From: an uncultured delta proteobacterium
GTDB taxonomy: Bacteria; Desulfobacterota; Desulfuromonadia; Geobacterales; DSM-12255
Assembly (NCBI GenBank): GCA_963787125.1
Contig: CAWBBV010000006.1
Coordinates: 160,001 to 224,000, forward strand
Length of the DNA: 64,000 nt
Direction of reading: 5' to 3'
In this document: positions 1-64,000 of the stretch, piece by piece
How positions within the stretch are numbered: the first letter of the stretch is position 1
How the letters are laid out: every line of letters begins with the position of its first letter
Position numbers and translations under genes: made by a program
Notes under the pieces: generated by a model
What the model was told of the DNA's origin: nothing
The model's database searches: none
What the model saw: only the letters and a program-made list of their open reading frames with translations

Positions 1-278
1 ACGCACCCAGGCAGGGCTTCTGCGACAATCAAGAATCGCATGAACAATTGCAACAGAGTTTCCACTGAGTAATAGATCGCAAAGGGGAATCTTTTGGAGA
101 GCATACGATAAAAATCAGAATGAACGAGCTGGTGAATACCGGCAAATAAGCGCAGTGAATCGATATCAGAATAAAGCGTATCAAGGAAATAGTTGCCAAG
201 ACCCGACTCCTGAGCTTCATAAAAACGATGCCCATTAATCAGGTCATGCTCAGCGGAAGAGAGTATCTTGATATTCAT
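1..278 (-). pseudogene. RelE/ParE-family toxin, apparently frameshifted near its 3' end; runs off the window edge
   Basis: ATG at 278 overlaps the antitoxin stop (ATGA). Reads MNIKILSSAEHDLINGHRFYEAQESGLGNYFLDTL...SKRFPFAIYYSVE. The typical C-terminal segment (VHAILDCRRSPAWVR) lies in another frame after position ~60. Confidence 0.75.
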
Positions 279-505
279 TTGACAAATGCTCTAATTCGCT
301 CTTTTGACTCCTCCCAATCAGTTAAACTCTCTTCTCCTGCAAGAAGAGCATTCTTTCGCTCTGCAAGCAAATCAAGATGCCAGTCAGGAACTGCCACCTC
401 CTCTACCCGATGACAAAAATCATCCCAAATACTCTCCATAACCTGGAATTTCTCAGAAACAGTCATCTTATCCAAATGAAGAGAAACCGGCATATACACC
501 CCCAC
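275..505 (-). CDS. Addiction-module antitoxin component
   Basis: MTVSEKFQVMESIWD...VPDWHLDLLAER...DWEESKERIR pattern; directly upstream of a ParE-like toxin. Confidence 0.85.
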   Translation of the reverse strand: MGVYMPVSLHLDKMTVSEKFQVMESIWDDFCHRVEEVAVPDWHLDLLAERKNALLAGEESLTDWEESKERIRAFVK

Positions 506-703
506 ATAAACAGATTAATTCACATAATTCAGTACTTTATCATCCAATAGCAATACAAATCAATCGGCAATTCCACCCCCTCCCCCACTTTTACTATCTA
601 TTTCAGCTATCTGTTTTAGCTACCCACCAACAACAAAATCCGCCACACCTCACACTGCCACAGGCAACATACTGATATAGCAGCACTTTTTACTATTATC
701 GCA

Positions 704-720
704 TTGGCACGGTTACTGCT
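704..720 (+). promoter_or_regulatory. sigma54 (-24/-12) promoter
   Basis: TTGGCACGGTTACTGCT: GG-N10-GC spacing with TGGCACG core, upstream of the DUF11 operon. Confidence 0.75.
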
Positions 721-723
721 CTC

Positions 724-933
724 ATGAAAGCTATGGACAAGCCAACCAAAACATCAAGCAACGACCTGGCGCTTCACTTGTGTGTCTATGCCGTCATGCC
801 TTTTATGGACTGTTACTGCCAGAAAATCACCGGCAGCTCTATCCCTAAAATAGCTAAATTCTGCATGACAGGTAATAGTGACTGCCCGGTTTTCGAGAAA
901 ATAGTTGCCAAAAAAGTCAGGCAGGCGGCGTAA
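724..933 (+). CDS. Small Cys-rich hypothetical protein (start may be 733)
   Basis: 69 aa ORF with five Cys (C-x9-CYC-x14-C-x6-CP), just downstream of the sigma54 site. Confidence 0.55.
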   Translation: MKAMDKPTKTSSNDLALHLCVYAVMPFMDCYCQKITGSSIPKIAKFCMTGNSDCPVFEKIVAKKVRQAA

Positions 934-937
934 GAAC

Positions 938-984
938 TGACGATCTTTCAACCCCTCCACGGGGGTACAAAAGATCATCATTTT
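938..984 (+). terminator. Long imperfect hairpin followed by TTTT (possible terminator/attenuator)
   Basis: TGAcGATCTTT..ACCCC / GGGGT..AAAGATCaTCA arms, then TTTT. Confidence 0.4.
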
Positions 985-1043
985 CAGCCGAGCGACCTCT
1001 TGATTTCTTGGCAGCTCAATTAACTAATTAGAAGGAGCAGCAG

Positions 1044-1154
1044 ATGGAAGGATACAGAATTTCAAATAAAAACAGACTGAACCAGCGTCACCCCCCCGTC
1101 CCCGGAGGTGGCGGGAGGCCGCCGAGCTGTGCCGGAGATGCTGCTCGCCGGTAG
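1044..1154 (+). CDS. Putative 36-aa leader peptide MEGYRISNKNRLNQRHPPVPGGGGRPPSCAGDAARR
   Basis: Strong SD GAAGGAG at 1031-1037, ATG 1044, TAG 1152-1154; below the ORF-track size cutoff. Confidence 0.5.
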   Translation: MEGYRISNKNRLNQRHPPVPGGGGRPPSCAGDAARR

Positions 1155-1227
1155 CAAGATGCACATAATCAATTTGATTGCGGGTAAATATACTTTAAGT
1201 AAAGAAACAGTATGAAGGAGACAAAAT

Positions 1228-1728
1228 ATGAACAAAAATTTCGGAAAAATTCTTTCAATATTTGTAGCGCTTACCCTTTTGGCTCTACCGCTGGCAGCCT
1301 GGGCAGAACCGAAGGTCGCCATCTCCGTCAAGGCGGAAAAAGAGGTTACGGTTACGGTGAAAGGTAAAGCAGTTAAAAAGAAGATTGTGGCCAAAGGTTT
1401 TCTGCCTGGAGAAGAGATTATCTACACTCTGAGCTATGTCAATTCAGGAACTGAGCCGGCTAAAGATGTATTCATCACCGATCCGATACCGGCAGGCACC
1501 AGCTTCATCCCCGGCAGCGCCAGCGATGCAGACAAGGCGACTTTTTCGATCAACAACGGCAAAAGCTACAGTAAACCGACTCTGTTGACCTACGAGATCA
1601 AGTCTGCTGATGGAAAATTTCAGAAAAAAGTAGCAGCGCCTGAAGAGTATACCGACATCCGCTGGACGATCCCATCTGTCCCGGCAGGCGGGAAGGGTTC
1701 AGTCAATTTCAGGGTAAAAGTGAAGTAA
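1228..1728 (+). CDS. Secreted single DUF11 (conserved repeat) domain protein
   Basis: SD AAGGAG; signal peptide ending AWA; PGEEIIYTLSYVN...ITDPIPAG...IRWT...FRVKVK. Confidence 0.9.
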   Translation: MNKNFGKILSIFVALTLLALPLAAWAEPKVAISVKAEKEVTVTVKGKAVKKKIVAKGFLPGEEIIYTLSYVNSGTEPAKDVFITDPIPAGTSFIPGSASDADKATFSINNGKSYSKPTLLTYEIKSADGKFQKKVAAPEEYTDIRWTIPSVPAGGKGSVNFRVKVK

Positions 1729-1768
1729 TCACCATTAAAAGAAACAGTACCGATGAAAGGAGACTCTT

Positions 1769-3436
1769 ATGAACTGTAGAAGCAGAGCCAGACCGCCGAC
1801 GAATACTTCAGGCATCGGATCGACAACGGAGAAAAGAAGCAGGGCGCGACCACCGACGAATTTGCAGGAACGAGGATCACCGATGAACAGAAACCATGAA
1901 ACATACACAGACAGTACAAAGAAAATCACAAAGGAGAACGTCATGAGAAGCACACAAAGCAGTTTTCTTCACAAGCAGCGAGCCCTGCTGGGCCTCCTGG
2001 CACTGGCAGCAACAGCTGTTGTCGGCATGCCGGTCAGCGCCTCAGCCAGCTCGACCGCAGGCACGACCATCATGAACCACGTCACCGTCAACTACAAGGA
2101 TGCCGGCGGGTTCAACACCTACAACGCCGACGCCACCACCATCGTCACCGTCAACCTGGTTATGGCGCCTCTCACCCTCAGCGCTGCACCAGTAGGCAAC
2201 GCAGCACCCGGAGCTCTTTCCTGCACATCCATCGCCACCAACTACGCATCCGGCAGCACGATCAATTTCCTCTATGCTATGAGAGCAAATGCCAACGGTG
2301 CTGACACCACCGGCGGCGGCACCAAGCTCTCCATGGCGAACACGCCGGCCAACACCAACAACGTCACGGTCAACTACTCAACCCTTGACTACACGGGGGG
2401 GAGCCCGGTTGCAAATCCGGCAACCCGGATTTTCGGCGCTGCCATTCCGACCGCCGTCCTCAGCGAAACACAACTGCAGTTCCCGGGCGGCGCCCTGTCA
2501 GGCTTTGCAGTCAATGACCTCGTTGCCGTGCCCACATCTGCCGGCGTAAGAGTCTACCTGGTAACCGCTGTCAGCGTCGGAGCAGCACCGGTATACAGCC
2601 ATACCGGCAATACCACCTATACCGACGTCGGCACTTTTGTAGGCGGCGCTAATCACGTCGAAACCAAGGGAACTCTGACCCTTGGCGCCTGGGCTACCCA
2701 GTCGATCACCCTGAACGGATCCGCCACAAGCTTCGGCGGCACCCCGGCTCCGACCCTTGCCACTGGCAACACGTTAACCCCCAATACCCCGATCGGCGAA
2801 ATGGTACTTGTCAAGGTTGACGTCTCAGCCAACAACAGCAACCTGCTCGCCGGAACCGTCGACTTCACCCTGACCACGACCGACAGCGCAAGCGGCAACC
2901 CCGCAACTGCTCCATGTACTGCCGGCACGTTCCAGGCGCCGACGCTCAGTATCAAGAAAGAGGCCAGCAACTTCACTGCAGCACCCGGTACTTTTGGTGC
3001 AACCGCAACCGGTAACCCCGGCCAGATCCTCGAATACCGCGTGACCGTCACCAATGCCGGTGGTCAGGCAAGCCTGGTAAATGTCTCCGATGCAGTGCCG
3101 TCATATACCTCCCTGGTTACCGGGTTAACGTACGGCACCGGCGCAGGGACGATCTTCGCAAAAGTAACTGACAATGCTGCACGAACCGTCGAACTGACCA
3201 CAACCGTCGATTCGGAAACACAGCCGGTCGGCAACAAGCTGTCCTACGGCGATGCTGCCGGGACAGCTGCACTCTCTGCGTTGAAATTCTGGATGGGAGA
3301 CACCGCAACCAACGCAGCAGGCGGTAAGCTCCCCTACTGCAGCTCCGGCGCTTTCACCACTTCAGCAACCTGCACCGGCGGTGGCGGAACCTGGATAACA
3401 ACCCTGACGATCCTCTACCAGGTAAAAATAGACTAA
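1769..3436 (+). CDS. Secreted DUF11-domain protein, candidate major fibre subunit (alternative starts 1883 and 1943)
   Basis: Signal peptide, then AGTTIMNHVTVNY; C-terminal LSIKKE...PGQILEYRVTVTN...VSDAVP...YQVKID. Confidence 0.9.
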   Translation: MNCRSRARPPTNTSGIGSTTEKRSRARPPTNLQERGSPMNRNHETYTDSTKKITKENVMRSTQSSFLHKQRALLGLLALAATAVVGMPVSASASSTAGTTIMNHVTVNYKDAGGFNTYNADATTIVTVNLVMAPLTLSAAPVGNAAPGALSCTSIATNYASGSTINFLYAMRANANGADTTGGGTKLSMANTPANTNNVTVNYSTLDYTGGSPVANPATRIFGAAIPTAVLSETQLQFPGGALSGFAVNDLVAVPTSAGVRVYLVTAVSVGAAPVYSHTGNTTYTDVGTFVGGANHVETKGTLTLGAWATQSITLNGSATSFGGTPAPTLATGNTLTPNTPIGEMVLVKVDVSANNSNLLAGTVDFTLTTTDSASGNPATAPCTAGTFQAPTLSIKKEASNFTAAPGTFGATATGNPGQILEYRVTVTNAGGQASLVNVSDAVPSYTSLVTGLTYGTGAGTIFAKVTDNAARTVELTTTVDSETQPVGNKLSYGDAAGTAALSALKFWMGDTATNAAGGKLPYCSSGAFTTSATCTGGGGTWITTLTILYQVKID

Positions 3437-3449
3437 ACAGACCATCAGC

Positions 3450-3473
3450 CCCGCCCCTATAAAAAGGGGCGGG
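3450..3473 (+). promoter_or_regulatory. Intergenic GC-rich stem-loop without a U-tract (possible mRNA-stabilising element)
   Basis: CCCGCCCCT-ATAAAA-AGGGGCGGG, perfect 9-bp stem. Confidence 0.6.
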
Positions 3474-3492
3474 CAGCAAAAGGAGAAGACAG

Positions 3493-4770
3493 ATGAAAAA
3501 GTCGATGCAAATATTAATAACTGCGCTGTTCCTGTCGATTATGACACTTTCAGCGAGCACCGTTCTGGCGTATACAACTGCGTCCAACACCCAGATCATA
3601 AACACTGCAACGCTTAACTTTACCGGCGGCACGGCAACAGCCAGCGTCGTTGTAACTGTTGGCCTGATTCCGTCTGCGCCGGCACTCGCCATCACTAATG
3701 GCACTTCCGCCTATACTGCCGCCAACACTCCAGCCATTATTGACAGCCTCTCAATCACCTCCAGCGCCAACGGCCCGGCGCAATACACTGTCAGTGCTCT
3801 GGCAAGCGCAGTTGCCAACTCTAATCTGGCACTCAACTCAGCGATAACTGTTGCGCTGCCAAATCCGATCACCATCGGCGCAACCATCACTAATGCCAGC
3901 ACCACATGGGGAACCCTTAAAGTCCCTTCCGACGGCACTGCCGACTCAATAGTCAACAATATCCAGCTCAACTCCTGGATCACCTTTAACGTCGGCACCG
4001 GCAACATTACCAGACAGGTACTTTCTGTAACTGACCCTGGCACAACAGGGACTGCAACCATAACCTTTGTCACAGCCGGTGGAGATCCTGCCACAGTCCC
4101 GGCCGGTACGCCAATCTATGAGAAGGTTTTTGTAAATCTCACGGTTGTTCCCGGAACAGTCGCTACCCCCGGAACTCCGATCGACGTGACCGTAACTGCA
4201 ACAGTTGCAACACCAGGCGTAGCAGTCAGCCCAACGATTACAAATGGTGCACCCAACCATTGGACAACCCCCCCTGCCGGCGTAACAATCGACAAATATG
4301 TGCGTAACGCCACAACTGATGCGTCTACTTTTTTCATAGCACCAGGAGTAGCGCCGTCACCATACAGCACCACTATTAACGGGGCAACCCACAACTACTA
4401 CAGAAGTACTTCTACCTCCGGTGTCAGTGCCAAACCGGGTGAAGTTCTCGAATACCTCGTTGAAGCTACCAATACAAGCGGCCCACCATCTGCAGTCCCT
4501 GCCATGGATATTGCCGGCTGTTTCATCACCGACGCACTCCAGACAACCTATGTCACTCTTACCCTCGGCCAAATGTCCGGCGGCAAAGACCTCTGGTACA
4601 TTCCACCTGCTGGCGGAGTTGGCGCTAACTACAACATAGCCGATCTCGGCTCTTTTGTGTCGCCGACACTCTCCGTGAACGTTGGCAACGGCGCCGGGGC
4701 AGGAGCAGCTACAGGAACCATTCCGGCCGGAAAGAAAGTCTCGATTCTTTACCGTGTAACCGTGCTCTAA
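3493..4770 (+). CDS. Secreted DUF11-domain protein, candidate second fibre subunit
   Basis: Signal peptide, then NTQIINTATLNF; C-terminal VTIDKYVRN...PGEVLEYLVEATN...ITDAL...YRVTVL. Confidence 0.9.
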   Translation: MKKSMQILITALFLSIMTLSASTVLAYTTASNTQIINTATLNFTGGTATASVVVTVGLIPSAPALAITNGTSAYTAANTPAIIDSLSITSSANGPAQYTVSALASAVANSNLALNSAITVALPNPITIGATITNASTTWGTLKVPSDGTADSIVNNIQLNSWITFNVGTGNITRQVLSVTDPGTTGTATITFVTAGGDPATVPAGTPIYEKVFVNLTVVPGTVATPGTPIDVTVTATVATPGVAVSPTITNGAPNHWTTPPAGVTIDKYVRNATTDASTFFIAPGVAPSPYSTTINGATHNYYRSTSTSGVSAKPGEVLEYLVEATNTSGPPSAVPAMDIAGCFITDALQTTYVTLTLGQMSGGKDLWYIPPAGGVGANYNIADLGSFVSPTLSVNVGNGAGAGAATGTIPAGKKVSILYRVTVL

Positions 4771-4804
4771 AAAGAGTTTTTTCAAGTAAAGGAAAGTCAA
4801 CAAC

Positions 4805-7800
4805 GTGCTTATAACCCGGACTCAAAATTTCTGTAGCAGGATCAGCGGCTCATTCGCCGCTGCCCTCCCCCGTATATCGGGTGGCAACGACGCAACTGCG
4901 CCTCGCCATGCTACAGAGGTTCGTCCGGTTCATTCGCACGGCAATAACACCATGAAGTGGCTCTGGACGGCGCTCTTCCTCATCTGCCTCGCGCCGTTCC
5001 AGGCCATTGGAGCAAGTAATAACACCCAGATCGTAAACAGAGCACAGCTCAATTCTGACGCCCCTGCAGCAATCGCAACCAATGTGGTAACGCTGCAGAC
5101 GGGCCGCACAGCCTCAACAGTAGAATTCCTCAAATATGCGCCCGGGGTTGCAGGCACCGTCAACACTCACGTCGGCAACAGCTATTACAAGGACTCTTCC
5201 GCTGCATTTACTCCGGTAAATAACCCGGTTGCGGTCGGTACAGGCACCCCCATAGACCTGTCAGCCCCTGTGCCACTTATGAAAACAACCATGTATCACG
5301 CCGGTGAACCGCTTTTTGTCAAGGTAACCGACCTGGATCAAAACCTGGATAGAACCGTCGCGGAGACCGTTCTGGTAACCCTCACAGACAAAACCACCGG
5401 AGACACCGAAGTTCTCAGAATCACTGAAACCGGCCCCGATACGGGCATCTTTATCGGCTACATCCAGACAGCATCTACCGCTGCTAACGGCGCCGGCAAC
5501 GGAGTGCTGACTGTTTCCGAGTCAAGTTCCATCGATGCTCATTATGTCGATACCGTTGACGGCACGGACAGCTCCGCTGACGCAGCGCTTGTAGACCCGT
5601 TCGGGATACTCTTTGACACCATGACCGGCAATCCGGTTGACGGCGCAACGATAGAACTTTTGAACGCCGACGGCACAGCTGCCACTGTTTATGGTGACAA
5701 CGGCCAACCAACCAACAGCTATCCGAACAAGGTAATATCCGGCAGCACGGCAAAAGACGCCGAAGGCAACACCTACACCTTCACTCCGGGTGGCTACAGA
5801 TTCCCCTACGTAAATCCGGGGAGCTACATCCTGAAGGTAACTCCGACCAATAACTACAGCTCCCCTTCAACAGCCACTACCCAGTCCATCCAGGTGCTGC
5901 CGGGCGCTCCTTATGTCATCCTTGAGCCGGGTTCACGGGGTGAAACCTTTACCGTACCTGCCGGCCCGGCCATACGGGTTGATATTCCGCAGGACCCAAA
6001 AATCGGCACTCTCTGGCTCACCAAAAGTCCCGGCAAAGGTATCATCTCCGCCGGAGAGCGCCTTAACTACGACCTTACTCTCGAAAACAACTCTGCCGTG
6101 GGAACAATTTTTTCTCCGGTGATTACCGATATACTTCCACCAGGCTTCCGCTATGAAAAGGGCTCTACCAGAATCAACGGCACCGCTGCCCCTGACCCAT
6201 CAATCTCGCCGGACGGCAGCAGCATGACTTTTGCTCTCGCCACTATCCCGCCAGCAACTACCATCACACTCCGCTATGTGGTTGGTATCGGCGCCGGCGC
6301 CAAAACCGGTACAGCAACAAACATCGCTTTTGTCAATGCCGCCGCGGCGGTGAAATCCAATATTGCCAAAGCTGCGGTTCTTGTCCAGGAACCGTTCATG
6401 CAGAGCCGCAACATTATTATGGGGCGGGTTTCAGTAGGCGTTTGCGGTGACAACGGTGATGACAACAAAAAAGGGATGGCAGACATCGGCATCTATCTTG
6501 AGGATGGTACTTTTGTCATGTCCGACAGGTTCGGCATGTTCCACTTTGAAGGGGTACAATCCGGCTCGCACGTTGTCCAGTTGGACCTGGACTCTATCCC
6601 TGAAGGGTACAAAATCCTGCCATGTGAGCAGAACAGCCGCTTCGCAGGTCGCGCTTACTCCCAATTCGTTGATCTGCAGGGTGGGACAATGTGGCGCACA
6701 GACTTCTATCTTGGCAAAGATCTGCTCACACAACCTACGGCAGTTGCGTCAACAGAAAAAAGCACAGCAGCAGGCAGGGGTGCTGAAGCGCAGCCTGCCA
6801 CTGAGGTTGCCACTCAGATTGCTTCTGTAGAGAAGAGCTCGGCAGCAGATTCAAAGCTGGCCGCAGCCAGCGTTAAAGGTTCTGACACTGCCACGCCGGT
6901 AAATTACAAAGGTGAGATTAGTCTGGAGATGATCAGCAGCCAGAGCGGAGACTTCATCGATTACCGTATTCCGCTACAGACAGCAACAGTGCCGTTAACC
7001 AATCTACGCCTCACGGTTACGCTGCCGGCGGGAGCCATTTATGTCAAAGGGAGCAGCAGTCTTGACAGCGCTGCACTCACCGACCCCACAGTCATTGCCG
7101 GCAGAATCCTCGCCTACCAGCTCGGCGCTACCGGCGCCGACTCGCAGCAAGAGCTCCGTTTCCGGGTAACTATCGACCGGAAAGCCAGGGGTGGCGAACT
7201 GCAGACAAAAGCCGGCCTTACTTTTGACAGCCCGGCGACCAAAGACATTACGGCGCCCGCTGTAGACAATCTTCTTTCTCTCGTTAAAGAAGAAGGCCGG
7301 CTGGCACTGCCGAAAATAGTTATCCGGCCTCAATTCCCGACCTTTGGCGCCGAATTGAGTGAGGAAGATCGCAAGCAGCTTGATGAGCTTGCCCAGATGC
7401 TCGCTCGCTTTAAAATTGACCACATTGACGTAGTCGGTCATACAGATATAGTCAGGATCGCACCACGCAGCCGTAACATTTACGCTGACAATACCGCCCT
7501 CTCCTTTGCCAGAGCAAAAAGCGTCGGCCGTTACCTGACCGCAGCTCTCCATCTTCCACCCGAAAGCCTCAACCTGAGCGGCAGCGGCGAAAGAGAGCCG
7601 ATTGCGACCAACAAAACCGCTGAAGGCCGGACCCTGAATCGGCGTGTAGAGGTTAATGTCTCGGCAGCGCAAACTATCGAAACTTCCAGACTCACGATTA
7701 CCAAGGAAAGAAGTGGGCTGAAAAAACAGGATACCACCGGCGTAACTATGAAGCAGACCGGTGAAGAGCTGAACAACCTCTCCCCGCTGCAGCCGAAATA

Positions 7801-10800
7801 TGAAACCATGGTTGTGCAGCCAGCGTCCAATGCCACAGAAACCGTCATTGCTGCCGGGAATTCAGCCTCAGCAGCCCCACTGCAGCAGGTTGCCCGGCAG
7901 GAAAAGATGGCAAAGCAGGAAACAACCAGCACACAGAAAAACACCTCTGCTTTAATCCCTGCAAAAAGTGAAGAACACGTTGCACTGTTCTCGGCCATCA
8001 ATGAAGGGGTTGTGCACTACCGGCTCAAACTGGTCAACATTAAAGAGCCGCTGAAAAATGTTACCGCGACCCTGATAACACCAAAGAGCTTCCTCTACGT
8101 GACCGGCACCAGTAAGCTTGCCGGGCTCTCTATAGCCGATCCGGCCTCAACTGAAGCGGTAGTCAGCTACAGTTTCACCCAGCTGCAGGATGCGAAGACG
8201 TTTGACGTTACTCTCCAGGCACTGATTGACGGCGATGACAGAAATGAAGCGCTTGGCAGCAGTGTCACGGTTGTCATAGCAGACAAAGATGGCAAGCCTC
8301 TGAAAACCTACACAGCTACAGCTGAACTCTCTGACAACATGGAGGATATCAATAAGCAGGATATTCCGGTCACAGCGCCTGTAAATGCGGCTGCAGCGGA
8401 GAATAACGAGAAAGAACCCGGCATTAAAACCAATGAGCAGCTTTACGAGTATATCGAGAAAGTCGCTTTAAAAACAAAGGACGCAAAAACAGATGCAGCA
8501 GTTACTGATAGCGGGCTCCATGTAAAAGAGATGGAGGGGATCCTTTCACCGGCTGACACCTCTATTCTCGCTACCAGGATCAACGCGGTCAGGATTGTTC
8601 TGAACTCTGCCTTGACTCCGGTTTTAACCGTTGACGGCAAAGAGGTTTCCGCCGAACGGATCGGTTTCAGCATGAAGGATAAAGAGTCCGGCAAATCCCT
8701 TTATACCTATATCGGCGTTGATTTTGGTGAGGAGGGGGAACATCTTCTTCAGCTTAAAGGGGTGGACGGCTTCAATGTTGCCCGGTTTGACAAAACCGCT
8801 AAAATCACCAGAACCGGCGAGATTGCCTCAATCAGGCTTGTTTCTGCCGAAAATAACATTGCTGACGGTAAAACCCCGGTCCGGGTCAGAGTCCAGCTGT
8901 TTGACAAACTGGATAAACCTGTCCCGGCAAACGCCGAACTTTCTATCAAGGGTGGTGATCTGAAGGTTATCACTATTGGCGAAAGCTATTCCAGAACAGC
9001 CGGCAACGCCACGGTAACTGTTGCTGAAGATGGCTGGATCAGCTTTGCACCGGTCACTTCCAGCGGTCTATACCGGACACACCTCGCCTACAACAAAGCT
9101 GAGATTGACATCGAGACCTACGTCAAACCGAAGATGCGTGACTGGATTCTCGTTGGTTTGGCTGAAGGCACTGCCGGTTATAACACTGTCTCCGGCCATA
9201 TGGAAAACCTGAAAAACTCGGGTGAGGAAGACCATCTTTACGACAAAGAGCGGCTGGCGCTGTATGCCAAAGGGACGGTCAAGGGTGAATGGCTCATGAC
9301 CATGGCTTATGACAGCGCCAAGAAAAACACCGGCGTCGTCGGAAACGGGCTCTTTCAGACCATCGACCCTAACTCCTACTACACTATCTATGGCGACTCT
9401 TCAGCACAGATGTACGATTCTGCCAGCCAGAGGAAACTTTACTTAAAGATCGAACGTGAGCAGTTCTATGCCATGTTCGGCGATTACGATACGGGTCTGA
9501 CCTTTACCGAACTATCACGTTACAGCCGCAGAATGAACGGCGTCAAATCGGAATACCGCTCAAAAAATTACGACGTTACGGTTTTCGGCAGTGAAACCGG
9601 CCAGTCATTTGTCAAGGATGAGCTCCGCGGCGACGGCACTTCCGGTCTGTATCGGCTCAGCAAACAAGGGATTGTCCTTAATTCCGAGAAGATCACTATC
9701 GAGTCCAGGGATAGATTCCATAGTGAAGTTATCACCGAGACCAGACAGATGAACCGTTTTGTCGACTACAGCATTGATTACGACACCGGCGCCATTTTCT
9801 TCAAGAGTCCGGTTCCGAACAGAGACGAGAAACTTAACCCGGTTTACATTATTGTCGATTACGAGATCCTGAATGCAGGTAAAGATGCCTTAACCTACGG
9901 TGGCCATGCAGCCACCAGACTGATGAACGGCAAGCTGCAAGTCGGCGGCACCTATGTCCATGAAGGCCACATCAGCGGTTCAGGCAATTTATATGGTGCG
10001 GATGCAACAGCCATTCTGGCGCCAGGGACAAAGGCAAGAGCCGAGTTTGCCGCCACAAATGACGATACCGGTGTCAAGAAGAGCGGCAATGCATATCTGG
10101 CAGAAGTTGTTCATACCGGGAAATCGATTGATGGCAAGGTCTACTTCAGGGAGCAGGAAGAGGGCTTCGGCCTTGGCCAGCAGAAAGCCAGCGAAGGGGG
10201 CACCCGTAAATTTGGCGTCGAAGCCGCTTACAGGCTGAACAATAAAGTTACGTTGAATTCCCAGGGGTATCGGCAGTACAACCTGTCTACCGGCGCAGTC
10301 AGGGACTTTGCAGAAACGCTTGCCTCCTACAATGAAAAACAGTACACCTTGAGAACCGGAATCCGCTATGCAAACGACACCCTCCCTGACGGCACCAATG
10401 CAACATCAGTTCTGGCAACTGCCGGCGGCAGCTGGAAATCTGCCGATCAAAAATTGACCCTGCGTGCCGACCATGACCAGGCTCTTTTCAGTAAAAATAT
10501 CAACACTGACTTCCCTACCAGAAGCGTTCTCGGCGTTGATTACCAGGCAACAAAAGCTGTCACGCTCTTCGCCCAGGAAGAGCTTACCTACGGCGCCGCC
10601 GCCAATACCAACACCACCAGAGTCGGAGTTAAATCTACCCCCTGGAGCGGCGGCACCGTTAACTCTTCAGTTGTGAATGACATACGGGAAAATGGTGAAA
10701 GAACTTTTGCCAATGTAGGTTTAACCCAGAAATGGCAGCTCAACCCGCACTGGGCTGTAGATGGTGGTCTGGATCACAGTGAAACCATCCATAAAAAGAT

Positions 10801-11578
10801 CGGCTATACCATGAATGCCAATGTTCCACCGGCTTCAGGCGGAGAGGACTTCACCGCCGTCTCTTTAGGCGCAAACTACACCGAGAAAAAACTCACCTGG
10901 TCAAACAGAGCCGAATACCGTAACAGTCGCACTGATGACAAATGGGGACTGGTTTCCGGCCTGATTAACGAGCAGGGGCTCAACTGGGGTTGGACAACCA
11001 GATTGCAACTGTTCCATACTCAGTCTGTCGGCGGCAACAGCAACACTAATGCAGACTTGAGATTCGGCCTTGCTTACCGGCCACCGGTGACAAAGTGGAT
11101 AATTCTCGATCGCCTCGACCTTCTGGCAACCGATACGAAGACCGCCACTTCTTCCACTCTGGGGAAACGTCTCGTCAATAATTTAAACGCCAACTACAAA
11201 CCGGACAAGAAAACACAACTCTCGATCCAGTATGGCGCAAAATATGTGCTGGAGAGTATTGATGACAAGGATTACAGCGGCTACACCGATCTGATCGGAC
11301 TTGAAGGTCGCTATGACATCACCAAGGAGTGGGATATCGGTTTAAGAGCTTCACTGCTCCATACCTGGGCAATTGACCAGTTCAAATACAGCCTCGGCTC
11401 TTCCGTCGGCTACAATGTCACGGAAAACGCCTGGCTCAGCCTCGGTTACAACTTTGCCGGTTTCACGGACAAAGACTTTTCAGCGGCAAATTACACAGCA
11501 CAGGGGCCTTTTGTCCAGTTCCGCTTCAAGTTTGACCAGAACTCGGTCAAGGACGGCTTAAAGTCGTTGAACCAGTAA
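4805..11578 (+). CDS. Giant outer-membrane protein: Ig/DUF11 domains, OmpA-like peptidoglycan-binding domain and C-terminal beta-barrel region (start may be 4952)
   Basis: OmpA motifs GHTD...ALSFARA...GEREPIATN...EGRTLNRRVEV; one complete DUF11 domain; about 800 C-terminal aa of amphipathic beta-strands ending QGPFVQFRFKF. Confidence 0.9.
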   Translation: MLITRTQNFCSRISGSFAAALPRISGGNDATAPRHATEVRPVHSHGNNTMKWLWTALFLICLAPFQAIGASNNTQIVNRAQLNSDAPAAIATNVVTLQTGRTASTVEFLKYAPGVAGTVNTHVGNSYYKDSSAAFTPVNNPVAVGTGTPIDLSAPVPLMKTTMYHAGEPLFVKVTDLDQNLDRTVAETVLVTLTDKTTGDTEVLRITETGPDTGIFIGYIQTASTAANGAGNGVLTVSESSSIDAHYVDTVDGTDSSADAALVDPFGILFDTMTGNPVDGATIELLNADGTAATVYGDNGQPTNSYPNKVISGSTAKDAEGNTYTFTPGGYRFPYVNPGSYILKVTPTNNYSSPSTATTQSIQVLPGAPYVILEPGSRGETFTVPAGPAIRVDIPQDPKIGTLWLTKSPGKGIISAGERLNYDLTLENNSAVGTIFSPVITDILPPGFRYEKGSTRINGTAAPDPSISPDGSSMTFALATIPPATTITLRYVVGIGAGAKTGTATNIAFVNAAAAVKSNIAKAAVLVQEPFMQSRNIIMGRVSVGVCGDNGDDNKKGMADIGIYLEDGTFVMSDRFGMFHFEGVQSGSHVVQLDLDSIPEGYKILPCEQNSRFAGRAYSQFVDLQGGTMWRTDFYLGKDLLTQPTAVASTEKSTAAGRGAEAQPATEVATQIASVEKSSAADSKLAAASVKGSDTATPVNYKGEISLEMISSQSGDFIDYRIPLQTATVPLTNLRLTVTLPAGAIYVKGSSSLDSAALTDPTVIAGRILAYQLGATGADSQQELRFRVTIDRKARGGELQTKAGLTFDSPATKDITAPAVDNLLSLVKEEGRLALPKIVIRPQFPTFGAELSEEDRKQLDELAQMLARFKIDHIDVVGHTDIVRIAPRSRNIYADNTALSFARAKSVGRYLTAALHLPPESLNLSGSGEREPIATNKTAEGRTLNRRVEVNVSAAQTIETSRLTITKERSGLKKQDTTGVTMKQTGEELNNLSPLQPKYETMVVQPASNATETVIAAGNSASAAPLQQVARQEKMAKQETTSTQKNTSALIPAKSEEHVALFSAINEGVVHYRLKLVNIKEPLKNVTATLITPKSFLYVTGTSKLAGLSIADPASTEAVVSYSFTQLQDAKTFDVTLQALIDGDDRNEALGSSVTVVIADKDGKPLKTYTATAELSDNMEDINKQDIPVTAPVNAAAAENNEKEPGIKTNEQLYEYIEKVALKTKDAKTDAAVTDSGLHVKEMEGILSPADTSILATRINAVRIVLNSALTPVLTVDGKEVSAERIGFSMKDKESGKSLYTYIGVDFGEEGEHLLQLKGVDGFNVARFDKTAKITRTGEIASIRLVSAENNIADGKTPVRVRVQLFDKLDKPVPANAELSIKGGDLKVITIGESYSRTAGNATVTVAEDGWISFAPVTSSGLYRTHLAYNKAEIDIETYVKPKMRDWILVGLAEGTAGYNTVSGHMENLKNSGEEDHLYDKERLALYAKGTVKGEWLMTMAYDSAKKNTGVVGNGLFQTIDPNSYYTIYGDSSAQMYDSASQRKLYLKIEREQFYAMFGDYDTGLTFTELSRYSRRMNGVKSEYRSKNYDVTVFGSETGQSFVKDELRGDGTSGLYRLSKQGIVLNSEKITIESRDRFHSEVITETRQMNRFVDYSIDYDTGAIFFKSPVPNRDEKLNPVYIIVDYEILNAGKDALTYGGHAATRLMNGKLQVGGTYVHEGHISGSGNLYGADATAILAPGTKARAEFAATNDDTGVKKSGNAYLAEVVHTGKSIDGKVYFREQEEGFGLGQQKASEGGTRKFGVEAAYRLNNKVTLNSQGYRQYNLSTGAVRDFAETLASYNEKQYTLRTGIRYANDTLPDGTNATSVLATAGGSWKSADQKLTLRADHDQALFSKNINTDFPTRSVLGVDYQATKAVTLFAQEELTYGAAANTNTTRVGVKSTPWSGGTVNSSVVNDIRENGERTFANVGLTQKWQLNPHWAVDGGLDHSETIHKKIGYTMNANVPPASGGEDFTAVSLGANYTEKKLTWSNRAEYRNSRTDDKWGLVSGLINEQGLNWGWTTRLQLFHTQSVGGNSNTNADLRFGLAYRPPVTKWIILDRLDLLATDTKTATSSTLGKRLVNNLNANYKPDKKTQLSIQYGAKYVLESIDDKDYSGYTDLIGLEGRYDITKEWDIGLRASLLHTWAIDQFKYSLGSSVGYNVTENAWLSLGYNFAGFTDKDFSAANYTAQGPFVQFRFKFDQNSVKDGLKSLNQ

Positions 11579-11733
11579 GTCGTCGTGGGTAACAGCACAG
11601 GGGTACGGCTGGCAGGATTTCGCCACCAGTGCACTGCCGGAATGAGTAACCACCTGATTGTCAGTCGTTCATTTCAAAGGCTCACCATGCAACAAGGCAA
11701 TAAAAAAAAATATCTGCATCTCAGCTGACAGCT

Positions 11734-14700
11734 ATGGGCAGACTGTCTAACCGGGCAGCCGGGGCCATCAAACCAGCCCTGAAGTGTCTTGCGGGCATGG
11801 CCTTCACCGCTTTGTTGATCGTGATGATAACGAGCCTTCCGGCGCACGCGGTCCAGCGCAGCTTCCTCAACAACGGTTTCGAGTCGATCTGGGGACCATT
11901 GGTCGGCGCGAACACTAACTATTGCTGGGTATACGATGGTTCTGAGTACCCTTGGTTATCAAACGACAACTCAGCTGCTGGCACCGGCCCATGTAATGGT
12001 TACAACGGCGGCAGCTATGGCAGCGGAACCAACATTGTCGAAATCTGGTTCAACAATTTTAATGGGGTTCCAGCACGCGCGGGGAATGTCCACGCCGAGC
12101 TCAACGCCAACACCGCTTCCACCCTCCATCAGAATGTCTGTGTGCTGCAGAACGAGGATATAACCTGGCGGCTCAGCCATCGGGGAAGAGATGGCGTAGA
12201 TCAGATGCAATACTACATCGGCAACGCCGTGACCGGCATGGTGCTTGACGCATCCACCGGCAACACCGGCGCGACGACTATCAACGCCTGCCAGACCGGA
12301 ACTTCTGTAACTACCACCAGCGCCTGTACACAGTCCACAGTTAACACCTGGGGAGATTATGGCGGCGTCTTCAAGTGGTTGGGCCCTTCAGCTGTCACCT
12401 CTGTCAACTTCCAGGCGATCAGCACCAATGGGGGGGCCGGATCGCTCACCGTCGGCAACTTCCTCGACGAGGTCTATTTCTACCTCAAGCCCATCGTCGA
12501 GTTCTCTGCCAGCAACAGCAGCGGTCTGGAGTCGGTCGCGACGCCGGCTTCGCCCAAATTGCGCGTGGTCGGTGCGCTGACCTCCCCTCTCACCGTTTCC
12601 GTTTCGATCACCGGCGGCACGGCAGTGCGTGGAATCGATTATACCACCCCCAACGGATCAGCAGATTTCACGGTCACCATCCCGGTCGGCAATTACGTTG
12701 AAACCGATTCGTTCAACACCGGCATCCAGATCATCAATGACAAGATCGCCAATGGTGACAGAACCATCATCATGAAGGTCAACGCCGATTCCGCCTACAT
12801 CATCAGTTCTTCTGCGACCTGCGGCGGGGCAGTCAATAACCCGGCCACCTACACCATCCTCGACGACGACGCTAACATCCGGCTTATCAAGACCACCATC
12901 GGCGGCACCGGCACCTTCACGTACACCCTCACCAACGTCGACACCAATCTGGTCACCGCCGGCAACCAGACTGCCGCCAGCATCACTACAACCGTAGCGG
13001 GAACGCCGGTAGAGTTCGACGCCGACAGCGGCACGGCCGGGATCCAGCCGATCTTGGTGGCTGCCGTCGGTACGAGAGTGGACATCACTGAAACGATCCC
13101 TGGTGGGTGGTCCTTGTCCGGCAGCTGTTCAGTGACCGGCGGCACCAACCCGACCGCCGCGCCTATCGCCATCAACTCCACAACAGGCTTTGTGAGGATA
13201 CCGTCCGCAAATTTGACAGCGGGCTCGACTGCGACCTGCTTTTTCAATAACACCAATAGTCTAAGCCTGACCAAGGGCTTCAGCACCGGCACCATAGGTG
13301 TCGGCCAAACCGCCAGGTTGACCTACACTATTACTAATCCGGCAGGGGGGACAGCCAAAACCGGCCTCAGCTTTACCGACTCATTCCAGTCAAACCTCGT
13401 TGTTGCGGCAACGCCGAACGTTGTGAACAACTGCGGCGGCACGACGCCAACAGCTACTGGAGGTAACACATCGTTCGCAGTTACCAGCGTCAACGCCGCG
13501 GCCGGCACTTCCACCTGCACCATCTCCGTGGATGTGACCAGCACTATTGCCGGCAGTTACGTAAACGGCTATGGGCAGGTTTCGACGACTGCCCCTCTGG
13601 TTAACGGCGTTACCGCCCAGACGCTGAACGTCGTCCAAGCCGGCCTGACAAAATCCTTCAACCCCACCACCATCGACCCGGGCGGCACCAGTACGCTGAC
13701 CTTCACCCTGGCCAACGGCAGCGGTAACCCGGCCCAATCCGGCATTAACTTCAAAGACACCCTGCCTGCCAATGTCGCGGTGGCGGGAACGCCGGCAATC
13801 ACATCCACCTGTTTATCAGGAACAGGCGTTGTGACGACCACTGCCGGCCCTCCCGGCACCATCACCGTTACCGGCGCGTCCATGAGTAACGACATGGCCA
13901 CCTGCACGATCACAGTCAACGTAACAAGCAACGTGCCGGGCGGCCCTTACAGTAACACCAGCGGCAGTATCTCCGGACTGGCAAGGTTGACCAACAATGT
14001 CACCCAGAGCGACCTGTACGTCCGGGGCGTTAACCTGACCAAATCCTTCAATACCGGGACCATCGCCGTCGGCCAGACCGCCAGACTGACCTTCGCCATC
14101 CAGAATCCGGCAGGGTCCGCGGCAAAAACCGGCCTCAGCTTCACCGACTTGTTCCCAACCGGCCTCGTCATTGCTGCGACGCCGAATGTGGTCAATACCT
14201 GCGGCGGGACGACACCATCGGCTAGCGGCGGAGCCACATCGTTTGTCGTTAACAGTGTCAACTCCGCAGTGGGCCCCTCAACCTGCACCATCGCCGTAAA
14301 CGTGACCAGCAGCAGTGCCAGCAACGGCTATGTCAACGGCGCCGGCCAGCTGACGGTCACTGCACCGCTGTTGAACGGCGTTACCGACCAGACACTGAAG
14401 GTGCTCGCCCCGCCGACCATCGCCAAGGCCTTCGGCGCAGCCAGCATCAGCCTGAACGGGACAACCTCACTTAACCTCACCGTGACCAACCTCAACACCG
14501 GCACCGCCATCAGCGGCATTGCCTTCACCGACACCCTGCCGCCCGGCCTCACTGCCGCTAATGGCACCACGGCGGCCTGCAACGGCGGTTCGCTGGTTAT
14601 TTCGGGCAGTAACCTGCTGACTTTCACTGGCGGCACTCTGGCAGCCGGCGCCAACTGCGTCATCTCCGCCACCGTAACCGGCACCTCCACCGGTGCCAAG

Positions 14701-15840
14701 AACAACACCACCGGAGCAGTTTCTGCCAGCGGGCCGATTACCCTCAACGGTCTAGTCTCCAACACTGCCACGGTAACTGTCCGGCCGATTCCGACGGTAC
14801 AGATACAGAAAACCTCCACCAACGGCACCGGCGCTTTTGGCTATACCATGACAAACCTGGCAGCTGCTACCGCAACTATTACCACAGTAACTGCCGGCAC
14901 TGCAGTGAACGGCACAGCCAACAATGTGACGTTGACGACGAGCAATGTCACCATCACCGAGGGGACCGTCCCGTCAGGCTGGCCCGCCAATCCGGTCTCT
15001 GCGTCCTGTTCCGATTCCAACAGTGCGGTCACCGGTAACCCTGCTTCTTTCGGCTCACTGGCAGGAAACGTACTCACGATCCTTTCGGCCAATCTTCTGC
15101 CAGGGGGGGTGATCACCTGTTCGTTCGTGAACACGGCAACCGCCACCATCACCGTCAACAAAACGCTCTCCCCTTCATCAAGCGGCGGCACCTTTAATCT
15201 ACTTGTCGGGGCCGCCACGGTTGCCTCAGCAGTCGGCAACGGCGGCAGCGGCGTTGCAACAGTGCCGGTTGGCGTGACAGTGTCTGTCAGTGAAACTGCT
15301 GCCGGCACAACCAATCTGGCTGATTACGATTCATCCTATAGCTGTACCGGAGGGGTTACCGGTTCGGGAACCAGTGTCAACATTACACCGACCATTGGCC
15401 TGGCAGTTACCTGCACTTTCACCAACACTCTCAGGATGCCGCTCCTCTCCATACTCAAATCTGCCAACAGAGCAACCGTTAACCCCGGACAAGTCATCGT
15501 CTATACCGTGCAGGTCGTCAATTCCGGCGCCGGAGTGGGCACCAATGTCGTCCTGACTGATGACCTCAGTCCTTACTCATCGTTTGGCCTGAACAGTTAC
15601 GGAGCTGGCGTCCGTTTCGCCTTTACCGACAGCACTCCGACACCATCAGGACTCTCGCTCGGCACGCCGGAGTATTCCTACACCAATGGTTCAAGCTGGT
15701 TCACAGCGCCTCTCACTGATCAAGGCGGCGGTGCTCCAAGCGGCTATGACGGCCTCGTCACCAACTGGAGAATCCCAATGACCGGCACCATCAGGGCAGG
15801 TGGCAGCTTTATTCTCAATTACCAGGTGATTGTGAAGTAG
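11734..15840 (+). CDS. Large fibrillar adhesin: N-terminal putative binding domain, Calx-beta, prealbumin/SpaA-like and four K-D-N Ig repeats, C-terminal DUF11
   Basis: Signal peptide ending AHA; Calx-beta pattern (GTAVRGIDY...TILDDD); repeats starting LTKGF, LTKSF, LTKSF, IAKAF. Confidence 0.88.
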   Translation: MGRLSNRAAGAIKPALKCLAGMAFTALLIVMITSLPAHAVQRSFLNNGFESIWGPLVGANTNYCWVYDGSEYPWLSNDNSAAGTGPCNGYNGGSYGSGTNIVEIWFNNFNGVPARAGNVHAELNANTASTLHQNVCVLQNEDITWRLSHRGRDGVDQMQYYIGNAVTGMVLDASTGNTGATTINACQTGTSVTTTSACTQSTVNTWGDYGGVFKWLGPSAVTSVNFQAISTNGGAGSLTVGNFLDEVYFYLKPIVEFSASNSSGLESVATPASPKLRVVGALTSPLTVSVSITGGTAVRGIDYTTPNGSADFTVTIPVGNYVETDSFNTGIQIINDKIANGDRTIIMKVNADSAYIISSSATCGGAVNNPATYTILDDDANIRLIKTTIGGTGTFTYTLTNVDTNLVTAGNQTAASITTTVAGTPVEFDADSGTAGIQPILVAAVGTRVDITETIPGGWSLSGSCSVTGGTNPTAAPIAINSTTGFVRIPSANLTAGSTATCFFNNTNSLSLTKGFSTGTIGVGQTARLTYTITNPAGGTAKTGLSFTDSFQSNLVVAATPNVVNNCGGTTPTATGGNTSFAVTSVNAAAGTSTCTISVDVTSTIAGSYVNGYGQVSTTAPLVNGVTAQTLNVVQAGLTKSFNPTTIDPGGTSTLTFTLANGSGNPAQSGINFKDTLPANVAVAGTPAITSTCLSGTGVVTTTAGPPGTITVTGASMSNDMATCTITVNVTSNVPGGPYSNTSGSISGLARLTNNVTQSDLYVRGVNLTKSFNTGTIAVGQTARLTFAIQNPAGSAAKTGLSFTDLFPTGLVIAATPNVVNTCGGTTPSASGGATSFVVNSVNSAVGPSTCTIAVNVTSSSASNGYVNGAGQLTVTAPLLNGVTDQTLKVLAPPTIAKAFGAASISLNGTTSLNLTVTNLNTGTAISGIAFTDTLPPGLTAANGTTAACNGGSLVISGSNLLTFTGGTLAAGANCVISATVTGTSTGAKNNTTGAVSASGPITLNGLVSNTATVTVRPIPTVQIQKTSTNGTGAFGYTMTNLAAATATITTVTAGTAVNGTANNVTLTTSNVTITEGTVPSGWPANPVSASCSDSNSAVTGNPASFGSLAGNVLTILSANLLPGGVITCSFVNTATATITVNKTLSPSSSGGTFNLLVGAATVASAVGNGGSGVATVPVGVTVSVSETAAGTTNLADYDSSYSCTGGVTGSGTSVNITPTIGLAVTCTFTNTLRMPLLSILKSANRATVNPGQVIVYTVQVVNSGAGVGTNVVLTDDLSPYSSFGLNSYGAGVRFAFTDSTPTPSGLSLGTPEYSYTNGSSWFTAPLTDQGGGAPSGYDGLVTNWRIPMTGTIRAGGSFILNYQVIVK
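15487..15542 (+). repeat. 56-bp exact repeat shared by the C-terminal domains of the two adhesins (second copy 21378-21433)
   Basis: GGACAAGTCATCGTCTATACC...GGAGTGGGCAC is identical. A second block, 15778-15836 vs 21660-21718, has one mismatch. Confidence 0.9.
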
Positions 15841-16001
15841 GCACGTAGCCAACTTAGTTAAACTCTGGATATATTATCCCGGTGATAAATGACTCTAATT
15901 GAGATGGTACCCACTACAGGCTGCTAATCCCGGTCAACCGGGAAATTTTTGATATATTTGCATAGAAGAATTTTTGCGGAGATGCTCAGATTGTAATCGC
16001 A

Positions 16002-19000
16002 ATGATTTGCGGAGAAACAGCAATGCTAAATATTTCAAAATCACTTCTTACCATTCCCTCCCCGGCGAAATTTTATTGCCGTCGTTTTCTGCTGCTATTC
16101 TATCAACTATTACTCGCTTATCTGATCCTCCCGCTCTTCAGTATTTGCGTGGCTCACGCCGCTGTCATCAACGAACCGATGACCAATGCCACTGCGCCAT
16201 CCTGGGTTATCGGCGGTTCAGCCTTCCTGACCGCCAGCTCCGGTCTTGACCCGAACGGCAACGGCTGGCTGCGGCTGACAGATCTCAACACGAATCAGGC
16301 CGGCTTCGCTTATCTTGACTCCGGTTTCAGCATCTCCTCCGGCGCAGTGATTTCTTTTGATTACACGTCATGGGGGGGGGCTGGTGACGGCGGATTCGGC
16401 TGCGGCAACACCGGTGCCGATGGCTACAGCGTGTTCCTGTTTGACGGCTCGCAAAGTTTTTCGGTCGGCGCCACGGGCGGATCACTCGGCTATGCGCAAA
16501 AGACAGTTGCACCGGTCAATACAGGCCTTGCCTATGGCTATATCGGTATCGGCGTTGACGAGTGGGGTAACTTCGCCAACCAGACAGAAGGGCGGATCGG
16601 CGGTGTGGGGGGTATTTGTAACGGCGTAGCAGTGCGCGGCCCCTACAACCATCCATCCGGCAAATACAACTATCTTGGCGGCAACGCCAGTGGAGCCGTG
16701 CTCGCCTATCCAGGACTGGCCTTCCGCCCCCAGCAGGATGGCGGCCAGTACCGCAAAGTTCTCATCTATCTCACCCCCCAGGCAGCGCCCAACTACCTGA
16801 AAGTAGACGTCTACCTGCAATCAGGCTACAGTAGCTTCCCGGTTCAGGTAGTCAATGGACTCATGGTCGCCCAGCCCATTCCGGCAACGGTCAAGATCGG
16901 CTATGCCGCCAGCACCGGCGGGTCGAACAACTATCATGAGATTCGTAATCTGATCATCGATCCGCTCCCCACTTCCGATATCGACCTGACAATGGCAAAA
17001 ACCGTTTCCTCTTCTACGGTGACGCAAGGGGGGGCGATCTCGTATGGCCTTATCGTGCGCAATACCGGCCCGCTTAATGTTACCGCCACCAACGTGCCGA
17101 TCACCGACACAATTCCTGCAGCCATAACCGGGGTCACCTGGACCTGCGCCGGCTCAGGCGGCGCAACCTGCGGTGCGGCGTCAGGCAGCGGCAACAGCAT
17201 CAACACCACAACAACACTCCCCCTGAACGGCTACGCGACCTACACCATCAGCGGTACCGTCAGCGCGGCAACCCCGCTCGGCACGGTTATCAACAATACT
17301 GCCACCCTGACCCCGCCGGCAGGGATCACCGATCTGAACGCCGGCAACAACAGCGACACAGCAACCACGACTGTTACCAGCGGCACTGTTGCCCTGTCAG
17401 GAAACATCTTCATTGACAACGGCGCTGGCGGCGGCACCGCCTACGATGGCATCAAAAACGGCACTGAAGCCAATGTTACTGCCACGACCATCGGCAATAC
17501 CTACTATGTCAAGGTCTACCGGTCCAGCGACCTCACCACGCAGGTCGGGATTGCGACAGTGGCGGGCGGTGCAAGCACCTATTCCATCAACGTTCCTGCT
17601 TACGGCACGTATACGGTCATTCTCAGTTCAGACAATACGACTAACTTTACCCCCTCCTTACCAAACGTTCAGTATATCTATACTTTGCCCCTGAACTTCA
17701 CCCTGACGAATGTAGTAACAAGCGGCGCCGCCCTGCCCAATCAGAACTTCGGTGTATTTCGTGGCAGCCGCATCAGCGGCAAGGTCATCCGTGACACCGG
17801 CTTGAACGGCAGCATTGCCAATGCCAACGATGGCATACTCAACGCCGCCGAGACCGGCATTTCCGGCGTTACCGTTACCTTGCGCAACAATACCGGCGGA
17901 ACTACTTATGATACCGAAATTACCGATGCTAATGGTAATTTTACCCTTTATACCAATCTTGCCACCACTCCCCTGCGCATTTATGAAGCAAACCCGGTCG
18001 GCTACACGTCGGTGAACGCAAATATCGGTACCACCGGCGGCACCTACACCATCGGCACCGATTTCATCGACTTTCCCGGCTACACCCGGTATACCGATTA
18101 CAGCGGCATCATTTTCAGTGATGTTCCTAACAACACCTTCCTTCCGACACCGCAAAGCGCCGGCGGATCGTCACAAGCCCCGGTATACTTCCCCCATACC
18201 TTCACCCCTGGCAGCGGCGGCAGCGTCACTTTCGCCACCACCGGGCGAACCCAGACGACCTGGCCGGCGATAGTCTACTATCGCGACACAAACTGCAGCG
18301 GTACCTATAACCCGGGCGAACCGGTCATCAGCGGGGCAATTACCGCCTCGGCCAACACCCCGATCTGCATCCTGGTAATGGATACTGTTCCCGGTGGCAC
18401 CACCCCCCCCGCAACCGACACCATTACCACGACGGCAACCTTCACTTTCACCAACTCTGTCGGCCCGGTAACTTCAACGCATGCGGTTATTGACACCCTG
18501 AACGTCTATACACCGCCGACCCTCACCAAGACCTTTGGAGCGTCGAGCATCCTTGCCGGGGGCAACACGACCCTGACCTTGACTCTAACCAATCCGGCCG
18601 CCAATCCTGCCGCTATCACCACCGTCAGCATGGATGACACCTTCCCCGCCGGGCTGACCCTGCAGAACAATACAATCACCTTCACCCCGGCTTTCTGCGG
18701 TACGGTCACCAGGATCTCCGGCGCTGCTTCGGCAGCCGGCGACAACAATGTCCGCTTTACCGCCGGATCCATAGCTTCAGCAGCCACCTGCCGGGCGGTA
18801 ATGAATGTTACCAGTTCGACCGCCGGCAGTATCACCAACACCACCACAGCGCCGACAGCGGCCGGACCGGCAACAACCACCGGCACTGCGGCTTCGGCGG
18901 TGCTGATCATCTATGCCAAACCGACGGTCAGCAAAGCTTTCGGCTCTTCCACCATTTCCAGCGGCGACAGCACCACCATGACCCTGACACTCACAAACCC

Positions 19001-21722
19001 GAATGCTCTGCCGCTGAGTGGCGTCGCCATCGCCGACACCTATCCGACCAACCTGCGCAACCTCAACACAACCACCGGCGGAACCTGCACCGGCACCAAG
19101 ACCGCGTCCGCCACCGCCACCAATCCCGGCACCCTTACCCTGACCGGCGGCAGTCTCGCCGCCAATGCCAACTGTACCATCACCGTCACCGTAACGTCGT
19201 CAGTCGTCGGCGCCTACACCAACACAACCGGCGCCCTCACCTCAACCGAGACTCCGACTGCCGACAACACCGCAACTGCCCCCATGACTGTAGCGGCTAC
19301 CGGACTGGCGCTTACCAAAACTTTCAGCCAGTCTCAGGTGCAGGCAGGTCCCGCAGCAGCCGGTCTCGACATGATCTTCACCATCACGAACATATCGCTT
19401 ACCACTGCGGCGCAACAGATCGTCTTCAGCACACCTGACACCATGCCGACTGCTGGCGGCTCACAGATGACGCTTAATACCATCCCCAACGCCTGCACAA
19501 TCACTGCTGCCAGCCCGGTCGGTTCCTGCGGTTTCAACGGCGTTACTGCCCTGGGCACCGCCGTTCCGAATACGCAGGCAAATACTGCGCTGCAATTTGC
19601 TACTACCGGCACCGGCCTGAGCCTGGCCCTTAACTCGTCCTGCACCATCACCTGCCCGGTAACCATTGCAGCCGCCACCACCGGCGGCACCTACACTAAC
19701 AGTGCACCAGTGCTTGCCTCCGTCGGCGTTCCGGGTGTTACCGGTAGTTCGGCGTCGGTTGTCGCCCTGAAGCCGCCAACCATCACCAAAGCGTTCTCAC
19801 CCGACACGATCGGTACCGGCCTGACTTCAACCATCACCTTCACGCTTGGCAACACTGCTGCCAGCACCGTTGCCTACAGCAGTTCCACCTTCACCGACAC
19901 ACTCACCAACATGAGTATCTCCGGAAATCAGACAGCAGGGGGCACTTGCGGCGGCGTTGCCGGTAACAGCTTTACCAGCGGCCAGACCGGACTGCTCACC
20001 CTGACCGGGCTGACGATTCCTGCCGGCGGCAGTTGCACGGTGACGCTGCTGGTCACCAGTTCAACTGTCGGCGCCAATGCCAACACCACCAGCGGCATTA
20101 CCACCACCCAGACACCTGCGGCCGGAGCAGGCGCGACCCCGGTTAACCTGACTGTTGTCGGTACCGACCTGACCAAGGTGTTTTCACCGGCTACAGTCAG
20201 AACAGGGCAGAAATCCACGGCAACTTTCACCATTACCAACGGCGCCAGCGCGCCGGCCCAGTCCGGCTTCGCTTTTACAGAAACTTTCCAGTCCAACCTG
20301 GTTCTGGCCACCCCTGCCAACCTCTCCACCACCTGCGCAAGCGGCGCAGTCAGCGGCACTTCCGGCACCAGAATCCTTACTTTCAGCAGCGGTAGCATGA
20401 CACTCGGACAGACGAGCTGTACGGTTACAGCAGACATCGTCAGTTCGGTTGCCGGCAACTACTCGAACCCGACTGGCAACATAACCGGAAAATCAACCGG
20501 CATGACCTACAGCAGTAACCCGTCACTGGCTGTATTCAACAACCCGGTACTGACCAAAGCCTTCGCCACCAACCCGATCGGTGTCGGCCGGGTATCAACT
20601 CTTACTTTTTCAATCGCCAACCCGGCAGGAGCCCCGGCCAGCAGCGGCCTGACCTTTACTGACACCTTTCCGGGCGGGCTGGTGATCGCCGCAACACCGA
20701 ATGTGGTTAACAACTGCGGCGGTACTCCCACCATTACCGCCACTGCCGCCAGCGGCGTTTTCACCATCGGCGGCAGCGGCGTTGTCACAACGGTTGGTCC
20801 GTCAACCTGTACTATTTCGGTTGACGTCACCAGCAACAGTGTCGGAAGCTACACCAATGGTGCAGGCCAGATTACCCCTATCTCCGGAACCCTGTCGAAC
20901 GGCGTCACCAATCAGACCCTTTCCGTGGTAGGCACAAAACTGACCAAGGCGTTCGGACTCGCAAGCGTCGGTGTCGGCGGCTCCAGCACGCTCACCTTCA
21001 CCATTACCAATGATGCTACCCACCCGGCGCAGTCTAACTTGACTTTTACCGACACCCTGACTATCGGTGCAGGCCTTTCCATTACCGGTGTCACTCCCCT
21101 GTCAGGAGCCAACTGTTCTGCCACAATGCCGACATTCAACACCACCAGTAACCCTTCAGTGACCCTGACCGGGGCTACGATGGCTGCAGGAGCAACAACC
21201 TGTACCTTTACTGCTACGGTCAGAGGCAATACTTCCGGCACATACAGTAACAATAACAGTAACTTCAGTGCTACTTCTCCGGCAGTTGATACCTCCGGTG
21301 TAAATGCCACACTGACTGTTTATGATCTACCGTTGATCTCCATTTTAAAGTCAGCCAATGTTGCAACCGTTAATCCAGGACAAGTCATCGTCTATACCGT
21401 GCAGGTCGTCAATTCCGGCGCCGGAGTGGGCACAAGTGTACTTCTTACCGATGACATGAGCCCCTACGGAGCACTTAGAATCAACAGCGGGGCGCCATTT
21501 ACCTTTACAGATACCAGCACCCCTACCCTATCAGGACTTACACTCGGCACCCCTGAGTATATCCACAATTACAGCGGCACTTGGGTTACAACGCTTACTG
21601 ACGGCGGCGGCAACGCTCCGGCAGGTTATGACGGCACTGTCACCAACTGGCGGATTCCGATGACCGGCACCATCAGGGCAGGTGGCAGCTTTACTCTCAA
21701 TTACCAGGTGATTGTGAAATAG
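16002..21722 (+). CDS. Large fibrillar adhesin: L-type lectin-like domain, complete DUF11, SdrD-B-like domains, seven Ig repeats, C-terminal DUF11 (start likely 16023)
   Basis: WLRLT...GADG...GGSLGY...DEWGN...GYAASTGGSNNYHEI lectin pattern; seven TK(A/T/V)F or SKAF repeats with paired Cys. Confidence 0.9.
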   Translation: MICGETAMLNISKSLLTIPSPAKFYCRRFLLLFYQLLLAYLILPLFSICVAHAAVINEPMTNATAPSWVIGGSAFLTASSGLDPNGNGWLRLTDLNTNQAGFAYLDSGFSISSGAVISFDYTSWGGAGDGGFGCGNTGADGYSVFLFDGSQSFSVGATGGSLGYAQKTVAPVNTGLAYGYIGIGVDEWGNFANQTEGRIGGVGGICNGVAVRGPYNHPSGKYNYLGGNASGAVLAYPGLAFRPQQDGGQYRKVLIYLTPQAAPNYLKVDVYLQSGYSSFPVQVVNGLMVAQPIPATVKIGYAASTGGSNNYHEIRNLIIDPLPTSDIDLTMAKTVSSSTVTQGGAISYGLIVRNTGPLNVTATNVPITDTIPAAITGVTWTCAGSGGATCGAASGSGNSINTTTTLPLNGYATYTISGTVSAATPLGTVINNTATLTPPAGITDLNAGNNSDTATTTVTSGTVALSGNIFIDNGAGGGTAYDGIKNGTEANVTATTIGNTYYVKVYRSSDLTTQVGIATVAGGASTYSINVPAYGTYTVILSSDNTTNFTPSLPNVQYIYTLPLNFTLTNVVTSGAALPNQNFGVFRGSRISGKVIRDTGLNGSIANANDGILNAAETGISGVTVTLRNNTGGTTYDTEITDANGNFTLYTNLATTPLRIYEANPVGYTSVNANIGTTGGTYTIGTDFIDFPGYTRYTDYSGIIFSDVPNNTFLPTPQSAGGSSQAPVYFPHTFTPGSGGSVTFATTGRTQTTWPAIVYYRDTNCSGTYNPGEPVISGAITASANTPICILVMDTVPGGTTPPATDTITTTATFTFTNSVGPVTSTHAVIDTLNVYTPPTLTKTFGASSILAGGNTTLTLTLTNPAANPAAITTVSMDDTFPAGLTLQNNTITFTPAFCGTVTRISGAASAAGDNNVRFTAGSIASAATCRAVMNVTSSTAGSITNTTTAPTAAGPATTTGTAASAVLIIYAKPTVSKAFGSSTISSGDSTTMTLTLTNPNALPLSGVAIADTYPTNLRNLNTTTGGTCTGTKTASATATNPGTLTLTGGSLAANANCTITVTVTSSVVGAYTNTTGALTSTETPTADNTATAPMTVAATGLALTKTFSQSQVQAGPAAAGLDMIFTITNISLTTAAQQIVFSTPDTMPTAGGSQMTLNTIPNACTITAASPVGSCGFNGVTALGTAVPNTQANTALQFATTGTGLSLALNSSCTITCPVTIAAATTGGTYTNSAPVLASVGVPGVTGSSASVVALKPPTITKAFSPDTIGTGLTSTITFTLGNTAASTVAYSSSTFTDTLTNMSISGNQTAGGTCGGVAGNSFTSGQTGLLTLTGLTIPAGGSCTVTLLVTSSTVGANANTTSGITTTQTPAAGAGATPVNLTVVGTDLTKVFSPATVRTGQKSTATFTITNGASAPAQSGFAFTETFQSNLVLATPANLSTTCASGAVSGTSGTRILTFSSGSMTLGQTSCTVTADIVSSVAGNYSNPTGNITGKSTGMTYSSNPSLAVFNNPVLTKAFATNPIGVGRVSTLTFSIANPAGAPASSGLTFTDTFPGGLVIAATPNVVNNCGGTPTITATAASGVFTIGGSGVVTTVGPSTCTISVDVTSNSVGSYTNGAGQITPISGTLSNGVTNQTLSVVGTKLTKAFGLASVGVGGSSTLTFTITNDATHPAQSNLTFTDTLTIGAGLSITGVTPLSGANCSATMPTFNTTSNPSVTLTGATMAAGATTCTFTATVRGNTSGTYSNNNSNFSATSPAVDTSGVNATLTVYDLPLISILKSANVATVNPGQVIVYTVQVVNSGAGVGTSVLLTDDMSPYGALRINSGAPFTFTDTSTPTLSGLTLGTPEYIHNYSGTWVTTLTDGGGNAPAGYDGTVTNWRIPMTGTIRAGGSFTLNYQVIVK

Positions 21723-21902
21723 CCAAGGCATTAACCGTCCTTCGGCTGACTGCAGCCTTGCAGCGGAGCTTTTGTCTCTTTTTTGACTTTTAGCGCTCTC
21801 CCGGTTAAGCCTGCTTGACGACAAGAAATTTTAATGTAATATGGATTAGCAAAATCTGCATTTTAATGACTTTAATCACTTGGCAATCATGAGGGCGCCG
21901 CT

Positions 21903-24017
21903 ATGAAAGTTGCAATGACCCTGTTATCTGGAATTTTAACTGCAGCGACCACCAAGTCCCTTATTTTCGGCTTAACAATCTCTGCGGCACTCTCACTCCC
22001 CATTGTGGCGCTCTCTGCTGATAAAGAGCTACCGTTGATACTCGCCCAGGCTGACCTGACAACCTTCGGGATTGAAGAGCTGATGGAAATTACCGTCACC
22101 TCGGTATCAAAGAAATCTCAAAAAATTGCCGATGCTGCGGCAGCGATTTACGTTATTACCCAGGACGACATTCGCCGCTCCGGCGTCACCAACATCGCTG
22201 ATGCCCTTAAAATGGCTCCAGGGGTGCAAGTGGCGCGGATAGACAGCAATAAGTGGGCGGTGACTTCACGTGGGTTTAATGGGCGGTTTGCCAATAAACT
22301 CCTGGTCCTGATGGACGGCAGAAGTCTATACAACACTTTTTTTCTGGGAGTCTACTGGGAAGTTCAGGACACTGTCCTGGAAGATATCGACCGGATTGAG
22401 GTCATTCGCGGCCCCGGAGCAGCTCTTTGGGGAGCTAATGCAGTCAACGGAGTTATCAACATCATCACTAAATCAGCTGAAAAGACAACCGGGACTCTCA
22501 TCAGTGCCGGTGGCGGGAACTATGAAAAAGCCTTTGCCACTGCCAGGCAGGGAATAGCGATTAATGACGACACTCATCTAAGAATTTATGGCAAGCATCA
22601 GGAGCGGGGTGGGTTTGTTGATGCCGCCGGTCAGGATTCCTATGATGACTGGCACACCACTCAAGGCGGATTCCGGCTCGACTCACAACTGACAAGTCAA
22701 AACACACTGACCGTTCAGGGTGATTATTACGACGGGAAAATCAAGGAAACCTATCTTTTCTACAATCTGCCGTCCCCCGCAAATCCGGAATATTCGCGTT
22801 ACGTGCAAAGCAGATCAGGGGTCAGCGGCGGCAATCTGCTCAGTCGTTTCCAGCGAACCCTTTCCGCTACAGATAGTTTTTCGCTGCAGTCATACTATGA
22901 ACATAGCAACTACGGCATGATCGTTGCGCCGGAAGAATTCAACACTTTTGATCTGGAATTTCAACACCGTTTTTCGTTTACGAACTATCAGGACATTATC
23001 TGGGGAGCCGGCTATCGCTTCAGCCAGTATGATGTGAAAAATTCTGCAACGCTCTCTTTTGCGGAGCAGCGGGTCAACAACAATCTTTACAGCTCCTTTA
23101 TTCATGATGAAATCACGCTCATCCCCAACTCCCTATCCCTGATCATCGGCTCGCGCTTTGAACAGAACGATCACTCGGGTTTTGATGTACAACCCAACGG
23201 TCGCCTGCTCTGGGCGATAACACCTCGCGATTCTCTCTGGGCCGCAGCTTCACGAGCAGTCCGCGCCGCTACCAAAAGCGAGCATACTATCCAGTACAAC
23301 TATCGCACCATTCCGCCGAATACAGGTCTCAATACAACGCCAATTCCCCTCAGGCTGGAAATTGTCGGCAACCCGAACTTTAAATCCGAGGAGGTTATCG
23401 CTTATGAACTCGGTTATCGGACAGAAGTTAAGCCGCACCTCTCTTTTGACGTTGCCACATATTACAATTCATACAAGAAACTGCGGGTAATCAGCCCGGG
23501 AACGCCGTATACCGAACCGATTGGAGGTCCGCCGGCAAATGCTGTTATCCCTTTTGTCTTGAGCAATGATATGCATGGCCATGCAGTCGGAGTCGAGCTT
23601 TCAACCGACTGGCGCCCCTTCGACTGGTGGCGGCTTCAGGGGACCTACAGTTACCAGAACCTCACCATGCACCTGGACGGCAGCAGCAGAGACACAATCA
23701 ATAAAGGCAACGCCGAAGGCGATGTTCCGCAAAACCAGTTCAGTCTCCGCTCGGGTTTTGACATCGGTAAGCAGATAACTCTCGATCTCTGGCTGCGCGG
23801 CGTCGATCATCTGGCCTCTATCGATGGTAATCAGATTCCTGGTTACATAACAATGGATACCCGCCTTGCCTGGAAACCGTACAAAGATCTTGAACTGGCG
23901 CTGGTCGGCCAGAATATCTTTAATCATCATCACCCGGAATTCATTCCTGAATATGTCAATACTGTTCCAACCGAAACGGTAAGAAGCTTTTACGGCAAGC
24001 TGACCTGGCAATACTGA
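21903..24017 (+). CDS. TonB-dependent receptor
   Basis: EELMEITVTSVSKK, plug motif IDRIEVIRGPGAALWGANAVNGVINIIT, C-terminal RSFYGKLTWQY. Confidence 0.95.
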   Translation: MKVAMTLLSGILTAATTKSLIFGLTISAALSLPIVALSADKELPLILAQADLTTFGIEELMEITVTSVSKKSQKIADAAAAIYVITQDDIRRSGVTNIADALKMAPGVQVARIDSNKWAVTSRGFNGRFANKLLVLMDGRSLYNTFFLGVYWEVQDTVLEDIDRIEVIRGPGAALWGANAVNGVINIITKSAEKTTGTLISAGGGNYEKAFATARQGIAINDDTHLRIYGKHQERGGFVDAAGQDSYDDWHTTQGGFRLDSQLTSQNTLTVQGDYYDGKIKETYLFYNLPSPANPEYSRYVQSRSGVSGGNLLSRFQRTLSATDSFSLQSYYEHSNYGMIVAPEEFNTFDLEFQHRFSFTNYQDIIWGAGYRFSQYDVKNSATLSFAEQRVNNNLYSSFIHDEITLIPNSLSLIIGSRFEQNDHSGFDVQPNGRLLWAITPRDSLWAAASRAVRAATKSEHTIQYNYRTIPPNTGLNTTPIPLRLEIVGNPNFKSEEVIAYELGYRTEVKPHLSFDVATYYNSYKKLRVISPGTPYTEPIGGPPANAVIPFVLSNDMHGHAVGVELSTDWRPFDWWRLQGTYSYQNLTMHLDGSSRDTINKGNAEGDVPQNQFSLRSGFDIGKQITLDLWLRGVDHLASIDGNQIPGYITMDTRLAWKPYKDLELALVGQNIFNHHHPEFIPEYVNTVPTETVRSFYGKLTWQY

Positions 24018-24024
24018 TGCGCTG

Positions 24025-24609
24025 TTGTTATCCGATGGGTATCCAATCATGATCAAGTTTATTGCGCAAACGCTCCTGTTGATAACTGTGCTGACGCTCT
24101 GCTCACCGCAGACCGGCGCTGCCGGGTCAAGCAGGCTGAGCGAACATGAGGTAAAAGCCGCCTATCTTTATAATTTTGCCAAATATGTCGAATGGCCTGC
24201 AAACACCCTTCTGCTTGAAAACAGCCCCCTGACTTTTTGTATTATTGGTCAAAGTCCCTTAAATTCGGTCATGGAGTCCTTTGGAACAAATACGATCAAG
24301 AATCGCCAACTGGCAATGCAACAACTCGGCTATAATGAAGATCTGAGCAAATGTAATATCCTTTTCATCAGTAGTGATTACAAAACATCTCTCCATAAAA
24401 TATTGGCGGCAACCGTTCACCGCTCAATTCTGACCGTCAGCGATATTAAAGGCTTTGCAGCGGCAGGAGGGATCATCGAATTTGTCCCTGTCAACGACAA
24501 GATCCGCTTCGCAATCAATAACAGAGCCGCCAGACAAGCAAATCTCAGAATAAGCTCCCATTTATTAAAATTGGCAACAACCGTAACTGACTCTACGGGG
24601 AAAGAATAA
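24025..24609 (+). CDS. YfiR-family (DUF4154) periplasmic protein
   Basis: EVKAAYLYNFAKYVEWP...GGIIEF...IRFAIN...ISSHLLKLA. Confidence 0.9.
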   Translation: MLSDGYPIMIKFIAQTLLLITVLTLCSPQTGAAGSSRLSEHEVKAAYLYNFAKYVEWPANTLLLENSPLTFCIIGQSPLNSVMESFGTNTIKNRQLAMQQLGYNEDLSKCNILFISSDYKTSLHKILAATVHRSILTVSDIKGFAAAGGIIEFVPVNDKIRFAINNRAARQANLRISSHLLKLATTVTDSTGKE

Positions 24610-26705
24610 TGTTCGCATCTATCCGCAACAATTCAATCCGCCGTAAACTCATGACCATCATGCTCATCACCGCCGGTACAGTGCTGCTGATGGTTTCTTT
24701 GGTATTTTTTATCAATTCGGCACTGTCGTTCCGCTCGATGATGCTGAAAGACCAACAGATTCTGGCAACTATCGTTGGCAGTAACACAGCCGCAGCAGTT
24801 ACTTTTGACGATCAGAAAGCGGCCGGCGAAACGCTTGAAAAGCTTTCCGTAAATAAGCATCTGCTCGCAGCTGCGGTTATTAACTCTTCAAACAGACTTT
24901 TCGCCTTGTACCTTCGCAGCGGGGTTGATGCCGACGCCTATGGGCTTAAAATCATCACAGATGGTGCAACCAACCCGATCGCAGCTGCAGACCTGGTAGC
25001 GCTGGAATCGAAACAAGTCCCACTATGGTCTCGAAATGCCAACATCAAAACAGTCGTCCCGTTCCTGAGCGACAATCAACAACTCAGCACCATTGTCATT
25101 GTCTCCGATACCGGTGAGCTCAATTCTCGACTGTTACGAACGCTGCTTTTGCTGGGGGCGGTTTTTGTCTGCGCCCTCCTCCTCGCCTACTTAATTTCGT
25201 CCAGGCTGCAGGGAATTATCACCGAACCGGTGCTCCTGCTTGCCGCAACCATGAAAAGGGTATCGCGGCAAAAAGATTACACCATTCGAGCTGATTTTAC
25301 AGTTGAGGATGAAATTGGCGATCTGGTCAACGGATTTAACGAGATGCTGGGGCAGATAGAGTTGCGCGATGAGCAGTTAAAGCAGTATCACCTTGAATTG
25401 GAAGCGGAGGTGAGTTTACGTACCGGTGAGCTCTCCAGCGCCAAACTGCAGCTGGAAAGCAGTATTGTTAATCTGCAGCAGGCAACAAAGGCAGCCGAAG
25501 CAGCCAACCTTGCCAAGTCACAGTTTCTGGCTAACATGAGTCATGAAATTCGTACGCCGATGCATGGCGTGCTCGGCATGACAGAGCTGCTGCTGGAGAG
25601 CAATCTTTCGCTTGAGCAGAAGCACTTTGCTGAAACAGTACATAATTCGGCCCATACAATGCTCGCTATCATCAACGACATTCTCGATTTTTCAAAGATA
25701 GAAGCAGGTAAACTTGAGCTGCAGACAGCGCCATTTTCAATTTCAGCTACTGTGATGAATGTTGTGGTTCTTTTCAGCGCAATTTCGCAGAAAAAAGGTC
25801 TCAAACTCAGTTGCAATATGGATCCGCAACTGCCGGAACTGCTGCTTGGCGATGTCGGTCGCATTCGACAGATACTGACCAATCTCGTCAACAATGCCTT
25901 GAAATTTACCGAACAGGGCGAGATTCTGGTCTCTGCCATCCTGAAAAAGCAGGACGAAGCCAGCATCGAACTATACGTGGAGGTGACGGATTCGGGAATC
26001 GGTATCCCTGTCGACGCTCAGGATCTTATTTTTGAGCGTTTCTCACAAGCCGATGGAGAGATGAATCGCAAATTTGGCGGAACCGGACTTGGATTGACAA
26101 TCGTCCGCCAACTTGTGGAGTTGATGGGTGGCACTATCGGCTTAACCAGTCAACCTGGGCAGGGGTCCTGTTTCTGGCTCACAGTCCGGCTGCAAAAAAC
26201 CCATCCTGAACAGACTGGCAGCCTGCAAGCCAGTGCCGGTCTGCAGGTTTCAGAGCCTGCAAACCTCCAGCAGGACCTGATAAAACCATTACCGCCACAA
26301 AAACAGGTGCCCTCCGAAAAAGCCCTGAATATTCTGGTCGCTGATGACAATCCGGTCAATCAGGATCTTATGAAAATCACCCTGAACATGTTGAACCACG
26401 AGGTTGACATTGTTGCCAATGGAGAAGAGGCGCTGGCTGCCTGGTCGCAAAAAAGCTACGATATAATCCTCATGGATGGTCAAATGCCGATAATGGATGG
26501 CTTTGAAGCTACCCGTCTGATCCGGACACAAGAAAAAACCGGGTCACTTTCCCGGACGACAATAATTGCCATGACCGGCCAGGCTTTGGAAGGAGACCGC
26601 GATCTGTTTATCGCTGCCGGTATGGATGATTACCTTCCCAAACCGTTCAACACAAAACAGTTACGCAATCTCCTCAATCTCTGGTTGCCGACTGACAGCC
26701 GCTGA
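24609..26705 (+). CDS. Hybrid sensor histidine kinase (YfiN-like periplasmic sensor, HAMP, HisKA, HATPase, REC)
   Basis: AAVTFDD, DEIGDLVNGFNEML, FLANMSHEIRTPM, GGTGLGL, REC motif ILMDGQMP. Confidence 0.95.
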   Translation: MFASIRNNSIRRKLMTIMLITAGTVLLMVSLVFFINSALSFRSMMLKDQQILATIVGSNTAAAVTFDDQKAAGETLEKLSVNKHLLAAAVINSSNRLFALYLRSGVDADAYGLKIITDGATNPIAAADLVALESKQVPLWSRNANIKTVVPFLSDNQQLSTIVIVSDTGELNSRLLRTLLLLGAVFVCALLLAYLISSRLQGIITEPVLLLAATMKRVSRQKDYTIRADFTVEDEIGDLVNGFNEMLGQIELRDEQLKQYHLELEAEVSLRTGELSSAKLQLESSIVNLQQATKAAEAANLAKSQFLANMSHEIRTPMHGVLGMTELLLESNLSLEQKHFAETVHNSAHTMLAIINDILDFSKIEAGKLELQTAPFSISATVMNVVVLFSAISQKKGLKLSCNMDPQLPELLLGDVGRIRQILTNLVNNALKFTEQGEILVSAILKKQDEASIELYVEVTDSGIGIPVDAQDLIFERFSQADGEMNRKFGGTGLGLTIVRQLVELMGGTIGLTSQPGQGSCFWLTVRLQKTHPEQTGSLQASAGLQVSEPANLQQDLIKPLPPQKQVPSEKALNILVADDNPVNQDLMKITLNMLNHEVDIVANGEEALAAWSQKSYDIILMDGQMPIMDGFEATRLIRTQEKTGSLSRTTIIAMTGQALEGDRDLFIAAGMDDYLPKPFNTKQLRNLLNLWLPTDSR

Positions 26706-26728
26706 CAATCTTCGCAGTTGCCACTCTC

Positions 26729-27193
26729 TCAGCTGACTCTTTTTCCTCGCACCATTTTCGTCAGAATTCTATCCAGAGAAGAGGCAAACTTCTGCCGGTC
26801 TGTCATGTTGAATTGAGCTGGGCCGCCCTGAACCAGCCCTCCGGAGCGAAGTTCCATCATCAGATCACGGATGGAGAGCCGCTCACCGACATTTTCCTCA
26901 GTATAAAGCTCCCCGCGCGGATCCAGCGCAACCCCGCCGTTAGCAACAATTCTTGCGGCTAACGGGATATCAGCCGTTATCACCAGATCTTCCGCTGCCG
27001 CATGTTCGGCAATATAATCATCCGCAATATCAAAACCATCGGCAACGACAATCGCTTCAATCAGCTTATTGTTATGCTTGGCAAGGCTACTGTTTGCCAC
27101 CAGCAAGACCGGAATATGCAGCCGCTCTGATGCCCGGAAGATGATCTCTTTTATGACTCGTGGTGCGGCATCGGCATCAATCCATATTTTCAT
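26729..27193 (-). CDS. YaiI/YqxD (DUF188) family protein
   Basis: MKIWIDADA...ADDYI...VITADIPLA...PRGELYT. Confidence 0.9.
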
Positions 27194-27633
27194 TACGGCA
27201 ACACCACCAACAGCGCGCCACCAGCCAGCACCGTCAGATTGCAGACCGCAGAAACAGCATGAAGTTTGGCAAACTGCTGCCGGAGCGGATGATCCTTTGG
27301 AGTTGCCTCGAAGGAACCGATCTGCAGTTTCAGCTCTGCTGCACGGGGCTCAACGTAAAATGCCTGAAAAGATGTCACTACAAGCATGCTTAACAGGACA
27401 ATTAAAGGCAGCCTCAGTGTCAGTCCACGACCGCAAAGACGACAGACAAGCGCAATTACCCCGCAAGCCAGCCCCCAGCGAAAATAGCCGGGAAAAAGGT
27501 TACCGACTATGCGGGCCGCAGTGTCACGGCTCTCGGTTTTGAAGAGTATCGGCGTTAGCATCAGGGTGAAAATGGCGTTACCGCCCGCCCAGAGGCTGAC
27601 AGCCAATCGATAAAGCATGTCTATGTACTGCAT
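27193..27633 (-). CDS. DUF4149-family membrane protein
   Basis: Four hydrophobic segments; PILF...LFPGYF...FAKLHAVS. Confidence 0.8.
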
Positions 27634-27642
27634 ACACTCCTC

Positions 27643-28290
27643 CTATTTTTCCAGTGCACCACTTTTCTTGAGCAATTCGGCCAAAGCTTCGGCCAAGAGC
27701 CGGTAACCGGCGGCGTTTGGATGGATATGATCCGACTTCAGCACACTCTTCCCCAAAATATGCGGCAGGACTTTAAGTTCGATCGGAATATTAAATTCTT
27801 TGGCCACTTCCGCGTACAGATTCGGCGGTTTCAGCGTTAGGTCCGGCGCCGGCACCGCCACCAGTAACACTGCAACACCCCGCTCTCCGGCAGCGCGAAT
27901 CATGGCCCGCAGATTGTCGGCAAGCAGCTGCTGACTCTGGCGGGCAAGAAGATCATTGCCGCCGTGGCAGAGGATCAGCAGGGCAGGATGCTCCCTGTCA
28001 AGCAGTTCAGGCAGACGCTGCAGACCACCGGCCGAAACCTCCCCCGGCACCCCGGCATTGACAACTTTTCTGCCGGCAAGCTGGGCCAGCTGCATGGGAT
28101 AACTCTCGTTAGCGCCTGCGCCGTTACCGGCTGTGATGCTGTCGCCAAAGGCCAGGATCGTGGCATCAGCGGCAAGTAGCGGCAGCTGAGCCGGTTTGCT
28201 GCAAGCTGACAAAAGCAGCAGGGTTGCAACTAAGGCCAGGGGAATCAATCTGCCCGGTTTAGCAATAAGTTTTCTAGCAGACAGCAACAA
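27643..28290 (-). CDS. SGNH/GDSL arylesterase (lipoprotein)
   Basis: FGDSITAG, NAGVPG, GGND, DHIHPN; LSAC lipobox. Confidence 0.9.
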   Translation of the reverse strand: MLLSARKLIAKPGRLIPLALVATLLLLSACSKPAQLPLLAADATILAFGDSITAGNGAGANESYPMQLAQLAGRKVVNAGVPGEVSAGGLQRLPELLDREHPALLILCHGGNDLLARQSQQLLADNLRAMIRAAGERGVAVLLVAVPAPDLTLKPPNLYAEVAKEFNIPIELKVLPHILGKSVLKSDHIHPNAAGYRLLAEALAELLKKSGALEK

Positions 28291-28753
28291 TATCGTACTC
28301 CATACTTTTTGTTCCTGCTTCTATTGCCACCGAATCACCGGCGCTCTTGCCGAGCAGTTCCCTGCCCACCGGTGATACGGGGGTTATAACGACAATTTCC
28401 TCCCCTTCATGCTCTATCTTCAAGCCACCTTCTGCCGGACCGATAAACACCTTCCTGGTCACCCCTTCTGCATCTTCAAGGGTGACCAGTGAGACCAGAC
28501 GAATGGTATCATCAGCTACTTTTCGGCTTTCAAGCTGCTTGTAGATCTCAAGAGAGGTGCGAATCTGGTTGGCACGGTTAGCCTGCCCCTGAGCAACATA
28601 TGACGCCTCCAGGGCCATGGTATCGTACTTGTTGTCAGGAACATTCTCTGCGTGCCGTGAAGCTTCATGAGCCGTTTTAGCCGCGCTGAAGAGAATTTCC
28701 AGATCATGGGAGAGTTGCGTAATAATTGCCTGCAGAATTGATGTTTTGTTCAT
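28274..28753 (-). CDS. GreA/GreB-family protein
   Basis: NKYDTMALEASY...ITPVSPVGRELLGK. Confidence 0.85.
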   Translation of the reverse strand: MNKTSILQAIITQLSHDLEILFSAAKTAHEASRHAENVPDNKYDTMALEASYVAQGQANRANQIRTSLEIYKQLESRKVADDTIRLVSLVTLEDAEGVTRKVFIGPAEGGLKIEHEGEEIVVITPVSPVGRELLGKSAGDSVAIEAGTKSMEYDIVAVC

Positions 28754-28756
28754 AAG

Positions 28757-29290
28757 TCACTTCAGTCTGGTTATGACTGTCTCTACGGTATGCTCTCCAC
28801 AGGTCAGATACAGGGAACCCTCAGTTATGGTAATCGACCAGACAATAGCGCGCTCAAGAAAAGAGGCCAGCCGGGAGATAAACGCCTGATCAAGACAGAT
28901 TACTCTCAGGTTGGCAACTCTGCTCAGTTTAGGCAGGGATTGCTGCTCCCAATTCTGAAAAGTTCTGCCAAAAGCAAGGAGAGCCGCTCGTTCAGCATGA
29001 CGGCTGGCCTTAACAAGCTTTTCCGGTTCGGGCAGACCAACTTCAACCCAGAGAAGCAACCGCCCATCCGGCCCTTTAAGCCAAAGATCCGGCTCATCAC
29101 CGGCACCGATACCTTTGGTAAAGGAAAGCTCCGGCTCAAAAAAGAGTGCGTAGGCCAGCAGCCTCGCTATCAGGCGCTCTTCAGTCTCCGAAGGATGGCG
29201 GGCTGCCGTCGCCTGCAATGTTTCGTAAATGCCTCTGTCAATATCAGCAAGGGTGATATTGACCCGATAAATGGTAGAAGGTAGTGCCAT
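28757..29290 (-). CDS. yaeQ: YaeQ-family protein
   Basis: MALPSTIY...ARHPSETEERL...DEPDLW...WVEVGLP. Confidence 0.9.
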   Translation of the reverse strand: MALPSTIYRVNITLADIDRGIYETLQATAARHPSETEERLIARLLAYALFFEPELSFTKGIGAGDEPDLWLKGPDGRLLLWVEVGLPEPEKLVKASRHAERAALLAFGRTFQNWEQQSLPKLSRVANLRVICLDQAFISRLASFLERAIVWSITITEGSLYLTCGEHTVETVITRLK

Positions 29291-29353
29291 ATTGAATATA
29301 TTTCCTTGGATGCAGGCAAGCTACCTGTCAAAAGATATTTGCCTGACTCTGTT

Positions 29354-29971
29354 TCAAATAATCTGCTGACGCATTTCTGCCAGTTCAGACAGTGAAGTTA
29401 CCTGCAGGTCAGCCAATTCACGCCAGCGAAACTGGCCTGCAGGATCGACGTGGACCGTCCCTGCGCCGATGCTCCTGCCACAAAGTAAATCGTATAGATA
29501 ATCACCTGTCACAACCATATCCTGCGGCAGCACCCCCCACATCGAAGCCAGCTGCAGCGCCCCTTCCGGAGCAGGTTTTGGCGCCGCCTCGTTTCTGCCG
29601 ATTATGTATGACGTCTCCGGGAAAAACCCGGACAACCCTGTCAGTTCCAGGGTCAGACGGGCAATTTTGTTCGTATTGCGGGTCAGGATTCCGATCAGGC
29701 AATCATCGCCGGCAAGCATTGCAAGCAGTTCATAAGCTCCGCTTGCAGCAGTCGTCTTTCTGGAAAGTTCTTGCTCGATACTGTCAAGCTGCTTGTGGAG
29801 CGGTGCAGCGTCTACCGGAGGGAGCGCTTCAAGATAGGCCAGAATATCGGCTTCAGGAGGTATTCCCAGTGCCTCCTTGATAGCTTTAAAGTCGTGTACC
29901 GCAACAGTCAGAGTTCCATCAAGATCAAATATCCAGTGTTTTCTGGAGAGGATTGCTTTCATATCAGTCAC
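29354..29971 (-). CDS. HAD-family hydrolase
   Basis: FDLDGTLT, TRN, PKPAPEG, GDYLYD. Confidence 0.9.
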   Translation of the reverse strand: MTDMKAILSRKHWIFDLDGTLTVAVHDFKAIKEALGIPPEADILAYLEALPPVDAAPLHKQLDSIEQELSRKTTAASGAYELLAMLAGDDCLIGILTRNTNKIARLTLELTGLSGFFPETSYIIGRNEAAPKPAPEGALQLASMWGVLPQDMVVTGDYLYDLLCGRSIGAGTVHVDPAGQFRWRELADLQVTSLSELAEMRQQII

Positions 29972-31542
29972 TGTTTATCCTTACGCTCCTTATTCTTGTG
30001 CTCAATTATCTTTGAATCGCTCTCTCTGCCCCCCTCCGGGGTTTTCACTCTCCAGATTTTTTTCTGTTTCTGTTCTCGCTGAGCCGGTCTTTGGCGAGAC
30101 ATTTCTCCCGGTTGGATGTTTGTCTGCTGCGGTGCGCTTGGTGGTGACTTGACATGTTGCTCCGGCACGCTCTTTTGAGGATTTATGCCAGGTGGCGCCT
30201 GCTGAGACTGCTGCCGTGAATCGGTTTGCGGTATGACTCTTGGGAAACGCTGCCGCAGTTCACTGTTTTTCCGCTGCTCTATCCGGGGAGCAGGGGGAAC
30301 TGTCATCTTTGGTGCTGTCTGCCTGCCGACAGGCGAGTGTGCATCCTTCACTGGCCTGATTCTTGGACTGCCGACAGCAACAGGGATTGAAACCGGAGAA
30401 TTCACTGCCGCATGTGACGTAACGATCACCCCGCGGAGAAAATCTTGCTGCGGCAGAACGGTCAAGCCGCCGCGATGGTGACTATTCCTGTAATCGACAC
30501 TGTTGATGTTGACCTTCGCGGTTGAGATATTAACGCTTTGGCGGCCATGGTTTCCATAGCCGTAATATATTTCCCCCGGGGCTAGCGGTGTCCAGCCGAC
30601 ATGATTGCCATTACGATACCAGCCGACATACCCCGGCCCCCAGTAAACATCTCCGCGCACAGGTGGAATCCAGCACCAGCCATAATTACTTACAACAGTC
30701 CAGCGACCGTAATGATACGGCGCCCAACCCCAGCTTTCAGAAGAGATCCAGACGTAGTCGGACCCTTTCCAGATCCAGCGGCCGCTGCGATAGGGCGCCC
30801 ACTCGTCCGACAGAATAACCGTCGGTCTCCAGACCATACCATATTCCGGGATCCTTACCCAAATACCGTTGGCTTCCATTTCTGTTGAATAGCTGCGCAG
30901 TTCATCAGGCAGAGTAGCATCGGTTTTAGCTACAGGCGACTGCAGCCGGTCCCGGTCCATGTTCCAGGTTTCCCAGTTATCAGGCGCGTTGAGCGGCAAA
31001 AGCTCACTGTGCCACTCCTCAAGTGCAATATGCTCACCGGCACGAACTTTTGTGCGATTGCCGTTACCCTCAACATAAGCAGAACCCTTGAAAATTGAGA
31101 CATCTTCCTGGGAATTAGCCAGCATATCAAGGCGAAGCCTTGTCCGTGGAGCCGGCAGGACGGTTGTGTCATCGGCATCAATCTGCAGCGAATTCGGGGT
31201 ACTATATGGCGAAGTTTTTAAATAGAGTCTGCCACTGGCCAGATTGAGGTGAATGAAATTATCCTCATTGGCGACCAGATTTAGCTGAGAATCGCCATCA
31301 AGCCTCACTATACTGCCATCCGGGAGCTGAACCTCGGCTTTTGTCCCGACCGGACACCAGAGAGCATCACCTTCGTCGAGCGAAGTATTGGCCGATACAG
31401 ACATCCAGTCATCTGCGTCAGCAGCCCGGAGCATGACCTCGCCATCAACAAGATTTACCCTGGCAGGCGCTATAACAGCCGCGACAGCATATACAGGAAT
31501 AACCAACAATATTGTGAGCGCTATTAAAATGATTGGCTTCAT
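29968..31542 (-). CDS. FecR-like plus DUF6600 domain secreted protein
   Basis: Signal peptide, FecR-like N-terminus, WAPYRSGRW...WGWAPYHYGRW...W-P-V-W motifs, low-complexity tail. Confidence 0.85.
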   Translation of the reverse strand: MKPIILIALTILLVIPVYAVAAVIAPARVNLVDGEVMLRAADADDWMSVSANTSLDEGDALWCPVGTKAEVQLPDGSIVRLDGDSQLNLVANEDNFIHLNLASGRLYLKTSPYSTPNSLQIDADDTTVLPAPRTRLRLDMLANSQEDVSIFKGSAYVEGNGNRTKVRAGEHIALEEWHSELLPLNAPDNWETWNMDRDRLQSPVAKTDATLPDELRSYSTEMEANGIWVRIPEYGMVWRPTVILSDEWAPYRSGRWIWKGSDYVWISSESWGWAPYHYGRWTVVSNYGWCWIPPVRGDVYWGPGYVGWYRNGNHVGWTPLAPGEIYYGYGNHGRQSVNISTAKVNINSVDYRNSHHRGGLTVLPQQDFLRGVIVTSHAAVNSPVSIPVAVGSPRIRPVKDAHSPVGRQTAPKMTVPPAPRIEQRKNSELRQRFPRVIPQTDSRQQSQQAPPGINPQKSVPEQHVKSPPSAPQQTNIQPGEMSRQRPAQREQKQKKIWRVKTPEGGRESDSKIIEHKNKERKDKQ

Positions 31543-31602
31543 CCAAACCCCCCTGGCGATCTATTCACCTATCCTGACAGTCGCAATCTGACTGTTTCTA
31601 CT

Positions 31603-31620
31603 TTGCGAGGATTGTGCCAA
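31603..31620 (-). promoter_or_regulatory. sigma54 (-24/-12) promoter for the DUF6600 gene run
   Basis: Minus strand TTGGCACAATCCTCGCAA, GG-N10-GC, about 60 nt upstream of the start. Confidence 0.65.
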
Positions 31621-31711
31621 TGAAAACAACATGATTATCAGGATGTTAGACATTTGACGTTTCAGAAAAAACCGCAAATAAGGCAGCTTGTAGATTATAT
31701 GCAACCTGAGC

Positions 31712-32158
31712 CTATCTTTTATCAATCAGCAGCGAGTGCAGCTCAGCTATCGCTCTATTTTGTGCTTCCAGGATCTCCATTATAGCCCTGATCTCTATTT
31801 CCGCTTTCTGATTTATCTCATAATCGTTGTGTGCTTCGATACGATCCCTGGCCGCCTGCCGGTTCTGGCTCATCATGATCATGGGGGCCGTGTACGCGGC
31901 CTGAAGCGAAAGCACAAGGTTCATGAGGATGAAGGGATACGGATCCCAGTGATTGATCCAGGCGGTAACATTAAGGACGGCCCAGATCCCGAGCAGACTT
32001 GATTGACCTATGATGAAGCCCCATGATCCGACTTTTGCAACGACCCAGTCTGCAGCGCGCTGACCGAGAGTCAGCTGTTCGTTAATCACTTCATTGACGT
32101 TTTTGACCGGCGCATGATCATGCTGATATGGCAGGGGGAATTCTGGTATTGTCATCAA
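31712..32158 (-). CDS. DUF1003 membrane protein
   Basis: GSWGFI...DPYPFILMNLVLSLQAAYTAPMIMMSQNRQ. Confidence 0.92.
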   Translation of the reverse strand: MMTIPEFPLPYQHDHAPVKNVNEVINEQLTLGQRAADWVVAKVGSWGFIIGQSSLLGIWAVLNVTAWINHWDPYPFILMNLVLSLQAAYTAPMIMMSQNRQAARDRIEAHNDYEINQKAEIEIRAIMEILEAQNRAIAELHSLLIDKR

Positions 32159-32189
32159 TCAACTCCAGCAAGCATTCAGGCTGCTTTTT

Positions 32190-32687
32190 TCACGTTTTTC
32201 TCTTTTTCCTATCTTTAAAAAGGATAATCAGAAGATAAAAGACCACTCCGACGTTGATACTGAGCACAGTCACTTTTGGCCAGGATATGCGCTGCACAAC
32301 CTCAAATACCTCGATAGGTATATACATTCCACCGGTAAGTATTGCAAACCACTCTGCCCAGGACTTTCTCAGCCACAGCCCCACGGCTTCTACCATCCGC
32401 ACTATAAAGTACATGGCAGCCGCAATTGCCAGGCTCCAGAGCTTTGTATCGTTAACATTTGCCGTCAGGTCGAGAAATATTTGCGGATAATGGCTGGCAG
32501 GATTCAAATGAAAGTGTTCGACCAGGCGCATGGCCGCGGCGTGGAGGTCTTTGTGAATGAATGAAAGCAGGCCAAAGCCTGCTAAAAGGACGAGCAGCCC
32601 TTTAAAACCCTCAAAGAGCGCCACAATATGCAGTCCACGCGCGTGAGCATTTCCCGTTCCAGGTTTATGAGTTCTGCGCTGTTTCAT
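32190..32687 (-). CDS. DUF2127 membrane protein
   Basis: ALFEGFKG...EAVGLW...WAEWF...YIPIEVFE. Confidence 0.88.
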   Translation of the reverse strand: MKQRRTHKPGTGNAHARGLHIVALFEGFKGLLVLLAGFGLLSFIHKDLHAAAMRLVEHFHLNPASHYPQIFLDLTANVNDTKLWSLAIAAAMYFIVRMVEAVGLWLRKSWAEWFAILTGGMYIPIEVFEVVQRISWPKVTVLSINVGVVFYLLIILFKDRKKRKT

Positions 32688-32756
32688 TTCCAGATCTCTG
32701 TATTTGACAACAGCTGATCCCTATATAACAGCAGATCCTTTTTCAGTTGCGGATTG

Positions 32757-33047
32757 TTATTCAATCAGGGTCAGTTTGTGCACGATCTTCTCATCAATCA
32801 GGCCATCAACGGCATTGACGTAATTTTTAAAATGATCCGTGTTCATGTGAGCTTGAAGATGGGCGAGACTCTCCCATGTTTCATAAAAGAAGAAAATCTC
32901 CGGGCTGTCATTGTCCTGATGCAGAGCGTAGCCAATGCAACCCGTCTCTTTTCTTGTTGGTGCAATCATTTTAACAAGTTCGCTTTTGACGATCTCAAGA
33001 CTCCCCTTCTTTGCAACGATTTTCGCTACTACAGACAGTTTCGACAT
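32757..33047 (-). CDS. Antibiotic biosynthesis monooxygenase / putative quinol monooxygenase
   Basis: TRKETGCIGYALHQ...FYETW...HMNTDHF. Confidence 0.9.
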   Translation of the reverse strand: MSKLSVVAKIVAKKGSLEIVKSELVKMIAPTRKETGCIGYALHQDNDSPEIFFFYETWESLAHLQAHMNTDHFKNYVNAVDGLIDEKIVHKLTLIE

Positions 33048-33082
33048 TTAGCACCTCTGAAATTTTAACCTGATGAATATCC

Positions 33083-33978
33083 TTACTTACATAAGCTTTC
33101 AAGAAACATCCGCACGCCCTTCTTTTCGCTGAACTTGAGGGCGCCCGTCAGACAATTACCCTTTTTCAGAATAATGACCGGGCCGTAGAGAGGATCGCCA
33201 CCTTCAAGAAAAAGTTCTTTTTCCTTTGAACCTCAAGCTTAGCATTAACCAGCTGAGAACGATAGCGATCTAGAACTGCCGCTGCGGAAACGTTTGTTTT
33301 ATCCAATAAGAGGAATATTTGAAAATTTACCCCTGCAACGACTACATCCGTCATAATGCCTTTACCCAGGAAATCATAGCCAAGGAGACTCTCCGGCAGA
33401 TAGCGCTCACTCCCTTTTACTGCCTCAGGACGATCTAAAACCTTGAGTTCAGGCGGCCTTTGCCTCTCAGCCGGCAATAATGCTGCGACCTTCCGGGCAC
33501 ATTCAGACAAAATATTTGAGTCGACACTGTCTGTCCCGGTCAGCTGAATATGGACAAAGTAGCGACCTTGATAGAAAAAGATTTGAGCACCGGAGAGATT
33601 TGCCTCAGTTCCGATGTCAAGCGTGCGCCCTTCTTTCTGGCGGTAGTTGGCATAGATTCCAAAAGCATCAAGCGGGGAACCCAGCCGGTAGAGTTCGACG
33701 TCGACTCCTTCAGCAGCTTTCTTCCCGAAGAGATAGCGAGCGGCGTCCATCCCGTCAAAACCATACGGGAAATAGAGTTCTGCTTCACCGTTGATCCGCT
33801 CGGAAAGAGTGTCCCGGTCGTACTTAACCGGTTTACCGTCGATCTGCCAGCCACTGCCGCAGGTGTCCGGCAGCGTTACTCCACCCTTCTCAGCAACTGC
33901 CACAGAGCTCAATGATATCAGGCAGAGGAGAGCCAACACCAGCTTGAACGAATAGCGCGTGCAACTTTTCAACTTCAT
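33083..33978 (-). pseudogene. DUF6599-like secreted protein with a frameshift near the 3' end
   Basis: ATG 33978 overlaps the upstream stop; INGEAELYFPYGF...AFGIY motifs. The ORF stops at 33166, but the plausible tail (EGGDPLYGPVIILKKG...LESLCK*) is in the adjacent frame, ending at 33083. Confidence 0.7.
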
Positions 33979-35153
33979 GCGAACACTCCACGGGCTCGCG
34001 CCATCTTGGCAGCAATGTCGAGGCCGTTGACACAACGGGCGGTACACTCTCCACAAGCAACACATAATCCGGCATTTGTCTGTCCGGGAATTTCATCATA
34101 GGTCGAGCGGGCAAGTTCCATATCCCGGTAACCCCCTTCAGCATACATGAGGGCACGGTTGACAGTCGACACCTCCACCCCTTTTTGACACCCGGTTTCA
34201 CAAGATCCACAGAAAGAGCAGTAGAAAGAGGCTATCATTTCTGAATAATGATCGAGGCGACGCAGGTCTGCATAGGTAAACGGCATCCCCATGACGGCTA
34301 TATCTTCCTTCAACTGCGCCATATCCTTCATGCCCGGGATGGCTGCCGTCACTTTGGGATTCTGGAGCGCCCATTTTAAGGCTGCCTGGTGCGGGGTTAT
34401 TTTGCCCAAAGCCGTTGTTTCATAACCTCCGGCCTGAGTCTTCATGGCTATTATACCGATTCCGGCCGTACCGGCACGATTGATCGCCACAGACAGCTCC
34501 TTGTCGGACTTGAAGTTGTATTTGACAAGGCAGGTGTCAAAGAAACGATCAGGATCGTCAACCAGAGCGTTCAGCACCGCAACTTCATTTTTGTGGGTTG
34601 TTACGCCGCAAAAGCGGACTTTACCCTGTTTTTTAAGCAGGGTCAGAGCTTCGCGCGTTTCGGCAAAGAATATTCTCTCTGTTCCGGTAACGTTGTGCAG
34701 CTGGATGACATCTATATGATCGGTTCCGAGAGCTTTCAGGCTACTCTCCACATCCCGGATGATCTCGGCTTTAGTTTTGGATTCGGAAGGGGTCTTGGTG
34801 GCAAGATAAACTTTATCGCGCAGCCCTTTAACAGCTTTGGCAACGATCTCCTCGTTCTTCCCCCCCATATACTTGCGGGCAGTGTCGATATAATTGATGC
34901 CCTGCCCGATAGCGGCACGGATGACTTCCGGTTCCGGGGTGAGCATGGCGCCGAAACTGACAACTGTTATTTCCAGGCCGGTGCGCCCCAAAGTCCGGTA
35001 AACCGGCTTGGGCAAAGGAGCGGGATCGGCTGCAGCCAGCTGTTGCAGAGCCTCTGCCATAACCGGCGGAGCGATCAGCGCTGTTGCAGCGCCGACCATA
35101 CCAGCCTGGATAAAAGTCCTGCGGTTCATCCCCGTTTTCTCATTTTTATCCAT
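33975..35153 (-). CDS. Tat-exported aldo/keto reductase with C-terminal Fe-S motif
   Basis: NRRTFIQ Tat motif; GINYIDTARKY, LATK; CSFCGSCETGC and CVACGECTARC. Confidence 0.92.
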   Translation of the reverse strand: MDKNEKTGMNRRTFIQAGMVGAATALIAPPVMAEALQQLAAADPAPLPKPVYRTLGRTGLEITVVSFGAMLTPEPEVIRAAIGQGINYIDTARKYMGGKNEEIVAKAVKGLRDKVYLATKTPSESKTKAEIIRDVESSLKALGTDHIDVIQLHNVTGTERIFFAETREALTLLKKQGKVRFCGVTTHKNEVAVLNALVDDPDRFFDTCLVKYNFKSDKELSVAINRAGTAGIGIIAMKTQAGGYETTALGKITPHQAALKWALQNPKVTAAIPGMKDMAQLKEDIAVMGMPFTYADLRRLDHYSEMIASFYCSFCGSCETGCQKGVEVSTVNRALMYAEGGYRDMELARSTYDEIPGQTNAGLCVACGECTARCVNGLDIAAKMARARGVFA

Positions 35154-35192
35154 AAAAACCCTCCCGATTTTGAATCAAAAAAGTTTCACTTT

Positions 35193-36323
35193 TCAGCCCA
35201 TATTAAGACAGAGCGCTGCATAGATACGGGCAGCAGCATTAATTTCTGTGAGTTTGACATGTTCATCCGGGGTATGCGCGGTTTCCAGCAAGCCTGGACC
35301 AAGAATGAGCGGTTTGCAGCCGGCAGCAAAAAACATATTGCCGTCCGAATGGGAGCGGAAGGCATCCTGATGGAAATCCAGATCAAGCAGAGGATATATA
35401 TCCCGGAGAGTTTCGGCAACTCTGTTACCAGTGCCTATATCATAGCCGGCAGAAGCAAACTCAAAAGCAACCTCCATCTCAAGACATGAAACAACGCCAT
35501 CGGCTTCGATAACAAGTTGGCGAATAGAATCCTGAAGAGCAAGCGGATCCCTGTCCGGGGGGAGATGCAGGTCTATCCAGGCTTCACACCGATCCGGCAC
35601 TACAAAACCGGCGCGCGACGAGCGCAGCTCCCGGATCGAATAGACAATCTCGGATTGGGCCCGATCAAAGAGAGGATCCTGCCCAAGAAAAAGCAGTGCC
35701 CGCAGCATCGACTCCACGGCGTTATGCCCGAGTTCCGGGAGAGAGGAGTGACTCTGCCGGCCATGGGTAACGAAACCCGCTTCAAGATAACCGTAATGGG
35801 CAAAACAGGCTGCAAGGCCGGTAGGTTCTCCGATTACAACCCATGGCGGTCGGCACTCTTTCAAAAAGGCATCGCTGCCATCGCCGTTCTCCTCTTCGCC
35901 CACCACCAGCAAAAGTCCGACTGCCGGGCGTTTTGCCGGAGGAAGTGCATCGGCTATAGCCAAAAAAGCCTCGACCATGGCAGCGCACCCTCCCTTCATA
36001 TCGGCACTGCCAAGCCCGCGGATGACATCGCCGTTCTCACAAGGACCAAAAGCCTCCAGATCCCAGGCTGGGACAGTATCCACATGACCAACAAGGTAAA
36101 GGAGCGGCTCTTCTTCACCCATCGTTACCCGCAGGTTGTAACGCTCCTCATCAACCTCCTGGCGCGTAACTACAAAACCAGCCCGACTTAAGAGATCTTC
36201 AAGGTGGAGTTGAATGTCTTCTTCTTTTCCTGACGGTGAATAAATTTCCAGCAGATCAAGAACAGTTCTGTGCAAACGGTCTGGATCGATAGCCTGCCAA
36301 ACACGGTTCAAACGGTCTGTCAT
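35193..36323 (-). CDS. M20-family metallo-hydrolase (ArgE/DapE-like)
   Basis: GHVDTVP, GLGSADMKGG, GEEE, IGEPT, AHTPDE. Confidence 0.92.
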   Translation of the reverse strand: MTDRLNRVWQAIDPDRLHRTVLDLLEIYSPSGKEEDIQLHLEDLLSRAGFVVTRQEVDEERYNLRVTMGEEEPLLYLVGHVDTVPAWDLEAFGPCENGDVIRGLGSADMKGGCAAMVEAFLAIADALPPAKRPAVGLLLVVGEEENGDGSDAFLKECRPPWVVIGEPTGLAACFAHYGYLEAGFVTHGRQSHSSLPELGHNAVESMLRALLFLGQDPLFDRAQSEIVYSIRELRSSRAGFVVPDRCEAWIDLHLPPDRDPLALQDSIRQLVIEADGVVSCLEMEVAFEFASAGYDIGTGNRVAETLRDIYPLLDLDFHQDAFRSHSDGNMFFAAGCKPLILGPGLLETAHTPDEHVKLTEINAAARIYAALCLNMG

Positions 36324-36832
36324 GGCTTCTTGACCGCTTTCTTTTTCGTTTTGCGGCTCAGGTTAAGCGACATATACAGATGCTGCTGAGTATCACCGAA
36401 TCCCTGTTTTTTGAAGAAATTGATTGCAGGCTGATTGTCGGCGGCGGTGTCGATCATGATCATTCGCACCCCCTGCTCCTTCATCCGGCGCTTGATCTCC
36501 TTGAACAGGCCACTCCCAACACCGCTCTGCTGAAGTCCGCTGCGAACCCCCAGCCAGACCAGATAGCCGTATTTCCACGGCGAATTGTGTTTTTCCACTG
36601 TAGTCCCGAGAGCGAAGCCAAGAATCTTCTCTCCGGCTTCCGCCACAAGACAGAGGTGGTTGTCGGAATTGTAGAGGGTCGTGATCTCGTATTCATCCCA
36701 GGTCCGGTAAAGACTTTGGGAATATTCAGCGGTAAAGACCTGCTCCCCGATATGAAACACTTCCGGAAAATCATCTATGGACATATTCCTAAAGCGCAGA
36801 GTACTGTCAACTCCTGAAGCCGGTTCTGTCAT
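36320..36832 (-). CDS. GNAT acetyltransferase
   Basis: LGVRSGLQQSGVGSGL, NQPAINFFKKQGF; overlaps the M20 gene start. Confidence 0.9.
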   Translation of the reverse strand: MTEPASGVDSTLRFRNMSIDDFPEVFHIGEQVFTAEYSQSLYRTWDEYEITTLYNSDNHLCLVAEAGEKILGFALGTTVEKHNSPWKYGYLVWLGVRSGLQQSGVGSGLFKEIKRRMKEQGVRMIMIDTAADNQPAINFFKKQGFGDTQQHLYMSLNLSRKTKKKAVKKP

Positions 36833-37236
36833 GGTGAGACCTCTTAACACCCAGATAGTTATTCAACAGCGGTACTTTTAACTTTAACAGGTTTTCAGCG
36901 TGTCGCATGTCTCCATTAGAGACTATTCTTCCCGCCTCGCTCAATTCAGTCCCATCTCTCAGGAACAAGTAGTGAGTTTTTCAGTTGGACTGCGCCGCAC
37001 TCTTGTCAAATTATAATCCAAGTGAACTATCCACAAAGCGGTGTTGACAGGTTCACTTTATCTGTGGAGAAGAGCGAGAAAACCCCCTGACTTCAGGCCC
37101 CCTCCTCAACGTCTAAAAATCAGACAACCCATGTAACTAACTGAAATACAGCGCCAATAGCAATTTAATATTAGCTGACAACTGGCTTTTAAGCCTGTTC
37201 AAAACACCAGGTTAATATTGATTTTTTTCCGAAGCA

Positions 37237-37264
37237 CTGACGAAACCGGTTTCAATGTTATACT
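37237..37264 (+). promoter_or_regulatory. Possible sigma70 extended -10 promoter with a 12-bp palindromic operator
   Basis: TGtTATACT at 37256-37264; perfect palindrome GAAACCGGTTTC at 37242-37253. Confidence 0.4.
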
Positions 37265-37302
37265 TATGAATCAAAGTCAAGCAACTCGGAGAGGAGACTA
37301 CC

Positions 37303-38082
37303 ATGGCTGACCTGATGCCGGCAATATTCTTCGGGCATGGCAATCCGATGAATGCCATTGCAAATAACGATTATACCAAAGGGTGGCAGGCTATCGGCCA
37401 GACCGTTCACCGCCCCGCAGCAGTGCTGGTTCTATCCGCTCACTGGTACATCCAGGGGTGCAAGGTGACCGCCAATGTTGCTCCGCGCACGATCCATGAT
37501 TTTGGCGGTTTTCCGAAAGAGCTTTTTGCTGTTGCATATCCTGCCCCCGGCAGCCCGGAACTGGCCCAGCGCGTCAAGGAACTCCTTGCGCCTGTCGCAG
37601 TCGAACTCGATGACAGCTGGGGACTGGATCACGGTACCTGGTCAGTCCTGACACATGTATTTCCGCAGGCAGATATTCCCGTTGTGCAACTCAGCATAGA
37701 CAGCAGACAACCAGCGATCTTCCATTATGAATTGGGAAAAAGGCTGGCAAAACTGCGGGAGGAAGGGGTACTGGTCATCGGCAGTGGCAATCTCGTTCAC
37801 AACCTGCACACATACGCCTGGGGGGAAACCGGTATACCCCCCTTTGACTGGGCCGTGCGCTTTGAACAGAAGATTCTGGAGTTACTGCTCCAGGGCGATG
37901 ATGCCGGCATTATCGCTTATGAGGAGCTTGGCCACGATGCGCTGCTCTCTGTGCCGACTCCTGATCACTACCTGCCCTTGCTATACATCCTTGGCCTTCG
38001 CCGGGGAGATGACGCAGTCAGCTTCCCGCTGCAGGGGGTAGATGGCGGTTCAACCTCCATGCTTACGATCCGGATAGGATGA
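37303..38082 (+). CDS. ygiD: 4,5-DOPA extradiol dioxygenase
   Basis: FFGHGNPMNA, SAHW, HDFGGFP, WGLDHGTW, SGNLVHNL, PTPDHYLPL. Confidence 0.93.
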   Translation: MADLMPAIFFGHGNPMNAIANNDYTKGWQAIGQTVHRPAAVLVLSAHWYIQGCKVTANVAPRTIHDFGGFPKELFAVAYPAPGSPELAQRVKELLAPVAVELDDSWGLDHGTWSVLTHVFPQADIPVVQLSIDSRQPAIFHYELGKRLAKLREEGVLVIGSGNLVHNLHTYAWGETGIPPFDWAVRFEQKILELLLQGDDAGIIAYEELGHDALLSVPTPDHYLPLLYILGLRRGDDAVSFPLQGVDGGSTSMLTIRIG

Positions 38083-38262
38083 CCAATAAGAGGCGGGAGT
38101 TGGCACAACATTTGGCCGCTTTTTCCGGAGTCAGTGGAGCAGTAGAGCCAGCCGGAATTTAATAAGTATCTATTCCTTTGTTTCAGGGGCAAACTCGACT
38201 AGTTTGAATCTGGAAAAAATTGCAGCCTGCACGCTAGCCAGCCAATTATTGAGGATACGGAA

Positions 38263-39093
38263 ATGCCAGCTAAAATCTCTGCCGTTATGATTGCCTGCAC
38301 GCTGTTTTTCACCGCAGCCGTGGCAGTCAATGCCGAAATCGTCACCGTTGGCGGTTCCGGCGGCATGATACCTTTGCTGACGACCCTCGGCGAGGCTTAT
38401 ATGAAAAAGCATCCACAGGATGAGATCCAGGTAAACCCTAACTCCCTTACCCAGTCAGGGGGAATTCTGGCGGCGAAGACCGGCGCAGTGGACATCGGCA
38501 TGTCGGCCCGCCAACTGGATGCAAGAGAACTGAGCTACAGTGTAGACAGTTATCATATTGCTGATGTGGCGGCCGGTGTGGCGGTTCACAGCAATGTGAC
38601 GGTCAAGACCATTACGTCAAAACAGCTGTGCGCTATTTACTCGGGGAAAATTCACAACTGGCGGGAGCTCGGCGGTCACGATGCCAAAATTGTTGTTTTT
38701 ACCAGACCTGACAGTGACTCGACCAAACAGGCGTTTCGTCAGGCAATCCCCTGTTTCAACGAACTGAGAGAAACACCTGAAGTCATCAGCATGTTCACCT
38801 CCAATGCCATGTTAGCCGTGCTGCAGCGAACACCTGATTCTATCGGCATTATCGACTCAATTGCCCTTGAACAGTCCCGCGGCAGGGCCCGCCTGCTCAG
38901 GCTTGACGGCAAAAGTGCCACGGCTGAAGAAGTAGCCGGCGGTCGCTGGCCGATAATCAAAAGATATACGCTGGTACTCGGGAAAGACCGCAGCAAAGCC
39001 GTTGACCGCTTCATGCGCTTTATCAAGTCCCGGGAAGGAGCCGCCCTGATCAGCAAACATAACAGCCTCCCGATTACTTTTCCCTACCCTTGA
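38263..39093 (+). CDS. PstS-like periplasmic substrate-binding protein (no ABC partners adjacent)
   Basis: VGGSG, DIGMSAR, IYSGKIHNWRELGG, TRPDSDST. Confidence 0.8.
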   Translation: MPAKISAVMIACTLFFTAAVAVNAEIVTVGGSGGMIPLLTTLGEAYMKKHPQDEIQVNPNSLTQSGGILAAKTGAVDIGMSARQLDARELSYSVDSYHIADVAAGVAVHSNVTVKTITSKQLCAIYSGKIHNWRELGGHDAKIVVFTRPDSDSTKQAFRQAIPCFNELRETPEVISMFTSNAMLAVLQRTPDSIGIIDSIALEQSRGRARLLRLDGKSATAEEVAGGRWPIIKRYTLVLGKDRSKAVDRFMRFIKSREGAALISKHNSLPITFPYP

Positions 39094-39131
39094 CAAGGAG
39101 GATATAACTCATCGTTGTGGTCGTTTTACGA

Positions 39132-39539
39132 CTACCTGACCGTTATACCCGCCGCATATAGTGCATACTTTCTATCCTCTTCCAGCACATGGTGTAAAAG
39201 CCATTTGCCGATAAAGACGATCAGCTCCTTGGTCAACTCCAGCTGATTCGTGTGACGAATCCGCTTCATCTCCTCCATCTTGAAAACAAAATTGTTATGC
39301 CTCTCGACATGATCGTCAACCTCAAAATATTCAATCCGGCGCATATACTCCTCTTCCGCCTTGAAATGATATTCGGTGTAGGCAAGCAATTCATCAAGCT
39401 TGGGGCTGACACAATTCTCGTTGTCAACATCGAGACACTCAGCGTACAAACGATTAAGAATTGAAATCAGCTTTTTGTGATGGCTGTCCAACTCCTCATT
39501 ATTGACTGAAAAATCATCATTCCAGGACATGAGCGGCAT
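39132..39539 (-). CDS. Bacteriohemerythrin
   Basis: W...DSHHKKL, HFKAEE, HVERH, WLLHHVLEED; SD GGAG before ATG 39539. Confidence 0.92.
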   Translation of the reverse strand: MPLMSWNDDFSVNNEELDSHHKKLISILNRLYAECLDVDNENCVSPKLDELLAYTEYHFKAEEEYMRRIEYFEVDDHVERHNNFVFKMEEMKRIRHTNQLELTKELIVFIGKWLLHHVLEEDRKYALYAAGITVR

Positions 39540-39720
39540 AGTCTCTTCTCCATGATTGCAGATTACCGAAACAGTGAAAACATTTGCAACGGTCTTAAAA
39601 AGGGTGACATCCGTAGACTGACAAACCTTATGGAACGTATTGCGAATTCTTTTCAGTTTATCGGCGCTCAACATAATTCAACTTGCGAACCTAAAAAGCC
39701 CGACACAGCCGGGATAAAAA

Positions 39721-40101
39721 TCATTTGGTCAGCGGAAGAGCTTTTACAGGTTCACTGGTAATCGATCTTTCGATATTTGCACTTTTATCCCCATAAACTA
39801 CAGTGCAGTTGGTGCTGAACGGAAAATACCAATATCCGGTTTCACCGATCAGTTCTACGGTGTTGATGTTACCGTTAGCCGCAGCTGTTATTATTGAACC
39901 ATCTCCGAAAATGGGAATGAAATAGAACATATTTAATGTACAGGATGACCCTTTTTTCATTGAAGTCAGATCAATAAATTTAATATTCTCAACTCCAACT
40001 GGAGTGTTGTCGGCATACCGCAATGTCTTGGCAAGATCCTTTGTACTTGTACAACCCGAAGTACCTAGTAAAATAGTTAAAACAGCCAGCAATTTTTTCA
40101 T
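39721..40101 (-). CDS. TRL-like family lipoprotein
   Basis: TSGC lipobox; KKGSSC...GDGSIITAA...CTVVYG. Confidence 0.75.
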   Translation of the reverse strand: MKKLLAVLTILLGTSGCTSTKDLAKTLRYADNTPVGVENIKFIDLTSMKKGSSCTLNMFYFIPIFGDGSIITAAANGNINTVELIGETGYWYFPFSTNCTVVYGDKSANIERSITSEPVKALPLTK

Positions 40102-40130
40102 ATCGATCCTCCTGTACCCTTTAGTCGTTG

Positions 40131-41946
40131 TGTCAAACTTCTTGACATGTCTTTTTGCTTTTCAGTTCTAATTTCAATGCATTACCAATCAAAGTCTTGC
40201 CTCCCCCCGTGATTCTGGTTAAGAATGCCAGTTATGGAGGGCTAGCTCATGTCGTACCTATCCAAAACTGCCCGGTTTGTTGTCTGGATTTGCTCCAAGT
40301 TTACAAAGACCGAGATTGAACAGATCGTCGTCGGGTTGTCAGATGTCCTCGAAAATCGTAATCCTGAAGTTAAGCCAAAGGACGATTTCAAAGAGAAACA
40401 TCCGAACTACAGAAACTTTATTGTCGATCCCAAGCCGCCACTGACTGAGCCCCCAAAGTTTAAAAAAAAGACCTCGATCAAAAAGACTACCGGCAACTCC
40501 TGATTGAGTACGAAACACTTCACGGAAAGTCTCTTGCTCCGGTCAAGCTCCGGGCGGGTTCATCACCGGTTCCAGTGCATGTCACCTGTCCCTGCTGCGG
40601 AGCGCCAAATACTTATCTCTACTTCAACGACGGAAAGAAGCGCTCTCAAGTTCTCTGCAAGGTTTGCTCTCAACTCTTCCAACTCCAACAGCGCTTCAGA
40701 ACCAACAGAAAGTCAAAGCTCTTCTGTCCCCATTGCGGGCTGGCTCTCTTCAGGTGGAAGTCGCAAAAGGAAGTGACCATCCACAAGTGCCCAAATGATA
40801 ACTGTCCTCACCGTATCCAGGCGCTTGCCAAGCTCAATAAAGCCGAGAAAGAGCTGATGAAAAAGAAAAGTTCTCAGTTCAAAATCAACTACCAGTACCG
40901 CGAATATCACTACAAACCGGAAGAGTTGGAACTCTCTTCTCCGGACAAACCGCCGGTCGAACTGGCGAGAATCCATAACAGCGAAAACGTGCTTGGCCTG
41001 ATTCTGACTTTCTATGTTTCATTCGCCGTTCCGGCCAGAAAAACTGCTCAAATCCTGCGCGAAGTCTTCTGTATCAAGGTTTCTCATCAGACAGTTCTCA
41101 ATTATGCCGCTGGCGCCGCCTGGCACTGCCACCGATTCAATCTCAAGCATAAAGGCCATATCGATAATATCTCTGCAGGTGATGAGACCTACATCAAGAT
41201 CCTGGGCAAGCACCATTATGTCTTCTTTTTTATCTCGGCAAAGAACCTGAAAATCTCCGCCTATCACGTGGCCGATAACAGGGGCACTCAGCCTGCCATT
41301 ATCGCTATGAATGAAGCCATCAGGACTGCTTCTGCCGATCAGCAAATAACCCTTGTCAGCGACGGAAACCCTTCTTATCCAGCTGGCATTCATTTCATCA
41401 ATGCCCAGACTGATGATTCCCAGACGATTCAGCACAAAAAGGTTATTGGCCTCCAAAACCTTGATGCCGAGTCCGAAGAGTACAGATCCTTCAAGCAGCT
41501 CGTTGAGCGGCTCAACAGAACCTTCAAGTATCATGTAAGGCCAGCAGCAGGATTCAACAGCACAAACGGTGCGGTATCTTTAACTACGCTGTTTGTGACC
41601 CACTACAACTTCCTCAGGCCTCACATGTCGCTAAAATATCTACCACCGGTGCCTTTGCAGGAGTTGAAGGCACTGCCGACCATTCAGGCTAGATGGACCA
41701 AGATCCTCTCGCTAGCTGCCTGACTTCCCGTCTTCAAAGATCAATTTACTGATTGTTGTTTTAATCTGACCAACTATCTCACGTGCCTGGTCACAGAGTG
41801 GCTTGCCCAAAATTCAAGCCAGTAACCACAAAGTAGTGAAGTCACAGTCTGGACAGACTCGGAAAAGATGCAGATGAAGGGCATCGTTTACTTTCGAGTA
41901 CTTTCCATTTCAATATCCCGGCTTTTCATGAAACTTTTGACACTAT
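40131..41946 (+). mobile_element. IS6-like DDE insertion sequence, copy 1
   Basis: Ends TGTCAAA... / ...TTTGACActat; flanked by CCCTTTAGTCGTTG; transposase with two zinc ribbons and GDETYIKILGK, VSDG, VERLNRTFK. Confidence 0.88.
40249..41723 (+). CDS. Transposase formed by a -1 frameshift joining orfA (40249-40503) and orfB
   Basis: TTTAAAAAAAAG at 40459-40470; the -1 frame is open (DLDQKDYRQLL...VHVTCPCCG) into the 382-aa ORF. Confidence 0.8.
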
Positions 41947-41960
41947 CCCTTTAGTCGTTG

Positions 41961-43776
41961 TGTCAAACTTCTTGACATGTCTTTTTGCTTTTCAGTTCTA
42001 ATTTCAATGCATTACCAATCAAAGTCTTGCCTCCCCCCGTGATTCTGGTTAAGAATGCCAGTTATGGAGGGCTAGCTCATGTCGTACCTATCCAAAACTG
42101 CCCGGTTTGTTGTCTGGATTTGCTCCAAGTTTACAAAGACCGAGATTGAACAGATCGTCGTCGGGTTGTCAGATGTCCTCGAAAATCGTAATCCTGAAGT
42201 TAAGCCAAAGGACGATTTCAAAGAGAAACATCCGAACTACAGAAACTTTATTGTCGATCCCAAGCCGCCACTGACTGAGCCCCCAAAGTTTAAAAAAAAG
42301 ACCTCGATCAAAAAGACTACCGGCAACTCCTGATTGAGTACGAAACACTTCACGGAAAGTCTCTTGCTCCGGTCAAGCTCCGGGCGGGTTCATCACCGGT
42401 TCCAGTGCATGTCACCTGTCCCTGCTGCGGAGCGCCAAATACTTATCTCTACTTCAACGACGGAAAGAAGCGCTCTCAAGTTCTCTGCAAGGTTTGCTCT
42501 CAACTCTTCCAACTCCAACAGCGCTTCAGAACCAACAGAAAGTCAAAGCTCTTCTGTCCCCATTGCGGGCTGGCTCTCTTCAGGTGGAAGTCGCAAAAGG
42601 AAGTGACCATCCACAAGTGCCCAAATGATAACTGTCCTCACCGTATCCAGGCGCTTGCCAAGCTCAATAAAGCCGAGAAAGAGCTGATGAAAAAGAAAAG
42701 TTCTCAGTTCAAAATCAACTACCAGTACCGCGAATATCACTACAAACCGGAAGAGTTGGAACTCTCTTCTCCGGACAAACCGCCGGTCGAACTGGCGAGA
42801 ATCCATAACAGCGAAAACGTGCTTGGCCTGATTCTGACTTTCTATGTTTCATTCGCCGTTCCGGCCAGAAAAACTGCTCAAATCCTGCGCGAAGTCTTCT
42901 GTATCAAGGTTTCTCATCAGACAGTTCTCAATTATGCCGCTGGCGCCGCCTGGCACTGCCACCGATTCAATCTCAAGCATAAAGGCCATATCGATAATAT
43001 CTCTGCAGGTGATGAGACCTACATCAAGATCCTGGGCAAGCACCATTATGTCTTCTTTTTTATCTCGGCAAAGAACCTGAAAATCTCCGCCTATCACGTG
43101 GCCGATAACAGGGGCACTCAGCCTGCCATTATCGCTATGAATGAAGCCATCAGGACTGCTTCTGCCGATCAGCAAATAACCCTTGTCAGCGACGGAAACC
43201 CTTCTTATCCAGCTGGCATTCATTTCATCAATGCCCAGACTGATGATTCCCAGACGATTCAGCACAAAAAGGTTATTGGCCTCCAAAACCTTGATGCCGA
43301 GTCCGAAGAGTACAGATCCTTCAAGCAGCTCGTTGAGCGGCTCAACAGAACCTTCAAGTATCATGTAAGGCCAGCAGCAGGATTCAACAGCACAAACGGT
43401 GCGGTATCTTTAACTACGCTGTTTGTGACCCACTACAACTTCCTCAGGCCTCACATGTCGCTAAAATATCTACCACCGGTGCCTTTGCAGGAGTTGAAGG
43501 CACTGCCGACCATTCAGGCTAGATGGACCAAGATCCTCTCGCTAGCTGCCTGACTTCCCGTCTTCAAAGATCAATTTACTGATTGTTGTTTTAATCTGAC
43601 CAACTATCTCACGTGCCTGGTCACAGAGTGGCTTGCCCAAAATTCAAGCCAGTAACCACAAAGTAGTGAAGTCACAGTCTGGACAGACTCGGAAAAGATG
43701 CAGATGAAGGGCATCGTTTACTTTCGAGTACTTTCCATTTCAATATCCCGGCTTTTCATGAAACTTTTGACACTAT
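41961..43776 (+). mobile_element. IS6-like DDE insertion sequence, copy 2 (tandem, apparently identical)
   Basis: Same sequence offset by 1830 bp; all ORF translations are identical. Confidence 0.88.
42079..43553 (+). CDS. Transposase (frameshift fusion), copy 2
   Basis: Identical to copy 1. Confidence 0.8.
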
Positions 43777-44000
43777 CCCTTTAGTCGTTGAAACGCACCC
43801 GGTGTAAAACAAGGACAATACTCACATTGATATTGGAATATTTTTATTGTAACGTCTCTTCGACAATTTGCAAGGTAACAGGACAGGTGGGCAGAATCGG
43901 CATGAATTACTGAAAAACAGAGTTGGTTGTTGAGTGACACCACATCGAGAGCGGATCTGTTTCATTACTAAATTCTGAACAAATTTGGAGAAACCAATTT

Positions 44001-44579
44001 ATGCAGAACTCATCGACTATTGTGCTGGGGACAATTATCTGCCTGACTATCACGGGCTGTGCCGACCTCCAATACCTTAATACTATTCACCTCTCAAAAA
44101 AGGAGGCCAAGTACATGGTTATTGATGACGGCAAAAGGTTTGTAATAATACCATTCAATGAAGACGCGGAGCAACTTCGCTATGCAAAATCAGTAGGCAG
44201 CATAATGAAAGGTTTCAGTTTAACGGTTGTCGACAGCTTTGTTGATATCGATGAAGCAAAAGTTGATCCGATGGGAAAAGAGTCAGATGATGCTACCCAA
44301 GTGGCATCATCCGGCGCTGGAAAGGAAGAAAAAATTTCCGGAAGTGACAATGATAAAGTTGCTGTCAATTCAACTGCTGCTGACAAAAAAACCGAATATT
44401 TTATTGAAACAATGGCTAATAAAGACGGTGACGGGACGGTAAAATTTATAAGAAGATATGACAAGACTGTCTTGGGAATATTCAGCATTTCTCCAGTCAG
44501 GTTTACTATGCGCCCCCAATTATATGCTGCCTTGGTAAAAATGAAATTGCTAACGGGCAGAAGAAGTCCATCGACCTGA
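44001..44579 (+). CDS. Hypothetical lipoprotein
   Basis: SD GGAG; ITGC lipobox. Confidence 0.7.
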   Translation: MQNSSTIVLGTIICLTITGCADLQYLNTIHLSKKEAKYMVIDDGKRFVIIPFNEDAEQLRYAKSVGSIMKGFSLTVVDSFVDIDEAKVDPMGKESDDATQVASSGAGKEEKISGSDNDKVAVNSTAADKKTEYFIETMANKDGDGTVKFIRRYDKTVLGIFSISPVRFTMRPQLYAALVKMKLLTGRRSPST

Positions 44580-44584
44580 GGTTT

Positions 44585-45547
44585 TTAGTTGCAGACCTGA
44601 TTTTTGCCGCTATTTTTTGCCCGCAAAAGAGCTGCATCCGCTGCCGCAATGATTGCCTCCTTTCTGCTGCCCGGAACTGCTTCAGCTACTCCGACAGAAA
44701 AGGTCAAATACGGCAGGGGATTGCCGTGATGATCTTCGATGCTCGCCTCCATTACCTCGCGCCGCAGTCTCTCGGCCATGATATTCGCTGTGACCGCTTC
44801 GATTTCGGGAAGGATAATAACGAATTCATCTCCACCAAAACGGGCAGCCAGAATCCCGGGCCGGCTGTTGTTGACGATCACCTGAGCCACGCCGTGAATG
44901 GCTCGGTCACCGGCCAGATGACCAAAACAGTCGTTGATCTCCTTGAAGTTGTCAAGATCGGCCATGATAAGCGATAACGGTTTACCGGCCATATTGCAGC
45001 GCACCAGCAACCTGTCGAGCATCTGATCGAACCAGTGGCGGTTATGCAGGCCGGTGAGTGAATCGATGGAACCGAACTGACGGTAATTATCAATCAGGTT
45101 CATCCGCTCTTCAATGATTCGATTGGCGTGGCGCAAGCGGTGAGTAAGGATGGTGAGAAGGTTACAGGCCGCAGCATGGGATACCTGCACCAGTGACCAG
45201 AGGAGCTCTTCCCTTATCTCTACAAGCCTGCAGAGCGAGTCCGCAACCACGTAAGCGGAGACGACGCCGCCATCAATCAGGGACATCTCCCCCAAAGTCT
45301 CCCCCGCCCCAAGGGTAGTAATCGGCTCATTGATCGTACTCCCCAGGTGAATCCGCACTGATCCCGAGATAATCACATAGAGAAAGGAATTCTTCTGTTC
45401 GGACGCCAACAGCAACTCGTTATTCGCTAACTCCCTGATGCGGCACTCCTTCAGAATACCTTCCACCGATTCAGGGGTAACAAAGCGTAATAGATTTGAG
45501 TTCAGCAGGGCAGCAACATCTTGTTCATTGAGTAGCAAACGATCCAC
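44585..45547 (-). CDS. cNMP-binding domain plus GGDEF diguanylate cyclase
   Basis: GETLGEMSL cNMP pattern; DLDNFKEINDCFGHLAGD; RFGGDEF. Confidence 0.93.
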   Translation of the reverse strand: MDRLLLNEQDVAALLNSNLLRFVTPESVEGILKECRIRELANNELLLASEQKNSFLYVIISGSVRIHLGSTINEPITTLGAGETLGEMSLIDGGVVSAYVVADSLCRLVEIREELLWSLVQVSHAAACNLLTILTHRLRHANRIIEERMNLIDNYRQFGSIDSLTGLHNRHWFDQMLDRLLVRCNMAGKPLSLIMADLDNFKEINDCFGHLAGDRAIHGVAQVIVNNSRPGILAARFGGDEFVIILPEIEAVTANIMAERLRREVMEASIEDHHGNPLPYLTFSVGVAEAVPGSRKEAIIAAADAALLRAKNSGKNQVCN

Positions 45548-45602
45548 AATTTACCCCCGTAAAAAATATCTCATCATCTTATACGTGTAGCCGCAGACAG
45601 GT

Positions 45603-46325
45603 CTACTTATCGCGTGCCTGACCGGGATTTGAGCCCCTTCTGGGCGGGTATCTGTGGGAGCGGTTTTTATTGCCTCCCCCCCTGGGCGCTTCTGCCTTTG
45701 GCCGCAACGAAGCGAGCAGCTCTTCTGCCCAGACGCTGTCGCCAAAACAGCACTCTGCGGCAACATAAGCGACATCGTCCGCTTGCGAACCTGCAGTCTT
45801 GACCTGCAGCAGTCGCTCGATCAAGGTTTGCGCCCAGTAGTACTCTCTGAGCACTTTTTTACCGTCGATTTCATCATAGGAGTAATCACTGCAAGGGATT
45901 CTGTTTTTCAGGGTCTCCCCGGAACAGCCGAGCACCTCGGCGGCCTGCTGCTGGGTGAACATACCGGCGCTGGACGCTTTGCGCACAATAACCTTGGCAC
46001 CTCCACCGGGCACGACCGGCCGCTGTTCGGCTGCGTGGCTGGCCAGCTGCGCCCTGAAATCGGCCTTTTCGGCTTCTTTCAATCCGGCAAAAGCAGCTTC
46101 CAGCGCCTGTTCCCCCAGATCACTGATTGCCAGAAAGCGGATAACCCCTTCGGTCAGAGTCAGGTTTGAAACAGTGACCTGTATGTCACAGTTGTCGGCA
46201 GAAAAGAGTTCCACCTGCTCTGCATCGGCAGTTTGAAGAACCACTGCCACAAGTGCAGCACGAAACGGACCCTCTTCCGGCCTGAAAGTGATCGTAGTAA
46301 CAATATTCTTTAACAGCTCAATCAT
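45603..46325 (-). CDS. Hypothetical protein
   Basis: Long ORF with a plausible ATG at 46325; short HTH-like segment QAAEVLGCS. Confidence 0.7.
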   Translation of the reverse strand: MIELLKNIVTTITFRPEEGPFRAALVAVVLQTADAEQVELFSADNCDIQVTVSNLTLTEGVIRFLAISDLGEQALEAAFAGLKEAEKADFRAQLASHAAEQRPVVPGGGAKVIVRKASSAGMFTQQQAAEVLGCSGETLKNRIPCSDYSYDEIDGKKVLREYYWAQTLIERLLQVKTAGSQADDVAYVAAECCFGDSVWAEELLASLRPKAEAPRGGGNKNRSHRYPPRRGSNPGQARDK

Positions 46326-46458
46326 CTGATGTACCCCATTTTCAGCAGTCCATGCGGACCTGCGGATTTGCACATATTACTGCGAATGTCGGTTATTTAC
46401 TGCATGGTAACACAAATAAACAGATAGTAATCGGTTACCACCAGACCTGCCAACTTAC

Positions 46459-46492
46459 AAAAAAAGAGCCCTGATTTCTCAGACCTCTTTTT
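46459..46492 (-). terminator. Intrinsic terminator downstream of the tRNA remnant
   Basis: AAAAAGAGccCTGA-TTTC-TCAGacCTCTTTTT hairpin; T7 tail on the minus strand. Confidence 0.7.
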
Positions 46493-46497
46493 ATAAT

Positions 46498-46558
46498 TGG
46501 TGCGAGGAATGGACCAGAACCATCACAAGGTTGCCCCCGCCAGCCCCTAAAAGCAGGC
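46498..46558 (-). pseudogene. Degenerate 3' portion of a tRNA-Leu-like gene (probable att-site remnant)
   Basis: Minus strand GCCTGCTTTTAGGGGCTGGCGGGGGCAACCTTGTGATGGTTCTGGTCCATTCCTCGCACCA: variable arm GGGGCAACC, GGTTC T-arm, ACCA end; no D-arm or 5' half. Confidence 0.7.
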
Positions 46559-46807
46559 GGGATAACCTTCTACGAGCCATTCTACAAAACCGTAAACTAG
46601 AAAAAGTCCTTGATCTTTGGCATAGTATCAATAGTATCGCTTCAGCAGTTTTCAACCTTTTCCAGCTGTTTCCAGCCCTGTTCAGTAAACAAAAAGAACA
46701 TGCTCCAGGTCAGCATATCTCCAGGAGCCAGGAAGATACTACGTCAAATCCAGAATAACCGACACTAGCAGAAGCTGGAACAATATACAATAACTGCATT
46801 GAGATGT

Positions 46808-47107
46808 TCAAGAGGGGCTTATGTCGCGAAACTTCCGAAAAGCGCCGATCAGGGCCAGGTTGTTGGCTTCGGTAGCTCCGCTGGTAAAGACAATTTCGCT
46901 CTCTTTACGACAGCCCAGCACCTTGGCAATAGTCTGCCGCGCCTCGTCAACAGCCTGTTTCGCCCAGGTTCCATGAAGATGATAGATACTGGCAGCATTG
47001 CCGTACACTTCGCAAAAATACGGCAGCATCTTCGCCAGCACCCACCTGTCTACCGGCATTGTAGCGTTGTGATCGAGATATATCGGCTCTTCCATTGTTC
47101 TTTTCAT
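46808..47107 (-). pseudogene. N-terminal fragment of a cysteine desulfurase (IscS/DndA type)
   Basis: IYLDHNAT.P...YGNAAS...EIVFTSGATEANNLAL, then truncated at 99 aa. Confidence 0.88.
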
Positions 47108-47223
47108 CTCCTCACCTGCATGAACTCAAAAACAAGCTCGCCTGGCGCTGTAAAATCATTTTGACAGATTACGATTTAGTGTTTAATGTAGTGCTTAATA
47201 AAGCATCAAATGTGAGGTGTTCC

Positions 47224-47502
47224 ATGTCCATCAGTCTCGCAGAAGACATCCGCTCGGTTACCGATCTGAAACGGCATACACGGGAAATTCTTGATCATAT
47301 TCACCGGTCAGGTCGGCCTACGGTGCTTACAGTCAATGGCCGGGCCGATGCGGTCATCATCGACGCCAAAGTCTACGAAAAGCAGCTCAAAGCAATGAAC
47401 CTCGCCCGCCTGTTGTCAGTAGCAGAGGAACAAGTTGCGAGCGGCCAGACTCGTCCGGCCCGCGCCTTTCTGACAGAGTTCAAGAATGCGCGTAACATAT
47501 AA
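47224..47502 (+). CDS. Phd/YefM antitoxin
   Basis: DIRSVTDLKR...GRPTVLTVNGRADAVI; SD GAGG before ATG 47224. Confidence 0.9.
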   Translation: MSISLAEDIRSVTDLKRHTREILDHIHRSGRPTVLTVNGRADAVIIDAKVYEKQLKAMNLARLLSVAEEQVASGQTRPARAFLTEFKNARNI

Positions 47503-47800
47503 CGTCGAAATCACCGCGGCTGCGGAGCGAGATGTTGAGGAGATCTGGATTTACATCGCCGACGACAGCCCGGAAAACGCCACTGCCTTTATACTGCGCC
47601 TTGAGGAGCAGATCGACACGCTTGAGCAGCTTCCCGAGCGCTGCCCGCTGATTCCGGAAAACGAACAGCTCGGTACATCCTATCGCCATCTGCTTCATGG
47701 AGCCTACCGCACCATCTTCCGTATAAACGGCAAGACCGTCTATATCCTGCGCATCATCCACGGCACCCGTCTGCTCGATTCATCCTGCTTCGAAAACTAA
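47486..47800 (+). CDS. RelE/ParE toxin
   Basis: AERDVEEIWIYIADDSPENA...PERCP...YRTIFRI...ILRIIHG. Confidence 0.9.
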   Translation: MRVTYNVEITAAAERDVEEIWIYIADDSPENATAFILRLEEQIDTLEQLPERCPLIPENEQLGTSYRHLLHGAYRTIFRINGKTVYILRIIHGTRLLDSSCFEN

Positions 47801-47809
47801 GAGCTAAAA

Positions 47810-48000
47810 ATCTCTTCAACCAGCCCTTATCAACTGGGCCAGATTCCACCCCCCGCACCCGGTTCACCAGCAGTTCAACACCGCGATTGATATGGGCATG
47901 GAAATAGTCTTCCAGTTCTTCAGGATCAATTTCCTTCTGATGACACCACTGCAGGAACAGCGACGTCAACACCGGTTCATGCTCGCCAAACAGGGTGGAG
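47810..48000 (-). pseudogene. dndE: C-terminal fragment of DndE (DNA phosphorothioation)
   Basis: TLFGEHEPVLTSLFLQWC...EDYFHAHINRGVELL resembles the DndE C-terminus; in-frame stop just upstream, N-terminus missing. Confidence 0.7.
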
Positions 48001-48137
48001 ACATGACAGCTTCAACTTGGCAACTTGGAACCCCGTGTCCCCTCGGAACTCCGGCCCCACTGTTGCCTTCTTGCCACTTGACATTTACCGTAGCCTGATG
48101 AATAGTTTATCAAATTTAAAACCTTTTGAGGTGTGTC

Positions 48138-48356
48138 ATGAGCCCAGCAAAATCGGCATGTGCCAAGGAACTCTTTCACGAGATCGAAACCACGCCGGAG
48201 GAGTATCTGCCGGCTCTTCTGGAAATTGTACGCGGATTCCGCCACGGCATTTTTTTGAAACCTGCGGACGAAAGTTTTCGCCAGGGTATACAGGAAGCGT
48301 TGCAAGGGAATACCTTACCGATATCTGAATTATGGAAGGGCATCGATGCCCGCTGA
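48138..48356 (+). CDS. Putative antitoxin
   Basis: ESFRQGIQEALQGNTLPISELWKGID tail; overlaps the downstream toxin. Confidence 0.75.
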   Translation: MSPAKSACAKELFHEIETTPEEYLPALLEIVRGFRHGIFLKPADESFRQGIQEALQGNTLPISELWKGIDAR

Positions 48357-48690
48357 TTCGGTCTGCATCTCGTTTACCTTCGAATTCAAGCGCAACCTGC
48401 GTGCGCTTGCCAAGAAATACCGCTCCATCCGCACCGACATTCAGCCCCTCATAGACCAACTTAATACCGGCATGCTACCCGGTGATCAAGTCCCTGGCAT
48501 CAGCCTGACTATCTTCAAAGTACGCCTTCAAAACAGTGACATTCAAAAAGGGAAGCGTTCCGGTTACCGTTGCATCTACTATCTCAAAACCCGAAACGAC
48601 ATTATTCTGATTACCGTCTACTCCAAGGCTGAGCAATCAGACGTAACTGCGGCAAGAGTACACACTATCCTCCAAGAAATGGGAAAGTAG
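48346..48690 (+). CDS. RelE-family toxin
   Basis: FKRNLRALAKKYRSI...FKVRLQNSDIQKGKRSGYRCIYY...ITVYSK. Confidence 0.88.
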   Translation: MPADSVCISFTFEFKRNLRALAKKYRSIRTDIQPLIDQLNTGMLPGDQVPGISLTIFKVRLQNSDIQKGKRSGYRCIYYLKTRNDIILITVYSKAEQSDVTAARVHTILQEMGK

Positions 48691-48733
48691 TTTCCGCCAT
48701 GAAAGTTCTCACCCCTAGGCCGACATAACTGTT

Positions 48734-49027
48734 TCAGGTCTTCGGCTCGGTACGGGTAATCATGGTGTTCAGCCCCAGACCGAGCAGCTCCTTCGCCTCC
48801 ACCATCGCCGTCGTAAAACCTCCCTTGACCGCAGCATGGATCACGTTGGGCTCACCCTCTTCGTCCCAGGGCCAGCCGGTCCGCACAAGGGTGATCAACA
48901 GCAGCTCCAGCTTATCCGCTTTTTTGACCAACTCGGTGTACTCGTCCTCCAGTTCCGTCACTAGGGACGGGTCGATTCCCTGTTTCTGCAGCTTAATTTT
49001 GAGTCTTGCCATTGCATTCGGCATCAT
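48734..49027 (-). CDS. Hypothetical protein
   Basis: 97 aa ORF with SD AGGAGG. Confidence 0.65.
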   Translation of the reverse strand: MMPNAMARLKIKLQKQGIDPSLVTELEDEYTELVKKADKLELLLITLVRTGWPWDEEGEPNVIHAAVKGGFTTAMVEAKELLGLGLNTMITRTEPKT

Positions 49028-49202
49028 AGCCCTCCTGGTTGTGCCGGGAACAGCAGAAGGGTTCCCCGGCAGCAGATAGTCAGCGCTGGTGTATAACGAT
49101 GCCCCCCGGTAGCATGCGTTGCTCCAGCCAGCTCTTCAGTAAATGTTTCATGATCGTGCGGCTGACAGGGAAGAGAAAGAAGAGACCGGCATAGCAGACG
49201 TT

Positions 49203-49250
49203 CAGGAGGCGGTTGCCGTTGTCATCCTGTCGCTACAGTTCAAAGCTCAT
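49203..49250 (-). pseudogene. Remnant of a small RQDDNGN-motif protein
   Basis: ATGA-coupled to the hydrolase; reads MSFEL*RQDDNGNRLL with TAG where TGG (Trp) would be expected. Confidence 0.5.
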
Positions 49251-49783
49251 GACCTTGATAGCAGCGCCAGGAAAAAGCGGAACCGGTCTACCAAAAAATC
49301 GAGGCTGTTCTCCAGAGTGTGGCCGTCCGGCACCATTGCCAGCTCCAGGCGGTGCTGGCAGGCAAAGTCCATCACCGGCCCCGGCGGGACAATTGTATCG
49401 TCCCAGCCGTGGATGATGACGGTCGGTGGTACATGGGTCAGCGTTGGCAGATCGGGGTATCCGGGAATGCCGATGGCCGGGGCCATCAGGAACAGGCCCG
49501 CCGGCCTGATCACAGGTGCTGCCGCCAGCGAAACGCTCCCCCCCATGCTGGAACCGGCCAACACAGTAATGCCGCCGTCCTGCGGGTGCTGCGCCAGCAG
49601 CATCCGCACCCGCTCCGCTGGATCGTCCACCCCGCGGTAGTCGATGCTGAGGACCGCGAAGCCCAGCTCCTCCGCCACCGGCGCAAGGCGGCTGATCTTG
49701 AGCCCCCAGGGGCCGGACTCCTTGCCGTGGGAGAAGATGACGGTTTTAGTGAGCGGGGCTTTTTCCATGGATATTTCGGGCAT
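49247..49783 (-). CDS. Alpha/beta hydrolase
   Basis: FSHGKESGPWG, GSSMGG, IHGWDD, DGH. Confidence 0.9.
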   Translation of the reverse strand: MPEISMEKAPLTKTVIFSHGKESGPWGLKISRLAPVAEELGFAVLSIDYRGVDDPAERVRMLLAQHPQDGGITVLAGSSMGGSVSLAAAPVIRPAGLFLMAPAIGIPGYPDLPTLTHVPPTVIIHGWDDTIVPPGPVMDFACQHRLELAMVPDGHTLENSLDFLVDRFRFFLALLSRS

Positions 49784-49819
49784 ATAACGTCCTTTTGAGT
49801 GTACGTGTGATTCGTATGT

Positions 49820-50107
49820 TCAATGCGCCTGCTTGAACGGATGGCAGAGCAGGCAGTGCTCCTTGGGTGGATGCTTCGGCGGCAGCGGTCGAGTAGCGGC
49901 GTTGTGGCAGCTCACACAGCCACTTTCCACTGCTACCCGCCTGTCGCCCTTGGCCAGGGCTCCGCGAAACGGGCGGTGCCGGTCGTCAACGGGGGTGCTT
50001 TTGGGCTTGTCCCGGAAGCTGTTCAGAACCAGAACCAGCAGCAGACCTCCCACGACAGCAATGAAACCCAGATCACGTTTACGCAGAAGCATGATGGTCC
50101 TTTTCAC
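49820..50107 (-). CDS. Small membrane-anchored di-heme c-type cytochrome
   Basis: N-terminal hydrophobic helix; CVSCH and CLLCH. Confidence 0.85.
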   Translation of the reverse strand: MKRTIMLLRKRDLGFIAVVGGLLLVLVLNSFRDKPKSTPVDDRHRPFRGALAKGDRRVAVESGCVSCHNAATRPLPPKHPPKEHCLLCHPFKQAH

Positions 50108-50131
50108 CTCACAATTTCATCCGGTAAAACC

Positions 50132-51113
50132 CTACAGCCGCCACTCTTTCCGATGGTCGGCCAGATACTCGCGAGCCGGCCATTGATACCGGTCTACAGG
50201 CGGAATGATACCACGGCCAGAGAGAGTCTGGAGGAAGCCGGGGACGTTGGGATCGGCGGCGATCTGGCGGGAGGTGATGACGGCGTAGGAGTCCGACACC
50301 CCCATCATCCCCTTGTCAAAGGCCCAGTGACAGAGCTTGCACAGGGCCATGCCGTTGCGGATGTCGTCGTTCTGGCTCCTGCTCCAGGGGACGATATGGG
50401 CGGCATCCACCACGGTGTGCTGTTCCGGCGTGATGATCCGCACCCCGCAGAGGGCGCAGCGGTGGTCATAGGCCTTCACCACAATGCGGCGAAAGCCCTG
50501 ATCACGGGCTGCGGGGCGGTAGTTGTCCGCCTCGATGATTTCCTGCACCAGCGGCAGATGGGATTTTTCTTCCAGCAGTCTGACTGTAGGCGAATGCCTC
50601 GCGATTGATGATCGACTGCTCCCGCAAAAGAGCCGCGGCTTCGGGCGAGAAGCAGGACTGCAGCAGTGCTTCCCGCAACGCCTCTCTCCCCTCCCCGCTC
50701 TGCATGACCTGAAACAGCTCCTCGTCCAGCTTTGCGCCCAGGGCGTACTTGCGCAGGTAGGTGACGGAGGAGGTGTTGTTGATGATTGCCGGGGTAATGG
50801 TTGTGCCCGGTTGCGGCACCAGTTCCCAGAACGGCTCCCGGTCGAGACGGGAGAAGGGAAAGGCGATGCTGCTGGTCTGACCGAGGGGGATGATCCGCCG
50901 CCAGTAGAGGTTGAACAGCTCGTTCAGCTCCACCAGATCGCCGGTCACGGCGATGAACGGCGAGGTGATGACGCCGCGATGCACCAGATCCAGCACCGCC
51001 AGCAGCAGGAGCGGTTTGTGCGGGGCCTTGCGCTTGGTGGCGTCGGTCCAGGTCGCGCCGGGGGCGCGGTTGAGGGAGGCGAAGTGTTTGATGGATGTGG
51101 TGAGGTTGGTCAT
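50132..51113 (-). pseudogene. SBD-HNH phosphorothioate-dependent restriction endonuclease-like gene, split by a +1 frameshift near 50582
   Basis: N-part: APHKPLLLLAVL...W...FPFSRL..EPFWEL. C-part: RDQGFRRIV..AYDHRCALCG...AAHIVPW...NGMALCKLCHWAFDKG. Removing one base joins them. Confidence 0.85.
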
Positions 51114-51187
51114 GGTTTCTTTCAGATTATTGAGAAACTAAAGAGAGTTGAGACACGACATCTAGAGGCGATCAAAATGTCAAAAAG

Positions 51188-52273
51188 TCAACCCTTACCC
51201 CGCAGGGTCCCACCCTTGATCTGTCCGCCTGCCGGGACTTGCAGTTGCTGAATATCCTGCTCCAGTTCCTTAAGACTTACTTCATGCTGAATCTGCCGCT
51301 GCACTTCACGATATTTGTCGAACTCAAGCGCCGACTTTTCCAGCGCCATCTGGTGGCTGATCTTTCCGGCATGGGTGAGCAGATCGCGGCCATTAAGCTG
51401 AATTATCGCGTCCAGCCGGGCAATCCAGTCATTCATGTACATGGGAGTTCGCTGCAGCACCATGGTTTCTGCAAAGGCCAGGTACTGTTCAACCAGCAGT
51501 CCGAGCAGCTTCATTTCATCCTCTGTCAGATAATTCTTGGCAATGCTCACATCGCTTTTGCGCACCGCCAGTTCACCCTTTTTGTCACAGGACTGCATCC
51601 CCATGAGCGGCAGCGCAGCATCGGCCCGGCGGAATACCAGCTCCGCCGCTGTCTGCTGGCTGATGGCCCAGAGCAGTTTGTTCTGCACCACCTTGAAGAA
51701 CTCGATCGTCTTTTCGTCCCTGGGATCGTAGTCGATACTGGTTGCGTAGATATCCTTGATTTTCTGGTAGAAGAAGCGCTCCGAAAGTCGGATTTCACGG
51801 ATGCGTTCCTGCAACTCGCTGAAATAATTCATGGAGCTGCCGCTCTTGAAGCGCTCGTCGTTCAGGGCAAAGCCCTTGACGATATACTCCTTGAGTCGCT
51901 GGGTGGCCCAGATGCGGAACCGAACGCCCTGTTGGGATTTAACCCGGTATCCGACCGAGATGACCAGATCCAGGTTGTAAAAGTTGACCTCTTTCGACTG
52001 AGTTTTCCCTTCAATTGCGCCGTGTCGGGTGGTTGTCCGGAATTTCCGGATAACCACCTGCTCGTCCAGTTCACTCTCGTCGAAGATATTCCGGATATGC
52101 TCCGATATGGTTTTTTTGCTTTTGCCGAATAACTGCGCCATATGGTCCTGCGACAACCAGACCGTCTCGTCCTCCAGTCGGACATTGATCCGGATTGTCC
52201 CGTCCGGCGCCTGATAAATGAGTATTTCCGAGTTATTCACGCTTATGGGAGAATTGGTCAGGTCTTTGCTCAT
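51188..52273 (-). CDS. RhuM-family protein
   Basis: ETVWLSQ..MAQLF...YNLDLVISVGYRVKS...FRIWAT..LKEYIVKGF...IREIRLSE. Confidence 0.92.
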   Translation of the reverse strand: MSKDLTNSPISVNNSEILIYQAPDGTIRINVRLEDETVWLSQDHMAQLFGKSKKTISEHIRNIFDESELDEQVVIRKFRTTTRHGAIEGKTQSKEVNFYNLDLVISVGYRVKSQQGVRFRIWATQRLKEYIVKGFALNDERFKSGSSMNYFSELQERIREIRLSERFFYQKIKDIYATSIDYDPRDEKTIEFFKVVQNKLLWAISQQTAAELVFRRADAALPLMGMQSCDKKGELAVRKSDVSIAKNYLTEDEMKLLGLLVEQYLAFAETMVLQRTPMYMNDWIARLDAIIQLNGRDLLTHAGKISHQMALEKSALEFDKYREVQRQIQHEVSLKELEQDIQQLQVPAGGQIKGGTLRGKG

Positions 52274-52411
52274 TGGTATTATCCTTTAACGGATTCTCTG
52301 TAAATGTGAAGAATGGAGAACCGGCCCTCGCATTCTCCTCAACAGCTCGTTCTGCTTCCAACAGTGAAAACAGGTTTCATCCCTCATAATTCATCCTTCA
52401 TAATTGTATTT

Positions 52412-52485
52412 CGCTTGGTGGCGTCGGTCCAGGTCGCGCCGGGGGCGCGGTTGAGGGAGGCGAAGTGTTTGATGGATGTGGTGAG
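52412..52485 (-). repeat. 74-bp exact duplicate of the 5' end of the SBD-HNH gene (51031-51104)
   Basis: CGCTTGGTGGCGTCGG...GGATGTGGTGAG is identical at both sites. Confidence 0.92.
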
Positions 52486-52723
52486 TGAGGTCATGGCCTT
52501 GTTATCATAATTTGTTCGGATTTGGAGTTCGACCAGCTTTGGCTTTAGCAGAAGAAGCTGAGTTAGTCAATTGATCACTATCCCTTAATCCCATTCAACA
52601 GATTTTACACTGTTTTTTGAACTGGAGAGGTTCTCAGGCTTAAGCCAAAAATATAAGTTGACAATGGCAGTAGCTTTAGTAAACTTACTACGTGCAGTAA
52701 ACATACTAACCAGGAGAAAACAT

Positions 52724-53212
52724 ATGCCATACGAAACGAAACAGAAGAAGAAAATTGACCCGACTGACGAACTCCCACAGAACCTTTCACACAAGCCTGT
52801 ATATGCATTGCCATATGAATATTTCGATGGGTTTTACGCTGGGAAAACTGACGCAAGATTCATTTCCATCGGCTTAGCACAATATGATCACGACGAAGTT
52901 TCAGTTAAAGTTTTTAGGCACACAGGGGAAAAATGGACGAGACAATCTGAGGAACTTCCACTTCACAGGATGATAGATGCCGTCACCTTTTTAACGAAGA
53001 TTATTTTTGGTACGGACAATGGAAATGCGGTTTTTGAATCAGAAACATTTGAGAATCAGTCTGAAACATTAAAGCTTACACGTGAGGATAGGACGGCAGG
53101 AGAGTTGGCAAGATTTCATAGATTTTTGGCAGACAATGACAAATTAATAAAGGATCGATTGAACGTATTATATGATCTTATGGGCGAACTGAAAGAAAAA
53201 GGTAAATTTTAA
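52724..53212 (+). CDS. DUF6530-like protein
   Basis: LSHKPV...Y..FDG.YAG.TDA..ISIGLAQ...KVFRHTGEKWTRQSEELPLHR; SD AGGAG. Confidence 0.75.
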   Translation: MPYETKQKKKIDPTDELPQNLSHKPVYALPYEYFDGFYAGKTDARFISIGLAQYDHDEVSVKVFRHTGEKWTRQSEELPLHRMIDAVTFLTKIIFGTDNGNAVFESETFENQSETLKLTREDRTAGELARFHRFLADNDKLIKDRLNVLYDLMGELKEKGKF

Positions 53213-53245
53213 TAATCTGACAACATTTTTGGAATTAAATACATT

Positions 53246-53267
53246 AAGGCGGCCGATCGGCCGCCTT
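53246..53267. terminator. Perfect 22-bp palindrome between convergent genes
   Basis: AAGGCGGCCGATCGGCCGCCTT is its own reverse complement. Confidence 0.6.
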
Positions 53268-53278
53268 CCGTAATTACA

Positions 53279-54271
53279 CTATGCTCTTCTACAAAGAGCA
53301 GTGGGGGCAGCCGTGGAAATAAACGCCGCGTGTCCAGCTTCAAATGGAGCGACTGAAAGAATATCGTTTTCAAGCGAGATAATGATAGTTCCAGCGCAGC
53401 ATGCATTTACGGTTTTACCGGCAGAAAATGTATTAACAAGATGATCTCCTGCGTTTTCAGGCAACATGCTAGCGCAATGCTCTGAAAGCTGTGTGCAGAC
53501 GATTCTTGCCCCTGGCACAACCTCCTTAATGGCTTTTATAATATTTGGTTGTGGTGTCGAATATCTGCCTCTTCCGATTGAGAACACAACGGTATTGGGT
53601 TGAATACAATTACATACCTGTTTCGTGAATTCTATTAAGTCAGCCCCCTCAACTTTCCCCCCATGGTGTGGAAATACAATTACTGGTGCTGTGGCATCAA
53701 CTTGGCATTCAGTAAGATATTCCATCATGTTGAGAAAGCCGGTATTATCTATATCCCCAGTGAATACTAGAATCGGCCTATCGTTTTGCAGGACTCTAAT
53801 TACTGCACTTACGGAATTAGACGTTATCGAACGATTACTCCGGTCCTTTGAACCAGGACCTTTCCCTGCCAAGTAAATGCTAGGTGCAAGTATTTCAACC
53901 TTGAAGGCTCCAAAGTTAAAGGTGTTTGAATCGCTGACTGTAAGAGCTACACCGAAGTCGACGTCCCCACCATTATGAGCCTTGCTCAATGTAAAGAGTA
54001 GGTCGTCCCAAATGATAGAAGCTTTACGAGAGTCCGTATTGAGCCGGACTTTTCCAATTGTGAATTCCTCAGAACTAAGCAGCCCTATTAAACCTGCAAT
54101 ATGGTCTTGATCTGCATGCGAGATTAGAAGTACATCAACGTTCGAAATCCCTTCTGCTTTAAGGAACTCCATTAGAGAAGCTCCTGGTCCGGCATCAATT
54201 ACGAGTGTATGATTATCTTCTCTGACAATCGCACAATTGCCGTGCCCTACGTCCAAAATGAATGCTGGCAT
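53279..54271 (-). CDS. ComEC/Rec2-type metallo-beta-lactamase-fold hydrolase (probable nuclease)
   Basis: LDVGHG, IDAG, SHADQDH, NSVS, FTGD, PHHGG; no membrane domain. Confidence 0.88.
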   Translation of the reverse strand: MPAFILDVGHGNCAIVREDNHTLVIDAGPGASLMEFLKAEGISNVDVLLISHADQDHIAGLIGLLSSEEFTIGKVRLNTDSRKASIIWDDLLFTLSKAHNGGDVDFGVALTVSDSNTFNFGAFKVEILAPSIYLAGKGPGSKDRSNRSITSNSVSAVIRVLQNDRPILVFTGDIDNTGFLNMMEYLTECQVDATAPVIVFPHHGGKVEGADLIEFTKQVCNCIQPNTVVFSIGRGRYSTPQPNIIKAIKEVVPGARIVCTQLSEHCASMLPENAGDHLVNTFSAGKTVNACCAGTIIISLENDILSVAPFEAGHAAFISTAAPTALCRRA

Positions 54272-54279
54272 GACTAGAA

Positions 54280-54945
54280 CTACCTCCCGCGGAACTCAAA
54301 CTCGTCAAAGTACAGTTCTTCGTCAGACTCAGCTCCGGTGTTTACCTTTGCAAAAAACCTCGTTCCAGGTTTAATCTCGGCTCTAAACTCGAATGGGATT
54401 ATATCCATTGGGAATCTTATTATCTCTGACGGGTTCCATCCGGGAATATTCGCAAAGACAATAGGGTTTTTCGTATCTAAATCCACCTCTTCAACTCGAA
54501 GAAGAGTTTTCCAAGGCCGTCTTTTCGGCAAAAAATGATTACTAAATTCTTGAATACAAATTTCGAATCCTTTAGCTATAACATCAGGATCAGCTTCATC
54601 ATGTGAGAGAAGAACGGGTATCTTCCTACGAAAGCGTCTCATATCGTCGATTAACGCTTTACTCCAACTTGTAACAAGCACAGCAGGAAATCTAACATCA
54701 TAAGATATTGCAACTGCTTCAGCACCGGTGCAATAGGCATAATTTCTGGTGCTTAGATGATGATCACACACAATTGCGTCAGCTTCTCCGCGCGCAATGC
54801 CGACCAACTCGTCTGCACTCTTGAAAGGTCCAATAAGAGGTTTAGCATTAAATTGTGCATCTCTGAGTTCAGCAGAAAGGGTTTCTCGGGCATCGTCAGA
54901 ATCATCGACTACAGCAATAGATATTATGCTCACATTACGCTCCAA
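54280..54945 (-). CDS. Receiver-domain protein with an unknown beta-rich C-terminal domain
   Basis: IAVVDD, IVCDHHL, VLVTS. Confidence 0.78.
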   Translation of the reverse strand: MERNVSIISIAVVDDSDDARETLSAELRDAQFNAKPLIGPFKSADELVGIARGEADAIVCDHHLSTRNYAYCTGAEAVAISYDVRFPAVLVTSWSKALIDDMRRFRRKIPVLLSHDEADPDVIAKGFEICIQEFSNHFLPKRRPWKTLLRVEEVDLDTKNPIVFANIPGWNPSEIIRFPMDIIPFEFRAEIKPGTRFFAKVNTGAESDEELYFDEFEFRGR

Positions 54946-56992
54946 GTATCGGCAGTTCTACCGAAATTTCCGCACCACCCAAAGATCCATTTGACAGTGC
55001 GCTGATGGATCCACCCAAATCTTTTACAGTGTCACGGACTATTGTAAGGCCAAGGCCTGTGCCATTAGGATAGGTAGTTTCACCAGGGAGCCAAATATCC
55101 TTAAGGCTTATTCCAGATATGCCTGGACCATTGTCAGCGATGACAATAGTCACTATCCCATCTGCGACTTGCGTCTCAACAGAAATCAAACGATCCTGAG
55201 GAGGAGCCGTCTCGAAAGCCTTCAAGGAGTTTGTTATGATATTTGAGATAATTGACTCTATTGCTGCCTCGCTAGCCCGGAGATACGGATTCCCCGCATC
55301 ATATTTGAACCTTACTTCGGTTTTTCTCTCTTTTATCGTTAAAGCAAACATATCAACAACATCACTGATAACCTTATGAATATCGACCCGAGAAACCCGT
55401 CGTTTTTCATGATCTATAAAATTCAAGGTCAAGCTACCAAATGCTTTAAGTATTTCCGCTTGACGTTGAACAATTCCAATAGGACCTTCAAAGAACTCTT
55501 CAAATTTATCTGATACCGCTGTTTTCGCACGATTCTCAATGAGCTTTGCATTTTTTTCAATAAGCCTAAGTGGATGTTTTGACTCATGAGCAAAAATACC
55601 TGCCGTAATCCCTGCAGTACTAAGAGTCCTGTAGAGTTGAACTTCCTTTTTGAGGATTACAGTCTCCTTAGTTCGTGCTCGATCATAATCTTTGAATTTC
55701 TCTTCTACGTTTTTCTTTTCTTCAGATGGCAACAATTTAATAGCTTCATCAATAGTTTGTTTAGCCTTGTCAACTTCACCTTTTGCTTGTTGTCTTTGCT
55801 GTTGTCTTTTAGATTCTCTTTCTTCTTTTCTCCGTCGATGCATCCAATCAAGTGCATCGGTAGCAAAGCGCTTCAATTCATGAAACAATTCACTCTCAAC
55901 AAGGCCCGAACGATCCGTTTTCTGAAGAAGGTCTTCATTTGTACCAATTACAGCCATTCGGCCAATTGACGTATTAGTTCCAGGGCGTAACTCAGGATCT
56001 CGAACGCGACTAAGATTCATGTCAAGCCAGTCGTTCCCTGGGTTTCCATATGGCGAGACACGAAGACCATGTATATATAAGTGGACTCCACCAAATTCCT
56101 TAAGCCATGCTTTGACCTCGCCGACGGTTGTTGGACGAAAGGAAAACGTATCGCTACTGAGAATATACGCCCAAATGTCAAATGTAGCCGGAGGGCAATT
56201 GTACTTACTGACCTTAGGACTTATTTCATCGTGATCAGCGGCAAAGAGCTTGTTTCCTTTCCAATCCGTAACCGTTGCTTTAACCTGCCCATTTGTGTCA
56301 ACTTCTGCAAAAAGATGAAATTCAGCATCATCAAAATATCTTCGCTGAACAAGTTTTTCTAGATCTTCGAATTCAGGAGCTTTCAATATGGGCTGAAATC
56401 CAGAAGGATTGTCTCCAAAAGGATCCGCAAGCAACAACAGACCCCTAGCCAGCCTTTTCACGTCATTGCGAGTTATCCTATAACGAAGGTTAGCGATTCT
56501 TATCTCGGTTCCCCTTCCGACACTTGAAGCACGAACAGTTTCTTCTATCTCCAGGTCAACTTCTTCAACAACATCGAACTGGTCAAATTTTCTCCAATCT
56601 ATGAACAGTGAGTATTGTTTTTTCTCCTCTTCTAACGGCCTAGTAAGCAGGGTGGTTTCAGTACCTAGTCTTAATGCAGCGAGCCTTCCAAGCCCTTTAT
56701 TCCCGGCAGGAATTCGTCCTAAGCGTGTTACCTTCCTAACATTTTTTGCTGACTTTCCAAGTAGCAACCAACTGTTTTCGATATCCTCTTTTTCCATTCC
56801 TTCGCCATCATCACTTACAGAAATCGTTCCTCCGAGTACTTGTGTATTCCTTATCTGGATCGTGCAAGTATTAGCATCTGCGTCATATGCATTCTTTACC
56901 AATTCAAGAATTCCTTGGTCGGGGTTTGGGTTCAACTCCTCACCAAGACGTCTAAGAATATCGGTAGAAAATTTTAAGTGCGCTTTACTCAT
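54935..56992 (-). CDS. GHKL (MORC/MutL-like) ATPase fused to a histidine kinase
   Basis: ELVKNAYDADA, DDGEGM, GNKGLGR, GTEI; then FAHESKHPL, NIITNS, DNGPGI, GTGLGL; ATG 56992 overlaps the MTase stop. Confidence 0.9.
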   Translation of the reverse strand: MSKAHLKFSTDILRRLGEELNPNPDQGILELVKNAYDADANTCTIQIRNTQVLGGTISVSDDGEGMEKEDIENSWLLLGKSAKNVRKVTRLGRIPAGNKGLGRLAALRLGTETTLLTRPLEEEKKQYSLFIDWRKFDQFDVVEEVDLEIEETVRASSVGRGTEIRIANLRYRITRNDVKRLARGLLLLADPFGDNPSGFQPILKAPEFEDLEKLVQRRYFDDAEFHLFAEVDTNGQVKATVTDWKGNKLFAADHDEISPKVSKYNCPPATFDIWAYILSSDTFSFRPTTVGEVKAWLKEFGGVHLYIHGLRVSPYGNPGNDWLDMNLSRVRDPELRPGTNTSIGRMAVIGTNEDLLQKTDRSGLVESELFHELKRFATDALDWMHRRRKEERESKRQQQRQQAKGEVDKAKQTIDEAIKLLPSEEKKNVEEKFKDYDRARTKETVILKKEVQLYRTLSTAGITAGIFAHESKHPLRLIEKNAKLIENRAKTAVSDKFEEFFEGPIGIVQRQAEILKAFGSLTLNFIDHEKRRVSRVDIHKVISDVVDMFALTIKERKTEVRFKYDAGNPYLRASEAAIESIISNIITNSLKAFETAPPQDRLISVETQVADGIVTIVIADNGPGISGISLKDIWLPGETTYPNGTGLGLTIVRDTVKDLGGSISALSNGSLGGAEISVELPILGA

Positions 56993-58278
56993 ACCTTTCT
57001 CCACGGGATCTCTGCGATTGAAGATATAGTTAAATGACGGCATCTTATACGCTCATTTAACCAATCATTTGCCCACTTTGTGCTTAGCATATTCAACAGC
57101 GCTTGGCAGGTTTCAAGTGATTTATCCTTAGGCTGTAATACTATTAAATGATTATCGACTGCTACTGAAGAGTCCACGTTAATGATAGTCGATACTGCTC
57201 TAAATAAATCATCCGGCCTTGATGTCCTTCTAATAACTACAAATGGCGAAGGAATTATCTTACGAGAATACCTTCGACTGTGACTAACATGGCTTACAAT
57301 TGACCATTTCGGTAGATCTTTAGAGATAAGATATGGCACCGTCGGACCATCGTGCGAATCTCTATAATCAACCACTGTACCTATCGACAAATCAAACATA
57401 CTAGAAATTGTGCTGCAATTGTTTGTTACAGGGTAGCTCCAGTTGAGAGTACTATCATTGTTATTAACAATTAAGGCATCGATTAGGAAAACATTCACAT
57501 CAATACTAGGTTCAAATTGTCCCAATGCTGTTATTTTATTAACTAGCATTTTTTTGCTGACAATACGTCTCCATCTTTCATAGCGTGCACCTGATCTAAG
57601 TACTTCTGGAAGTATTGCTATAATTCGCGTTCCCACATTGGATTTAACAACATAATCGTGAAAAAAAACGGCTGCGTAGTTAGTTTTTCCTGACGACCAT
57701 ACACATCCTTTTGGTGTGTCAACAAGATTGTAAGGTGGATTCATGACAACATAGTTAAAATCCATACCGATGTCAGCAGTAGTTACTCCACAGCCCTGTT
57801 TTATGTTTTTGAAATAGGTACCTATTCCTTTAAATCGTTGAGGTAGTGCCGCTCCTTTGTGTAACGCAGTAAGTGCAAGCCTAGCTTTTGTTGCCATTAC
57901 GAATTCATGGTGCAAATCACTTCCGTAAAAAATATTGCCCCATGAAGACATCGTATTCTCGAAATCTTCAGTAATAGTTATGTTTTTTGCCACGTCTACC
58001 AGCAAATCACCAGCACCGCATGCAGGATCAATGATTTTATGTTGGCAACCAAGTAATTTTGAGTCAATCAGCTGAGTGGTTTCATTCGCTAAGAAACCTC
58101 CAGAAAAAAAAGCACCAGACTCCCTTCTTGCTTCGTATGACACAAGTTGCTGAAGCTTCCGCGCTGGCTGACCATTAAGGGCAGAAATTACCGAAACATC
58201 ATCCTTCGGAATAGATCCAAAAACGATCCCTTCGCACAATTTTTCTAGATGTGAAACGTATCCAGCGTATGCTTTCAT
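56989..58278 (-). CDS. Amino (probably N6-adenine) DNA methyltransferase with a putative C-terminal recognition domain
   Basis: IDPACGAGDLL precedes MNPPY (gamma-type order). Confidence 0.9.
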   Translation of the reverse strand: MKAYAGYVSHLEKLCEGIVFGSIPKDDVSVISALNGQPARKLQQLVSYEARRESGAFFSGGFLANETTQLIDSKLLGCQHKIIDPACGAGDLLVDVAKNITITEDFENTMSSWGNIFYGSDLHHEFVMATKARLALTALHKGAALPQRFKGIGTYFKNIKQGCGVTTADIGMDFNYVVMNPPYNLVDTPKGCVWSSGKTNYAAVFFHDYVVKSNVGTRIIAILPEVLRSGARYERWRRIVSKKMLVNKITALGQFEPSIDVNVFLIDALIVNNNDSTLNWSYPVTNNCSTISSMFDLSIGTVVDYRDSHDGPTVPYLISKDLPKWSIVSHVSHSRRYSRKIIPSPFVVIRRTSRPDDLFRAVSTIINVDSSVAVDNHLIVLQPKDKSLETCQALLNMLSTKWANDWLNERIRCRHLTISSIAEIPWRKV

Positions 58279-58384
58279 AATAGTCCTAAGGTGTAATGCA
58301 AACTACGCAAACATAACACGATTTTGCAAAAATACACATACCTTCTGTTGCCTGTGAAGAGGTGCTTCATCAATTCCCGACTAC

Positions 58385-58555
58385 CTACCCACCCCTTCTA
58401 TTATCCTCAAACATCTCCACCGGCATCTGATGCCTGAGCCGCCAGACCATCTTGATCGGCCGGTCGCTCTCGTAACTGACCATATCCACCGGCCCCAGAT
58501 AGGTAAACGGCACCTTGACATTGTTCCGCTTTTTTTGGTCGCGGGCAAACCGTTC
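58385..58555 (-). pseudogene. C-terminal fragment of a DUF3427-type (helicase-associated) protein
   Basis: FARDQKK...PFTYLGPV...YESDRPIKMVWRL..MP; upstream part missing. Confidence 0.6.
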
Positions 58556-58855
58556 AATACCCGTTTTTACTTGCTCTTTCCTCGAGGTCACGCCATTCGG
58601 CAATTTTACTTTCCAAATATCTGAGCTGACTTGTACGGTCTCTGCTGAAGAAGTGGCTTAACTCACTTGAAAGATCAATACGTATAAAAATTCTATTAGG
58701 TTTGTCCTGGTCCTGGTCGGTAAGGCCAAGTTTTATCAGGTTCTTCGAATCAATCGATTTTCCCAAATTTAATTCAAACACCAAATAGGCAGGCTGATTG
58801 TAATATATACCTATCCAACATCTATTTCCTTCTGTGTAGTAACCGATATACTCTT

Positions 58856-60105
58856 TGAACTTCCCCCGAGATTGTGGACAGTCCGAAAAGCTGCTACAAA
58901 AGCAGACGGAGGACAGTCATGGTATCGAAGAGAAAGTCGTTCACCCGCGAGTTCAAGATCGAAACGATCAAACTGGTTACCGATGGAGGTGCCGATGTAA
59001 ACCAGATAGCGAGCGATATGGGGATTCACCCCAACACGCTTTACAACTGGATCAGGCAGTTATCGGTTAAACCTGAAGAAGCGTTTCCCGGCAAAGGGCA
59101 TATGACCTCTGACGCGGAGATAATCCGTCAACTTAAGCGTGAAAATGAGCGTTTAAAGATGGAGCGTGAAATCTTAAAAAAAGCAATGGCCATCTTTTCA
59201 AAAGACCCGACTTGACCTTTAGCTTCATCCGTGAGAATCAGACTGAGTTTCGGATCTCCATCATGTGTAGCGTTTTCGACGTTTCACGGAGCGGATATTA
59301 CGCCTGGTTAAAACAGCCAGAAGGCAAAAAAAGTCAAGAAGATCAAGCGCTATCAGAGGTGATCAAAGAGATTCACCAAGAGAGCAATCGCACCTACGGA
59401 AGTCCCAGGGTGCACCGGGAACTACAGAGGCGCGGCAAGCATTACGGTCGTAACAAGATTGCCCGCCTGATGAGAAAAGATGGCCTTAGAGCGAAGACGA
59501 AGCGCAAGTTCAAGGCAACGACCAACTCTAAGCATAAGTTGCCCGTGGCGGCCAACCTTCTCAATCGGGAGTTCACGCCAAAGCGGCCTAACCAGGCATG
59601 GGCCGCAGACATCACTTACATCTGGACCGGCGAGGGGTGGCTCTACCTGGCAATAGTTATGGACTTGTTTTCACGTGCCATCGTTGGGTGGTCCATGTCG
59701 GAGCGAATGACCCGGAATATTGTCATCGATGCTTTCATTCTCGCAGTTAAGCGACGAAACCCGCCGCGTGGACTGATTCATCATTCCGATAGAGGGTCGC
59801 AGTATGCAAGCATTGAATTCCAGGCCCTGTTAGTGAAAAATGGCACAACTTGCAGCATGAGTCGCAAAGGTAATTGTTGGGACAACGCACCGGCAGAAAG
59901 CTTCTTTGGGACACTTAAGAGAGAGCTTGTATTTCACTGCCAGTATTCAACCCGAGCCGATGCACGCCAGAGCATCTTCAGTTACATAGAACGTTTCTAT
60001 AACCGTAAAAGAATTCATTCTTCGCTGGGGTATCGGACTCCATACGAGGCGGATCAACTCAAATTTGCAGCTTAACACCCTGTCCACTGAACCGGGGGAA
60101 CTTCA
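58856..60105 (+). mobile_element. IS3-family element, 1250 bp
   Basis: 25-bp imperfect IRs TGAACTTCCCCCG...GTGGACA / TGTCCAC...CGGGGGAACTTCA; 3-bp target duplication CTT. Confidence 0.95.
58919..60075 (+). CDS. IS3 transposase OrfA/OrfB with -1 programmed frameshift
   Basis: OrfA HTH (FTREFK...LYNW); A7G at 59176-59183; Orf[25 protein letters not shown]. Confidence 0.93.
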
Positions 60106-60793
60106 CTTTCCCGCCGCTAAGCGGTTTTGATTTGATCGAATTATGCTCGATTGCTTTGCCAATCATATTAAGCAGATTGTGGAGCGACGTTACGCCTTCA
60201 ACAAGTTGCCAACTGACATGATCCATGACGATCCCCTTTGACTCTAAGAATTGCTTGAATTGATCGACTACATAACGGCTCAGATCTTTCGTAATTATAA
60301 GTTGTGTGAGGTACTCATAAATGTCAGACCATCTAAGACATAAATCCGGTTTATGGTGATTTAATCCGTTTCCTAAAGGATACTTAGTTAACAAAACAAG
60401 AAATGTATCAGCATAGCCACTCTTTGATAAAGCTGATCTGTAACGCTTTATCTGGTCCAGCCCCAATCCTGATTCGGATTTAACTTCAATATAGCCAAGA
60501 GATATTGTCGATTTGATCTGAATATCAGGCCTACCATCGCTTGTTGCTACCTGGGTGATAATAGTAACTTCATTACAATCGGCAGCAGTGACGTCGATGT
60601 GACCATTACTGATTTTTTTGAACAACTGGACAGCAGCAACCTGCTCATGTTCTTGCAAAAATTGAAGTAAATAGACGAATGCCTCCGTCATGAAGTTTTC
60701 GTCCTGCCGGTATGCCCAACGGTTCAATCTTGATAAAAGATCCATAGAAAATCAAACTCCTACAAGGTAAGTACGGGTTCCGGAAGCATATTG

Positions 60794-61687
60794 TTAACGC
60801 CCACTCACCCCTACCCCCGCCACAACAATCGGCATCTCAAACATGAACCCCAGATACGGCAACTCCCGCGCGGCCTTCTCGTAACTCATCATCCCTGAAT
60901 AAACCGGCGACCGCTCACTTACAGAGTTCTCCCGCGCTCGCTTCTGCCCCAACTCGCACAGGAGCGCCGCAAAGGCCGTCATCGGACAGAGAAGCAGGCC
61001 GAGCCTGGCAGCCCTGTATTTACGGGCCAGCATGAACTTTACATAGTCCTGGTAGTAGGAGCGGGCATTGCCGAACTCCACCTCTACCCAGATGCCGTTC
61101 TTCTCGAAATCGCACTTGAGCCCCAGTTCCGGCACAACCCGCTGCTCCCGCTGCCAGCCTCGATCAACTAATCCTGCGCTGATCAAACCGTTGTAGTCCG
61201 CCTGATTGAAAGCAGCATCATAATCCACCGCGGCCAGCGACTCCCTGATCTGGTGAATCTCTGTGATGCCCTCCATTTCCTGCCTCTCCAGGTGATGCAG
61301 CTGTAGAGCGCCGATCTGCAGGGCTGGAGCGGTACTCTTCAAAATCGGCTTGAACAGGAAGGTGAACGGCGCAACCTCGACAATCTCCAGCAGGTTCCCT
61401 GCTACCGATCCGCCGAATACCGCAGCCAGCCAGAGCCGCAGCCGCTCCTGTGACTTGTTTTCATAGCGGAACTGGAGATGGCCCGGTTTGTTGTTCAAGC
61501 GGCGTATCTCGGCCTTCACCGGTTCTTCAGCACCGCAGAGTATTGTCACCGCGACCTTGCCGCCCTTCTCTATCGCCCGCAGCCGCTCCGTCTGCGCCTC
61601 AAGCGGAATCGTCACGCCGTACCTGAAGGTGGACAGACCGACCGGGTGGAGGAACTTCAAGTTTTCAAACAAAGAAGGCTGCATCAT
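60794..61687 (-). CDS. BglII/BstYI-like restriction endonuclease domain with an extra N-terminal domain
   Basis: CDFEKNGIWVEVEFGN...QDYVKF...MSYEK. Confidence 0.75.
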   Translation of the reverse strand: MMQPSLFENLKFLHPVGLSTFRYGVTIPLEAQTERLRAIEKGGKVAVTILCGAEEPVKAEIRRLNNKPGHLQFRYENKSQERLRLWLAAVFGGSVAGNLLEIVEVAPFTFLFKPILKSTAPALQIGALQLHHLERQEMEGITEIHQIRESLAAVDYDAAFNQADYNGLISAGLVDRGWQREQRVVPELGLKCDFEKNGIWVEVEFGNARSYYQDYVKFMLARKYRAARLGLLLCPMTAFAALLCELGQKRARENSVSERSPVYSGMMSYEKAARELPYLGFMFEMPIVVAGVGVSGR

Positions 61688-62499
61688 GTGTGCAAGAACA
61701 CCTCTTCCCGGTGCATCTGCATAAACTCGGCATCCGGTGGAAACTTCTCCGGCATCACGATCTGCTTCCCTTCGTAATCAAGGAAGTTACGCGCAAGCGA
61801 ATCGTTCGGCAAATACTCTCGCAGATAAGGGCTGAGTACAAGACGATACTCTTCGTCCAGAGTGATTAGCCCCTTGTCAAATGCAGCGTCCTGGGTCTGC
61901 GCAAGGCAAAGGCCATTCTGCGGATTAAGACGCTGCTCCGGGTATTTGCCCCACGGGAGGATGTGGCTTGCCACTAATAGCGCCGGAACCGGATTTCCGG
62001 TAATGCAGCAGCAGCTGTTGTAGGAAGCGAGCACGCTTTGGCGAAAGAACTGCTGGCCGAGGCGTGTCTTTACCGAGACGATCTTTTCTGTCGGTCCGGA
62101 AGGTTCTGTGATAGGGAGCTTGAATATGGATTGGCGGCGTGACGTGCTCTTTCCTGGCACAGCAGCCGGCTCCGCCACTTCGGTCTGCCCGATCAACAGT
62201 TGCAGCTGTTCTTCGCTGGTTACGCCATACTCTTCCCAATTGGCGGTGAACTCATTCCACGCTTCCCGATCAGCGCGACTTGCCCCCTGCAAACCCTTGA
62301 TGCCACGGGCCTGATGGTACGGGTCGAGCGAGGCAAGGTTGCACAGCTTCATGGAAAGGCTGCTGGGCGTCCTGCCGAGCTTTTGCGCGACTTCGATGAT
62401 CAGGGGGTTGCCATGGCGCAGCTGACCAAAGGGAAGCTTGCAATACAGGTTCATTGCCAGCATCAACTCATCATGTGACCACGCTTTACCTTGTGCCAT
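61684..62499 (-). CDS. HNH endonuclease with N-terminal helical domain
   Basis: WSHDEL...LGRTPSSL..KL.NLASLDP; RLGQQFFR..VL..Y...CCITG...ASHILPW...NGLCL...DAAFDKG. Confidence 0.88.
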   Translation of the reverse strand: MAQGKAWSHDELMLAMNLYCKLPFGQLRHGNPLIIEVAQKLGRTPSSLSMKLCNLASLDPYHQARGIKGLQGASRADREAWNEFTANWEEYGVTSEEQLQLLIGQTEVAEPAAVPGKSTSRRQSIFKLPITEPSGPTEKIVSVKTRLGQQFFRQSVLASYNSCCCITGNPVPALLVASHILPWGKYPEQRLNPQNGLCLAQTQDAAFDKGLITLDEEYRLVLSPYLREYLPNDSLARNFLDYEGKQIVMPEKFPPDAEFMQMHREEVFLHT

Positions 62500-62678
62500 T
62501 TACAGCCCTCAAAATCAAAAAAGCCGCTCCACCGGTCGATCCCGGCACAACGGCTTGCAGTCATCTATCTATGCCCATCTCCATCCACCCACTCCACACC
62601 ACCTCATAAATTCGCTTAATTAATACACTTTGTCTATCTTGACGTCAATGCGATTTAATGGCACTTGAAACGGCCTTA

Positions 62679-63347
62679 TTACTGCTCTAACAATTTGCGG
62701 GCTAAGCTATGCAGCTCTGAGTTTGCTAATGCGACCACCTTTTTCTTAACTGAACGGGAATAATACTCCTGTTCAGTCTTGGACAAAGGGAGGCCTTCGA
62801 GTTTTTTCTTAAACAGATCCTTCTGTTTTGGCGAAAAGAGCTGAGAAAGGGCATACGCTAGAGAAAACTCCTCATACTTCTCCTTGCTCCGCCTGGTTTT
62901 ATCAACGTTTTGTTCGAAGTACAGTTCAAACAGTTTCCTGAGACGCTTAGAGTCGAGTTCCTCATTATCCCAGGCTAGTGGTTGATTATGAGCTAGAGAG
63001 TTGCGCCACTCCTTTGCCTGAAACTTGTCTTCATTGGAGAGTTTCTTTTTAAGCTTGGTCAACCACGGAAATGTCAGGTGGTAGGACGAGTACACGGATG
63101 AAGACAGGAGTAACAGCTTGTGAAAGTTATTCTTATCCTGGTCAGATAAAAGTCGCTCAACCAGTTCGGGGGTAAACTGGTAGTTTTCAGCGGCATTTAC
63201 CAGCAGCACCGGAAATCCTTCCCAAAGACGGGTGTCATGGCTCTTAACCACATCTGCAAGAGTTTTATTAACATCCAGTTCCTCGCTTGGCTCAAGCATA
63301 GGAAAACCGAGCTTCGATAAGCTGTGCATCAGGTCATTGTTACTCAT
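62679..63347 (-). CDS. Hypothetical protein, probable partner (antitoxin-like) of the nucleotidyltransferase
   Basis: Overlaps the upstream gene; basic helical C-terminus FSPKQK...LSKTEQEYYSR. Confidence 0.7.
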   Translation of the reverse strand: MSNNDLMHSLSKLGFPMLEPSEELDVNKTLADVVKSHDTRLWEGFPVLLVNAAENYQFTPELVERLLSDQDKNNFHKLLLLSSSVYSSYHLTFPWLTKLKKKLSNEDKFQAKEWRNSLAHNQPLAWDNEELDSKRLRKLFELYFEQNVDKTRRSKEKYEEFSLAYALSQLFSPKQKDLFKKKLEGLPLSKTEQEYYSRSVKKKVVALANSELHSLARKLLEQ

Positions 63348-63942
63348 AGAGACCCTTCTCCTTTAGCAATGCAACGAAATGCTCAATGTTTGGTTTCAGC
63401 CGACTTTCTGCCACGTCATAGCTGACCATCTCATTGAAGTGCTCAATAAGCCCTGTTATGGATAAATCGGCTATATGGGCTTCAGCCAGAGCAAGGCAAT
63501 CCGCAAAATCGACTCTTGTCCCACGCATCAGCTTACTGGAAATCAGATCATAGTCGTTTAGGATGCCGATATAAAGGTGTGAGTACTCTTTTAAGAGAGT
63601 GTGCCTCCCCTCTTCCAATGGAGATGTCAGCAGCCCGGTTGTATGAATGGAGTTCCCACGAAAGATATCAAACTGAAATTGTTCCCCTGGTCGCTGCCAG
63701 CCCGCATGAGTTACCGGTTCATAATCCAACGCCTTGAGATTGTATATTAAATACTTATACTCACTGATACTCGGAACCATGAAATCTACATCTTTCGTCG
63801 ACGGTTTGACTCCAAGCAGGGTCATGGCTGTTCCACCACAAGCGATCAGGTGAACTTTGCGTCTGAGGACGCGGTTCCACTCCTCCATAATCTCAAGCAG
63901 CTGGTTTCTGTTTAGCCTGTAGTCCATTTTGTAGTTATCCAT
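63340..63942 (-). CDS. DUF6036/AbiEii-like nucleotidyltransferase
   Basis: GGTAM...TKDVDF...DLISSKL.R...D..D. Confidence 0.8.
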   Translation of the reverse strand: MDNYKMDYRLNRNQLLEIMEEWNRVLRRKVHLIACGGTAMTLLGVKPSTKDVDFMVPSISEYKYLIYNLKALDYEPVTHAGWQRPGEQFQFDIFRGNSIHTTGLLTSPLEEGRHTLLKEYSHLYIGILNDYDLISSKLMRGTRVDFADCLALAEAHIADLSITGLIEHFNEMVSYDVAESRLKPNIEHFVALLKEKGLYE

Positions 63943-64000
63943 ACAATATTTTGTACTTATTCATACAAACTCTTGTACAGTATTATACATTTAAACAATA

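Follow-up and report, generated by a model that had tools for sequence, protein, structure and literature searches.

A six-gene cluster encoding a probable donor-strand fibre of split DUF11 domains, anchored by a giant outer-membrane protein

A cluster of six secreted proteins

Six consecutive genes on the + strand occupy positions 1228-21722 of the window, the whole 64,000-nucleotide stretch of DNA analysed here, and all of their products are Sec-exported. They are listed below with the elements referred to throughout as donor hairpins and acceptor domains.

1228..1728, + strand: S (P0001), 166 aa, a small secreted protein that is a bare acceptor-type DUF11 domain without a donor hairpin
1769..3436, + strand: A2 (P0002), putative shaft/adaptor subunit with an N-terminal donor hairpin and a C-terminal acceptor domain
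3493..4770, + strand: A3 (P0003), 425 aa, putative shaft subunit with signal peptide, donor hairpin, Ig-like middle domain and acceptor domain
4805..11578, + strand: giant putative base protein (P0004), 2257 aa
11734..15840, + strand: adhesin 1 (P0005), 1368 aa, with a C-terminal acceptor domain and no donor hairpin
16002..21722, + strand: adhesin 2 (P0006), 1906 aa, with a C-terminal acceptor domain and no donor hairpin

The likely true start of the A2 reading frame is Met59 (nt 1943). Adhesin 1 combines DUF7933 with SpaA-type isopeptide-domain repeats, while adhesin 2 holds a complete DUF11 domain and six DUF7933 stretches. The AF2 model of the A3 monomer has a mean pLDDT of 82.9 and a pTM of 0.58, with confident domains and uncertain domain packing, and its fold matches tandem Ig-like domains only.

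Truncated acceptor domains at the C-terminus

In five of the proteins, the C-terminal domain is of DUF11/CLIPPER type and breaks off after the strand ...Y(Q/R)V.V. Translation agrees with what an earlier sequence-only reading had described: the chains finish in FRVKVK (P0001), YQVKID (P0002), YRVTVL (P0003) and YQVIVK (P0005 and P0006), an Asp motif is present in all five (FITD, NVSDAVP, FITDALQ, VLTDDLSP and LLTDDMSP), and the first-strand Lys is clear in four (LSIKKE, TIDKYVRN and, twice, SILKSAN) and ambiguous in P0001. Also as reported there, P0006 (GTVINNTATL; aa 328-455, covering positions 1-113 of the 114 in Pfam DUF11) and P0004 (GTATNIAFV) contain complete internal DUF11 domains that include an Asn strand. 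These hold Lys, Asp and Asn in one domain of one chain. The five C-terminal domains do not: each stops before the Asn strand, and Asn is found instead in the N-terminal hairpins.

Pfam DUF11 (PF01345, cut-off 24.6 bits) is passed by P0001 (35.4 bits), P0005 (35.0) and P0006 (79.2), and TIGR01451 by P0002 and P0004. For S, the E-values are 1.5e-8 with Pfam DUF11 and 4.9e-14 with TIGR01451; in A2 the TIGR01451 match covers aa 415-452, with the Lys and Asp columns kept. P0003 matches neither model, and Pfam DUF11 at E<=0.1 recovers 0/28 members of the set formed by P0003 and its relatives. Its tie to DUF11 runs through the S profile, which aligns with the P0003-family C-terminal domain in profile-profile comparison (hhalign probability 91.8%, E 7e-7), placing FITD on D347 and aligning both tails.

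That DUF11/CLIPPER domains can form a Lys-Asp-Asn isopeptide has been shown by experiment: crystallography reveals the bond in PDB 9IFR (K715/D748/N806), although some DUF11 domains lack it (PMC12617251). In the complete P0006 domain, the spacing of K333, D369 and N432 resembles that of the 9IFR triad, and N37 of P0003 matches N432 by eye.

Donor hairpins at the N-terminus

Shortly after the signal peptide, three proteins begin with a two-strand hairpin of the form T-I/L-x-N-x-A/V-x-L/V-x-Y/F. The motifs GTTIMNHVTVNY, NTQIINTATLNF and NTQIVNRAQLNS lie 2-6 residues past predicted type I signal peptides (cleavage sites placed by eye). The position had been called correctly from sequence; the element had been taken for a single strand, but is really a two-strand hairpin (P0003 aa 30-57).

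2057..2161, + strand: A2 donor hairpin, AGTTIMNHVTVNY...ATTIVTVNLV (translation, motif search and hairpin HMM)
3580..3663, + strand: A3 donor hairpin, aa 30-57, NTQIINTATLNF-TGG-TATASVVVTV, carrying Asn37
5012..5104, + strand: donor hairpin of the giant, SNNTQIVNRAQLNS...
4255..4767, + strand: A3 acceptor domain, aa 255-425, with Lys268 and Asp347; interface residues 264-270, 319-325 and 340-350 in the complex prediction

The A3 hairpin has strands 33-43 and 46-56 in the AF2 model and interface residues 33-44 and 48-57 in the complex prediction. An HMM trained on hairpins from other loci (56 sequences) matches the A2 reading frame at aa 101-135 (E 6.8e-12) and the hairpin of the giant weakly (domain E 0.059); the same run did not pick up the last strands of complete DUF11 domains. 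The donor motif was also counted within the N-terminal 200 aa of stop-to-stop ORFs on the + strand of 27 related loci and the window. It occurs in 27/27 P0003-like proteins, 32/36 P0002-like proteins (2 of the 32 spurious, the 4 misses being fragments or small adhesins), 0/27 small P0001-like proteins, 1/14 large adhesins and 15/374 background ORFs, a placement that exceeds chance.

Across the cluster, the translations give five acceptor tails and three donor hairpins. The layout proposed from sequence, with donor and acceptor in P0002 and P0003, acceptor only in the two adhesins and P0001, and donor only in the giant, is seen in these translations and recurs in 27 loci. Since the giant is donor-only and the adhesins and S are acceptor-only, none of these proteins can complete itself, while P0002 and P0003, which carry both elements, could in principle self-complement.

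Predicted fit of hairpin and acceptor

The P0003 acceptor (aa 250-425) and hairpin (aa 27-62) were submitted to complex prediction with our own alignment and three controls. The pair scored 0.78, the best of the three controls 0.01; contact agreement in the runs was at least 88% and partner pLDDT at least 71. The score mark is reached by 58/80 solved complexes and 2/110 mismatched pairs, counts that are only roughly valid here because our own alignment was used. The predicted hairpin sits between the Lys strand and the Asp strand, contacting strands 264-270 and 340-350; among the pairs of lowest error are 347-39, 347-40 and 268-39. Low-error contacts listed name residues 39-44 and not Asn37, which falls inside the interface range 33-44. 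Completion of the acceptor domain by the missing segment, as first suggested from sequence, is thereby predicted next to Lys268 and Asp347. This pass may merely mirror the model's memory of intact CnaA-like domains, and it presents a fold completed by the hairpin without showing that the hairpin comes from another molecule. We infer insertion in trans from the donor-only and acceptor-only proteins.

The giant putative base protein

The giant consists of an N-terminal extension, signal peptide, donor hairpin, Ig-like and complete DUF11 domains, an OmpA domain and a C-terminal barrel; a C-terminal acceptor domain is absent.

6002..6379, + strand: complete internal DUF11 domain with its own Lys (WLTKS), Asp (VITDILP) and Asn (GTATNIAFV); TIGR01451 at aa 410-460
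7346..7642, + strand: OmpA-type peptidoglycan-binding domain, aa 848-946, PF00691 at 5.3e-14 and 52.8 bits (cut-off 27.2)
9125..11575, + strand: C-terminal ~820 aa, a conserved N-terminal module of ~260 aa followed by a modelled beta-barrel of ~32 long strands (AF2)

The OmpA domain resembles solved OmpA/MotB-type domains among its matches. For the C-terminal piece, no Pfam family was matched, and the AF2 model from 21 sequences (mean pLDDT 68, pTM 0.47), of middling confidence, has 32 long strands within residues 244-806 (numbered from the start of the piece). An outer-membrane barrel had been proposed from sequence, and the model is indeed a very large beta-barrel; Foldseek relates it to large outer-membrane barrels (LptD, TonB-dependent transporters, FimD, SlpA and SprA) at a TM of only about 0.2. 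An autotransporter or other type V secretion protein, with a 12-16-strand C-terminal barrel of autotransporter or intimin type, was considered and rejected: no such Pfam family was matched, ~32 strands are modelled and the fold matches are to much larger barrels, again at a TM of about 0.2. The barrel is the sole candidate export pore of the cluster. In a public library, the C-terminal piece has 4502 representative clusters, and the barrel marker 2391 at E<=1e-30.

Conservation across loci

The donor/acceptor layout is shared by 27 loci recovered in a survey of operon conservation, which come from Geomonas, Geobacteraceae, Desulfuromonadales, Smithella/Syntrophaceae and several Gammaproteobacteria; the genome analysed here has a second such system. 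The order S, A2, A3, giant, together with acceptor-only adhesins, is constant. S is found in 26/27 loci, a contig end cutting the remaining one, and the giant is present or cut by a contig end in all 27. The large adhesins are acceptor-only and the ~2000-aa OmpA/barrel protein donor-only. The giants of three loci have an N-terminal part resembling P0003 (E about 1e-46). The second, diverged system, on contig 11, follows the same donor/acceptor logic with its OmpA domain encoded by a separate gene.

The triad of Lys, Asp and an N-terminal Asn was likewise expected to be conserved, and it is. A3 has 29 database relatives, and its residues N32, N37, K268, E320, D347 and Y420 are invariant in 28/28 aligned sequences. 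Acceptor tails other than those of A3 relatives and S keep Lys in 50/50 and Asp in 49/50, the sole exception being a fragmented ORF. Relatives of S keep Lys in 22/27 and Asp in 20/27, and the hairpin Asn is present in 15/22 giants, replaced in the others by D, T, F, S, D, Q and Q (by eye). As Lys is absent from S in 5/27, Asp from S in 7/27 and Asn from the giant in 7/22, not all of the joints can be covalent.

The sequence-only reading had proposed a system without sortase or classical usher, and the searches are in agreement. The genome, 99.96% complete, has no match to sortase PF04203, a family that a control search found in 3/14 named genomes. By eye, neither LPXTG nor a hydrophobic tail is found at the protein ends, which stop at the beta-strand Y(Q/R)V.V. 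PapD-type chaperones and the PF00577 usher are absent among the Pfam matches of the cluster and its neighbours; the genome's single usher match is on contig 14, the window being on contig 6. No TasA-family or signal-peptidase match was found in the cluster by Pfam-type search.

Comparison with known systems

No description of a diderm version of a split-domain locking fibre was found in the literature searched; the principle is already known in Clostridium BsaA and Sulfolobus threads. CLIPPER 9IFR belongs to the same domain family (Pfam, TIGR01451) and has the same Lys-Asp-Asn triad, as do the complete copies within P0004 and P0006. The 9IFR triad lies in one domain of one chain (PMC12617251), whereas here the terminal domains are split and the Asn strand belongs to a different polypeptide or to the opposite end of the chain itself.

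The closest precedent, which the sequence-only reading did not name, is BsaA of Clostridium perfringens, a TasA-family protein that polymerises by donor-strand exchange plus an N-E-K isopeptide ('donor-strand exchange and lock'), as mutants showed (PMC11580942). In BsaA, as is predicted here, an N-terminal donor segment enters the beta-sandwich of the next subunit and the joint is then locked by an autocatalytic Asn-Lys isopeptide with a catalytic acid, without need of a sortase. BsaA has a TasA/camelysin fold and a catalytic Glu, unlike the split DUF11/CLIPPER domain and N-D-K triad described here. It also differs in its monoderm host, SipW-dependent processing, membrane anchoring, single-strand donor and lack of an outer-membrane barrel/OmpA base. 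Pfam-type search gave no sequence relation between the cluster proteins and BsaA. The proposed mechanism is like that of BsaA/TasA fibres and the family different; a TasA/camelysin subunit, N-E-K and a SipW-type peptidase were not found in the cluster.

The Sulfolobus acidocaldarius thread protein Saci_0406 also combines head-to-tail complementation with a proposed intermolecular isopeptide, free of chaperone and usher, and the gene of a putative cap protein adjoins the subunit gene, another likeness to the cluster. It differs in being archaeal, with an unrelated fold, no outer membrane and a bond that links Asn57 to the N-terminal amino group of subunit n+2 rather than Lys to Asn between neighbours (PMC9715654).

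The logic proposed here matches that of chaperone-usher pili (type 1 and P pili), with an acceptor-only tip adhesin, donor-plus-acceptor links, a donor-only terminal subunit, an outer-membrane barrel at the base and an incomplete Ig-like fold that an N-terminal extension fills. Their joint is non-covalent, their donor a single strand, and a PapD-type chaperone and 24-strand usher are required; here, in contrast, barrel and putative base subunit form a single protein. Type V pili of Bacteroidota (FimA, Mfa1) are built from lipoprotein precursors by protease-triggered C-terminal strand exchange, with a lipid anchor. They resemble the proposed system in having tip, stalk and anchor subunits and strand-exchange joints without chaperone or usher, whereas the present proteins have type I signal peptides (by eye), an N-terminal hairpin donor and a covalent-lock triad. 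Engineered Tag/Catcher pairs (Isopeptag/pilin-C, SnoopTag/SnoopCatcher) are man-made splits of Gram-positive pilin or adhesin isopeptide domains, in which a truncated domain bearing Lys reacts with a short Asn-bearing strand given in trans. Unlike these, the split found here would be natural and would serve assembly.

Proposed assembly and alternative explanations

The cluster probably encodes a head-to-tail donor-strand complementation system, its joints likely locked by Lys-Asn isopeptides and its base anchored by the giant outer-membrane protein. What computation shows is how donors and acceptors are arranged, that this arrangement and the triad are conserved, and that hairpin and acceptor are predicted to fit. 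We infer that the link proteins insert in trans, that a covalent bond forms, which way the fibre grows, that export runs via the barrel and what S does. The adhesive surface fibre, or stalk, would be modular, its building block being a CLIPPER (DUF11, CnaA-like) domain that is split by nature. Every subunit would be exported by Sec with a C-terminal domain that lacks its last two beta-strands and retains the isopeptide Lys and catalytic Asp; the missing hairpin, with the isopeptide Asn, would be the mature N-terminus of the next subunit. Its insertion into the preceding subunit would complete the fold and join Lys, Asp and Asn, and a spontaneous Lys-Asn isopeptide would then lock the joint. 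The far end would be taken by the acceptor-only proteins, namely both large adhesins and possibly S, as a simple cap, with P0002 and P0003 as links. At the base, the giant would capture the last acceptor with its N-terminal hairpin, grip the cell wall through its OmpA domain and be seated in the outer membrane by its very large C-terminal barrel.

The same parts could form an anchoring device instead of a polymer, with P0002 and P0003 closing on themselves (as circularly permuted DUF11 domains) or adding at most once, and the N-terminus of the giant receiving the acceptor-bearing adhesins, either one to one or via a stalk that is short and defined. Such a device would be the Gram-negative equivalent of sortase anchoring. 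A direct joint between acceptor-only adhesins and the donor-only giant is possible, the giant's hairpin, tethered at the pore, would compete strongly for any acceptor, and the uncertain packing of the A3 monomer (pTM 0.58) leaves room for insertion in cis. However, two distinct donor-plus-acceptor proteins in nearly every locus are hard to square with self-closure alone, P0003 paired with itself as separate chains (0.78 against 0.01) also gives what a homopolymer requires, and the P0003-like N-terminal part of three giants fits a terminal shaft-like unit, making a mere anchor unlikely.

Donor-strand complementation without a covalent bond, with Lys, Asp and Asn kept for packing and hydrogen bonding in the completed domain, appears decidedly unlikely. 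The near-total triad of the shaft and adhesin joints (28/28, 50/50 and 49/50) argues against it, as does the crystallographic bond of the same triad in the same family, even though some DUF11 domains have no isopeptide (both from PMC12617251). Complementation evidently works without the triad where the giant lacks Asn (7/22) or S lacks Asp (7/27), and BsaA N35A oligomers are SDS-stable until heating (PMC11580942). Alternatively, the truncated domain may serve as a signal for export or sorting that the giant barrel recognises, comparable to the C-terminal domain of type IX secretion, with the hairpins as unrelated conserved strands. That domain is common to all cargo-like proteins, and the barrel is the only outer-membrane component of the cluster. 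Nevertheless, this explanation is very improbable given the high-confidence prediction that the hairpin fills the acceptor domain, the invariance of its Asn and the occurrence of hairpins only in proteins positioned as expected for links and base; an export signal and a fibre can also both hold.

Implications

Beyond the probable fibre of this cluster, a broader view can be offered tentatively, at a little under an even chance. These loci may represent an unrecognised, widespread class of Gram-negative fibre, in which a split isopeptide domain allows head-to-tail self-crosslinking without chaperone, usher, sortase or ATP, and the giant acts at once as terminal subunit, cell-wall clamp and exporting barrel of ~32 strands. 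If so, the many divergent combinations of donor and acceptor would amount to naturally occurring Tag/Catcher pairs, possibly orthogonal ones.

The split-domain gene cluster

The region 1228-21722 carries six consecutive genes, all on the forward strand, each of which was translated. Every sequence string cited in the sequence-only reading, which had proposed a split-DUF11, self-crosslinking pilus, was found in the translated proteins, confirming that observation.

Genes of the cluster (window coordinates, strand, protein, length, features)
1228-1728, +, P0001 (S), 166 aa; single DUF11-type domain (Pfam 1.5e-8, TIGR01451 4.9e-14), C-terminus FRVKVK
1769-3436, +, P0002, 555 aa as ORF; probable start Met59
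3493-4770, +, P0003, 425 aa; candidate shaft subunit
4805-11578, +, P0004 (the giant), 2257 aa; complete DUF11-type domain, OmpA domain at aa 848-946 (5.3e-14; solved relatives)
11734-15840, +, P0005 (adhesin), 1368 aa; large repeat protein with DUF7933 and SpaA-type domains
16002-21722, +, P0006 (adhesin), 1906 aa; large repeat protein with DUF7933 and SdrD_B-type domains, complete DUF11 domain at aa 328-455

P0002 and P0003 carry a donor hairpin directly behind a type I signal peptide (TTIMNHVTVNY...ATTIVTVNLV and NTQIINTATLNF-TGG-TATASVVVTV, respectively). Both close with a C-terminal domain in which the DUF11 Lys and Asp are present, ending YQVKID in P0002 and YRVTVL in P0003. The first stretch of P0004 after its signal peptide is NTQIVNRAQLNS. 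P0005 and P0006 are without the N-terminal hairpin and finish in the same truncated domain (YQVIVK); their repeat-domain families are among the isopeptide domains covered in PMC12617251. The piece missing from the truncated ends had been described as a single strand located at the N-terminus. The location held, but the piece is a two-strand hairpin. In the complete domain of P0006, the strand with YTISGTV at its end leads into GTVINNTATL and then, across a loop, into SDTATTTV.

The interval between the S and P0002 genes contains two direct copies of a 27-nt sequence (window 1778-1804 and 1835-1861; 85% identity). Translated from a P0002 ORF start at 1769, they give SRARPPTN twice; nt 1943 is the more likely start. 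Rfam gave no matches in window 1-27000 at gathering thresholds, and promoter and terminator scans of 900-5000 performed no better than chance.

Conservation of the layout and triad

A scan of one genome per species produced 89 pattern matches, of which 31 were confirmed, corresponding to 27 distinct related loci. Their hosts are Geomonas, Geobacteraceae, Desulfuromonadales and Smithella/Syntrophaceae, and further Alcanivoracaceae, Spongiibacteraceae, Pseudomonadales and HTCC5015. Gene order is constant, running from acceptor-only adhesin(s) through S, the P0002-like and the P0003-like gene to the giant, so that the survey of operon conservation suggested by the sequence-only reading returned one arrangement over 27 loci. 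S is present in 26 of them, the exception (L016) beginning within the P0003-like gene. The C-terminal piece of the giant is whole in 21 loci and occurs as frameshifted pieces in two; the other four contigs stop short of this piece. Donor motifs were counted in the first 200 aa of plus-strand stop-to-stop ORFs from the 27 loci plus the window.

Occurrence of the donor motif by protein class
P0003-like: 27/27
P0002-like: 32/36 (2 spurious; the 4 misses are fragments or small adhesins)
S: 0/27
Large adhesins: 1/14
Background ORFs: 15/374

Database searching with P0003 yielded 29 relatives at E<=0.001. The alignment comprised 28 rows, namely P0003 and 27 of these relatives, leaving out the window's own protein with a different start (P0007) and a 630-aa form (P0014). 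N32, N37, K268, E320, D347 and Y420 are invariant in 28/28 rows, and they include the Asn and Lys (N37 and K268) on whose conservation the proposed cross-link depends. Acceptor tails outside the S and P0003 families (n = 50) all retain the first-strand Lys, and 49 retain the Asp, the sole exception being a fragmented ORF from a metagenome bin. Retention of the Asp, first described for all five acceptors, and of the Lys, first described as clear in four and ambiguous in S, extends over the P0003 family and the other tails but only partly over S, whose relatives keep the Lys in 22/27 cases and the Asp in 20/27, with Asn at the Asp position in the remaining seven. The hairpin Asn of the giant was found by eye in 15 of 22 relatives; the other seven have D, T, F, S, D, Q and Q.

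Predicted fit of the hairpin and the truncated domain

P0003 aa 250-425 and aa 27-62 were submitted to complex prediction as separate chains, both with the 28-row alignment. Hairpin and acceptor scored 0.78, and the best of three controls scored 0.01. This mark is attained by 58/80 solved complexes and 2/110 mismatched pairs, a scale that is only roughly valid here because our own alignment was used. Three runs showed contact agreement of at least 88% and a partner pLDDT of at least 71. Hairpin strands 33-44 and 48-57 both contact residues 264-270 (first strand, K268), 340-350 (D347) and 319-325, and among the residue pairs of lowest error are 347 with both 39 and 40, as well as 268 with 39. 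Asn37 is within interface range, yet absent from the best pairs listed.

The strand insertion near Lys and Asp anticipated by the sequence-only reading was recovered in this prediction for the P0003 acceptor and its own hairpin. This supports binding between the two, short of proving it; the high score may stem from likeness, because the Protein Data Bank contains intact CnaA-like domains. The hairpin is predicted to be the missing part of the acceptor fold, and the prediction is silent on which molecule supplies it.

Profile comparison identifies S as a bare acceptor domain with the same end point as P0003 (probability 91.8%, E 7e-7). An HMM of 56 hairpins from other loci matches the P0002 and P0003 hairpins (E about 1e-11) but misses the final strands of complete DUF11 domains, whose homology to the hairpins is accordingly based on alignment by eye. 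A phmmer search of the Protein Data Bank with the complete DUF11 domain of P0006 returned neither 9IFR nor any adhesin, with a chance-level match at E 0.021, and Pfam detected DUF11 at E<=0.1 in none of 28 P0003 relatives. The AF2 monomer of P0003 has good domains (mean pLDDT 82.9) in uncertain packing (pTM 0.58). Foldseek and VIA-align gave generic tandem Ig-like matches only, to integrin, transglutaminase and complement domains and to AgI/II isopeptide domains.

The candidate base protein

The last 822 residues of P0004, modelled with AF2 from 21 homologues, contain about 32 long strands at residues 244-806 of the piece (mean pLDDT 68, pTM 0.47). Foldseek matched this piece only to large outer-membrane barrels (LptD, TonB-dependent transporters, the usher FimD, SlpA and SprA; TM about 0.2). 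The fold class is therefore clear, though the family is not a known one: Pfam has no family for the roughly 820 C-terminal residues, and in the ESM Atlas the piece falls among unnamed outer-membrane protein clusters only. Its first ~260 residues (window 9125-9900, aa 1441-1700) are the best-conserved stretch of the giant. They are poorly modelled (pLDDT mostly under 50), also exist on their own in proteins of ~810 aa found in one of the phylum's families, and may form a plug or docking module.

The OmpA domain is situated between the N-terminal Ig-like part and the barrel. We infer that the N-terminal part threads the barrel lumen once while the OmpA domain remains on peptidoglycan. Delta-type giants (window 4805-4950; loci L003-L020) have a conserved extension of 45-70 aa ahead of the hydrophobic signal peptide, with the pattern h..h..L..R.sG..AG, which is absent from gamma-type giants. 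The extension is reminiscent of those found in the signal peptides of very large type V secretion proteins.

Genomic surroundings and a second system

In the flanks examined, no gene for a further outer-membrane protein, a chaperone, a peptidase or an ATPase recurs next to the cluster; flanking content varies by locus (two-component systems, GGDEF/EAL, PMT/YfhO-type proteins and others). No sortase is encoded in the genome, which is 99.96% complete, and its single usher match is on a contig other than the window's. These results agree with the proposal of a pilus without sortase or classical usher, with no chaperone conserved beside it.

Immediately downstream, window 21903-26705 encodes a TonB-dependent receptor, a YfiR-like DUF4154 protein and a CHASE8 hybrid histidine kinase. 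A regulatory role for this trio is possible; it was not found next to the other loci examined. In Smithella-type loci (L007 1714-3828, L008 791-4530), the neighbours are membrane proteins of the PMT/PMT_2-TPR and YfhO types; these resemble glycosyltransferases and hint that the fibre may be glycosylated there. Elsewhere in the window are two tandem DDE transposase genes (IS240-type domain; 382 aa, 100% identical) 1830 nt apart at 40575-41723 and 42405-43553, a cNMP-binding GGDEF protein at 44585-45547, and a low-GC stretch at about 52-58 kb (51188-58278) with RhuM-family, N6-methylase and HATPase-domain genes, possibly an island of mobile or defence genes.

A diverged version of the same split-DUF11 logic is encoded on contig 11 of this genome (L030 7882-19901, L031 2-7738).

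Components of the second system
S-like protein
958-aa protein: hairpin (NTPIGNASSATY), Lys and Asp; donor-plus-acceptor subunit
2010-aa giant: hairpin and barrel (E 1.2e-129)
OmpA protein: separate gene
Acceptor-only protein (open frame, 2578 codons): Lys (TLVKS), Asp (VINDTVP), end FSVQIQP

Insertion in trans or in cis, and a possible assembly route

Taken alone, P0002 and P0003 could each insert their own hairpin in cis, as both carry donor and acceptor. Every locus also encodes proteins with an acceptor but no donor (the adhesins and S) and one protein with a donor but no terminal acceptor (the giant). As these cannot complete themselves, they provide a genetic argument for insertion in trans. 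A linear chain from adhesin through links to giant would account for every element. A trans-complemented, isopeptide-locked fibre or stalk with the giant as anchor is fairly probable, the chief doubts being whether a polymer or a short stalk forms and whether the joints are covalent. As far as computation reaches (split layout, its conservation and predicted fit), the original interpretation is supported.

In such a trans-complemented fibre, subunits would be exported via Sec, and the hairpin of one subunit would enter the acceptor of the preceding one. In DUF11/CLIPPER domains, an Asp catalyses isopeptide formation between Lys and Asn (9IFR, PMC12617251), and here the Lys-Asn bond would form spontaneously once the hairpin is in place. 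The far end would be capped by adhesins, or by S, and the near end taken by the giant's hairpin. Growth might occur at the base, as in chaperone-usher pili, starting with the tip and ended by the tethered hairpin of the giant. Alternatively, it might be extracellular and at the tip, with the giant as nucleator and the adhesins or S as terminators, as in TasA/BsaA. Both modes are compatible with the data. For S, a role as simple cap, as regulator of length or as keeper of free hairpins in the periplasm is conceivable. The loss of Lys and Asp in part of its family is compatible with reversible action in certain lineages.

Relation to known systems

Donor-strand exchange with an autocatalytic lock has been reported, with mutants, for BsaA of Clostridium perfringens (PMC11580942), and the same principle was derived from cryo-EM density for Sulfolobus threads (PMC9715654). 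Both differ in fold from the present system and are without an outer membrane. Chaperone-usher pili share the subunit logic, but their defining chaperone and usher are absent here. The domains belong to the CLIPPER family, with its defining intramolecular triad split in our system. Tafi (PMC11821415), a different archaeal system, was discarded as a DUF11 match, since 'DUF1102' merely shares the first letters. Full-text searches of openly accessible articles turned up no account of a fibre built on split DUF11 domains, nor of this giant. In the accessible portion of a 2026 review of bacterial surfaces, intermolecular isopeptides are named only for sortase pili (PMC13721041). The exchange-plus-lock principle is already published, and the split-DUF11 diderm version would be a variation on it.

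Distribution and significance

By barrel counts, the system is widespread. In a library of 1.84 billion proteins, the barrel marker is represented by 4502 representative clusters at E<=0.001, and still by 2391 at E<=1e-30; it occurs in 36/401 sampled genomes of the phylum. Six proteins were looked up and 2 of the 11 cluster members listed bore a name; the public names seen were only "hypothetical protein" and "uncharacterized repeat protein (TIGR01451 family)". According to record titles, cultured carriers include Geomonas silvestris Red330, Geomonas limicola Red745 and gamma proteobacterium HTCC5015, which opens the system to direct testing.

Current Gram-negative pilus classes are chaperone-usher, type IV, type V, curli and a few others. 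If the proposal is true, a donor-strand fibre that locks itself covalently and brings its own outer-membrane base would constitute a new class, and diderm bacteria, monoderm bacteria and archaea would each have arrived at "exchange and lock" on their own. The split domains are also a potential source of new protein-ligation tools. The hosts include metal-reducing and syntrophic bacteria, for which cell-cell and cell-mineral attachment is important.

Follow-up and report, generated by a model that had tools for sequence, protein, structure and literature searches.

A leader reading frame kept as peptide before a DUF11-type repeat protein gene in Geobacterales, with a possible role in ribosome arrest

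Results

The 64,000-nucleotide stretch of DNA analysed here (the window) contains two genes for secreted DUF11-type proteins that are separated by a short leader reading frame, all on the + strand. The first gene (1228..1728) encodes a 166-aa secreted DUF11-repeat protein, recognised both by Pfam DUF11 (E=1.5e-8) and by NCBIfam TIGR01451 (E=4.9e-14); its stop codon lies 40 nt 5' of the leader ATG, and the same gene is found upstream of the leader in 16/16 Geobacterales loci. The second, which we call the main gene (1943..3436), encodes a 497-aa secreted DUF11-type repeat protein, the putative 'major subunit', with a TIGR01451 repeat (E=8.7e-6) and a signal peptide that was recognised by eye over residues 1-35 (1943-2047) and ends in ASA. 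The alignment of its orthologues begins at the Met of ATG 1943. The leader reading frame (1769..1942) comprises 58 codons specifying the peptide MNCRSRARPPTNTSGIGSTTEKRSRARPPTNLQERGSPMNRNHETYTDSTKKITKENV, and runs without a stop codon, in frame, into the main gene.

The sequence-only reading had placed three ATGs, at 1769, 1883 and 1943, in one frame, which both the sequence and the ORF list bear out, and had assigned AAGGAG Shine-Dalgarno sequences to the outer two. These lie at 1757..1762 for the leader and at 1931..1936 for the main gene, each 6 nt before its ATG, and an equivalent of the latter is present in all 16 Geobacterales loci. To this we add that the second ATG (1883..1885, opening MNRNHE...) is itself preceded at 6 nt by a Shine-Dalgarno-like GAGGA (1872-1876). 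An 'MN' start occupies the corresponding place, in frame with the main gene, in the relatives G003 and P0001/P0002, and is absent from G001. The GAGGA lies within the bases that encode ERGSP (1868..1882), whose RGSP (1871-1882) is a candidate arrest core for the peptidyl-transferase centre.

Within 1769-1942 the leader frame has no stops and each of the other frames has two, in RNA composed of 71 A, 44 G, 41 C and 18 T. The encoded 58 residues are hydrophilic throughout, with no hydrophobic run visible by eye, and Pfam and NCBIfam returned nothing for the leader of this genome (G000), for the G001 upstream ORF (uORF) or for the L048 uORF, save one noise match at E=0.2; the targeting role previously suggested for the leader accordingly finds no footing in its sequence. 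A twin-arginine signal was looked for by eye in the leader and none was seen. As a query, the 58-aa leader matched none of six candidates among proteins of 31-102 aa, and residues 1-62 matched none of 28 candidates of 30-304 aa and one of 52 candidates of 305-972 aa, namely P0001. A search of the ESM Atlas with residues 1-40 of P0001 gave no usable match.

The nonapeptide RSRARPPTN occurs twice in the leader, as first described: re-reading the sequence gives AGAAGCAGAGCCAGACCGCCGACGAAT at 1778-1804 and AGAAGCAGGGCGCGACCACCGACGAAT at 1835-1861, with starts 57 nt apart and 23/27 bases matching. The four differences, at repeat positions 9, 12, 13 and 18 (window positions 1786, 1789, 1790 and 1795), fall at codon positions 3, 3, 1 and 3 respectively and, as had been claimed, are all silent in the frame of ATG 1769, where each copy specifies RSRARPPTN; translated in the remaining frames, they have just 5/10 and 6/10 residues in common. 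With 20 of the 81 possible single-base changes in the repeat being silent, the probability that four out of four would be silent is approximately 0.0037, a post-hoc figure. The repeat is the sole pair of 27-mers in the window that lie 27-120 nt apart and match at 23 or more bases, and no such pair arose in 30 first-order Markov simulations. Genome-wide, its 14-base core is found in both copies and, with one mismatch, at a single site elsewhere.

The two copies form the heads of an in-frame tandem duplication of 57 nt, in which unit 1 (1778..1834) has the tail TSGIGSTTEK and unit 2 (1835..1891) the tail LQERGSPMNR. The tails match at 12/30 bases, with GGATC remaining in register, so that GIGST in unit 1 stands opposite ERGSP in unit 2; GIGST is a decayed ERGSP block. 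TRF did not call the duplication, the overall divergence being too high. The duplication is confined to this genome, its relatives having a single unit, and in BLASTP the single unit of P0001 aligns with unit 2. A fairly recent, neutral duplication in a non-functional intergenic stretch, its silent pattern being luck, would suit both this restriction to one genome and the post-hoc nature of the probability (about 0.004), but it sits badly with decay as uneven as that between heads and tails, and with the single-copy module having kept its peptide in relatives despite near-saturated silent sites; we consider it extremely unlikely.

A search of orthologues for RARPP, which the sequence-only reading had proposed, recovered the core in G001 and in P0001/P0002. 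The single unit of the relatives has the form MN(N)RSRARPP(T)N-x2-3-ERGSP, written MNNRSRARPPN..ERGSP in G001 and MNNRSRARPPTNISERGSPMNR in P0001/P0002, and its core is kept by all of G000, G001, P0001 and P0002; these are four leader-bearing sequences, and effectively three lineages, P0001 and P0002 falling in one 90% cluster. The spacing RPP-x5-RGSP is the same in unit 2 of G000 and in G001. The main proteins of G000 and G001 are 59-60% identical, and the P0001/P0002 ORF, where BLASTP aligns it, is 72% identical to that of G000. No replacement changes separate G000 from G001 within the core blocks, although 'all differences silent' is here partly circular because the conserved blocks were chosen by amino-acid identity. 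Their codons are identical at 6/7 positions for copy 1, 4/7 for copy 2 and 2/5 for ERGSP, where GAA CGA GGA TCA CCG in G000 stands against GAA AGG GGA TCC CCC in G001 (4/15 bases, all silent). In the adjoining main gene, the same codon is used at only 143 of 287 identical residues, a proportion similar to those of copy 2 and ERGSP, and 72 of 161 four-fold sites are identical. Since the differences in the core are synonymous while synonymous sites in the main gene are near saturation, the comparison supports a leader frame that is translated and under selection as a peptide. The earlier claim that the leader is 'translated and selected as protein' thus holds in part, for peptide-level selection of the core; it does not extend to a conserved 58-aa addition to the subunit, the duplicated 57 nt being peculiar to G000.

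Beyond these loci, the composite motif in 239 Geobacterales genomes gave, besides G000 and G001, seven other matches against eight control matches, which is chance level. A contig scan of genomes yielded nine loci, and a metagenome scan with the main protein just three, none of them with a leader of the Geobacterales type.

Copy 1 is unusually conserved at silent sites, with 6/7 codons equal to those of G001 where approximately 50% would be expected, and 5/7 codons the same in the G003 copy, which hints at an added constraint at the RNA level. Carried further, this would make the repeat an element acting as RNA or DNA, such as two sites bound by a regulator or by an RNA-binding protein, or ARN or Shine-Dalgarno-like tracts rich in purines, with coding being incidental. 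The identity of CAGAGCCAGAC among copy 1, G001 and G003 favours such an element, as do the codons that copy 1 shares with G001, the overlap of RGSP with the GAGGA and the 9-nt tandem arrays that relatives in another genus carry in the same leader. Nevertheless, the copies differ at 4/27 bases that are silent in the leader frame only, ERGSP differs between G000 and G001 at silent bases only, and the 14-base core has one imperfect match elsewhere in the genome. Nor is there structure or an Rfam family: folding of the G000 leader gave z=+1.39, with 185/200 shuffles folding at least as well, and that of G001 z=+1.34, with 187/200; Rfam returned no match at gathering score for the whole window, and three noise matches (best E=0.84) for 1650-2050 at E up to 10. 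We conclude that the leader RNA is unstructured, as a riboswitch or attenuator would not be, and that an RNA or DNA element is a very unlikely basis for the repeat. ARN-triplet (Hfq-type) and GGA (CsrA-type) motifs were not enriched in the G000 leader by hand estimate, and no promoter-like or terminator-like sites were found on the + strand in 1000-3600. The idea of an Arg-rich peptide binding its own mRNA was set aside, there being no hairpin to bind.

How the leader is joined to the main gene varies across Geobacterales. It is linked in frame without a stop in G000, P0001 and P0002. In G001, 115 nt separate the leader ATG from the main ATG, placing the leader out of frame and ending it 88 nt inside the gene, where RGSP occupies residues 16-19 of 67; an error of assembly could in principle account for this shift of frame, G001 being a MAG of 81% completeness. 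In G003 a degenerate leader forms a separate, stop-closed ORF of 22 codons that lacks both features, having RARQP, and ENGA in place of RGSP, while the in-frame 'MN' start is kept 19 codons 5' of the main start. Ten other orthologous Geobacterales loci have mini-ORFs of 2-5 codons in the leader's place. The P0003 protein was called from the main ATG and P0001/P0002 in the long form.

The leader might still be a real N-terminal extension, begun at ATG 1769 or 1883, hydrophilic and basic, and serving export timing or targeting, which was the view taken in the sequence-only reading. The uninterrupted frame in three sequences, with gene callers choosing the long form in two of them, agrees with this, as does the whole-codon net difference in leader length (39 codons in G000 minus one unit, 40 in P0001), the in-frame start in G003 and the selection on the leader peptide. 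Set against these are the out-of-frame leader of G001 and the stop that cuts the conserved part in G003; a main ATG that has its own AAGGAG and a signal peptide directly after it in 16/16 loci, and from which P0003 was called; the poor conservation of the 20-codon stretch from RGSP to the main start; the absence of any match to an extended-signal-peptide family in Pfam; and the unsurprising nature of a long open frame in T-poor RNA, where the other frames have only two stops in 58 codons. With ten further loci reduced to mini-ORFs, a conserved 58-aa extension is contradicted by the relatives, and a functional extension from either start seems to us quite unlikely. The long and short isoforms that had been suggested could be made in the three sequences without an intervening stop (G000, P0001 and P0002). 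Because it is out of frame in G001, a separate ORF in G003 and omitted from the P0003 call, the leader behaves as a uORF rather than as part of the protein. Given its duplicated Arg/Pro-rich peptide and a motif with known ribosome-stalling activity, a small regulatory ORF is its probable identity, not a functional portion of the subunit.

A parallel arrangement exists in Zetaproteobacteria, where 8/19 homologous loci have a uORF of 19-24 codons ending EGPP-UGA, approximately 135-170 nt before the gene. Seven of the eight read [YF]-x-I-R-E-G-P-P, and in the remaining one (L049) T-W replaces I-R. Among those seven, the codons for Ile, Arg, Glu, Gly and the first Pro vary synonymously only (CGG/CGA/CGT/AGA, GAG/GAA, GGG/GGA/GGT and CCA/CCG). 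The exact pattern occurs once each in 7/133 genomes, always at the DUF11-type locus, against one control match.

Upstream translation could also matter without any stalling, a strong ribosome-binding site loading ribosomes and so stabilising the mRNA, or coupling to or occluding the main start, with the residues conserved in the clade reflecting some other constraint. What is common to 14/16 Geobacterales loci is indeed a Shine-Dalgarno-led start 29-67 nt past the DUF11 stop, with ORFs that range from two codons to fused, and the leaders of G000 and G001 are both unstructured and A-rich. There is also precedent in Sinorhizobium, where uORFs that overlap the main start are reported to work through translational coupling, and close upstream ribosome-binding sites by occluding the main one. 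However, this leaves unexplained why RSRARPP and ERGSP are kept as amino acids at a fixed spacing while silent sites drift, and why the Zetaproteobacterial I-R-E-G-P-P-stop is kept through synonymous changes; we therefore regard an effect without stalling as unlikely.

Discussion

The repeat, its frame, the conservation of the peptide and its variable linkage to the main gene are features of the sequences themselves. From them we tentatively propose, with confidence somewhat short of even, that the frame at 1769-1942 is translated into a cis-regulatory leader peptide by which ribosomes are paused or arrested, and that it thereby tunes translation of the DUF11-type subunit; stalling, and any consequence for the main gene, are inferred. 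The upstream frame in G000 would merely happen to lack a stop before the main gene, and the selected part would be an N-terminal module, MN-x-RSRARPP-x5-RGSP, acting within the ribosome. With RGSP at the peptidyl-transferase centre, elongation would be slowed or arrested in the manner of SecM-type arrest peptides, and the Arg/Pro-rich RSRARPP would occupy the exit tunnel 6-15 residues further back. A ribosome stalled at approximately 1880 would leave the main ribosome-binding site (1931-1945) free and keep following ribosomes from reading through it, so that the stall would set the level of initiation at ATG 1943 and may protect the mRNA. In G000, the 57-nt duplication would have added a second RSRARPPTN, retained as peptide, while the RGSP of the first unit decayed.

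The leader has several attributes of a regulatory uORF, having its own ribosome-binding site, lying upstream on the same strand and keeping its peptide in G001 though out of frame. The earlier suggestion of a pausing device is plausible on sequence grounds, because the leader contains a published arrest core, RGSP, which is conserved in G001, P0001 and P0002, as well as two Pro-Pro sites. RGSP is the experimentally demonstrated arrest motif of Mannheimia SecM, where HAPIRGSP suffices for arrest. The published set of cores, which share an essential Arg and a Pro read in the A site, includes RAGP, RAPG, RAPP, RGPP, HAPP, QAPP, RGSP and more; Arg is irreplaceable in cores of this class, and RxPP sequences arrest ribosomes. 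The repeated RARPP is itself not among the RxPP, RAGP or RAPG-type cores. The presence of a motif is by itself insufficient for arrest. Published arrest peptides of this class mostly have a signal or membrane segment, and carry the motif near the C-terminus of a small uORF; the leader has neither, which weakens the arrest reading. The constraint on the RGSP codons may in reality come from the overlapping GAGGA and ATG 1883. Furthermore, stalling cannot be a function of the whole operon family, since G003 has lost both features and ten loci have mini-ORFs only.

Among known systems, SecM (E. coli FSTPVWISQAQGIRAGP; Mannheimia succiniciproducens HAPIRGSP) offers the closest comparison in sequence. 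The leader's RGSP equals the four-residue Mannheimia core, in keeping with the bipartite E. coli motif there is a second conserved element approximately 6-15 residues upstream, and the whole precedes the presumed regulated gene on the same mRNA; the Zetaproteobacterial I-R-E-G-P likewise resembles the E. coli I-R-A-G-P. Unlike SecM, the leader lacks a signal peptide, precedes a gene other than secA, is closed by no stop of its own in 3/4 cases and has Glu where SecM has Ile before the Arg, and its arrest is putative. Without a signal peptide there would be no pulling force to release the stall.

The RAPP/RGPP uORFs (ApdA, ApdP, ApcA, the RQH family, seven Streptomyces lividans uORFs and CruR) are alike in being short upstream frames in which Arg is followed by Pro-Pro or Gly-Pro. 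They precede functionally diverse genes, those for outer-membrane proteins included, and vary in their N-terminal parts. The leader departs from them in that RARPP has Ala and then Arg directly before Pro-Pro, rather than R-x-P-P, in that its motif lies away from any C-terminus, and in having no localisation signal. As far as their available accounts extend, the published searches targeted RAPP and RGPP and would miss RARPP, RGSP before a non-sec gene, and REGPP. TnaC is a peptide of 24 residues arrested as TnaC-tRNAPro at a UGA stop through inhibition of RF2. Only the Zetaproteobacterial uORFs resemble it, in their length of approximately 19-24 codons, the Pro that comes last before UGA and the spacer of approximately 135-170 nt; there is no sequence similarity, and the leader in the window lacks any stop. 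The tna mechanism includes a Rho-dependent part.

Pauses at polyproline that depend on EF-P, for example of the CadC type, are a further point of reference, given the two Pro-Pro sites (RPPT) in G000 and PPN in G001. The leader has di-proline and not tri-proline, however, and one relative has QP; arrests of the RAPP type are reported as refractory to EF-P. Comparison with the leader also extends to protein extensions proper. Extended signal peptide regions (ESPR) are found in large Gram-negative surface proteins, and the leader is similar in placing extra N-terminal residues before the Sec signal peptide of a surface protein; it differs in having no Pfam match, in being hydrophilic and in not being in frame in all relatives. 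A limited literature search, in itself a weak basis, gave no description of a leader peptide before DUF11 genes among the papers listed.

More speculatively, and with more doubt than attaches to a stalling leader in this genome, the Geobacterales and Zetaproteobacterial forms could represent an undescribed class of signal-less, SecM-like arrest peptides in the mRNA of DUF11-type surface-fibre operons, responsive to a cytosolic cue. Its two forms would be RSRARPP-x5-RGSP in Geobacterales and, laid out like TnaC, Y-x-I-R-E-G-P-P-UGA in Zetaproteobacteria. As no export force would be available for release, a cytosolic cue would be needed, such as a small molecule, a translation factor or proline supply, and synthesis of the major fibre subunit would come to depend on it. 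The duplication in G000 would then have given the tunnel-binding element a naturally occurring form with two modules.

For annotation, the protein is probably shorter than the 555-aa ORF called at ATG 1769, or the 535-aa calls in relatives, would suggest; ATG 1943 is the conserved start. If the leader does not stall ribosomes, it is a clean case of a selected short peptide where gene callers see just an N-terminal extension. If it does, arrest-peptide control would reach the main building block of a surface structure in iron-cycling bacteria, and would thus extend beyond the secretion machinery and metal uptake genes. There would then be arrest sequences without an export signal (RSRARPP-x5-RGSP and I-R-E-G-P-P-stop), with which one could look for ways other than pulling force of releasing a SecM-type stall.

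Organisation of the leader and its repeated unit

The leader (1769-1942, plus strand) follows the gene for a 166-aa DUF11-repeat protein (1228-1728, plus strand) and precedes a main gene (plus strand, starting at ATG 1943) encoding 497 aa with a signal peptide and a DUF11-type repeat; next come genes for a 425-aa paralogue-like protein and for an OmpA-domain protein of 2257 aa. Three in-frame ATGs had been proposed from sequence alone, and these do lie in one stop-free frame (1769, 1883, 1943) that runs on as a 555-codon ORF, each of the other two frames of 1769-1942 having 2 stops. The strong Shine-Dalgarno (SD) sequences proposed with them are also present, AAGGAG lying 6 nt ahead of ATG 1769 and likewise of ATG 1943, and ATG 1883 has an SD-like GAGGA at equal spacing. 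This GAGGA overlaps the codons for RGSP, so part of the conservation of ERGSP and RGSP may serve initiation.

Upstream of the operon is a 69-aa Cys-rich ORF (724-933, plus strand; ...PFMDCYC...SIPKIAKFCMTGNSDCPVFEK...), with no Pfam or NCBIfam match and with a clear counterpart at the matching place in the locus of another Geobacterales genome, G003 (L003:3719-3925, minus strand). At the start of the window two short ORFs adjoin on the minus strand, 275-505 (76 aa) and 3-278 (open-ended, 92 aa), conceivably a toxin-antitoxin-like pair.

The sequence-only reading had described a peptide repeat differing only at silent sites, and this description is accurate: 1778-1804 (copy 1) and 1835-1861 (copy 2) match at 23/27 bases and both encode RSRARPPTN, the differences at 1786, 1789, 1790 and 1795 falling at codon positions 3, 3, 1 and 3 of the ATG 1769 frame, and just 5/10 and 6/10 residues being common to the copies in the two other frames. 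Silent changes make up 20 of the 81 possible single-base changes, giving a probability of about 0.004, a post hoc figure, that four of four would be silent. No second pair of 27-mers with at least 23/27 matches at 27-120 nt distance occurs in the 64-kb window, no equivalent pair arose in 30 first-order Markov simulations, and the 14-base core of the repeat is found in the 4.2-Mb genome at these two sites and at a single one-mismatch match elsewhere. The repeat is not due to chance.

The copies head two units of 57 nt on the plus strand, 1778-1834 (tail TSGIGSTTEK) and 1835-1891 (tail LQERGSPMNR). The tails match at only 12/30 bases, with GGATC still in register. An in-frame duplication thus took in the entire unit of 19 codons; both copies have since retained the head at the peptide level, and ERGSP persists in the second copy only.

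Leaders in related genomes

When 239 Geobacterales genomes were searched with the main protein, 27 had a match at E ≤1e-8, and the best 16 loci were read. In all 16 a DUF11 gene precedes the leader region and the signal-peptide start is served by an AAGG-type SD, and 14 have an SD-led start 29-67 nt past the DUF11 stop, the frames behind which differ widely. In the genome of the window (G000) this frame is stop-free for 58 codons; in G001 (main protein 59-60% identical) it is a single unit of 67 codons, MNNRSRARPPNSYSERGSP...; in G003 (32-35% identical) it reads MIDRIRARQPTTTSENGADNEQ and in G078 VNRNRGRPAAHPTM, each followed by a stop. Ten loci (within L021-L031; nine in one other genus) have at the place of the long leader mini-ORFs of 2-5 codons (MTQD, MTQN, MTQ, MIQI, MPQN, MIKI, MS, MKNGT), with a strong SD and 44-67 nt past the DUF11 stop. 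The two exceptions, L033 and L032, are without an upstream start; by eye, a GC-rich inverted repeat follows the DUF11 stop instead, terminator-like in L033 where TTTTT comes next, and the main gene of these loci may have its own transcript.

Another Geobacterales genus carries perfect 9-nt tandem arrays in the leader (L022:1365-1451, L027:1390-1457, also L021 and L029; CAGCAGTAA x9.7 and AGCAGTATC x7.6), which follow a mini-ORF of 3-4 codons, precede the main SD and vary in copy number by species; the unit, written AAC-AGC-AGU, comprises three A-R-N triplets.

A collection of 5.8 billion proteins yielded one further leader-bearing cluster. Its members P0001 and P0002 (535 aa; P0001 72% identical to the G000 ORF in a 540-column local BLASTP alignment) start MNNRSRARPPTNISERGSPMNRQLK..., with MRKE... 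and the signal peptide following 40 residues in, so that their leader is a single unit, in frame and stop-free; for P0003, a third member, the called start is the main Met, and no shorter form was found in these searches. Apart from G000 and G001, a composite leader motif gave 7 matches across the 239 genomes of the order, against 8 control matches, which is chance level.

Selection on the leader peptide

Between G000 and G001 the main gene has the same codon at 143/287 identical residues and the same base at 72/161 four-fold sites of such residues, and its silent sites are close to saturation; neutral intergenic DNA at this distance should have lost any reading frame. MN-x-RSRARPP and ERGSP are nevertheless identical in both genomes, all base differences within them being silent, and the gap from RPP to RGSP is five residues in each. 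Copy 2 shares 4/7 codons with G001 and ERGSP 2/5 (CGA vs AGG, TCA vs TCC, CCG vs CCC), and P0001 and P0002 retain the same residues. Since these blocks are unchanged as peptide despite near-saturation, with P0001 and P0002 agreeing, there is good evidence that the leader is translated in the ATG 1769 frame and selected for its amino-acid sequence, in a comparison that comprises effectively three lineages and whose conserved blocks were picked by amino-acid identity. That the duplication is neutral we consider very improbable.

At silent sites copy 1 is unusually conserved, having 6/7 codons in common with G001, and an added RNA-level constraint may act near the start. That the region acts chiefly as an RNA or DNA element, a reading favoured by the overlap of the RGSP codons with GAGGA, is nonetheless decidedly unlikely: the leader region has no Rfam match, neither the G000 nor the G001 leader is predicted to fold better than its shuffled versions, and the plus strand of 1000-3600 has no terminator-like site.

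The sequence-only reading had also proposed a 58-aa extension of the subunit; translation and selection as peptide stand, a conserved extension does not. In three of the four leader-bearing sequences no stop intervenes ahead of the gene, which favours a true N-terminal extension, but with only 18 T in its 174 nt the leader can stay open at little cost. Moreover, the G001 leader is out of frame, lying 115 nt from the main ATG and ending 88 nt into the gene; in G003 a stop closes the conserved part; every one of the 16 loci has a main start equipped with a separate SD; and the 20 codons from RGSP to the main start are poorly conserved. A true extension is thus unlikely. In our reading the leader is an upstream frame that may or may not be in phase with the main frame, and the term regulatory leader peptide suits it better than conserved subunit extension; read-through products may still exist in G000.

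A candidate arrest peptide

RGSP, the Mannheimia SecM core that the G000 leader shares, figures among the motifs for which arrest has been demonstrated experimentally (PMC10987492), and the eight residues HAPIRGSP are sufficient for arrest (PMC12526060). In RAP-type cores the Arg is irreplaceable, and arrest is also caused by RxPP, where x is G, A, S or P (PMC12992588); RARPP itself is not among these published cores. RAPP/RGPP uORFs are described as preceding genes of many functions; most carry a localisation signal and have their motif at the C-terminus, an arrangement from which the leader departs. Most RAPP-like sequences from ordinary proteins do not arrest (PMC10987492), so the motif alone proves little. 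The pausing device suggested by the sequence-only reading is plausible, RGSP being a published arrest core and two Pro-Pro sites being present.

We tentatively regard the leader as a stalling leader peptide, which is quite possible; that the uORF matters without stalling is somewhat doubtful. If RGS occupied the P site, RSRARPP would be inside the exit tunnel at a distance of 6-15 residues. Binding of Arg/Pro-rich peptides in the tunnel is known from work on proline-rich antimicrobial peptides. Were a ribosome to stall near 1880, the main SD (1931-1936) would stay accessible, and other ribosomes would be kept from translating across it.

Parallel leaders in Zetaproteobacteria

Homologous loci were present in 20 of 133 Zetaproteobacterial genomes at E ≤1e-10, and 19 were read. 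In eight, a uORF of 19-24 codons that ends in EGPP-UGA separates the DUF11 gene from the main gene (L048:1202-1273; same place in L049, L050, L051, L052, L053, L055 and L056). Their N-terminal parts are variable and their ends are [YF]-x-I-R-E-G-P-P in seven and T-W-E-G-P-P in L049. The last six codons of the seven vary only synonymously (Ile ATT, ATA; Arg CGG, CGA, CGT, AGA; Glu GAG, GAA; Gly GGG, GGA, GGT; first Pro CCA, CCG), and in the EGPP uORFs the last Pro is always CCA, whereby the UGA stop overlaps the ATG of a 4-6-codon ORF (MNAL, MNGC, MNGR, MNICKG, MNTL, MSVF); a small stem predicted at the stop is disrupted by some of the silent changes. The exact seven-locus pattern occurs once each in 7/133 genomes, always at the DUF11 locus, with 1 control match. 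The other 11 loci comprise one that is truncated, one with a PPP/HAPP uORF, two with other short upstream frames and seven with no comparable uORF.

At L067 the 44-codon uORF MHKQRRYKHLARGDPPPRMHAPPGKK... with PPP and HAPP begins directly past the DUF11 stop, and its end overlaps the main start codon; HAPP is a published RAPP-like core. Across L048:1177-1440 and six aligned loci, three hairpins are kept between uORF and main gene: one has a 7-bp stem, with changes on both sides in 5/7 pairs, and a loop GAGGG, and the other two have UNCG-type tetraloops, the second directly ahead of the main SD.

I-R-E-G-P in these uORFs resembles the I-R-A-G-P end of E. coli SecM, and their EGPP-UGA layout recalls that of TnaC, a 24-residue peptide with Pro-tRNA and UGA as its stop.

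A limited search found no paper on such a leader; the supplements of PMC10987492 and PMC12992588 may list related uORFs. The novelty lies in a signal-less, SecM/RAPP-like candidate leader, without its own stop, ahead of a surface-protein gene, and the Zetaproteobacterial parallel shows that leader peptides of putative, arrest-like character recur in the DUF11 operon family.

Follow-up and report, generated by a model that had tools for sequence, protein, structure and literature searches.

A mobile methylase, histidine kinase, receiver and ComEC-like hydrolase cassette of probable anti-phage function

What could join a DNA methyltransferase (MTase), a histidine kinase, a receiver protein and a hydrolase on one stretch of DNA, and is the set a defence system? 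The question is raised by positions 53279–58278 of the window, the 64,000-nucleotide stretch of an uncultured delta proteobacterium analysed here. An earlier note had described four intact, AT-richer, coupled genes, and the frames, junctions and GC drop were all found. The genes encode soluble proteins and lie translationally coupled on the minus strand within a low-GC block (0.38–0.46 at 52500–58999, compared with 0.48–0.64 in the flank at 44500–52499; 500-nt windows). They are the MTase (56989–58278, 429 aa), the kinase (54935–56992, 685 aa counted from the ATG overlapping the MTase stop, with an alternative longer frame of 702 aa from 57043), the receiver-like protein (54280–54945, 221 aa) and a metallo-β-lactamase-fold hydrolase (MBL; 53279–54271, 330 aa). 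The MTase/kinase junction, read directly, is an ATGA overlap with GGAG upstream. Kinase and receiver overlap by 11 bp provided that translation of the receiver begins at TTG 54945; with the in-frame GTG 54933 as start codon, they would lie 1 base apart. Receiver and MBL are separated by 8 bp, with GGGAGG upstream of the MBL. None of the four proteins has a membrane segment, and no 19-residue window reaches a Kyte-Doolittle value of 1.6. A GC-rich, terminator-like hairpin on the minus strand (53246–53267; 9 pairs, 7 of them G-C) lies 12 nt past the MBL stop; it is a likely operon terminator which a convergent DUF6530 gene would share, and such sites are not more frequent in the region than in shuffles. 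Upstream of the MTase, 50 nt from its start, a weak sigma-70-like site (58329–58358, minus strand, TTCACA-18-TATTTT, 9/12 match) is a candidate promoter only, promoter-like sites being no commoner than expected (12 found, 13.0 expected from shuffles). The linked block is confirmed as a methylase-kinase-receiver-hydrolase cassette.

The MTase is of the N6-adenine type (Pfam N6_Mtase 2.3e-6; PADLOC MTase_II 1.6e-9) and carries DPACGAG at aa 84 and NPPY at aa 180. A PDB sequence search gave no match at E ≤ 0.1. Its C-terminal half is conserved family-wide and across phyla and is not hypervariable (conservation profile of 34 homologues), whereas the target-recognition domains in classical restriction-modification systems diversify.

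Two ATP-binding modules, an FAHE H-box and the absence of a membrane segment had been read from the kinase, and domain, motif and hydropathy scans agree. Residues 1–170 (56483–56992, minus strand) form a MORC/paraMORC-type GHKL ATPase domain (Pfam HATPase_c_3, 9.2e-23), in which E30xxxN34xxD37 (ELVKN at 30), D61xGxG65 and G97xKGLGR103 are invariant among 33 sequences. This N-terminus matches the NCBIfam BbrUII/HgiDII restriction enzyme N-terminus (2.5e-20) and, weakly, MORC3 and MutL in the PDB. It is followed by an α/β middle domain (aa 175–365, 55898–56470, minus strand), delimited by alignments and the secondary structure of the kinase model; it has many invariant residues, including K358-T-D-R361, and may be the transducer-like half of a GHL ATPase, and a fold search with aa 175–365 gave no match. 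A long coiled coil (aa 368–525, 55418–55891, minus strand; predicted helices at 368–419, 423–470, 475–492 and 494–525) then runs into DHp helices with the H-box at 467, where H469 and E470 are conserved in the family; PDB sequence matches to ZraS and FixL begin near aa ~463. The catalytic ATP-binding (CA) domain (aa 533–685, 54938–55396, minus strand; Pfam HATPase_c 4.7e-22) has invariant N584/N588, D620xGxG624 and G644xGLGL649. In the numbering of the 702-aa frame, HATPase_c_3 spans aa 44–165 and HATPase_c aa 592–699. The best Foldseek matches of the CA domain are histidine-kinase cores (ZraS, 5.9e-14), and the kinase core matches ZraS, CpxA and HK853. The nucleotide-binding motifs of both modules and His469 are all invariant. 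By its sequence the protein is a soluble dimeric histidine kinase, with a complete MORC/paraMORC-type GHKL ATPase and the middle domain as its sensor.

The receiver protein matched nothing by sequence in Pfam, NCBIfam, PADLOC or the PDB. Its structure model (pLDDT 94.9, pTM 0.90), Foldseek and the alignment define a divergent CheY-like domain at aa 6–138 (54532–54930, minus strand). Nearly all of the Foldseek matches listed are response-regulator receiver domains, and Rv1626 aligns with a VIA-align Z of 13.0 (rmsd 2.8, 119 aligned). As modelled, the partner is a true CheY-fold receiver. The earlier note saw DD, D and T retained and no evident conserved Lys, which holds: D14, D15, D61 (the predicted phospho-acceptor) and T93 are kept, with the acidic pair and Asp61 invariant, and the family alignment has no invariant Lys; R103 and I109-P110 are invariant instead. 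Because the canonical Lys is missing, the phosphotransfer chemistry could be altered. The remainder (aa 139–221, 54283–54531, minus strand) is a small β-rich output domain by DSSP of the model, with the strand order β-β-β-helix-β-β and invariant W170 and N202; it has no Pfam or Atlas match, and the Pfam and NCBIfam libraries recognise no wHTH or other DNA-binding domain in the receiver. Of 404 strong representatives of the family, the best 150 are without exception stand-alone proteins, 175–248 aa long.

The last gene encodes a ComEC-type hydrolase on the minus strand (53279–54271; Pfam Lactamase_B 5.7e-12), a probable nuclease. It matches TIGR00361 ComEC/Rec2 (6.8e-10), its family profile finds ComEC/Rec2 chains first in the PDB (9.2e-20), and its PADLOC matches are RTasMBL (6e-16), LmuA (1.3e-10) and also Avs1a. 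H10, D26, H52xD54xD56H57 (HADQDH at aa 52 of this copy), D173 and H202H203 are invariant. Unlike ComEC, it lacks membrane domains. The soluble ComEC-type MBL with a Cys-rich tail was recognised correctly, with cysteines at 259, 266, 291, 292 and 327 and a C-terminal tail bearing C259, C266, C292, H314 and C327.

For the receiver C-terminal domain and the MBL, a complex was predicted with a score of 0.78 (runs 0.75, 0.78 and 0.82), compared with 0.00 for the best of three controls. Among solved complexes 116 of 157 score this high, and among mismatched pairs 2 of 215; these counts hold only roughly as the alignments were own-made. At least 84% of contacts agree between runs and partner pLDDT is at least 88. 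The predicted interface on the receiver lies within residues 139–206, and conservation of its tail residues exceeds that of the remaining tail (0.55 vs 0.43; 3% of random residue sets reach this value); on the MBL side it does not (0.44 vs 0.52 for the rest of the MBL). The link from receiver to nuclease that the earlier note had drawn gains support from this predicted docking surface.

The cassette is widespread. Among 40 family loci in genome contigs, representing many phyla, 39 have kinase, receiver and MBL in line, and the 40th is cut by the contig end; such linkage is far beyond chance. The survey that had been called for also found an MTase homologue in 36 of the 40, directly upstream on the same strand in 32. 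Where it is missing, another DNA MTase adjoins the cassette in three of four loci; the locus L019 keeps an intact MBL frame, and a scan of three open frames upstream and one downstream showed no MTase. Median intergenic gaps are −4, 2 and 2 nt, based on heuristically chosen start codons, and a 4-nt overlap of the ATGA type between MTase and kinase recurs at 14 of 31 loci. Stops or fragmented genes are present in about 8 of the 40; some of these may be assembly errors. Motif residues are invariant in alignments of 33–34 kinase, receiver and MBL sequences, and the copies in the window are intact. Pairwise distances of the three proteins correlate (r 0.85–0.89, 29 loci), which is descriptive only since the sequences are related.

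Flanking genes are not conserved and include transposases, a relaxase, TniQ, other restriction genes and also housekeeping genes; the latter, found at several loci, were counted against a defence reading. Plasmids of Burkholderia (a conjugative one) and Hymenobacter carry the same four genes, and in one plasmid copy without a listed MTase the MBL is split by an IS982 element (n = 1, incomplete gene table). A full-length kinase was found in none of 40 relatives drawn from the host's genus, family or order, and the cassette occurs in 2 of 400 gammaproteobacterial species genomes. These findings support a self-contained, conserved and horizontally moving four-gene unit. The description of the genes as lying amid pseudogenes is correct for a DUF3427 C-terminal remnant upstream (58385–58603; weak, E 0.003) and a split restriction-like gene (50132–51113), but not for several other neighbours that look intact. 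An IS3-family transposase also lies upstream (58874–60075).

Since no PADLOC model covers the kinase-receiver pair, the defence role is argued from context and analogy, by which the cassette is probably an anti-phage system. More specifically, it would be a horizontally mobile restriction-modification-like cassette whose ComEC-like nuclease is governed by His-Asp transfer through direct protein contact, a proposal we consider evenly balanced. The N-terminal clamp of the kinase would close in an ATP- and DNA-dependent manner, and closing would be relayed down the coiled coil to switch autophosphorylation. The receiver would take the phosphoryl group from His469; its β-rich domain is predicted to sit on the MBL beside the helix after the HxDxDH metal motif, and phosphorylation would turn the nuclease, which presumably cuts DNA, on or off by contact and not by transcription. 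In the least secure step, the co-translated methylase would modify the host's own DNA and so allow the clamp to distinguish it from DNA that enters the cell; that methylation marks self and that the GHKL clamp senses foreign DNA, as proposed earlier, is purely what we infer.

Several observations were counted against this proposal: the MBL interface side, the conserved MTase C-terminal half, the missing receiver Lys, L019, the loci with stops or fragments and the failure of methylation by AbrA to protect phage in the Ambrosia system.

It is unlikely, but worth weighing, that relay and nuclease act as proposed while methylation is no protective self-mark. In one form of this reading the methylase is a component of the sensor complex or labels the target, and the MBL, once activated, destroys DNA without discrimination, much as in abortive infection; in the other the relay is inhibitory and kinase activity on normal cellular DNA holds the nuclease off. 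According to the Ambrosia preprint (bioRxiv 10.1101/2025.09.30.679545), phage grown on the methylase AbrA alone stayed sensitive, which argues against simple protective methylation in this nearest tested analogue. An MTase C-terminal half unlike a diversifying specificity domain, the recurrent 4-nt overlap, which suggests a stoichiometric MTase-kinase pair, and MBL effectors of other defence systems that lack methylation (RTasMBL, LmuA, Avs1a) favour the same view. However, the other MTases beside cassettes that lack the cognate one and the IS982-split MBL both fit a methylation that is needed to tolerate the nuclease.

Ambrosia-style transcriptional control, with the phosphorylated receiver tail acting on DNA or RNA polymerase and inducing methylase and nuclease, is rather improbable; here the amount of nuclease would matter and not contact. 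The strand order of the tail is that of OB folds (β-β-β-helix-β-β), which often bind nucleic acids. In Ambrosia, reporter genes inserted into the cluster showed hardly any expression at rest and strong induction on infection, and receiver D60A abolished defence (bioRxiv 10.1101/2025.09.30.679545). Yet the receiver matches no wHTH or other DNA-binding family in Pfam or NCBIfam, its tail is confidently predicted to bind the MBL, and a single upstream region precedes all four translationally coupled genes. Nor is an XRE or other regulator conserved beside the cassette: among 90 flanking open frames, only a Cro/C1-type (HTH_3) regulator at L018 and an AraC-type one at L010 were found.

There is little to be said for a cytoplasmic two-component module in housekeeping or regulation (epigenetic control, DNA repair or, like ComEC, processing of taken-up DNA), even though a cousin family was described as signalling only (PMC8011034), glpX, gyrB or uvrD-like genes adjoin several loci and the closest solved relatives of the MBL are competence proteins. 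The patchy spread, the plasmid-borne copies, the restriction and mobile-element genes nearby, here and elsewhere, and the soluble MBL devoid of ComEC membrane domains oppose it. That the MBL is no DNase and hydrolyses a small molecule, nucleotide signal or RNA is slightly less probable still: its second-best solved relatives are the phosphorylcholine esterases CbpE/Pce (1.3e-10, family profile), with weaker matches including the nucleotide-signal hydrolase Apyc1 and RNase Z, but ComEC/Rec2 chains score better by nine orders of magnitude, its GHG...HxDxDH signature is that of ComEC proteins, and it is accompanied by a DNA methylase and by a MORC-like ATPase with relatives that have been proposed to act on DNA.

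The contact-controlled defence cassette can finally be set against known systems. The defence interpretation of the earlier note is partly borne out by the conserved mobile unit, the invariant His and Asp and the ComEC-clade MBL; it knew of no functional study of this four-gene form and had overlooked related systems. MORC-like kinase and receiver-like pairs (Response_reg_2/HEF_HK modules) beside restriction-modification genes were described in 2021 (PMC8011034), where only signalling tied to these genes was proposed; the text uses neither the word phage nor the word defense. Ambrosia is a validated defence system of MTase, HK/HSP90-like ATPase, REC protein and nuclease, and requires the MTase, the HK-like ATPase, the receiver Asp and the nuclease, according to the preprint (bioRxiv 10.1101/2025.09.30.679545). 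Detocs is a phosphotransfer-driven defence for which kinase His and receiver Asp are both required. The cassette shares the design of methylase, MORC-like kinase and receiver with Ambrosia and the Response_reg_2/HEF_HK modules; it has no XRE, wHTH or HNH component and no PF19191/PF19192 match, and is a member of neither. PADLOC returned no system-level match. The cassette is not wholly new, but a variant of kinase-linked, restriction-like systems that have been described in recent years.

The cassette consists of four open frames on the minus strand, which encode an MTase of 429 aa (56989-58278), a kinase of 685 aa (54935-56992), a receiver-like protein of 221 aa (54280-54945) and an MBL-fold protein of 330 aa (53279-54271). 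The TGA of the MTase and the ATG of the kinase overlap as ATGA, and GGAG lies nine bases 5' of the kinase start. The receiver frame begins with a TTG 11 bases ahead of the kinase stop, with GTG at 54933 as an alternative in-frame start, and its own stop is separated from the ATG of the MBL gene by an 8-base gap containing GGGAGG. This direct reading of the sequence bore out the junctions described in the earlier note (ATGA overlap, 11-bp overlap and 8-bp gap), whose observation of a four-gene cassette was confirmed overall. A GC-rich hairpin is located 3' of the MBL stop; a promoter and terminator scan of the region yielded site numbers not above those of shuffles. The GC content is 0.38-0.46 across 52500-58999 compared to 0.48-0.64 in the 8 kb before. 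None of the four proteins contains a hydrophobic stretch of membrane-helix strength.

Judged by its predicted genes, the neighbourhood of the cassette is a defence island. A minus-strand restriction-like gene (50132-51113) is split into two overlapping frames, which taken as a whole look like a single phosphorothioate-dependent restriction endonuclease. Its first frame (203 aa) matches NF045808 positions 12-141, while the second (138 aa) carries HNH_2, and the whole looks like a frameshifted gene. An 88-nt direct repeat (51028-51115 and 52409-52496, 95% identical) flanks a RhuM-family gene (51188-52273; PADLOC PDC-S05, 7.1e-135). This repeat corresponds to the 5' end of the split gene, which starts at 51113, and an orphan copy of the gene start therefore lies precisely on the border of the low-GC block. 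Within this block, a plus-strand DUF6530 gene (52658-53212, 4.4e-27) converges on the MBL gene; it is not counted as part of the cassette because none was found among 90 flanking frames scanned at related loci. Upstream of the cassette, a 72-aa remnant from 58385 matches the C-terminal end of DUF3427 weakly (E 0.003); beyond it, an IS3-family transposase occupies two frames (58874-59215 and 59212-60075). Restriction-like genes further upstream (60059-62499) gave a weak PD-(D/E)XK-like match, a match to a BglII-like endonuclease (1.2e-10) and a PADLOC HNH match (1.1e-93).

A survey of four-gene conservation, which had been suggested earlier as a check, was carried out on one genome per species and returned 43 loci. 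Forty of them encode a full-family kinase with 39-58% identity, and the other three match the generic kinase core only. In 39 of these 40 loci, the kinase gene is succeeded by receiver and MBL homologues in the same orientation; the contig of the 40th ends within the kinase. Homologues of the MTase are present in 36/40 loci: 32 have the gene immediately upstream in the same orientation, three actinomycete loci have it upstream but divergent, and in one locus it lies downstream on the opposite strand. Three of the four loci devoid of an MTase homologue have a different DNA methylase adjoining the cassette: an Eco57I-type methylase plus a BsuBI/PstI endonuclease (locus L001), an N6_N4_Mtase-Mrr fusion (L022) and an Eco57I-type methylase (L024). 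At L019, no methylase was found among the four neighbouring frames scanned. With heuristic start codons, the median gap between methylase and kinase is -4 nt (exactly -4 in 14/31), followed by 2 nt at each of the other two junctions. About eight loci carry stops or fragments in one gene, some of which may be assembly errors because many loci come from metagenome bins. Across 29 loci, the pairwise distances correlate with r 0.85-0.89 among kinase, receiver and MBL and with 0.71-0.76 where the methylase is involved, values that are descriptive only given the relatedness of the sequences. This pattern fits a core of three genes whose methylase partner is now and then exchanged.

According to the record titles, the cassette occurs in Actinomycetota, Acidobacteriota, Bacteroidota, Planctomycetota, Pseudomonadota, Spirochaetia, Verrucomicrobiia and others. 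Its flanks vary by locus and include transposases, TrwC relaxase, TniQ, phage terminase, MmeI, Mrr, HSDR_N and DUF4420, but also housekeeping genes. Two plasmids, a conjugative one from Burkholderia and one from Hymenobacter, carry all four genes as well. No full-length kinase match was detected in 40 relatives of the source organism (7 from its genus, 15 from its family and 18 from its order), of which five had ordinary kinase-core matches only. The conserved linkage, the differing flanks, the plasmid copies and the absence from relatives therefore mark the cassette as a horizontally moving unit. None of 50,697 phage genome records matched at least 80% of the kinase; one partial match reached 34% coverage. 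A Pseudanabaena plasmid (L104, NZ_AP017563.1, 3998-8774) encodes kinase, receiver and MBL, the latter split by an IS982 transposase, and its gene table, which is incomplete, lists no methylase. As a single case, this would agree with a nuclease that cells tolerate only when methylation is present.

In the kinase, Pfam detects HATPase_c_3 (9.2e-23) at the N-terminus and HATPase_c (4.7e-22) at the C-terminus. Among families, the N-terminus matches that of the BbrUII/HgiDII restriction enzymes best (2.5e-20), and solved structures of MORC3 and MutL were matched weakly (E about 0.0025). From residue ~463 onward, the kinase matches solved histidine kinases, e.g. ZraS and FixL. Across 33 kinases, the N-terminal ATPase residues E30, N34, D37, D61xGxG65 and G97xKGLGR103 are invariant, as are the H-box H469 and N584, N588, D620xGxG624 and G644xGLGL649 of the catalytic domain; E470 adjoining the H-box His is conserved in at least 90% of the sequences. 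The middle domain likewise has a long list of invariant residues including K358-T-D-R361, with K358 sitting within QKTDRSG. In the structural model (pLDDT 82.9), a GHKL domain is followed by an alpha/beta middle domain, helices with the DHp and the catalytic domain, and two helices of ~50 residues lead into the DHp helices around His469. The fold matches listed for the kinase are kinase cores, and none of the listed matches covers the middle domain.

The methylase matches N6_Mtase and has an NPPY motif at residue 180. Its C-terminal half (aa ~195-429, window 56989-57700) is conserved as highly as the catalytic half across phyla, for example at R351-T-S353, N376-H377 and C413-R-H-L-T417. As far as the alignment can tell, this is unlike a diversifying target-recognition domain and unusual for one. 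It suggests either a common target motif or a role in protein contact.

No sequence match to the receiver protein was found in Pfam (including Response_reg), NCBIfam, PADLOC or PDB. Its model is of high quality (pLDDT 94.9, pTM 0.90) and residues 6-138 are CheY-like: the listed Foldseek matches are nearly all response-regulator receiver domains, and VIA-align gave Rv1626 (Z 13.0, rmsd 2.8, 119 residues) and EutV (Z 12.7). In an alignment of 34 receivers, D15 and D61 never vary and D14 is kept in at least 90%; most of the sequences have Thr or Ser at position 93 (alignment read by eye). The conserved Lys that had been reported as not evident is indeed missing, as none of the 34 sequences' lysines is conserved at the position of CheY Lys109, while R103 and I109-P110 are invariant. 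Residues 145-217 are modelled as five strands with one short helix between the third and fourth. This tail has no family match and no fold match; the Foldseek and VIA-align lists hold receiver domains and no usable Atlas match was obtained. When 1.84 billion representative proteins (clusters at 50% identity) were searched with a profile, 404 representatives of the receiver family were returned at E<=1e-30; each of the best 150 of the 404 is a stand-alone protein with a length of 175-248 residues.

The MBL protein matches Lactamase_B and ComEC/Rec2 TIGR00361 (6.8e-10). In PADLOC, it matches MBL effectors of other defence systems, namely, RTasMBL (6e-16) and LmuA (1.3e-10). A profile of 33 family members compared to solved chains placed ComEC/Rec2 first with 9.2e-20, well ahead of the phosphorylcholine esterases (1.3e-10). 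The C-terminal MBL domain of ComEC/Rec2 (solved as 9vcb, 9vcf and 9ic4) is the best sequence relative of the effector and shares its GHG...HxDxDH...HH pattern. In contrast to ComEC/Rec2, the MBL of the window is soluble and stand-alone and has no membrane channel. Invariant in all 33 proteins are H10, D26, H52, D54, D56, H57, D173, H202, H203 and C259. Together with C259, the residues C266, C292, H314 and C327, each found in at least 90% of the sequences, form a Cys/His-rich tail, in line with the Cys-rich tail noticed earlier. These additional ~70 C-terminal residues come after the region of best match, which extends to profile position ~250.

When receiver and MBL protein were modelled as a complex, the prediction scored 0.75, 0.78 and 0.82, while three controls all scored 0.00. 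The score mark was reached by 116/157 solved complexes and 2/215 mismatched pairs, rates that are only rough since own alignments were used. The runs share at least 84% of their contacts, with a partner pLDDT of at least 88. On the receiver side, the predicted interface comprises residues 139-206 of the C-terminal domain including the invariant W170, and on the MBL side residues 29-35, 55-69, 86-98 and 282-288, i.e. the helix after the HxDxDH motif plus its surroundings. Conservation of the interface in the receiver tail is 0.55 compared to 0.43 in the rest of the tail, a value reached by 3% of random sets. The interface of the MBL protein is not more conserved than its remainder (0.44 vs 0.52). 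The predicted complex supports binding of the receiver to the MBL without demonstrating it.

The favoured explanation is a phosphorelay in which the MORC-like kinase signals to the receiver and the latter controls the MBL nuclease. The earlier note had proposed that methylation marks self, that the GHKL clamp senses foreign DNA and that His-Asp transfer licenses the nuclease. This proposal is partly supported: the relay from kinase to receiver and MBL stands as the best reading, now with a predicted receiver-MBL contact (0.75-0.82), while methylation as self-mark and the clamp as a DNA sensor are both unproven. We tentatively consider a more specific scheme, at present less likely than not, namely a restriction system whose discrimination and cleavage are split by a phosphorelay and whose nuclease is gated by a docked receiver. 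The MORC-like DNA clamp would read the methylation state of DNA and thereby lead to autophosphorylation of the histidine, and the receiver, permanently docked on the ComEC-type nuclease, would switch cleavage on or off post-translationally. If true, this would be the first GHL clamp that serves as input domain of a two-component kinase reporting on DNA, and the first receiver domain that gates a separate nuclease through contact. If the favoured relay holds, the cassette would represent a widespread, compact and mechanistically distinct branch of kinase-linked restriction-like systems and a natural case of a receiver domain controlling an enzyme in trans. Nucleic-acid sensing by a MORC-type ATPase, an open question for eukaryotic MORCs too, would then become testable with simple phosphorylation as output.

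Identity with a known defence system was rejected, as PADLOC returned no full-system match, an outcome that the earlier note had named as support for novelty, but only single-gene matches (MTase_II, REase_II N-termini and MBL effectors of other systems), and the NCBIfam check for known systems gave only sub-threshold matches including MADS2 (0.0089). A classical type II restriction-modification system pairs its methylase with a sequence-specific endonuclease of known fold; in agreement with the earlier note, which saw no conventional restriction endonuclease, the operon contains no PD-(D/E)XK, HNH or GIY-YIG gene, and the MBL is the only nuclease candidate. Literature searches found no description of the four-gene MTase/GHKL-kinase/receiver/MBL form, although Tables S1 and S2 of the Ambrosia preprint may list related clusters. 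One figure of the DefensePredictor paper shows a predicted system that contains HATPase and REC domains and may also bear on it. Of the residues typical of canonical two-component systems, the kinase has His469, N584/N588, DxGxG and GxGLGL, and the receiver has D15/D61 but lacks the Lys.

Detocs (DtcA-DtcB-DtcC) is a validated defence system in which His-Asp phosphotransfer acts on a non-transcriptional effector. According to the accessible part of the preprint, it requires the kinase His and the receiver Asp, and it consists of the TPR kinase DtcA, the buffer receiver DtcB and DtcC, a receiver fused to a PNP ATP-nucleosidase (bioRxiv 10.1101/2023.01.24.525353). As far as described there, Detocs has neither a methylase nor a GHKL clamp and carries its effector in cis, whereas the effector of the cassette is a separate MBL protein. 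The cassette has a single receiver gene and no TPR, in contrast to the buffer receiver and TPR kinase of Detocs. No Dtc match was returned by the PADLOC scan, whose library may or may not include a Dtc model.

Prokaryotic MORC/paraMORC ATPases are found in restriction-modification neighbourhoods, as reported in the accessible text of Iyer et al. 2008 (PMC2292703). The Tiamat preprint, in the part available, summarises an older proposal that MORC/paraMORC proteins sense unmethylated DNA and recruit nucleases. As far as these excerpts go, such systems and the cassette alike place a DNA methylase and a nuclease next to a protein that begins with a HATPase_c_3 GHKL domain, but the cassette has this module joined to an entire histidine-kinase core and would signal via a receiver. 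MORC/paraMORC GHL ATPases carry an S5-fold transducer with a conserved Lys after the GHKL domain; in the cassette kinase, the HATPase_c_3 match is clear and the middle domain has the invariant K358, with no fold match to this domain among the kinase cores listed.

Soluble kinases with HATPase_c_3, HEF_HK and HATPase_c domains paired with Response_reg_2 proteins were described by Bellieny-Rabelo et al. 2021 (PMC8011034). In the accessible text, the pairs adjoin mostly C5-cytosine methylases, Vsr and HNH_2, and a relation to paraMORC ATPases is proposed. The cassette shares with them, to the extent described, the soluble HATPase_c_3, DHp and HATPase_c kinase, a divergent stand-alone receiver-like protein and DNA methylases. 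The same text makes no mention of an MBL, which the cassette has. Membership of PF19191/PF19192 was rejected: neither model matched the window proteins at E<=0.01, and whole-genome scans at E<=10 gave matches at other places only, all below the cut-offs. The cassette works like the HEF_HK/Response_reg_2 family, yet is a separate sequence family.

Distant relatives of the kinase, here called cousins, were surveyed in 400 gammaproteobacterial species genomes with a profile of the 440 N-terminal kinase residues. The orthologous family was found in 2/400 genomes and cousins in 27/400, and eight of 12 cousin loci scanned had the dual-GHKL architecture. Their neighbours include C5, HsdM-like or Eco57I-type methylases, Vsr and proteins of ~360 residues beginning with a receiver. 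In architecture, the cousins sampled resemble the HEF_HK/Response_reg_2 pairs and not the cassette. The receiver profile compared to cousin proteins from two plasmids gave nothing significant (probability <2%). Distant dual-GHKL kinases with other partners, a convergent SIR2 gene among these, were seen at gammaproteobacterial loci (L086-L094) and on plasmids (L044 and L045). Given the cousins' varied methylases and effectors, the design is a modular superfamily and the MBL form one well-defined branch.

The nearest tested analogue is Ambrosia from Pseudomonas aeruginosa, a validated five-gene anti-phage system (AbrR-AbrA-AbrB-AbrC-AbrD; bioRxiv 10.1101/2025.09.30.679545). In the part of the preprint available, its genes encode an XRE protein, an N6-methylase, an HK/HSP90-like ATPase, a REC-wHTH protein and a type IV HNH; every part and domain is required for defence, and the receiver D60A mutant is inactive. 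The genes are induced upon infection and the receiver is proposed to act on transcription. Phage grown on the methylase is still sensitive to Ambrosia, so that by analogy this system, as far as it is described, argues against simple protective methylation. Both systems, on this description, cluster an N6-adenine MTase, an HK/HSP90-like ATPase, a receiver and a nuclease and combine restriction-modification with two-component parts. The likeness of MTase and kinase to AbrA and AbrB is at the domain level only (N6_Mtase with NPPY; HATPase_c_3 and HATPase_c). Ambrosia has the HipB-like XRE regulator AbrR as a fifth gene, according to the same excerpt, and the cassette is devoid of it: one of 90 flanking frames of related loci was a Cro/C1-type regulator (HTH_3), located downstream on the opposite strand at L018. 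The complete set of XRE, N6-MTase, kinase, REC-wHTH and HNH was present in none of the 12 cousin loci scanned. While the receiver of Ambrosia is reported to carry a wHTH, the output domain of the window receiver is beta-rich with one short helix and no family match. The nuclease differs as well: Ambrosia, as described, uses a type IV HNH and the cassette a ComEC-type MBL, for which direct binding to the receiver is predicted; the HNH genes of the window (50132-50548 and 61684-62499) lie outside the operon. This predicted direct contact between receiver and nuclease is the new element and contrasts with the transcriptional control proposed for Ambrosia. The latter is, in the available text, reported from Gammaproteobacteria only, whereas the MBL cassette occurs in many phyla. 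On the traits compared, the cassette stands outside Ambrosia, PF19191/PF19192 and Detocs, though it works like them, and the Ambrosia design has effector-swapped relatives well outside Gammaproteobacteria.
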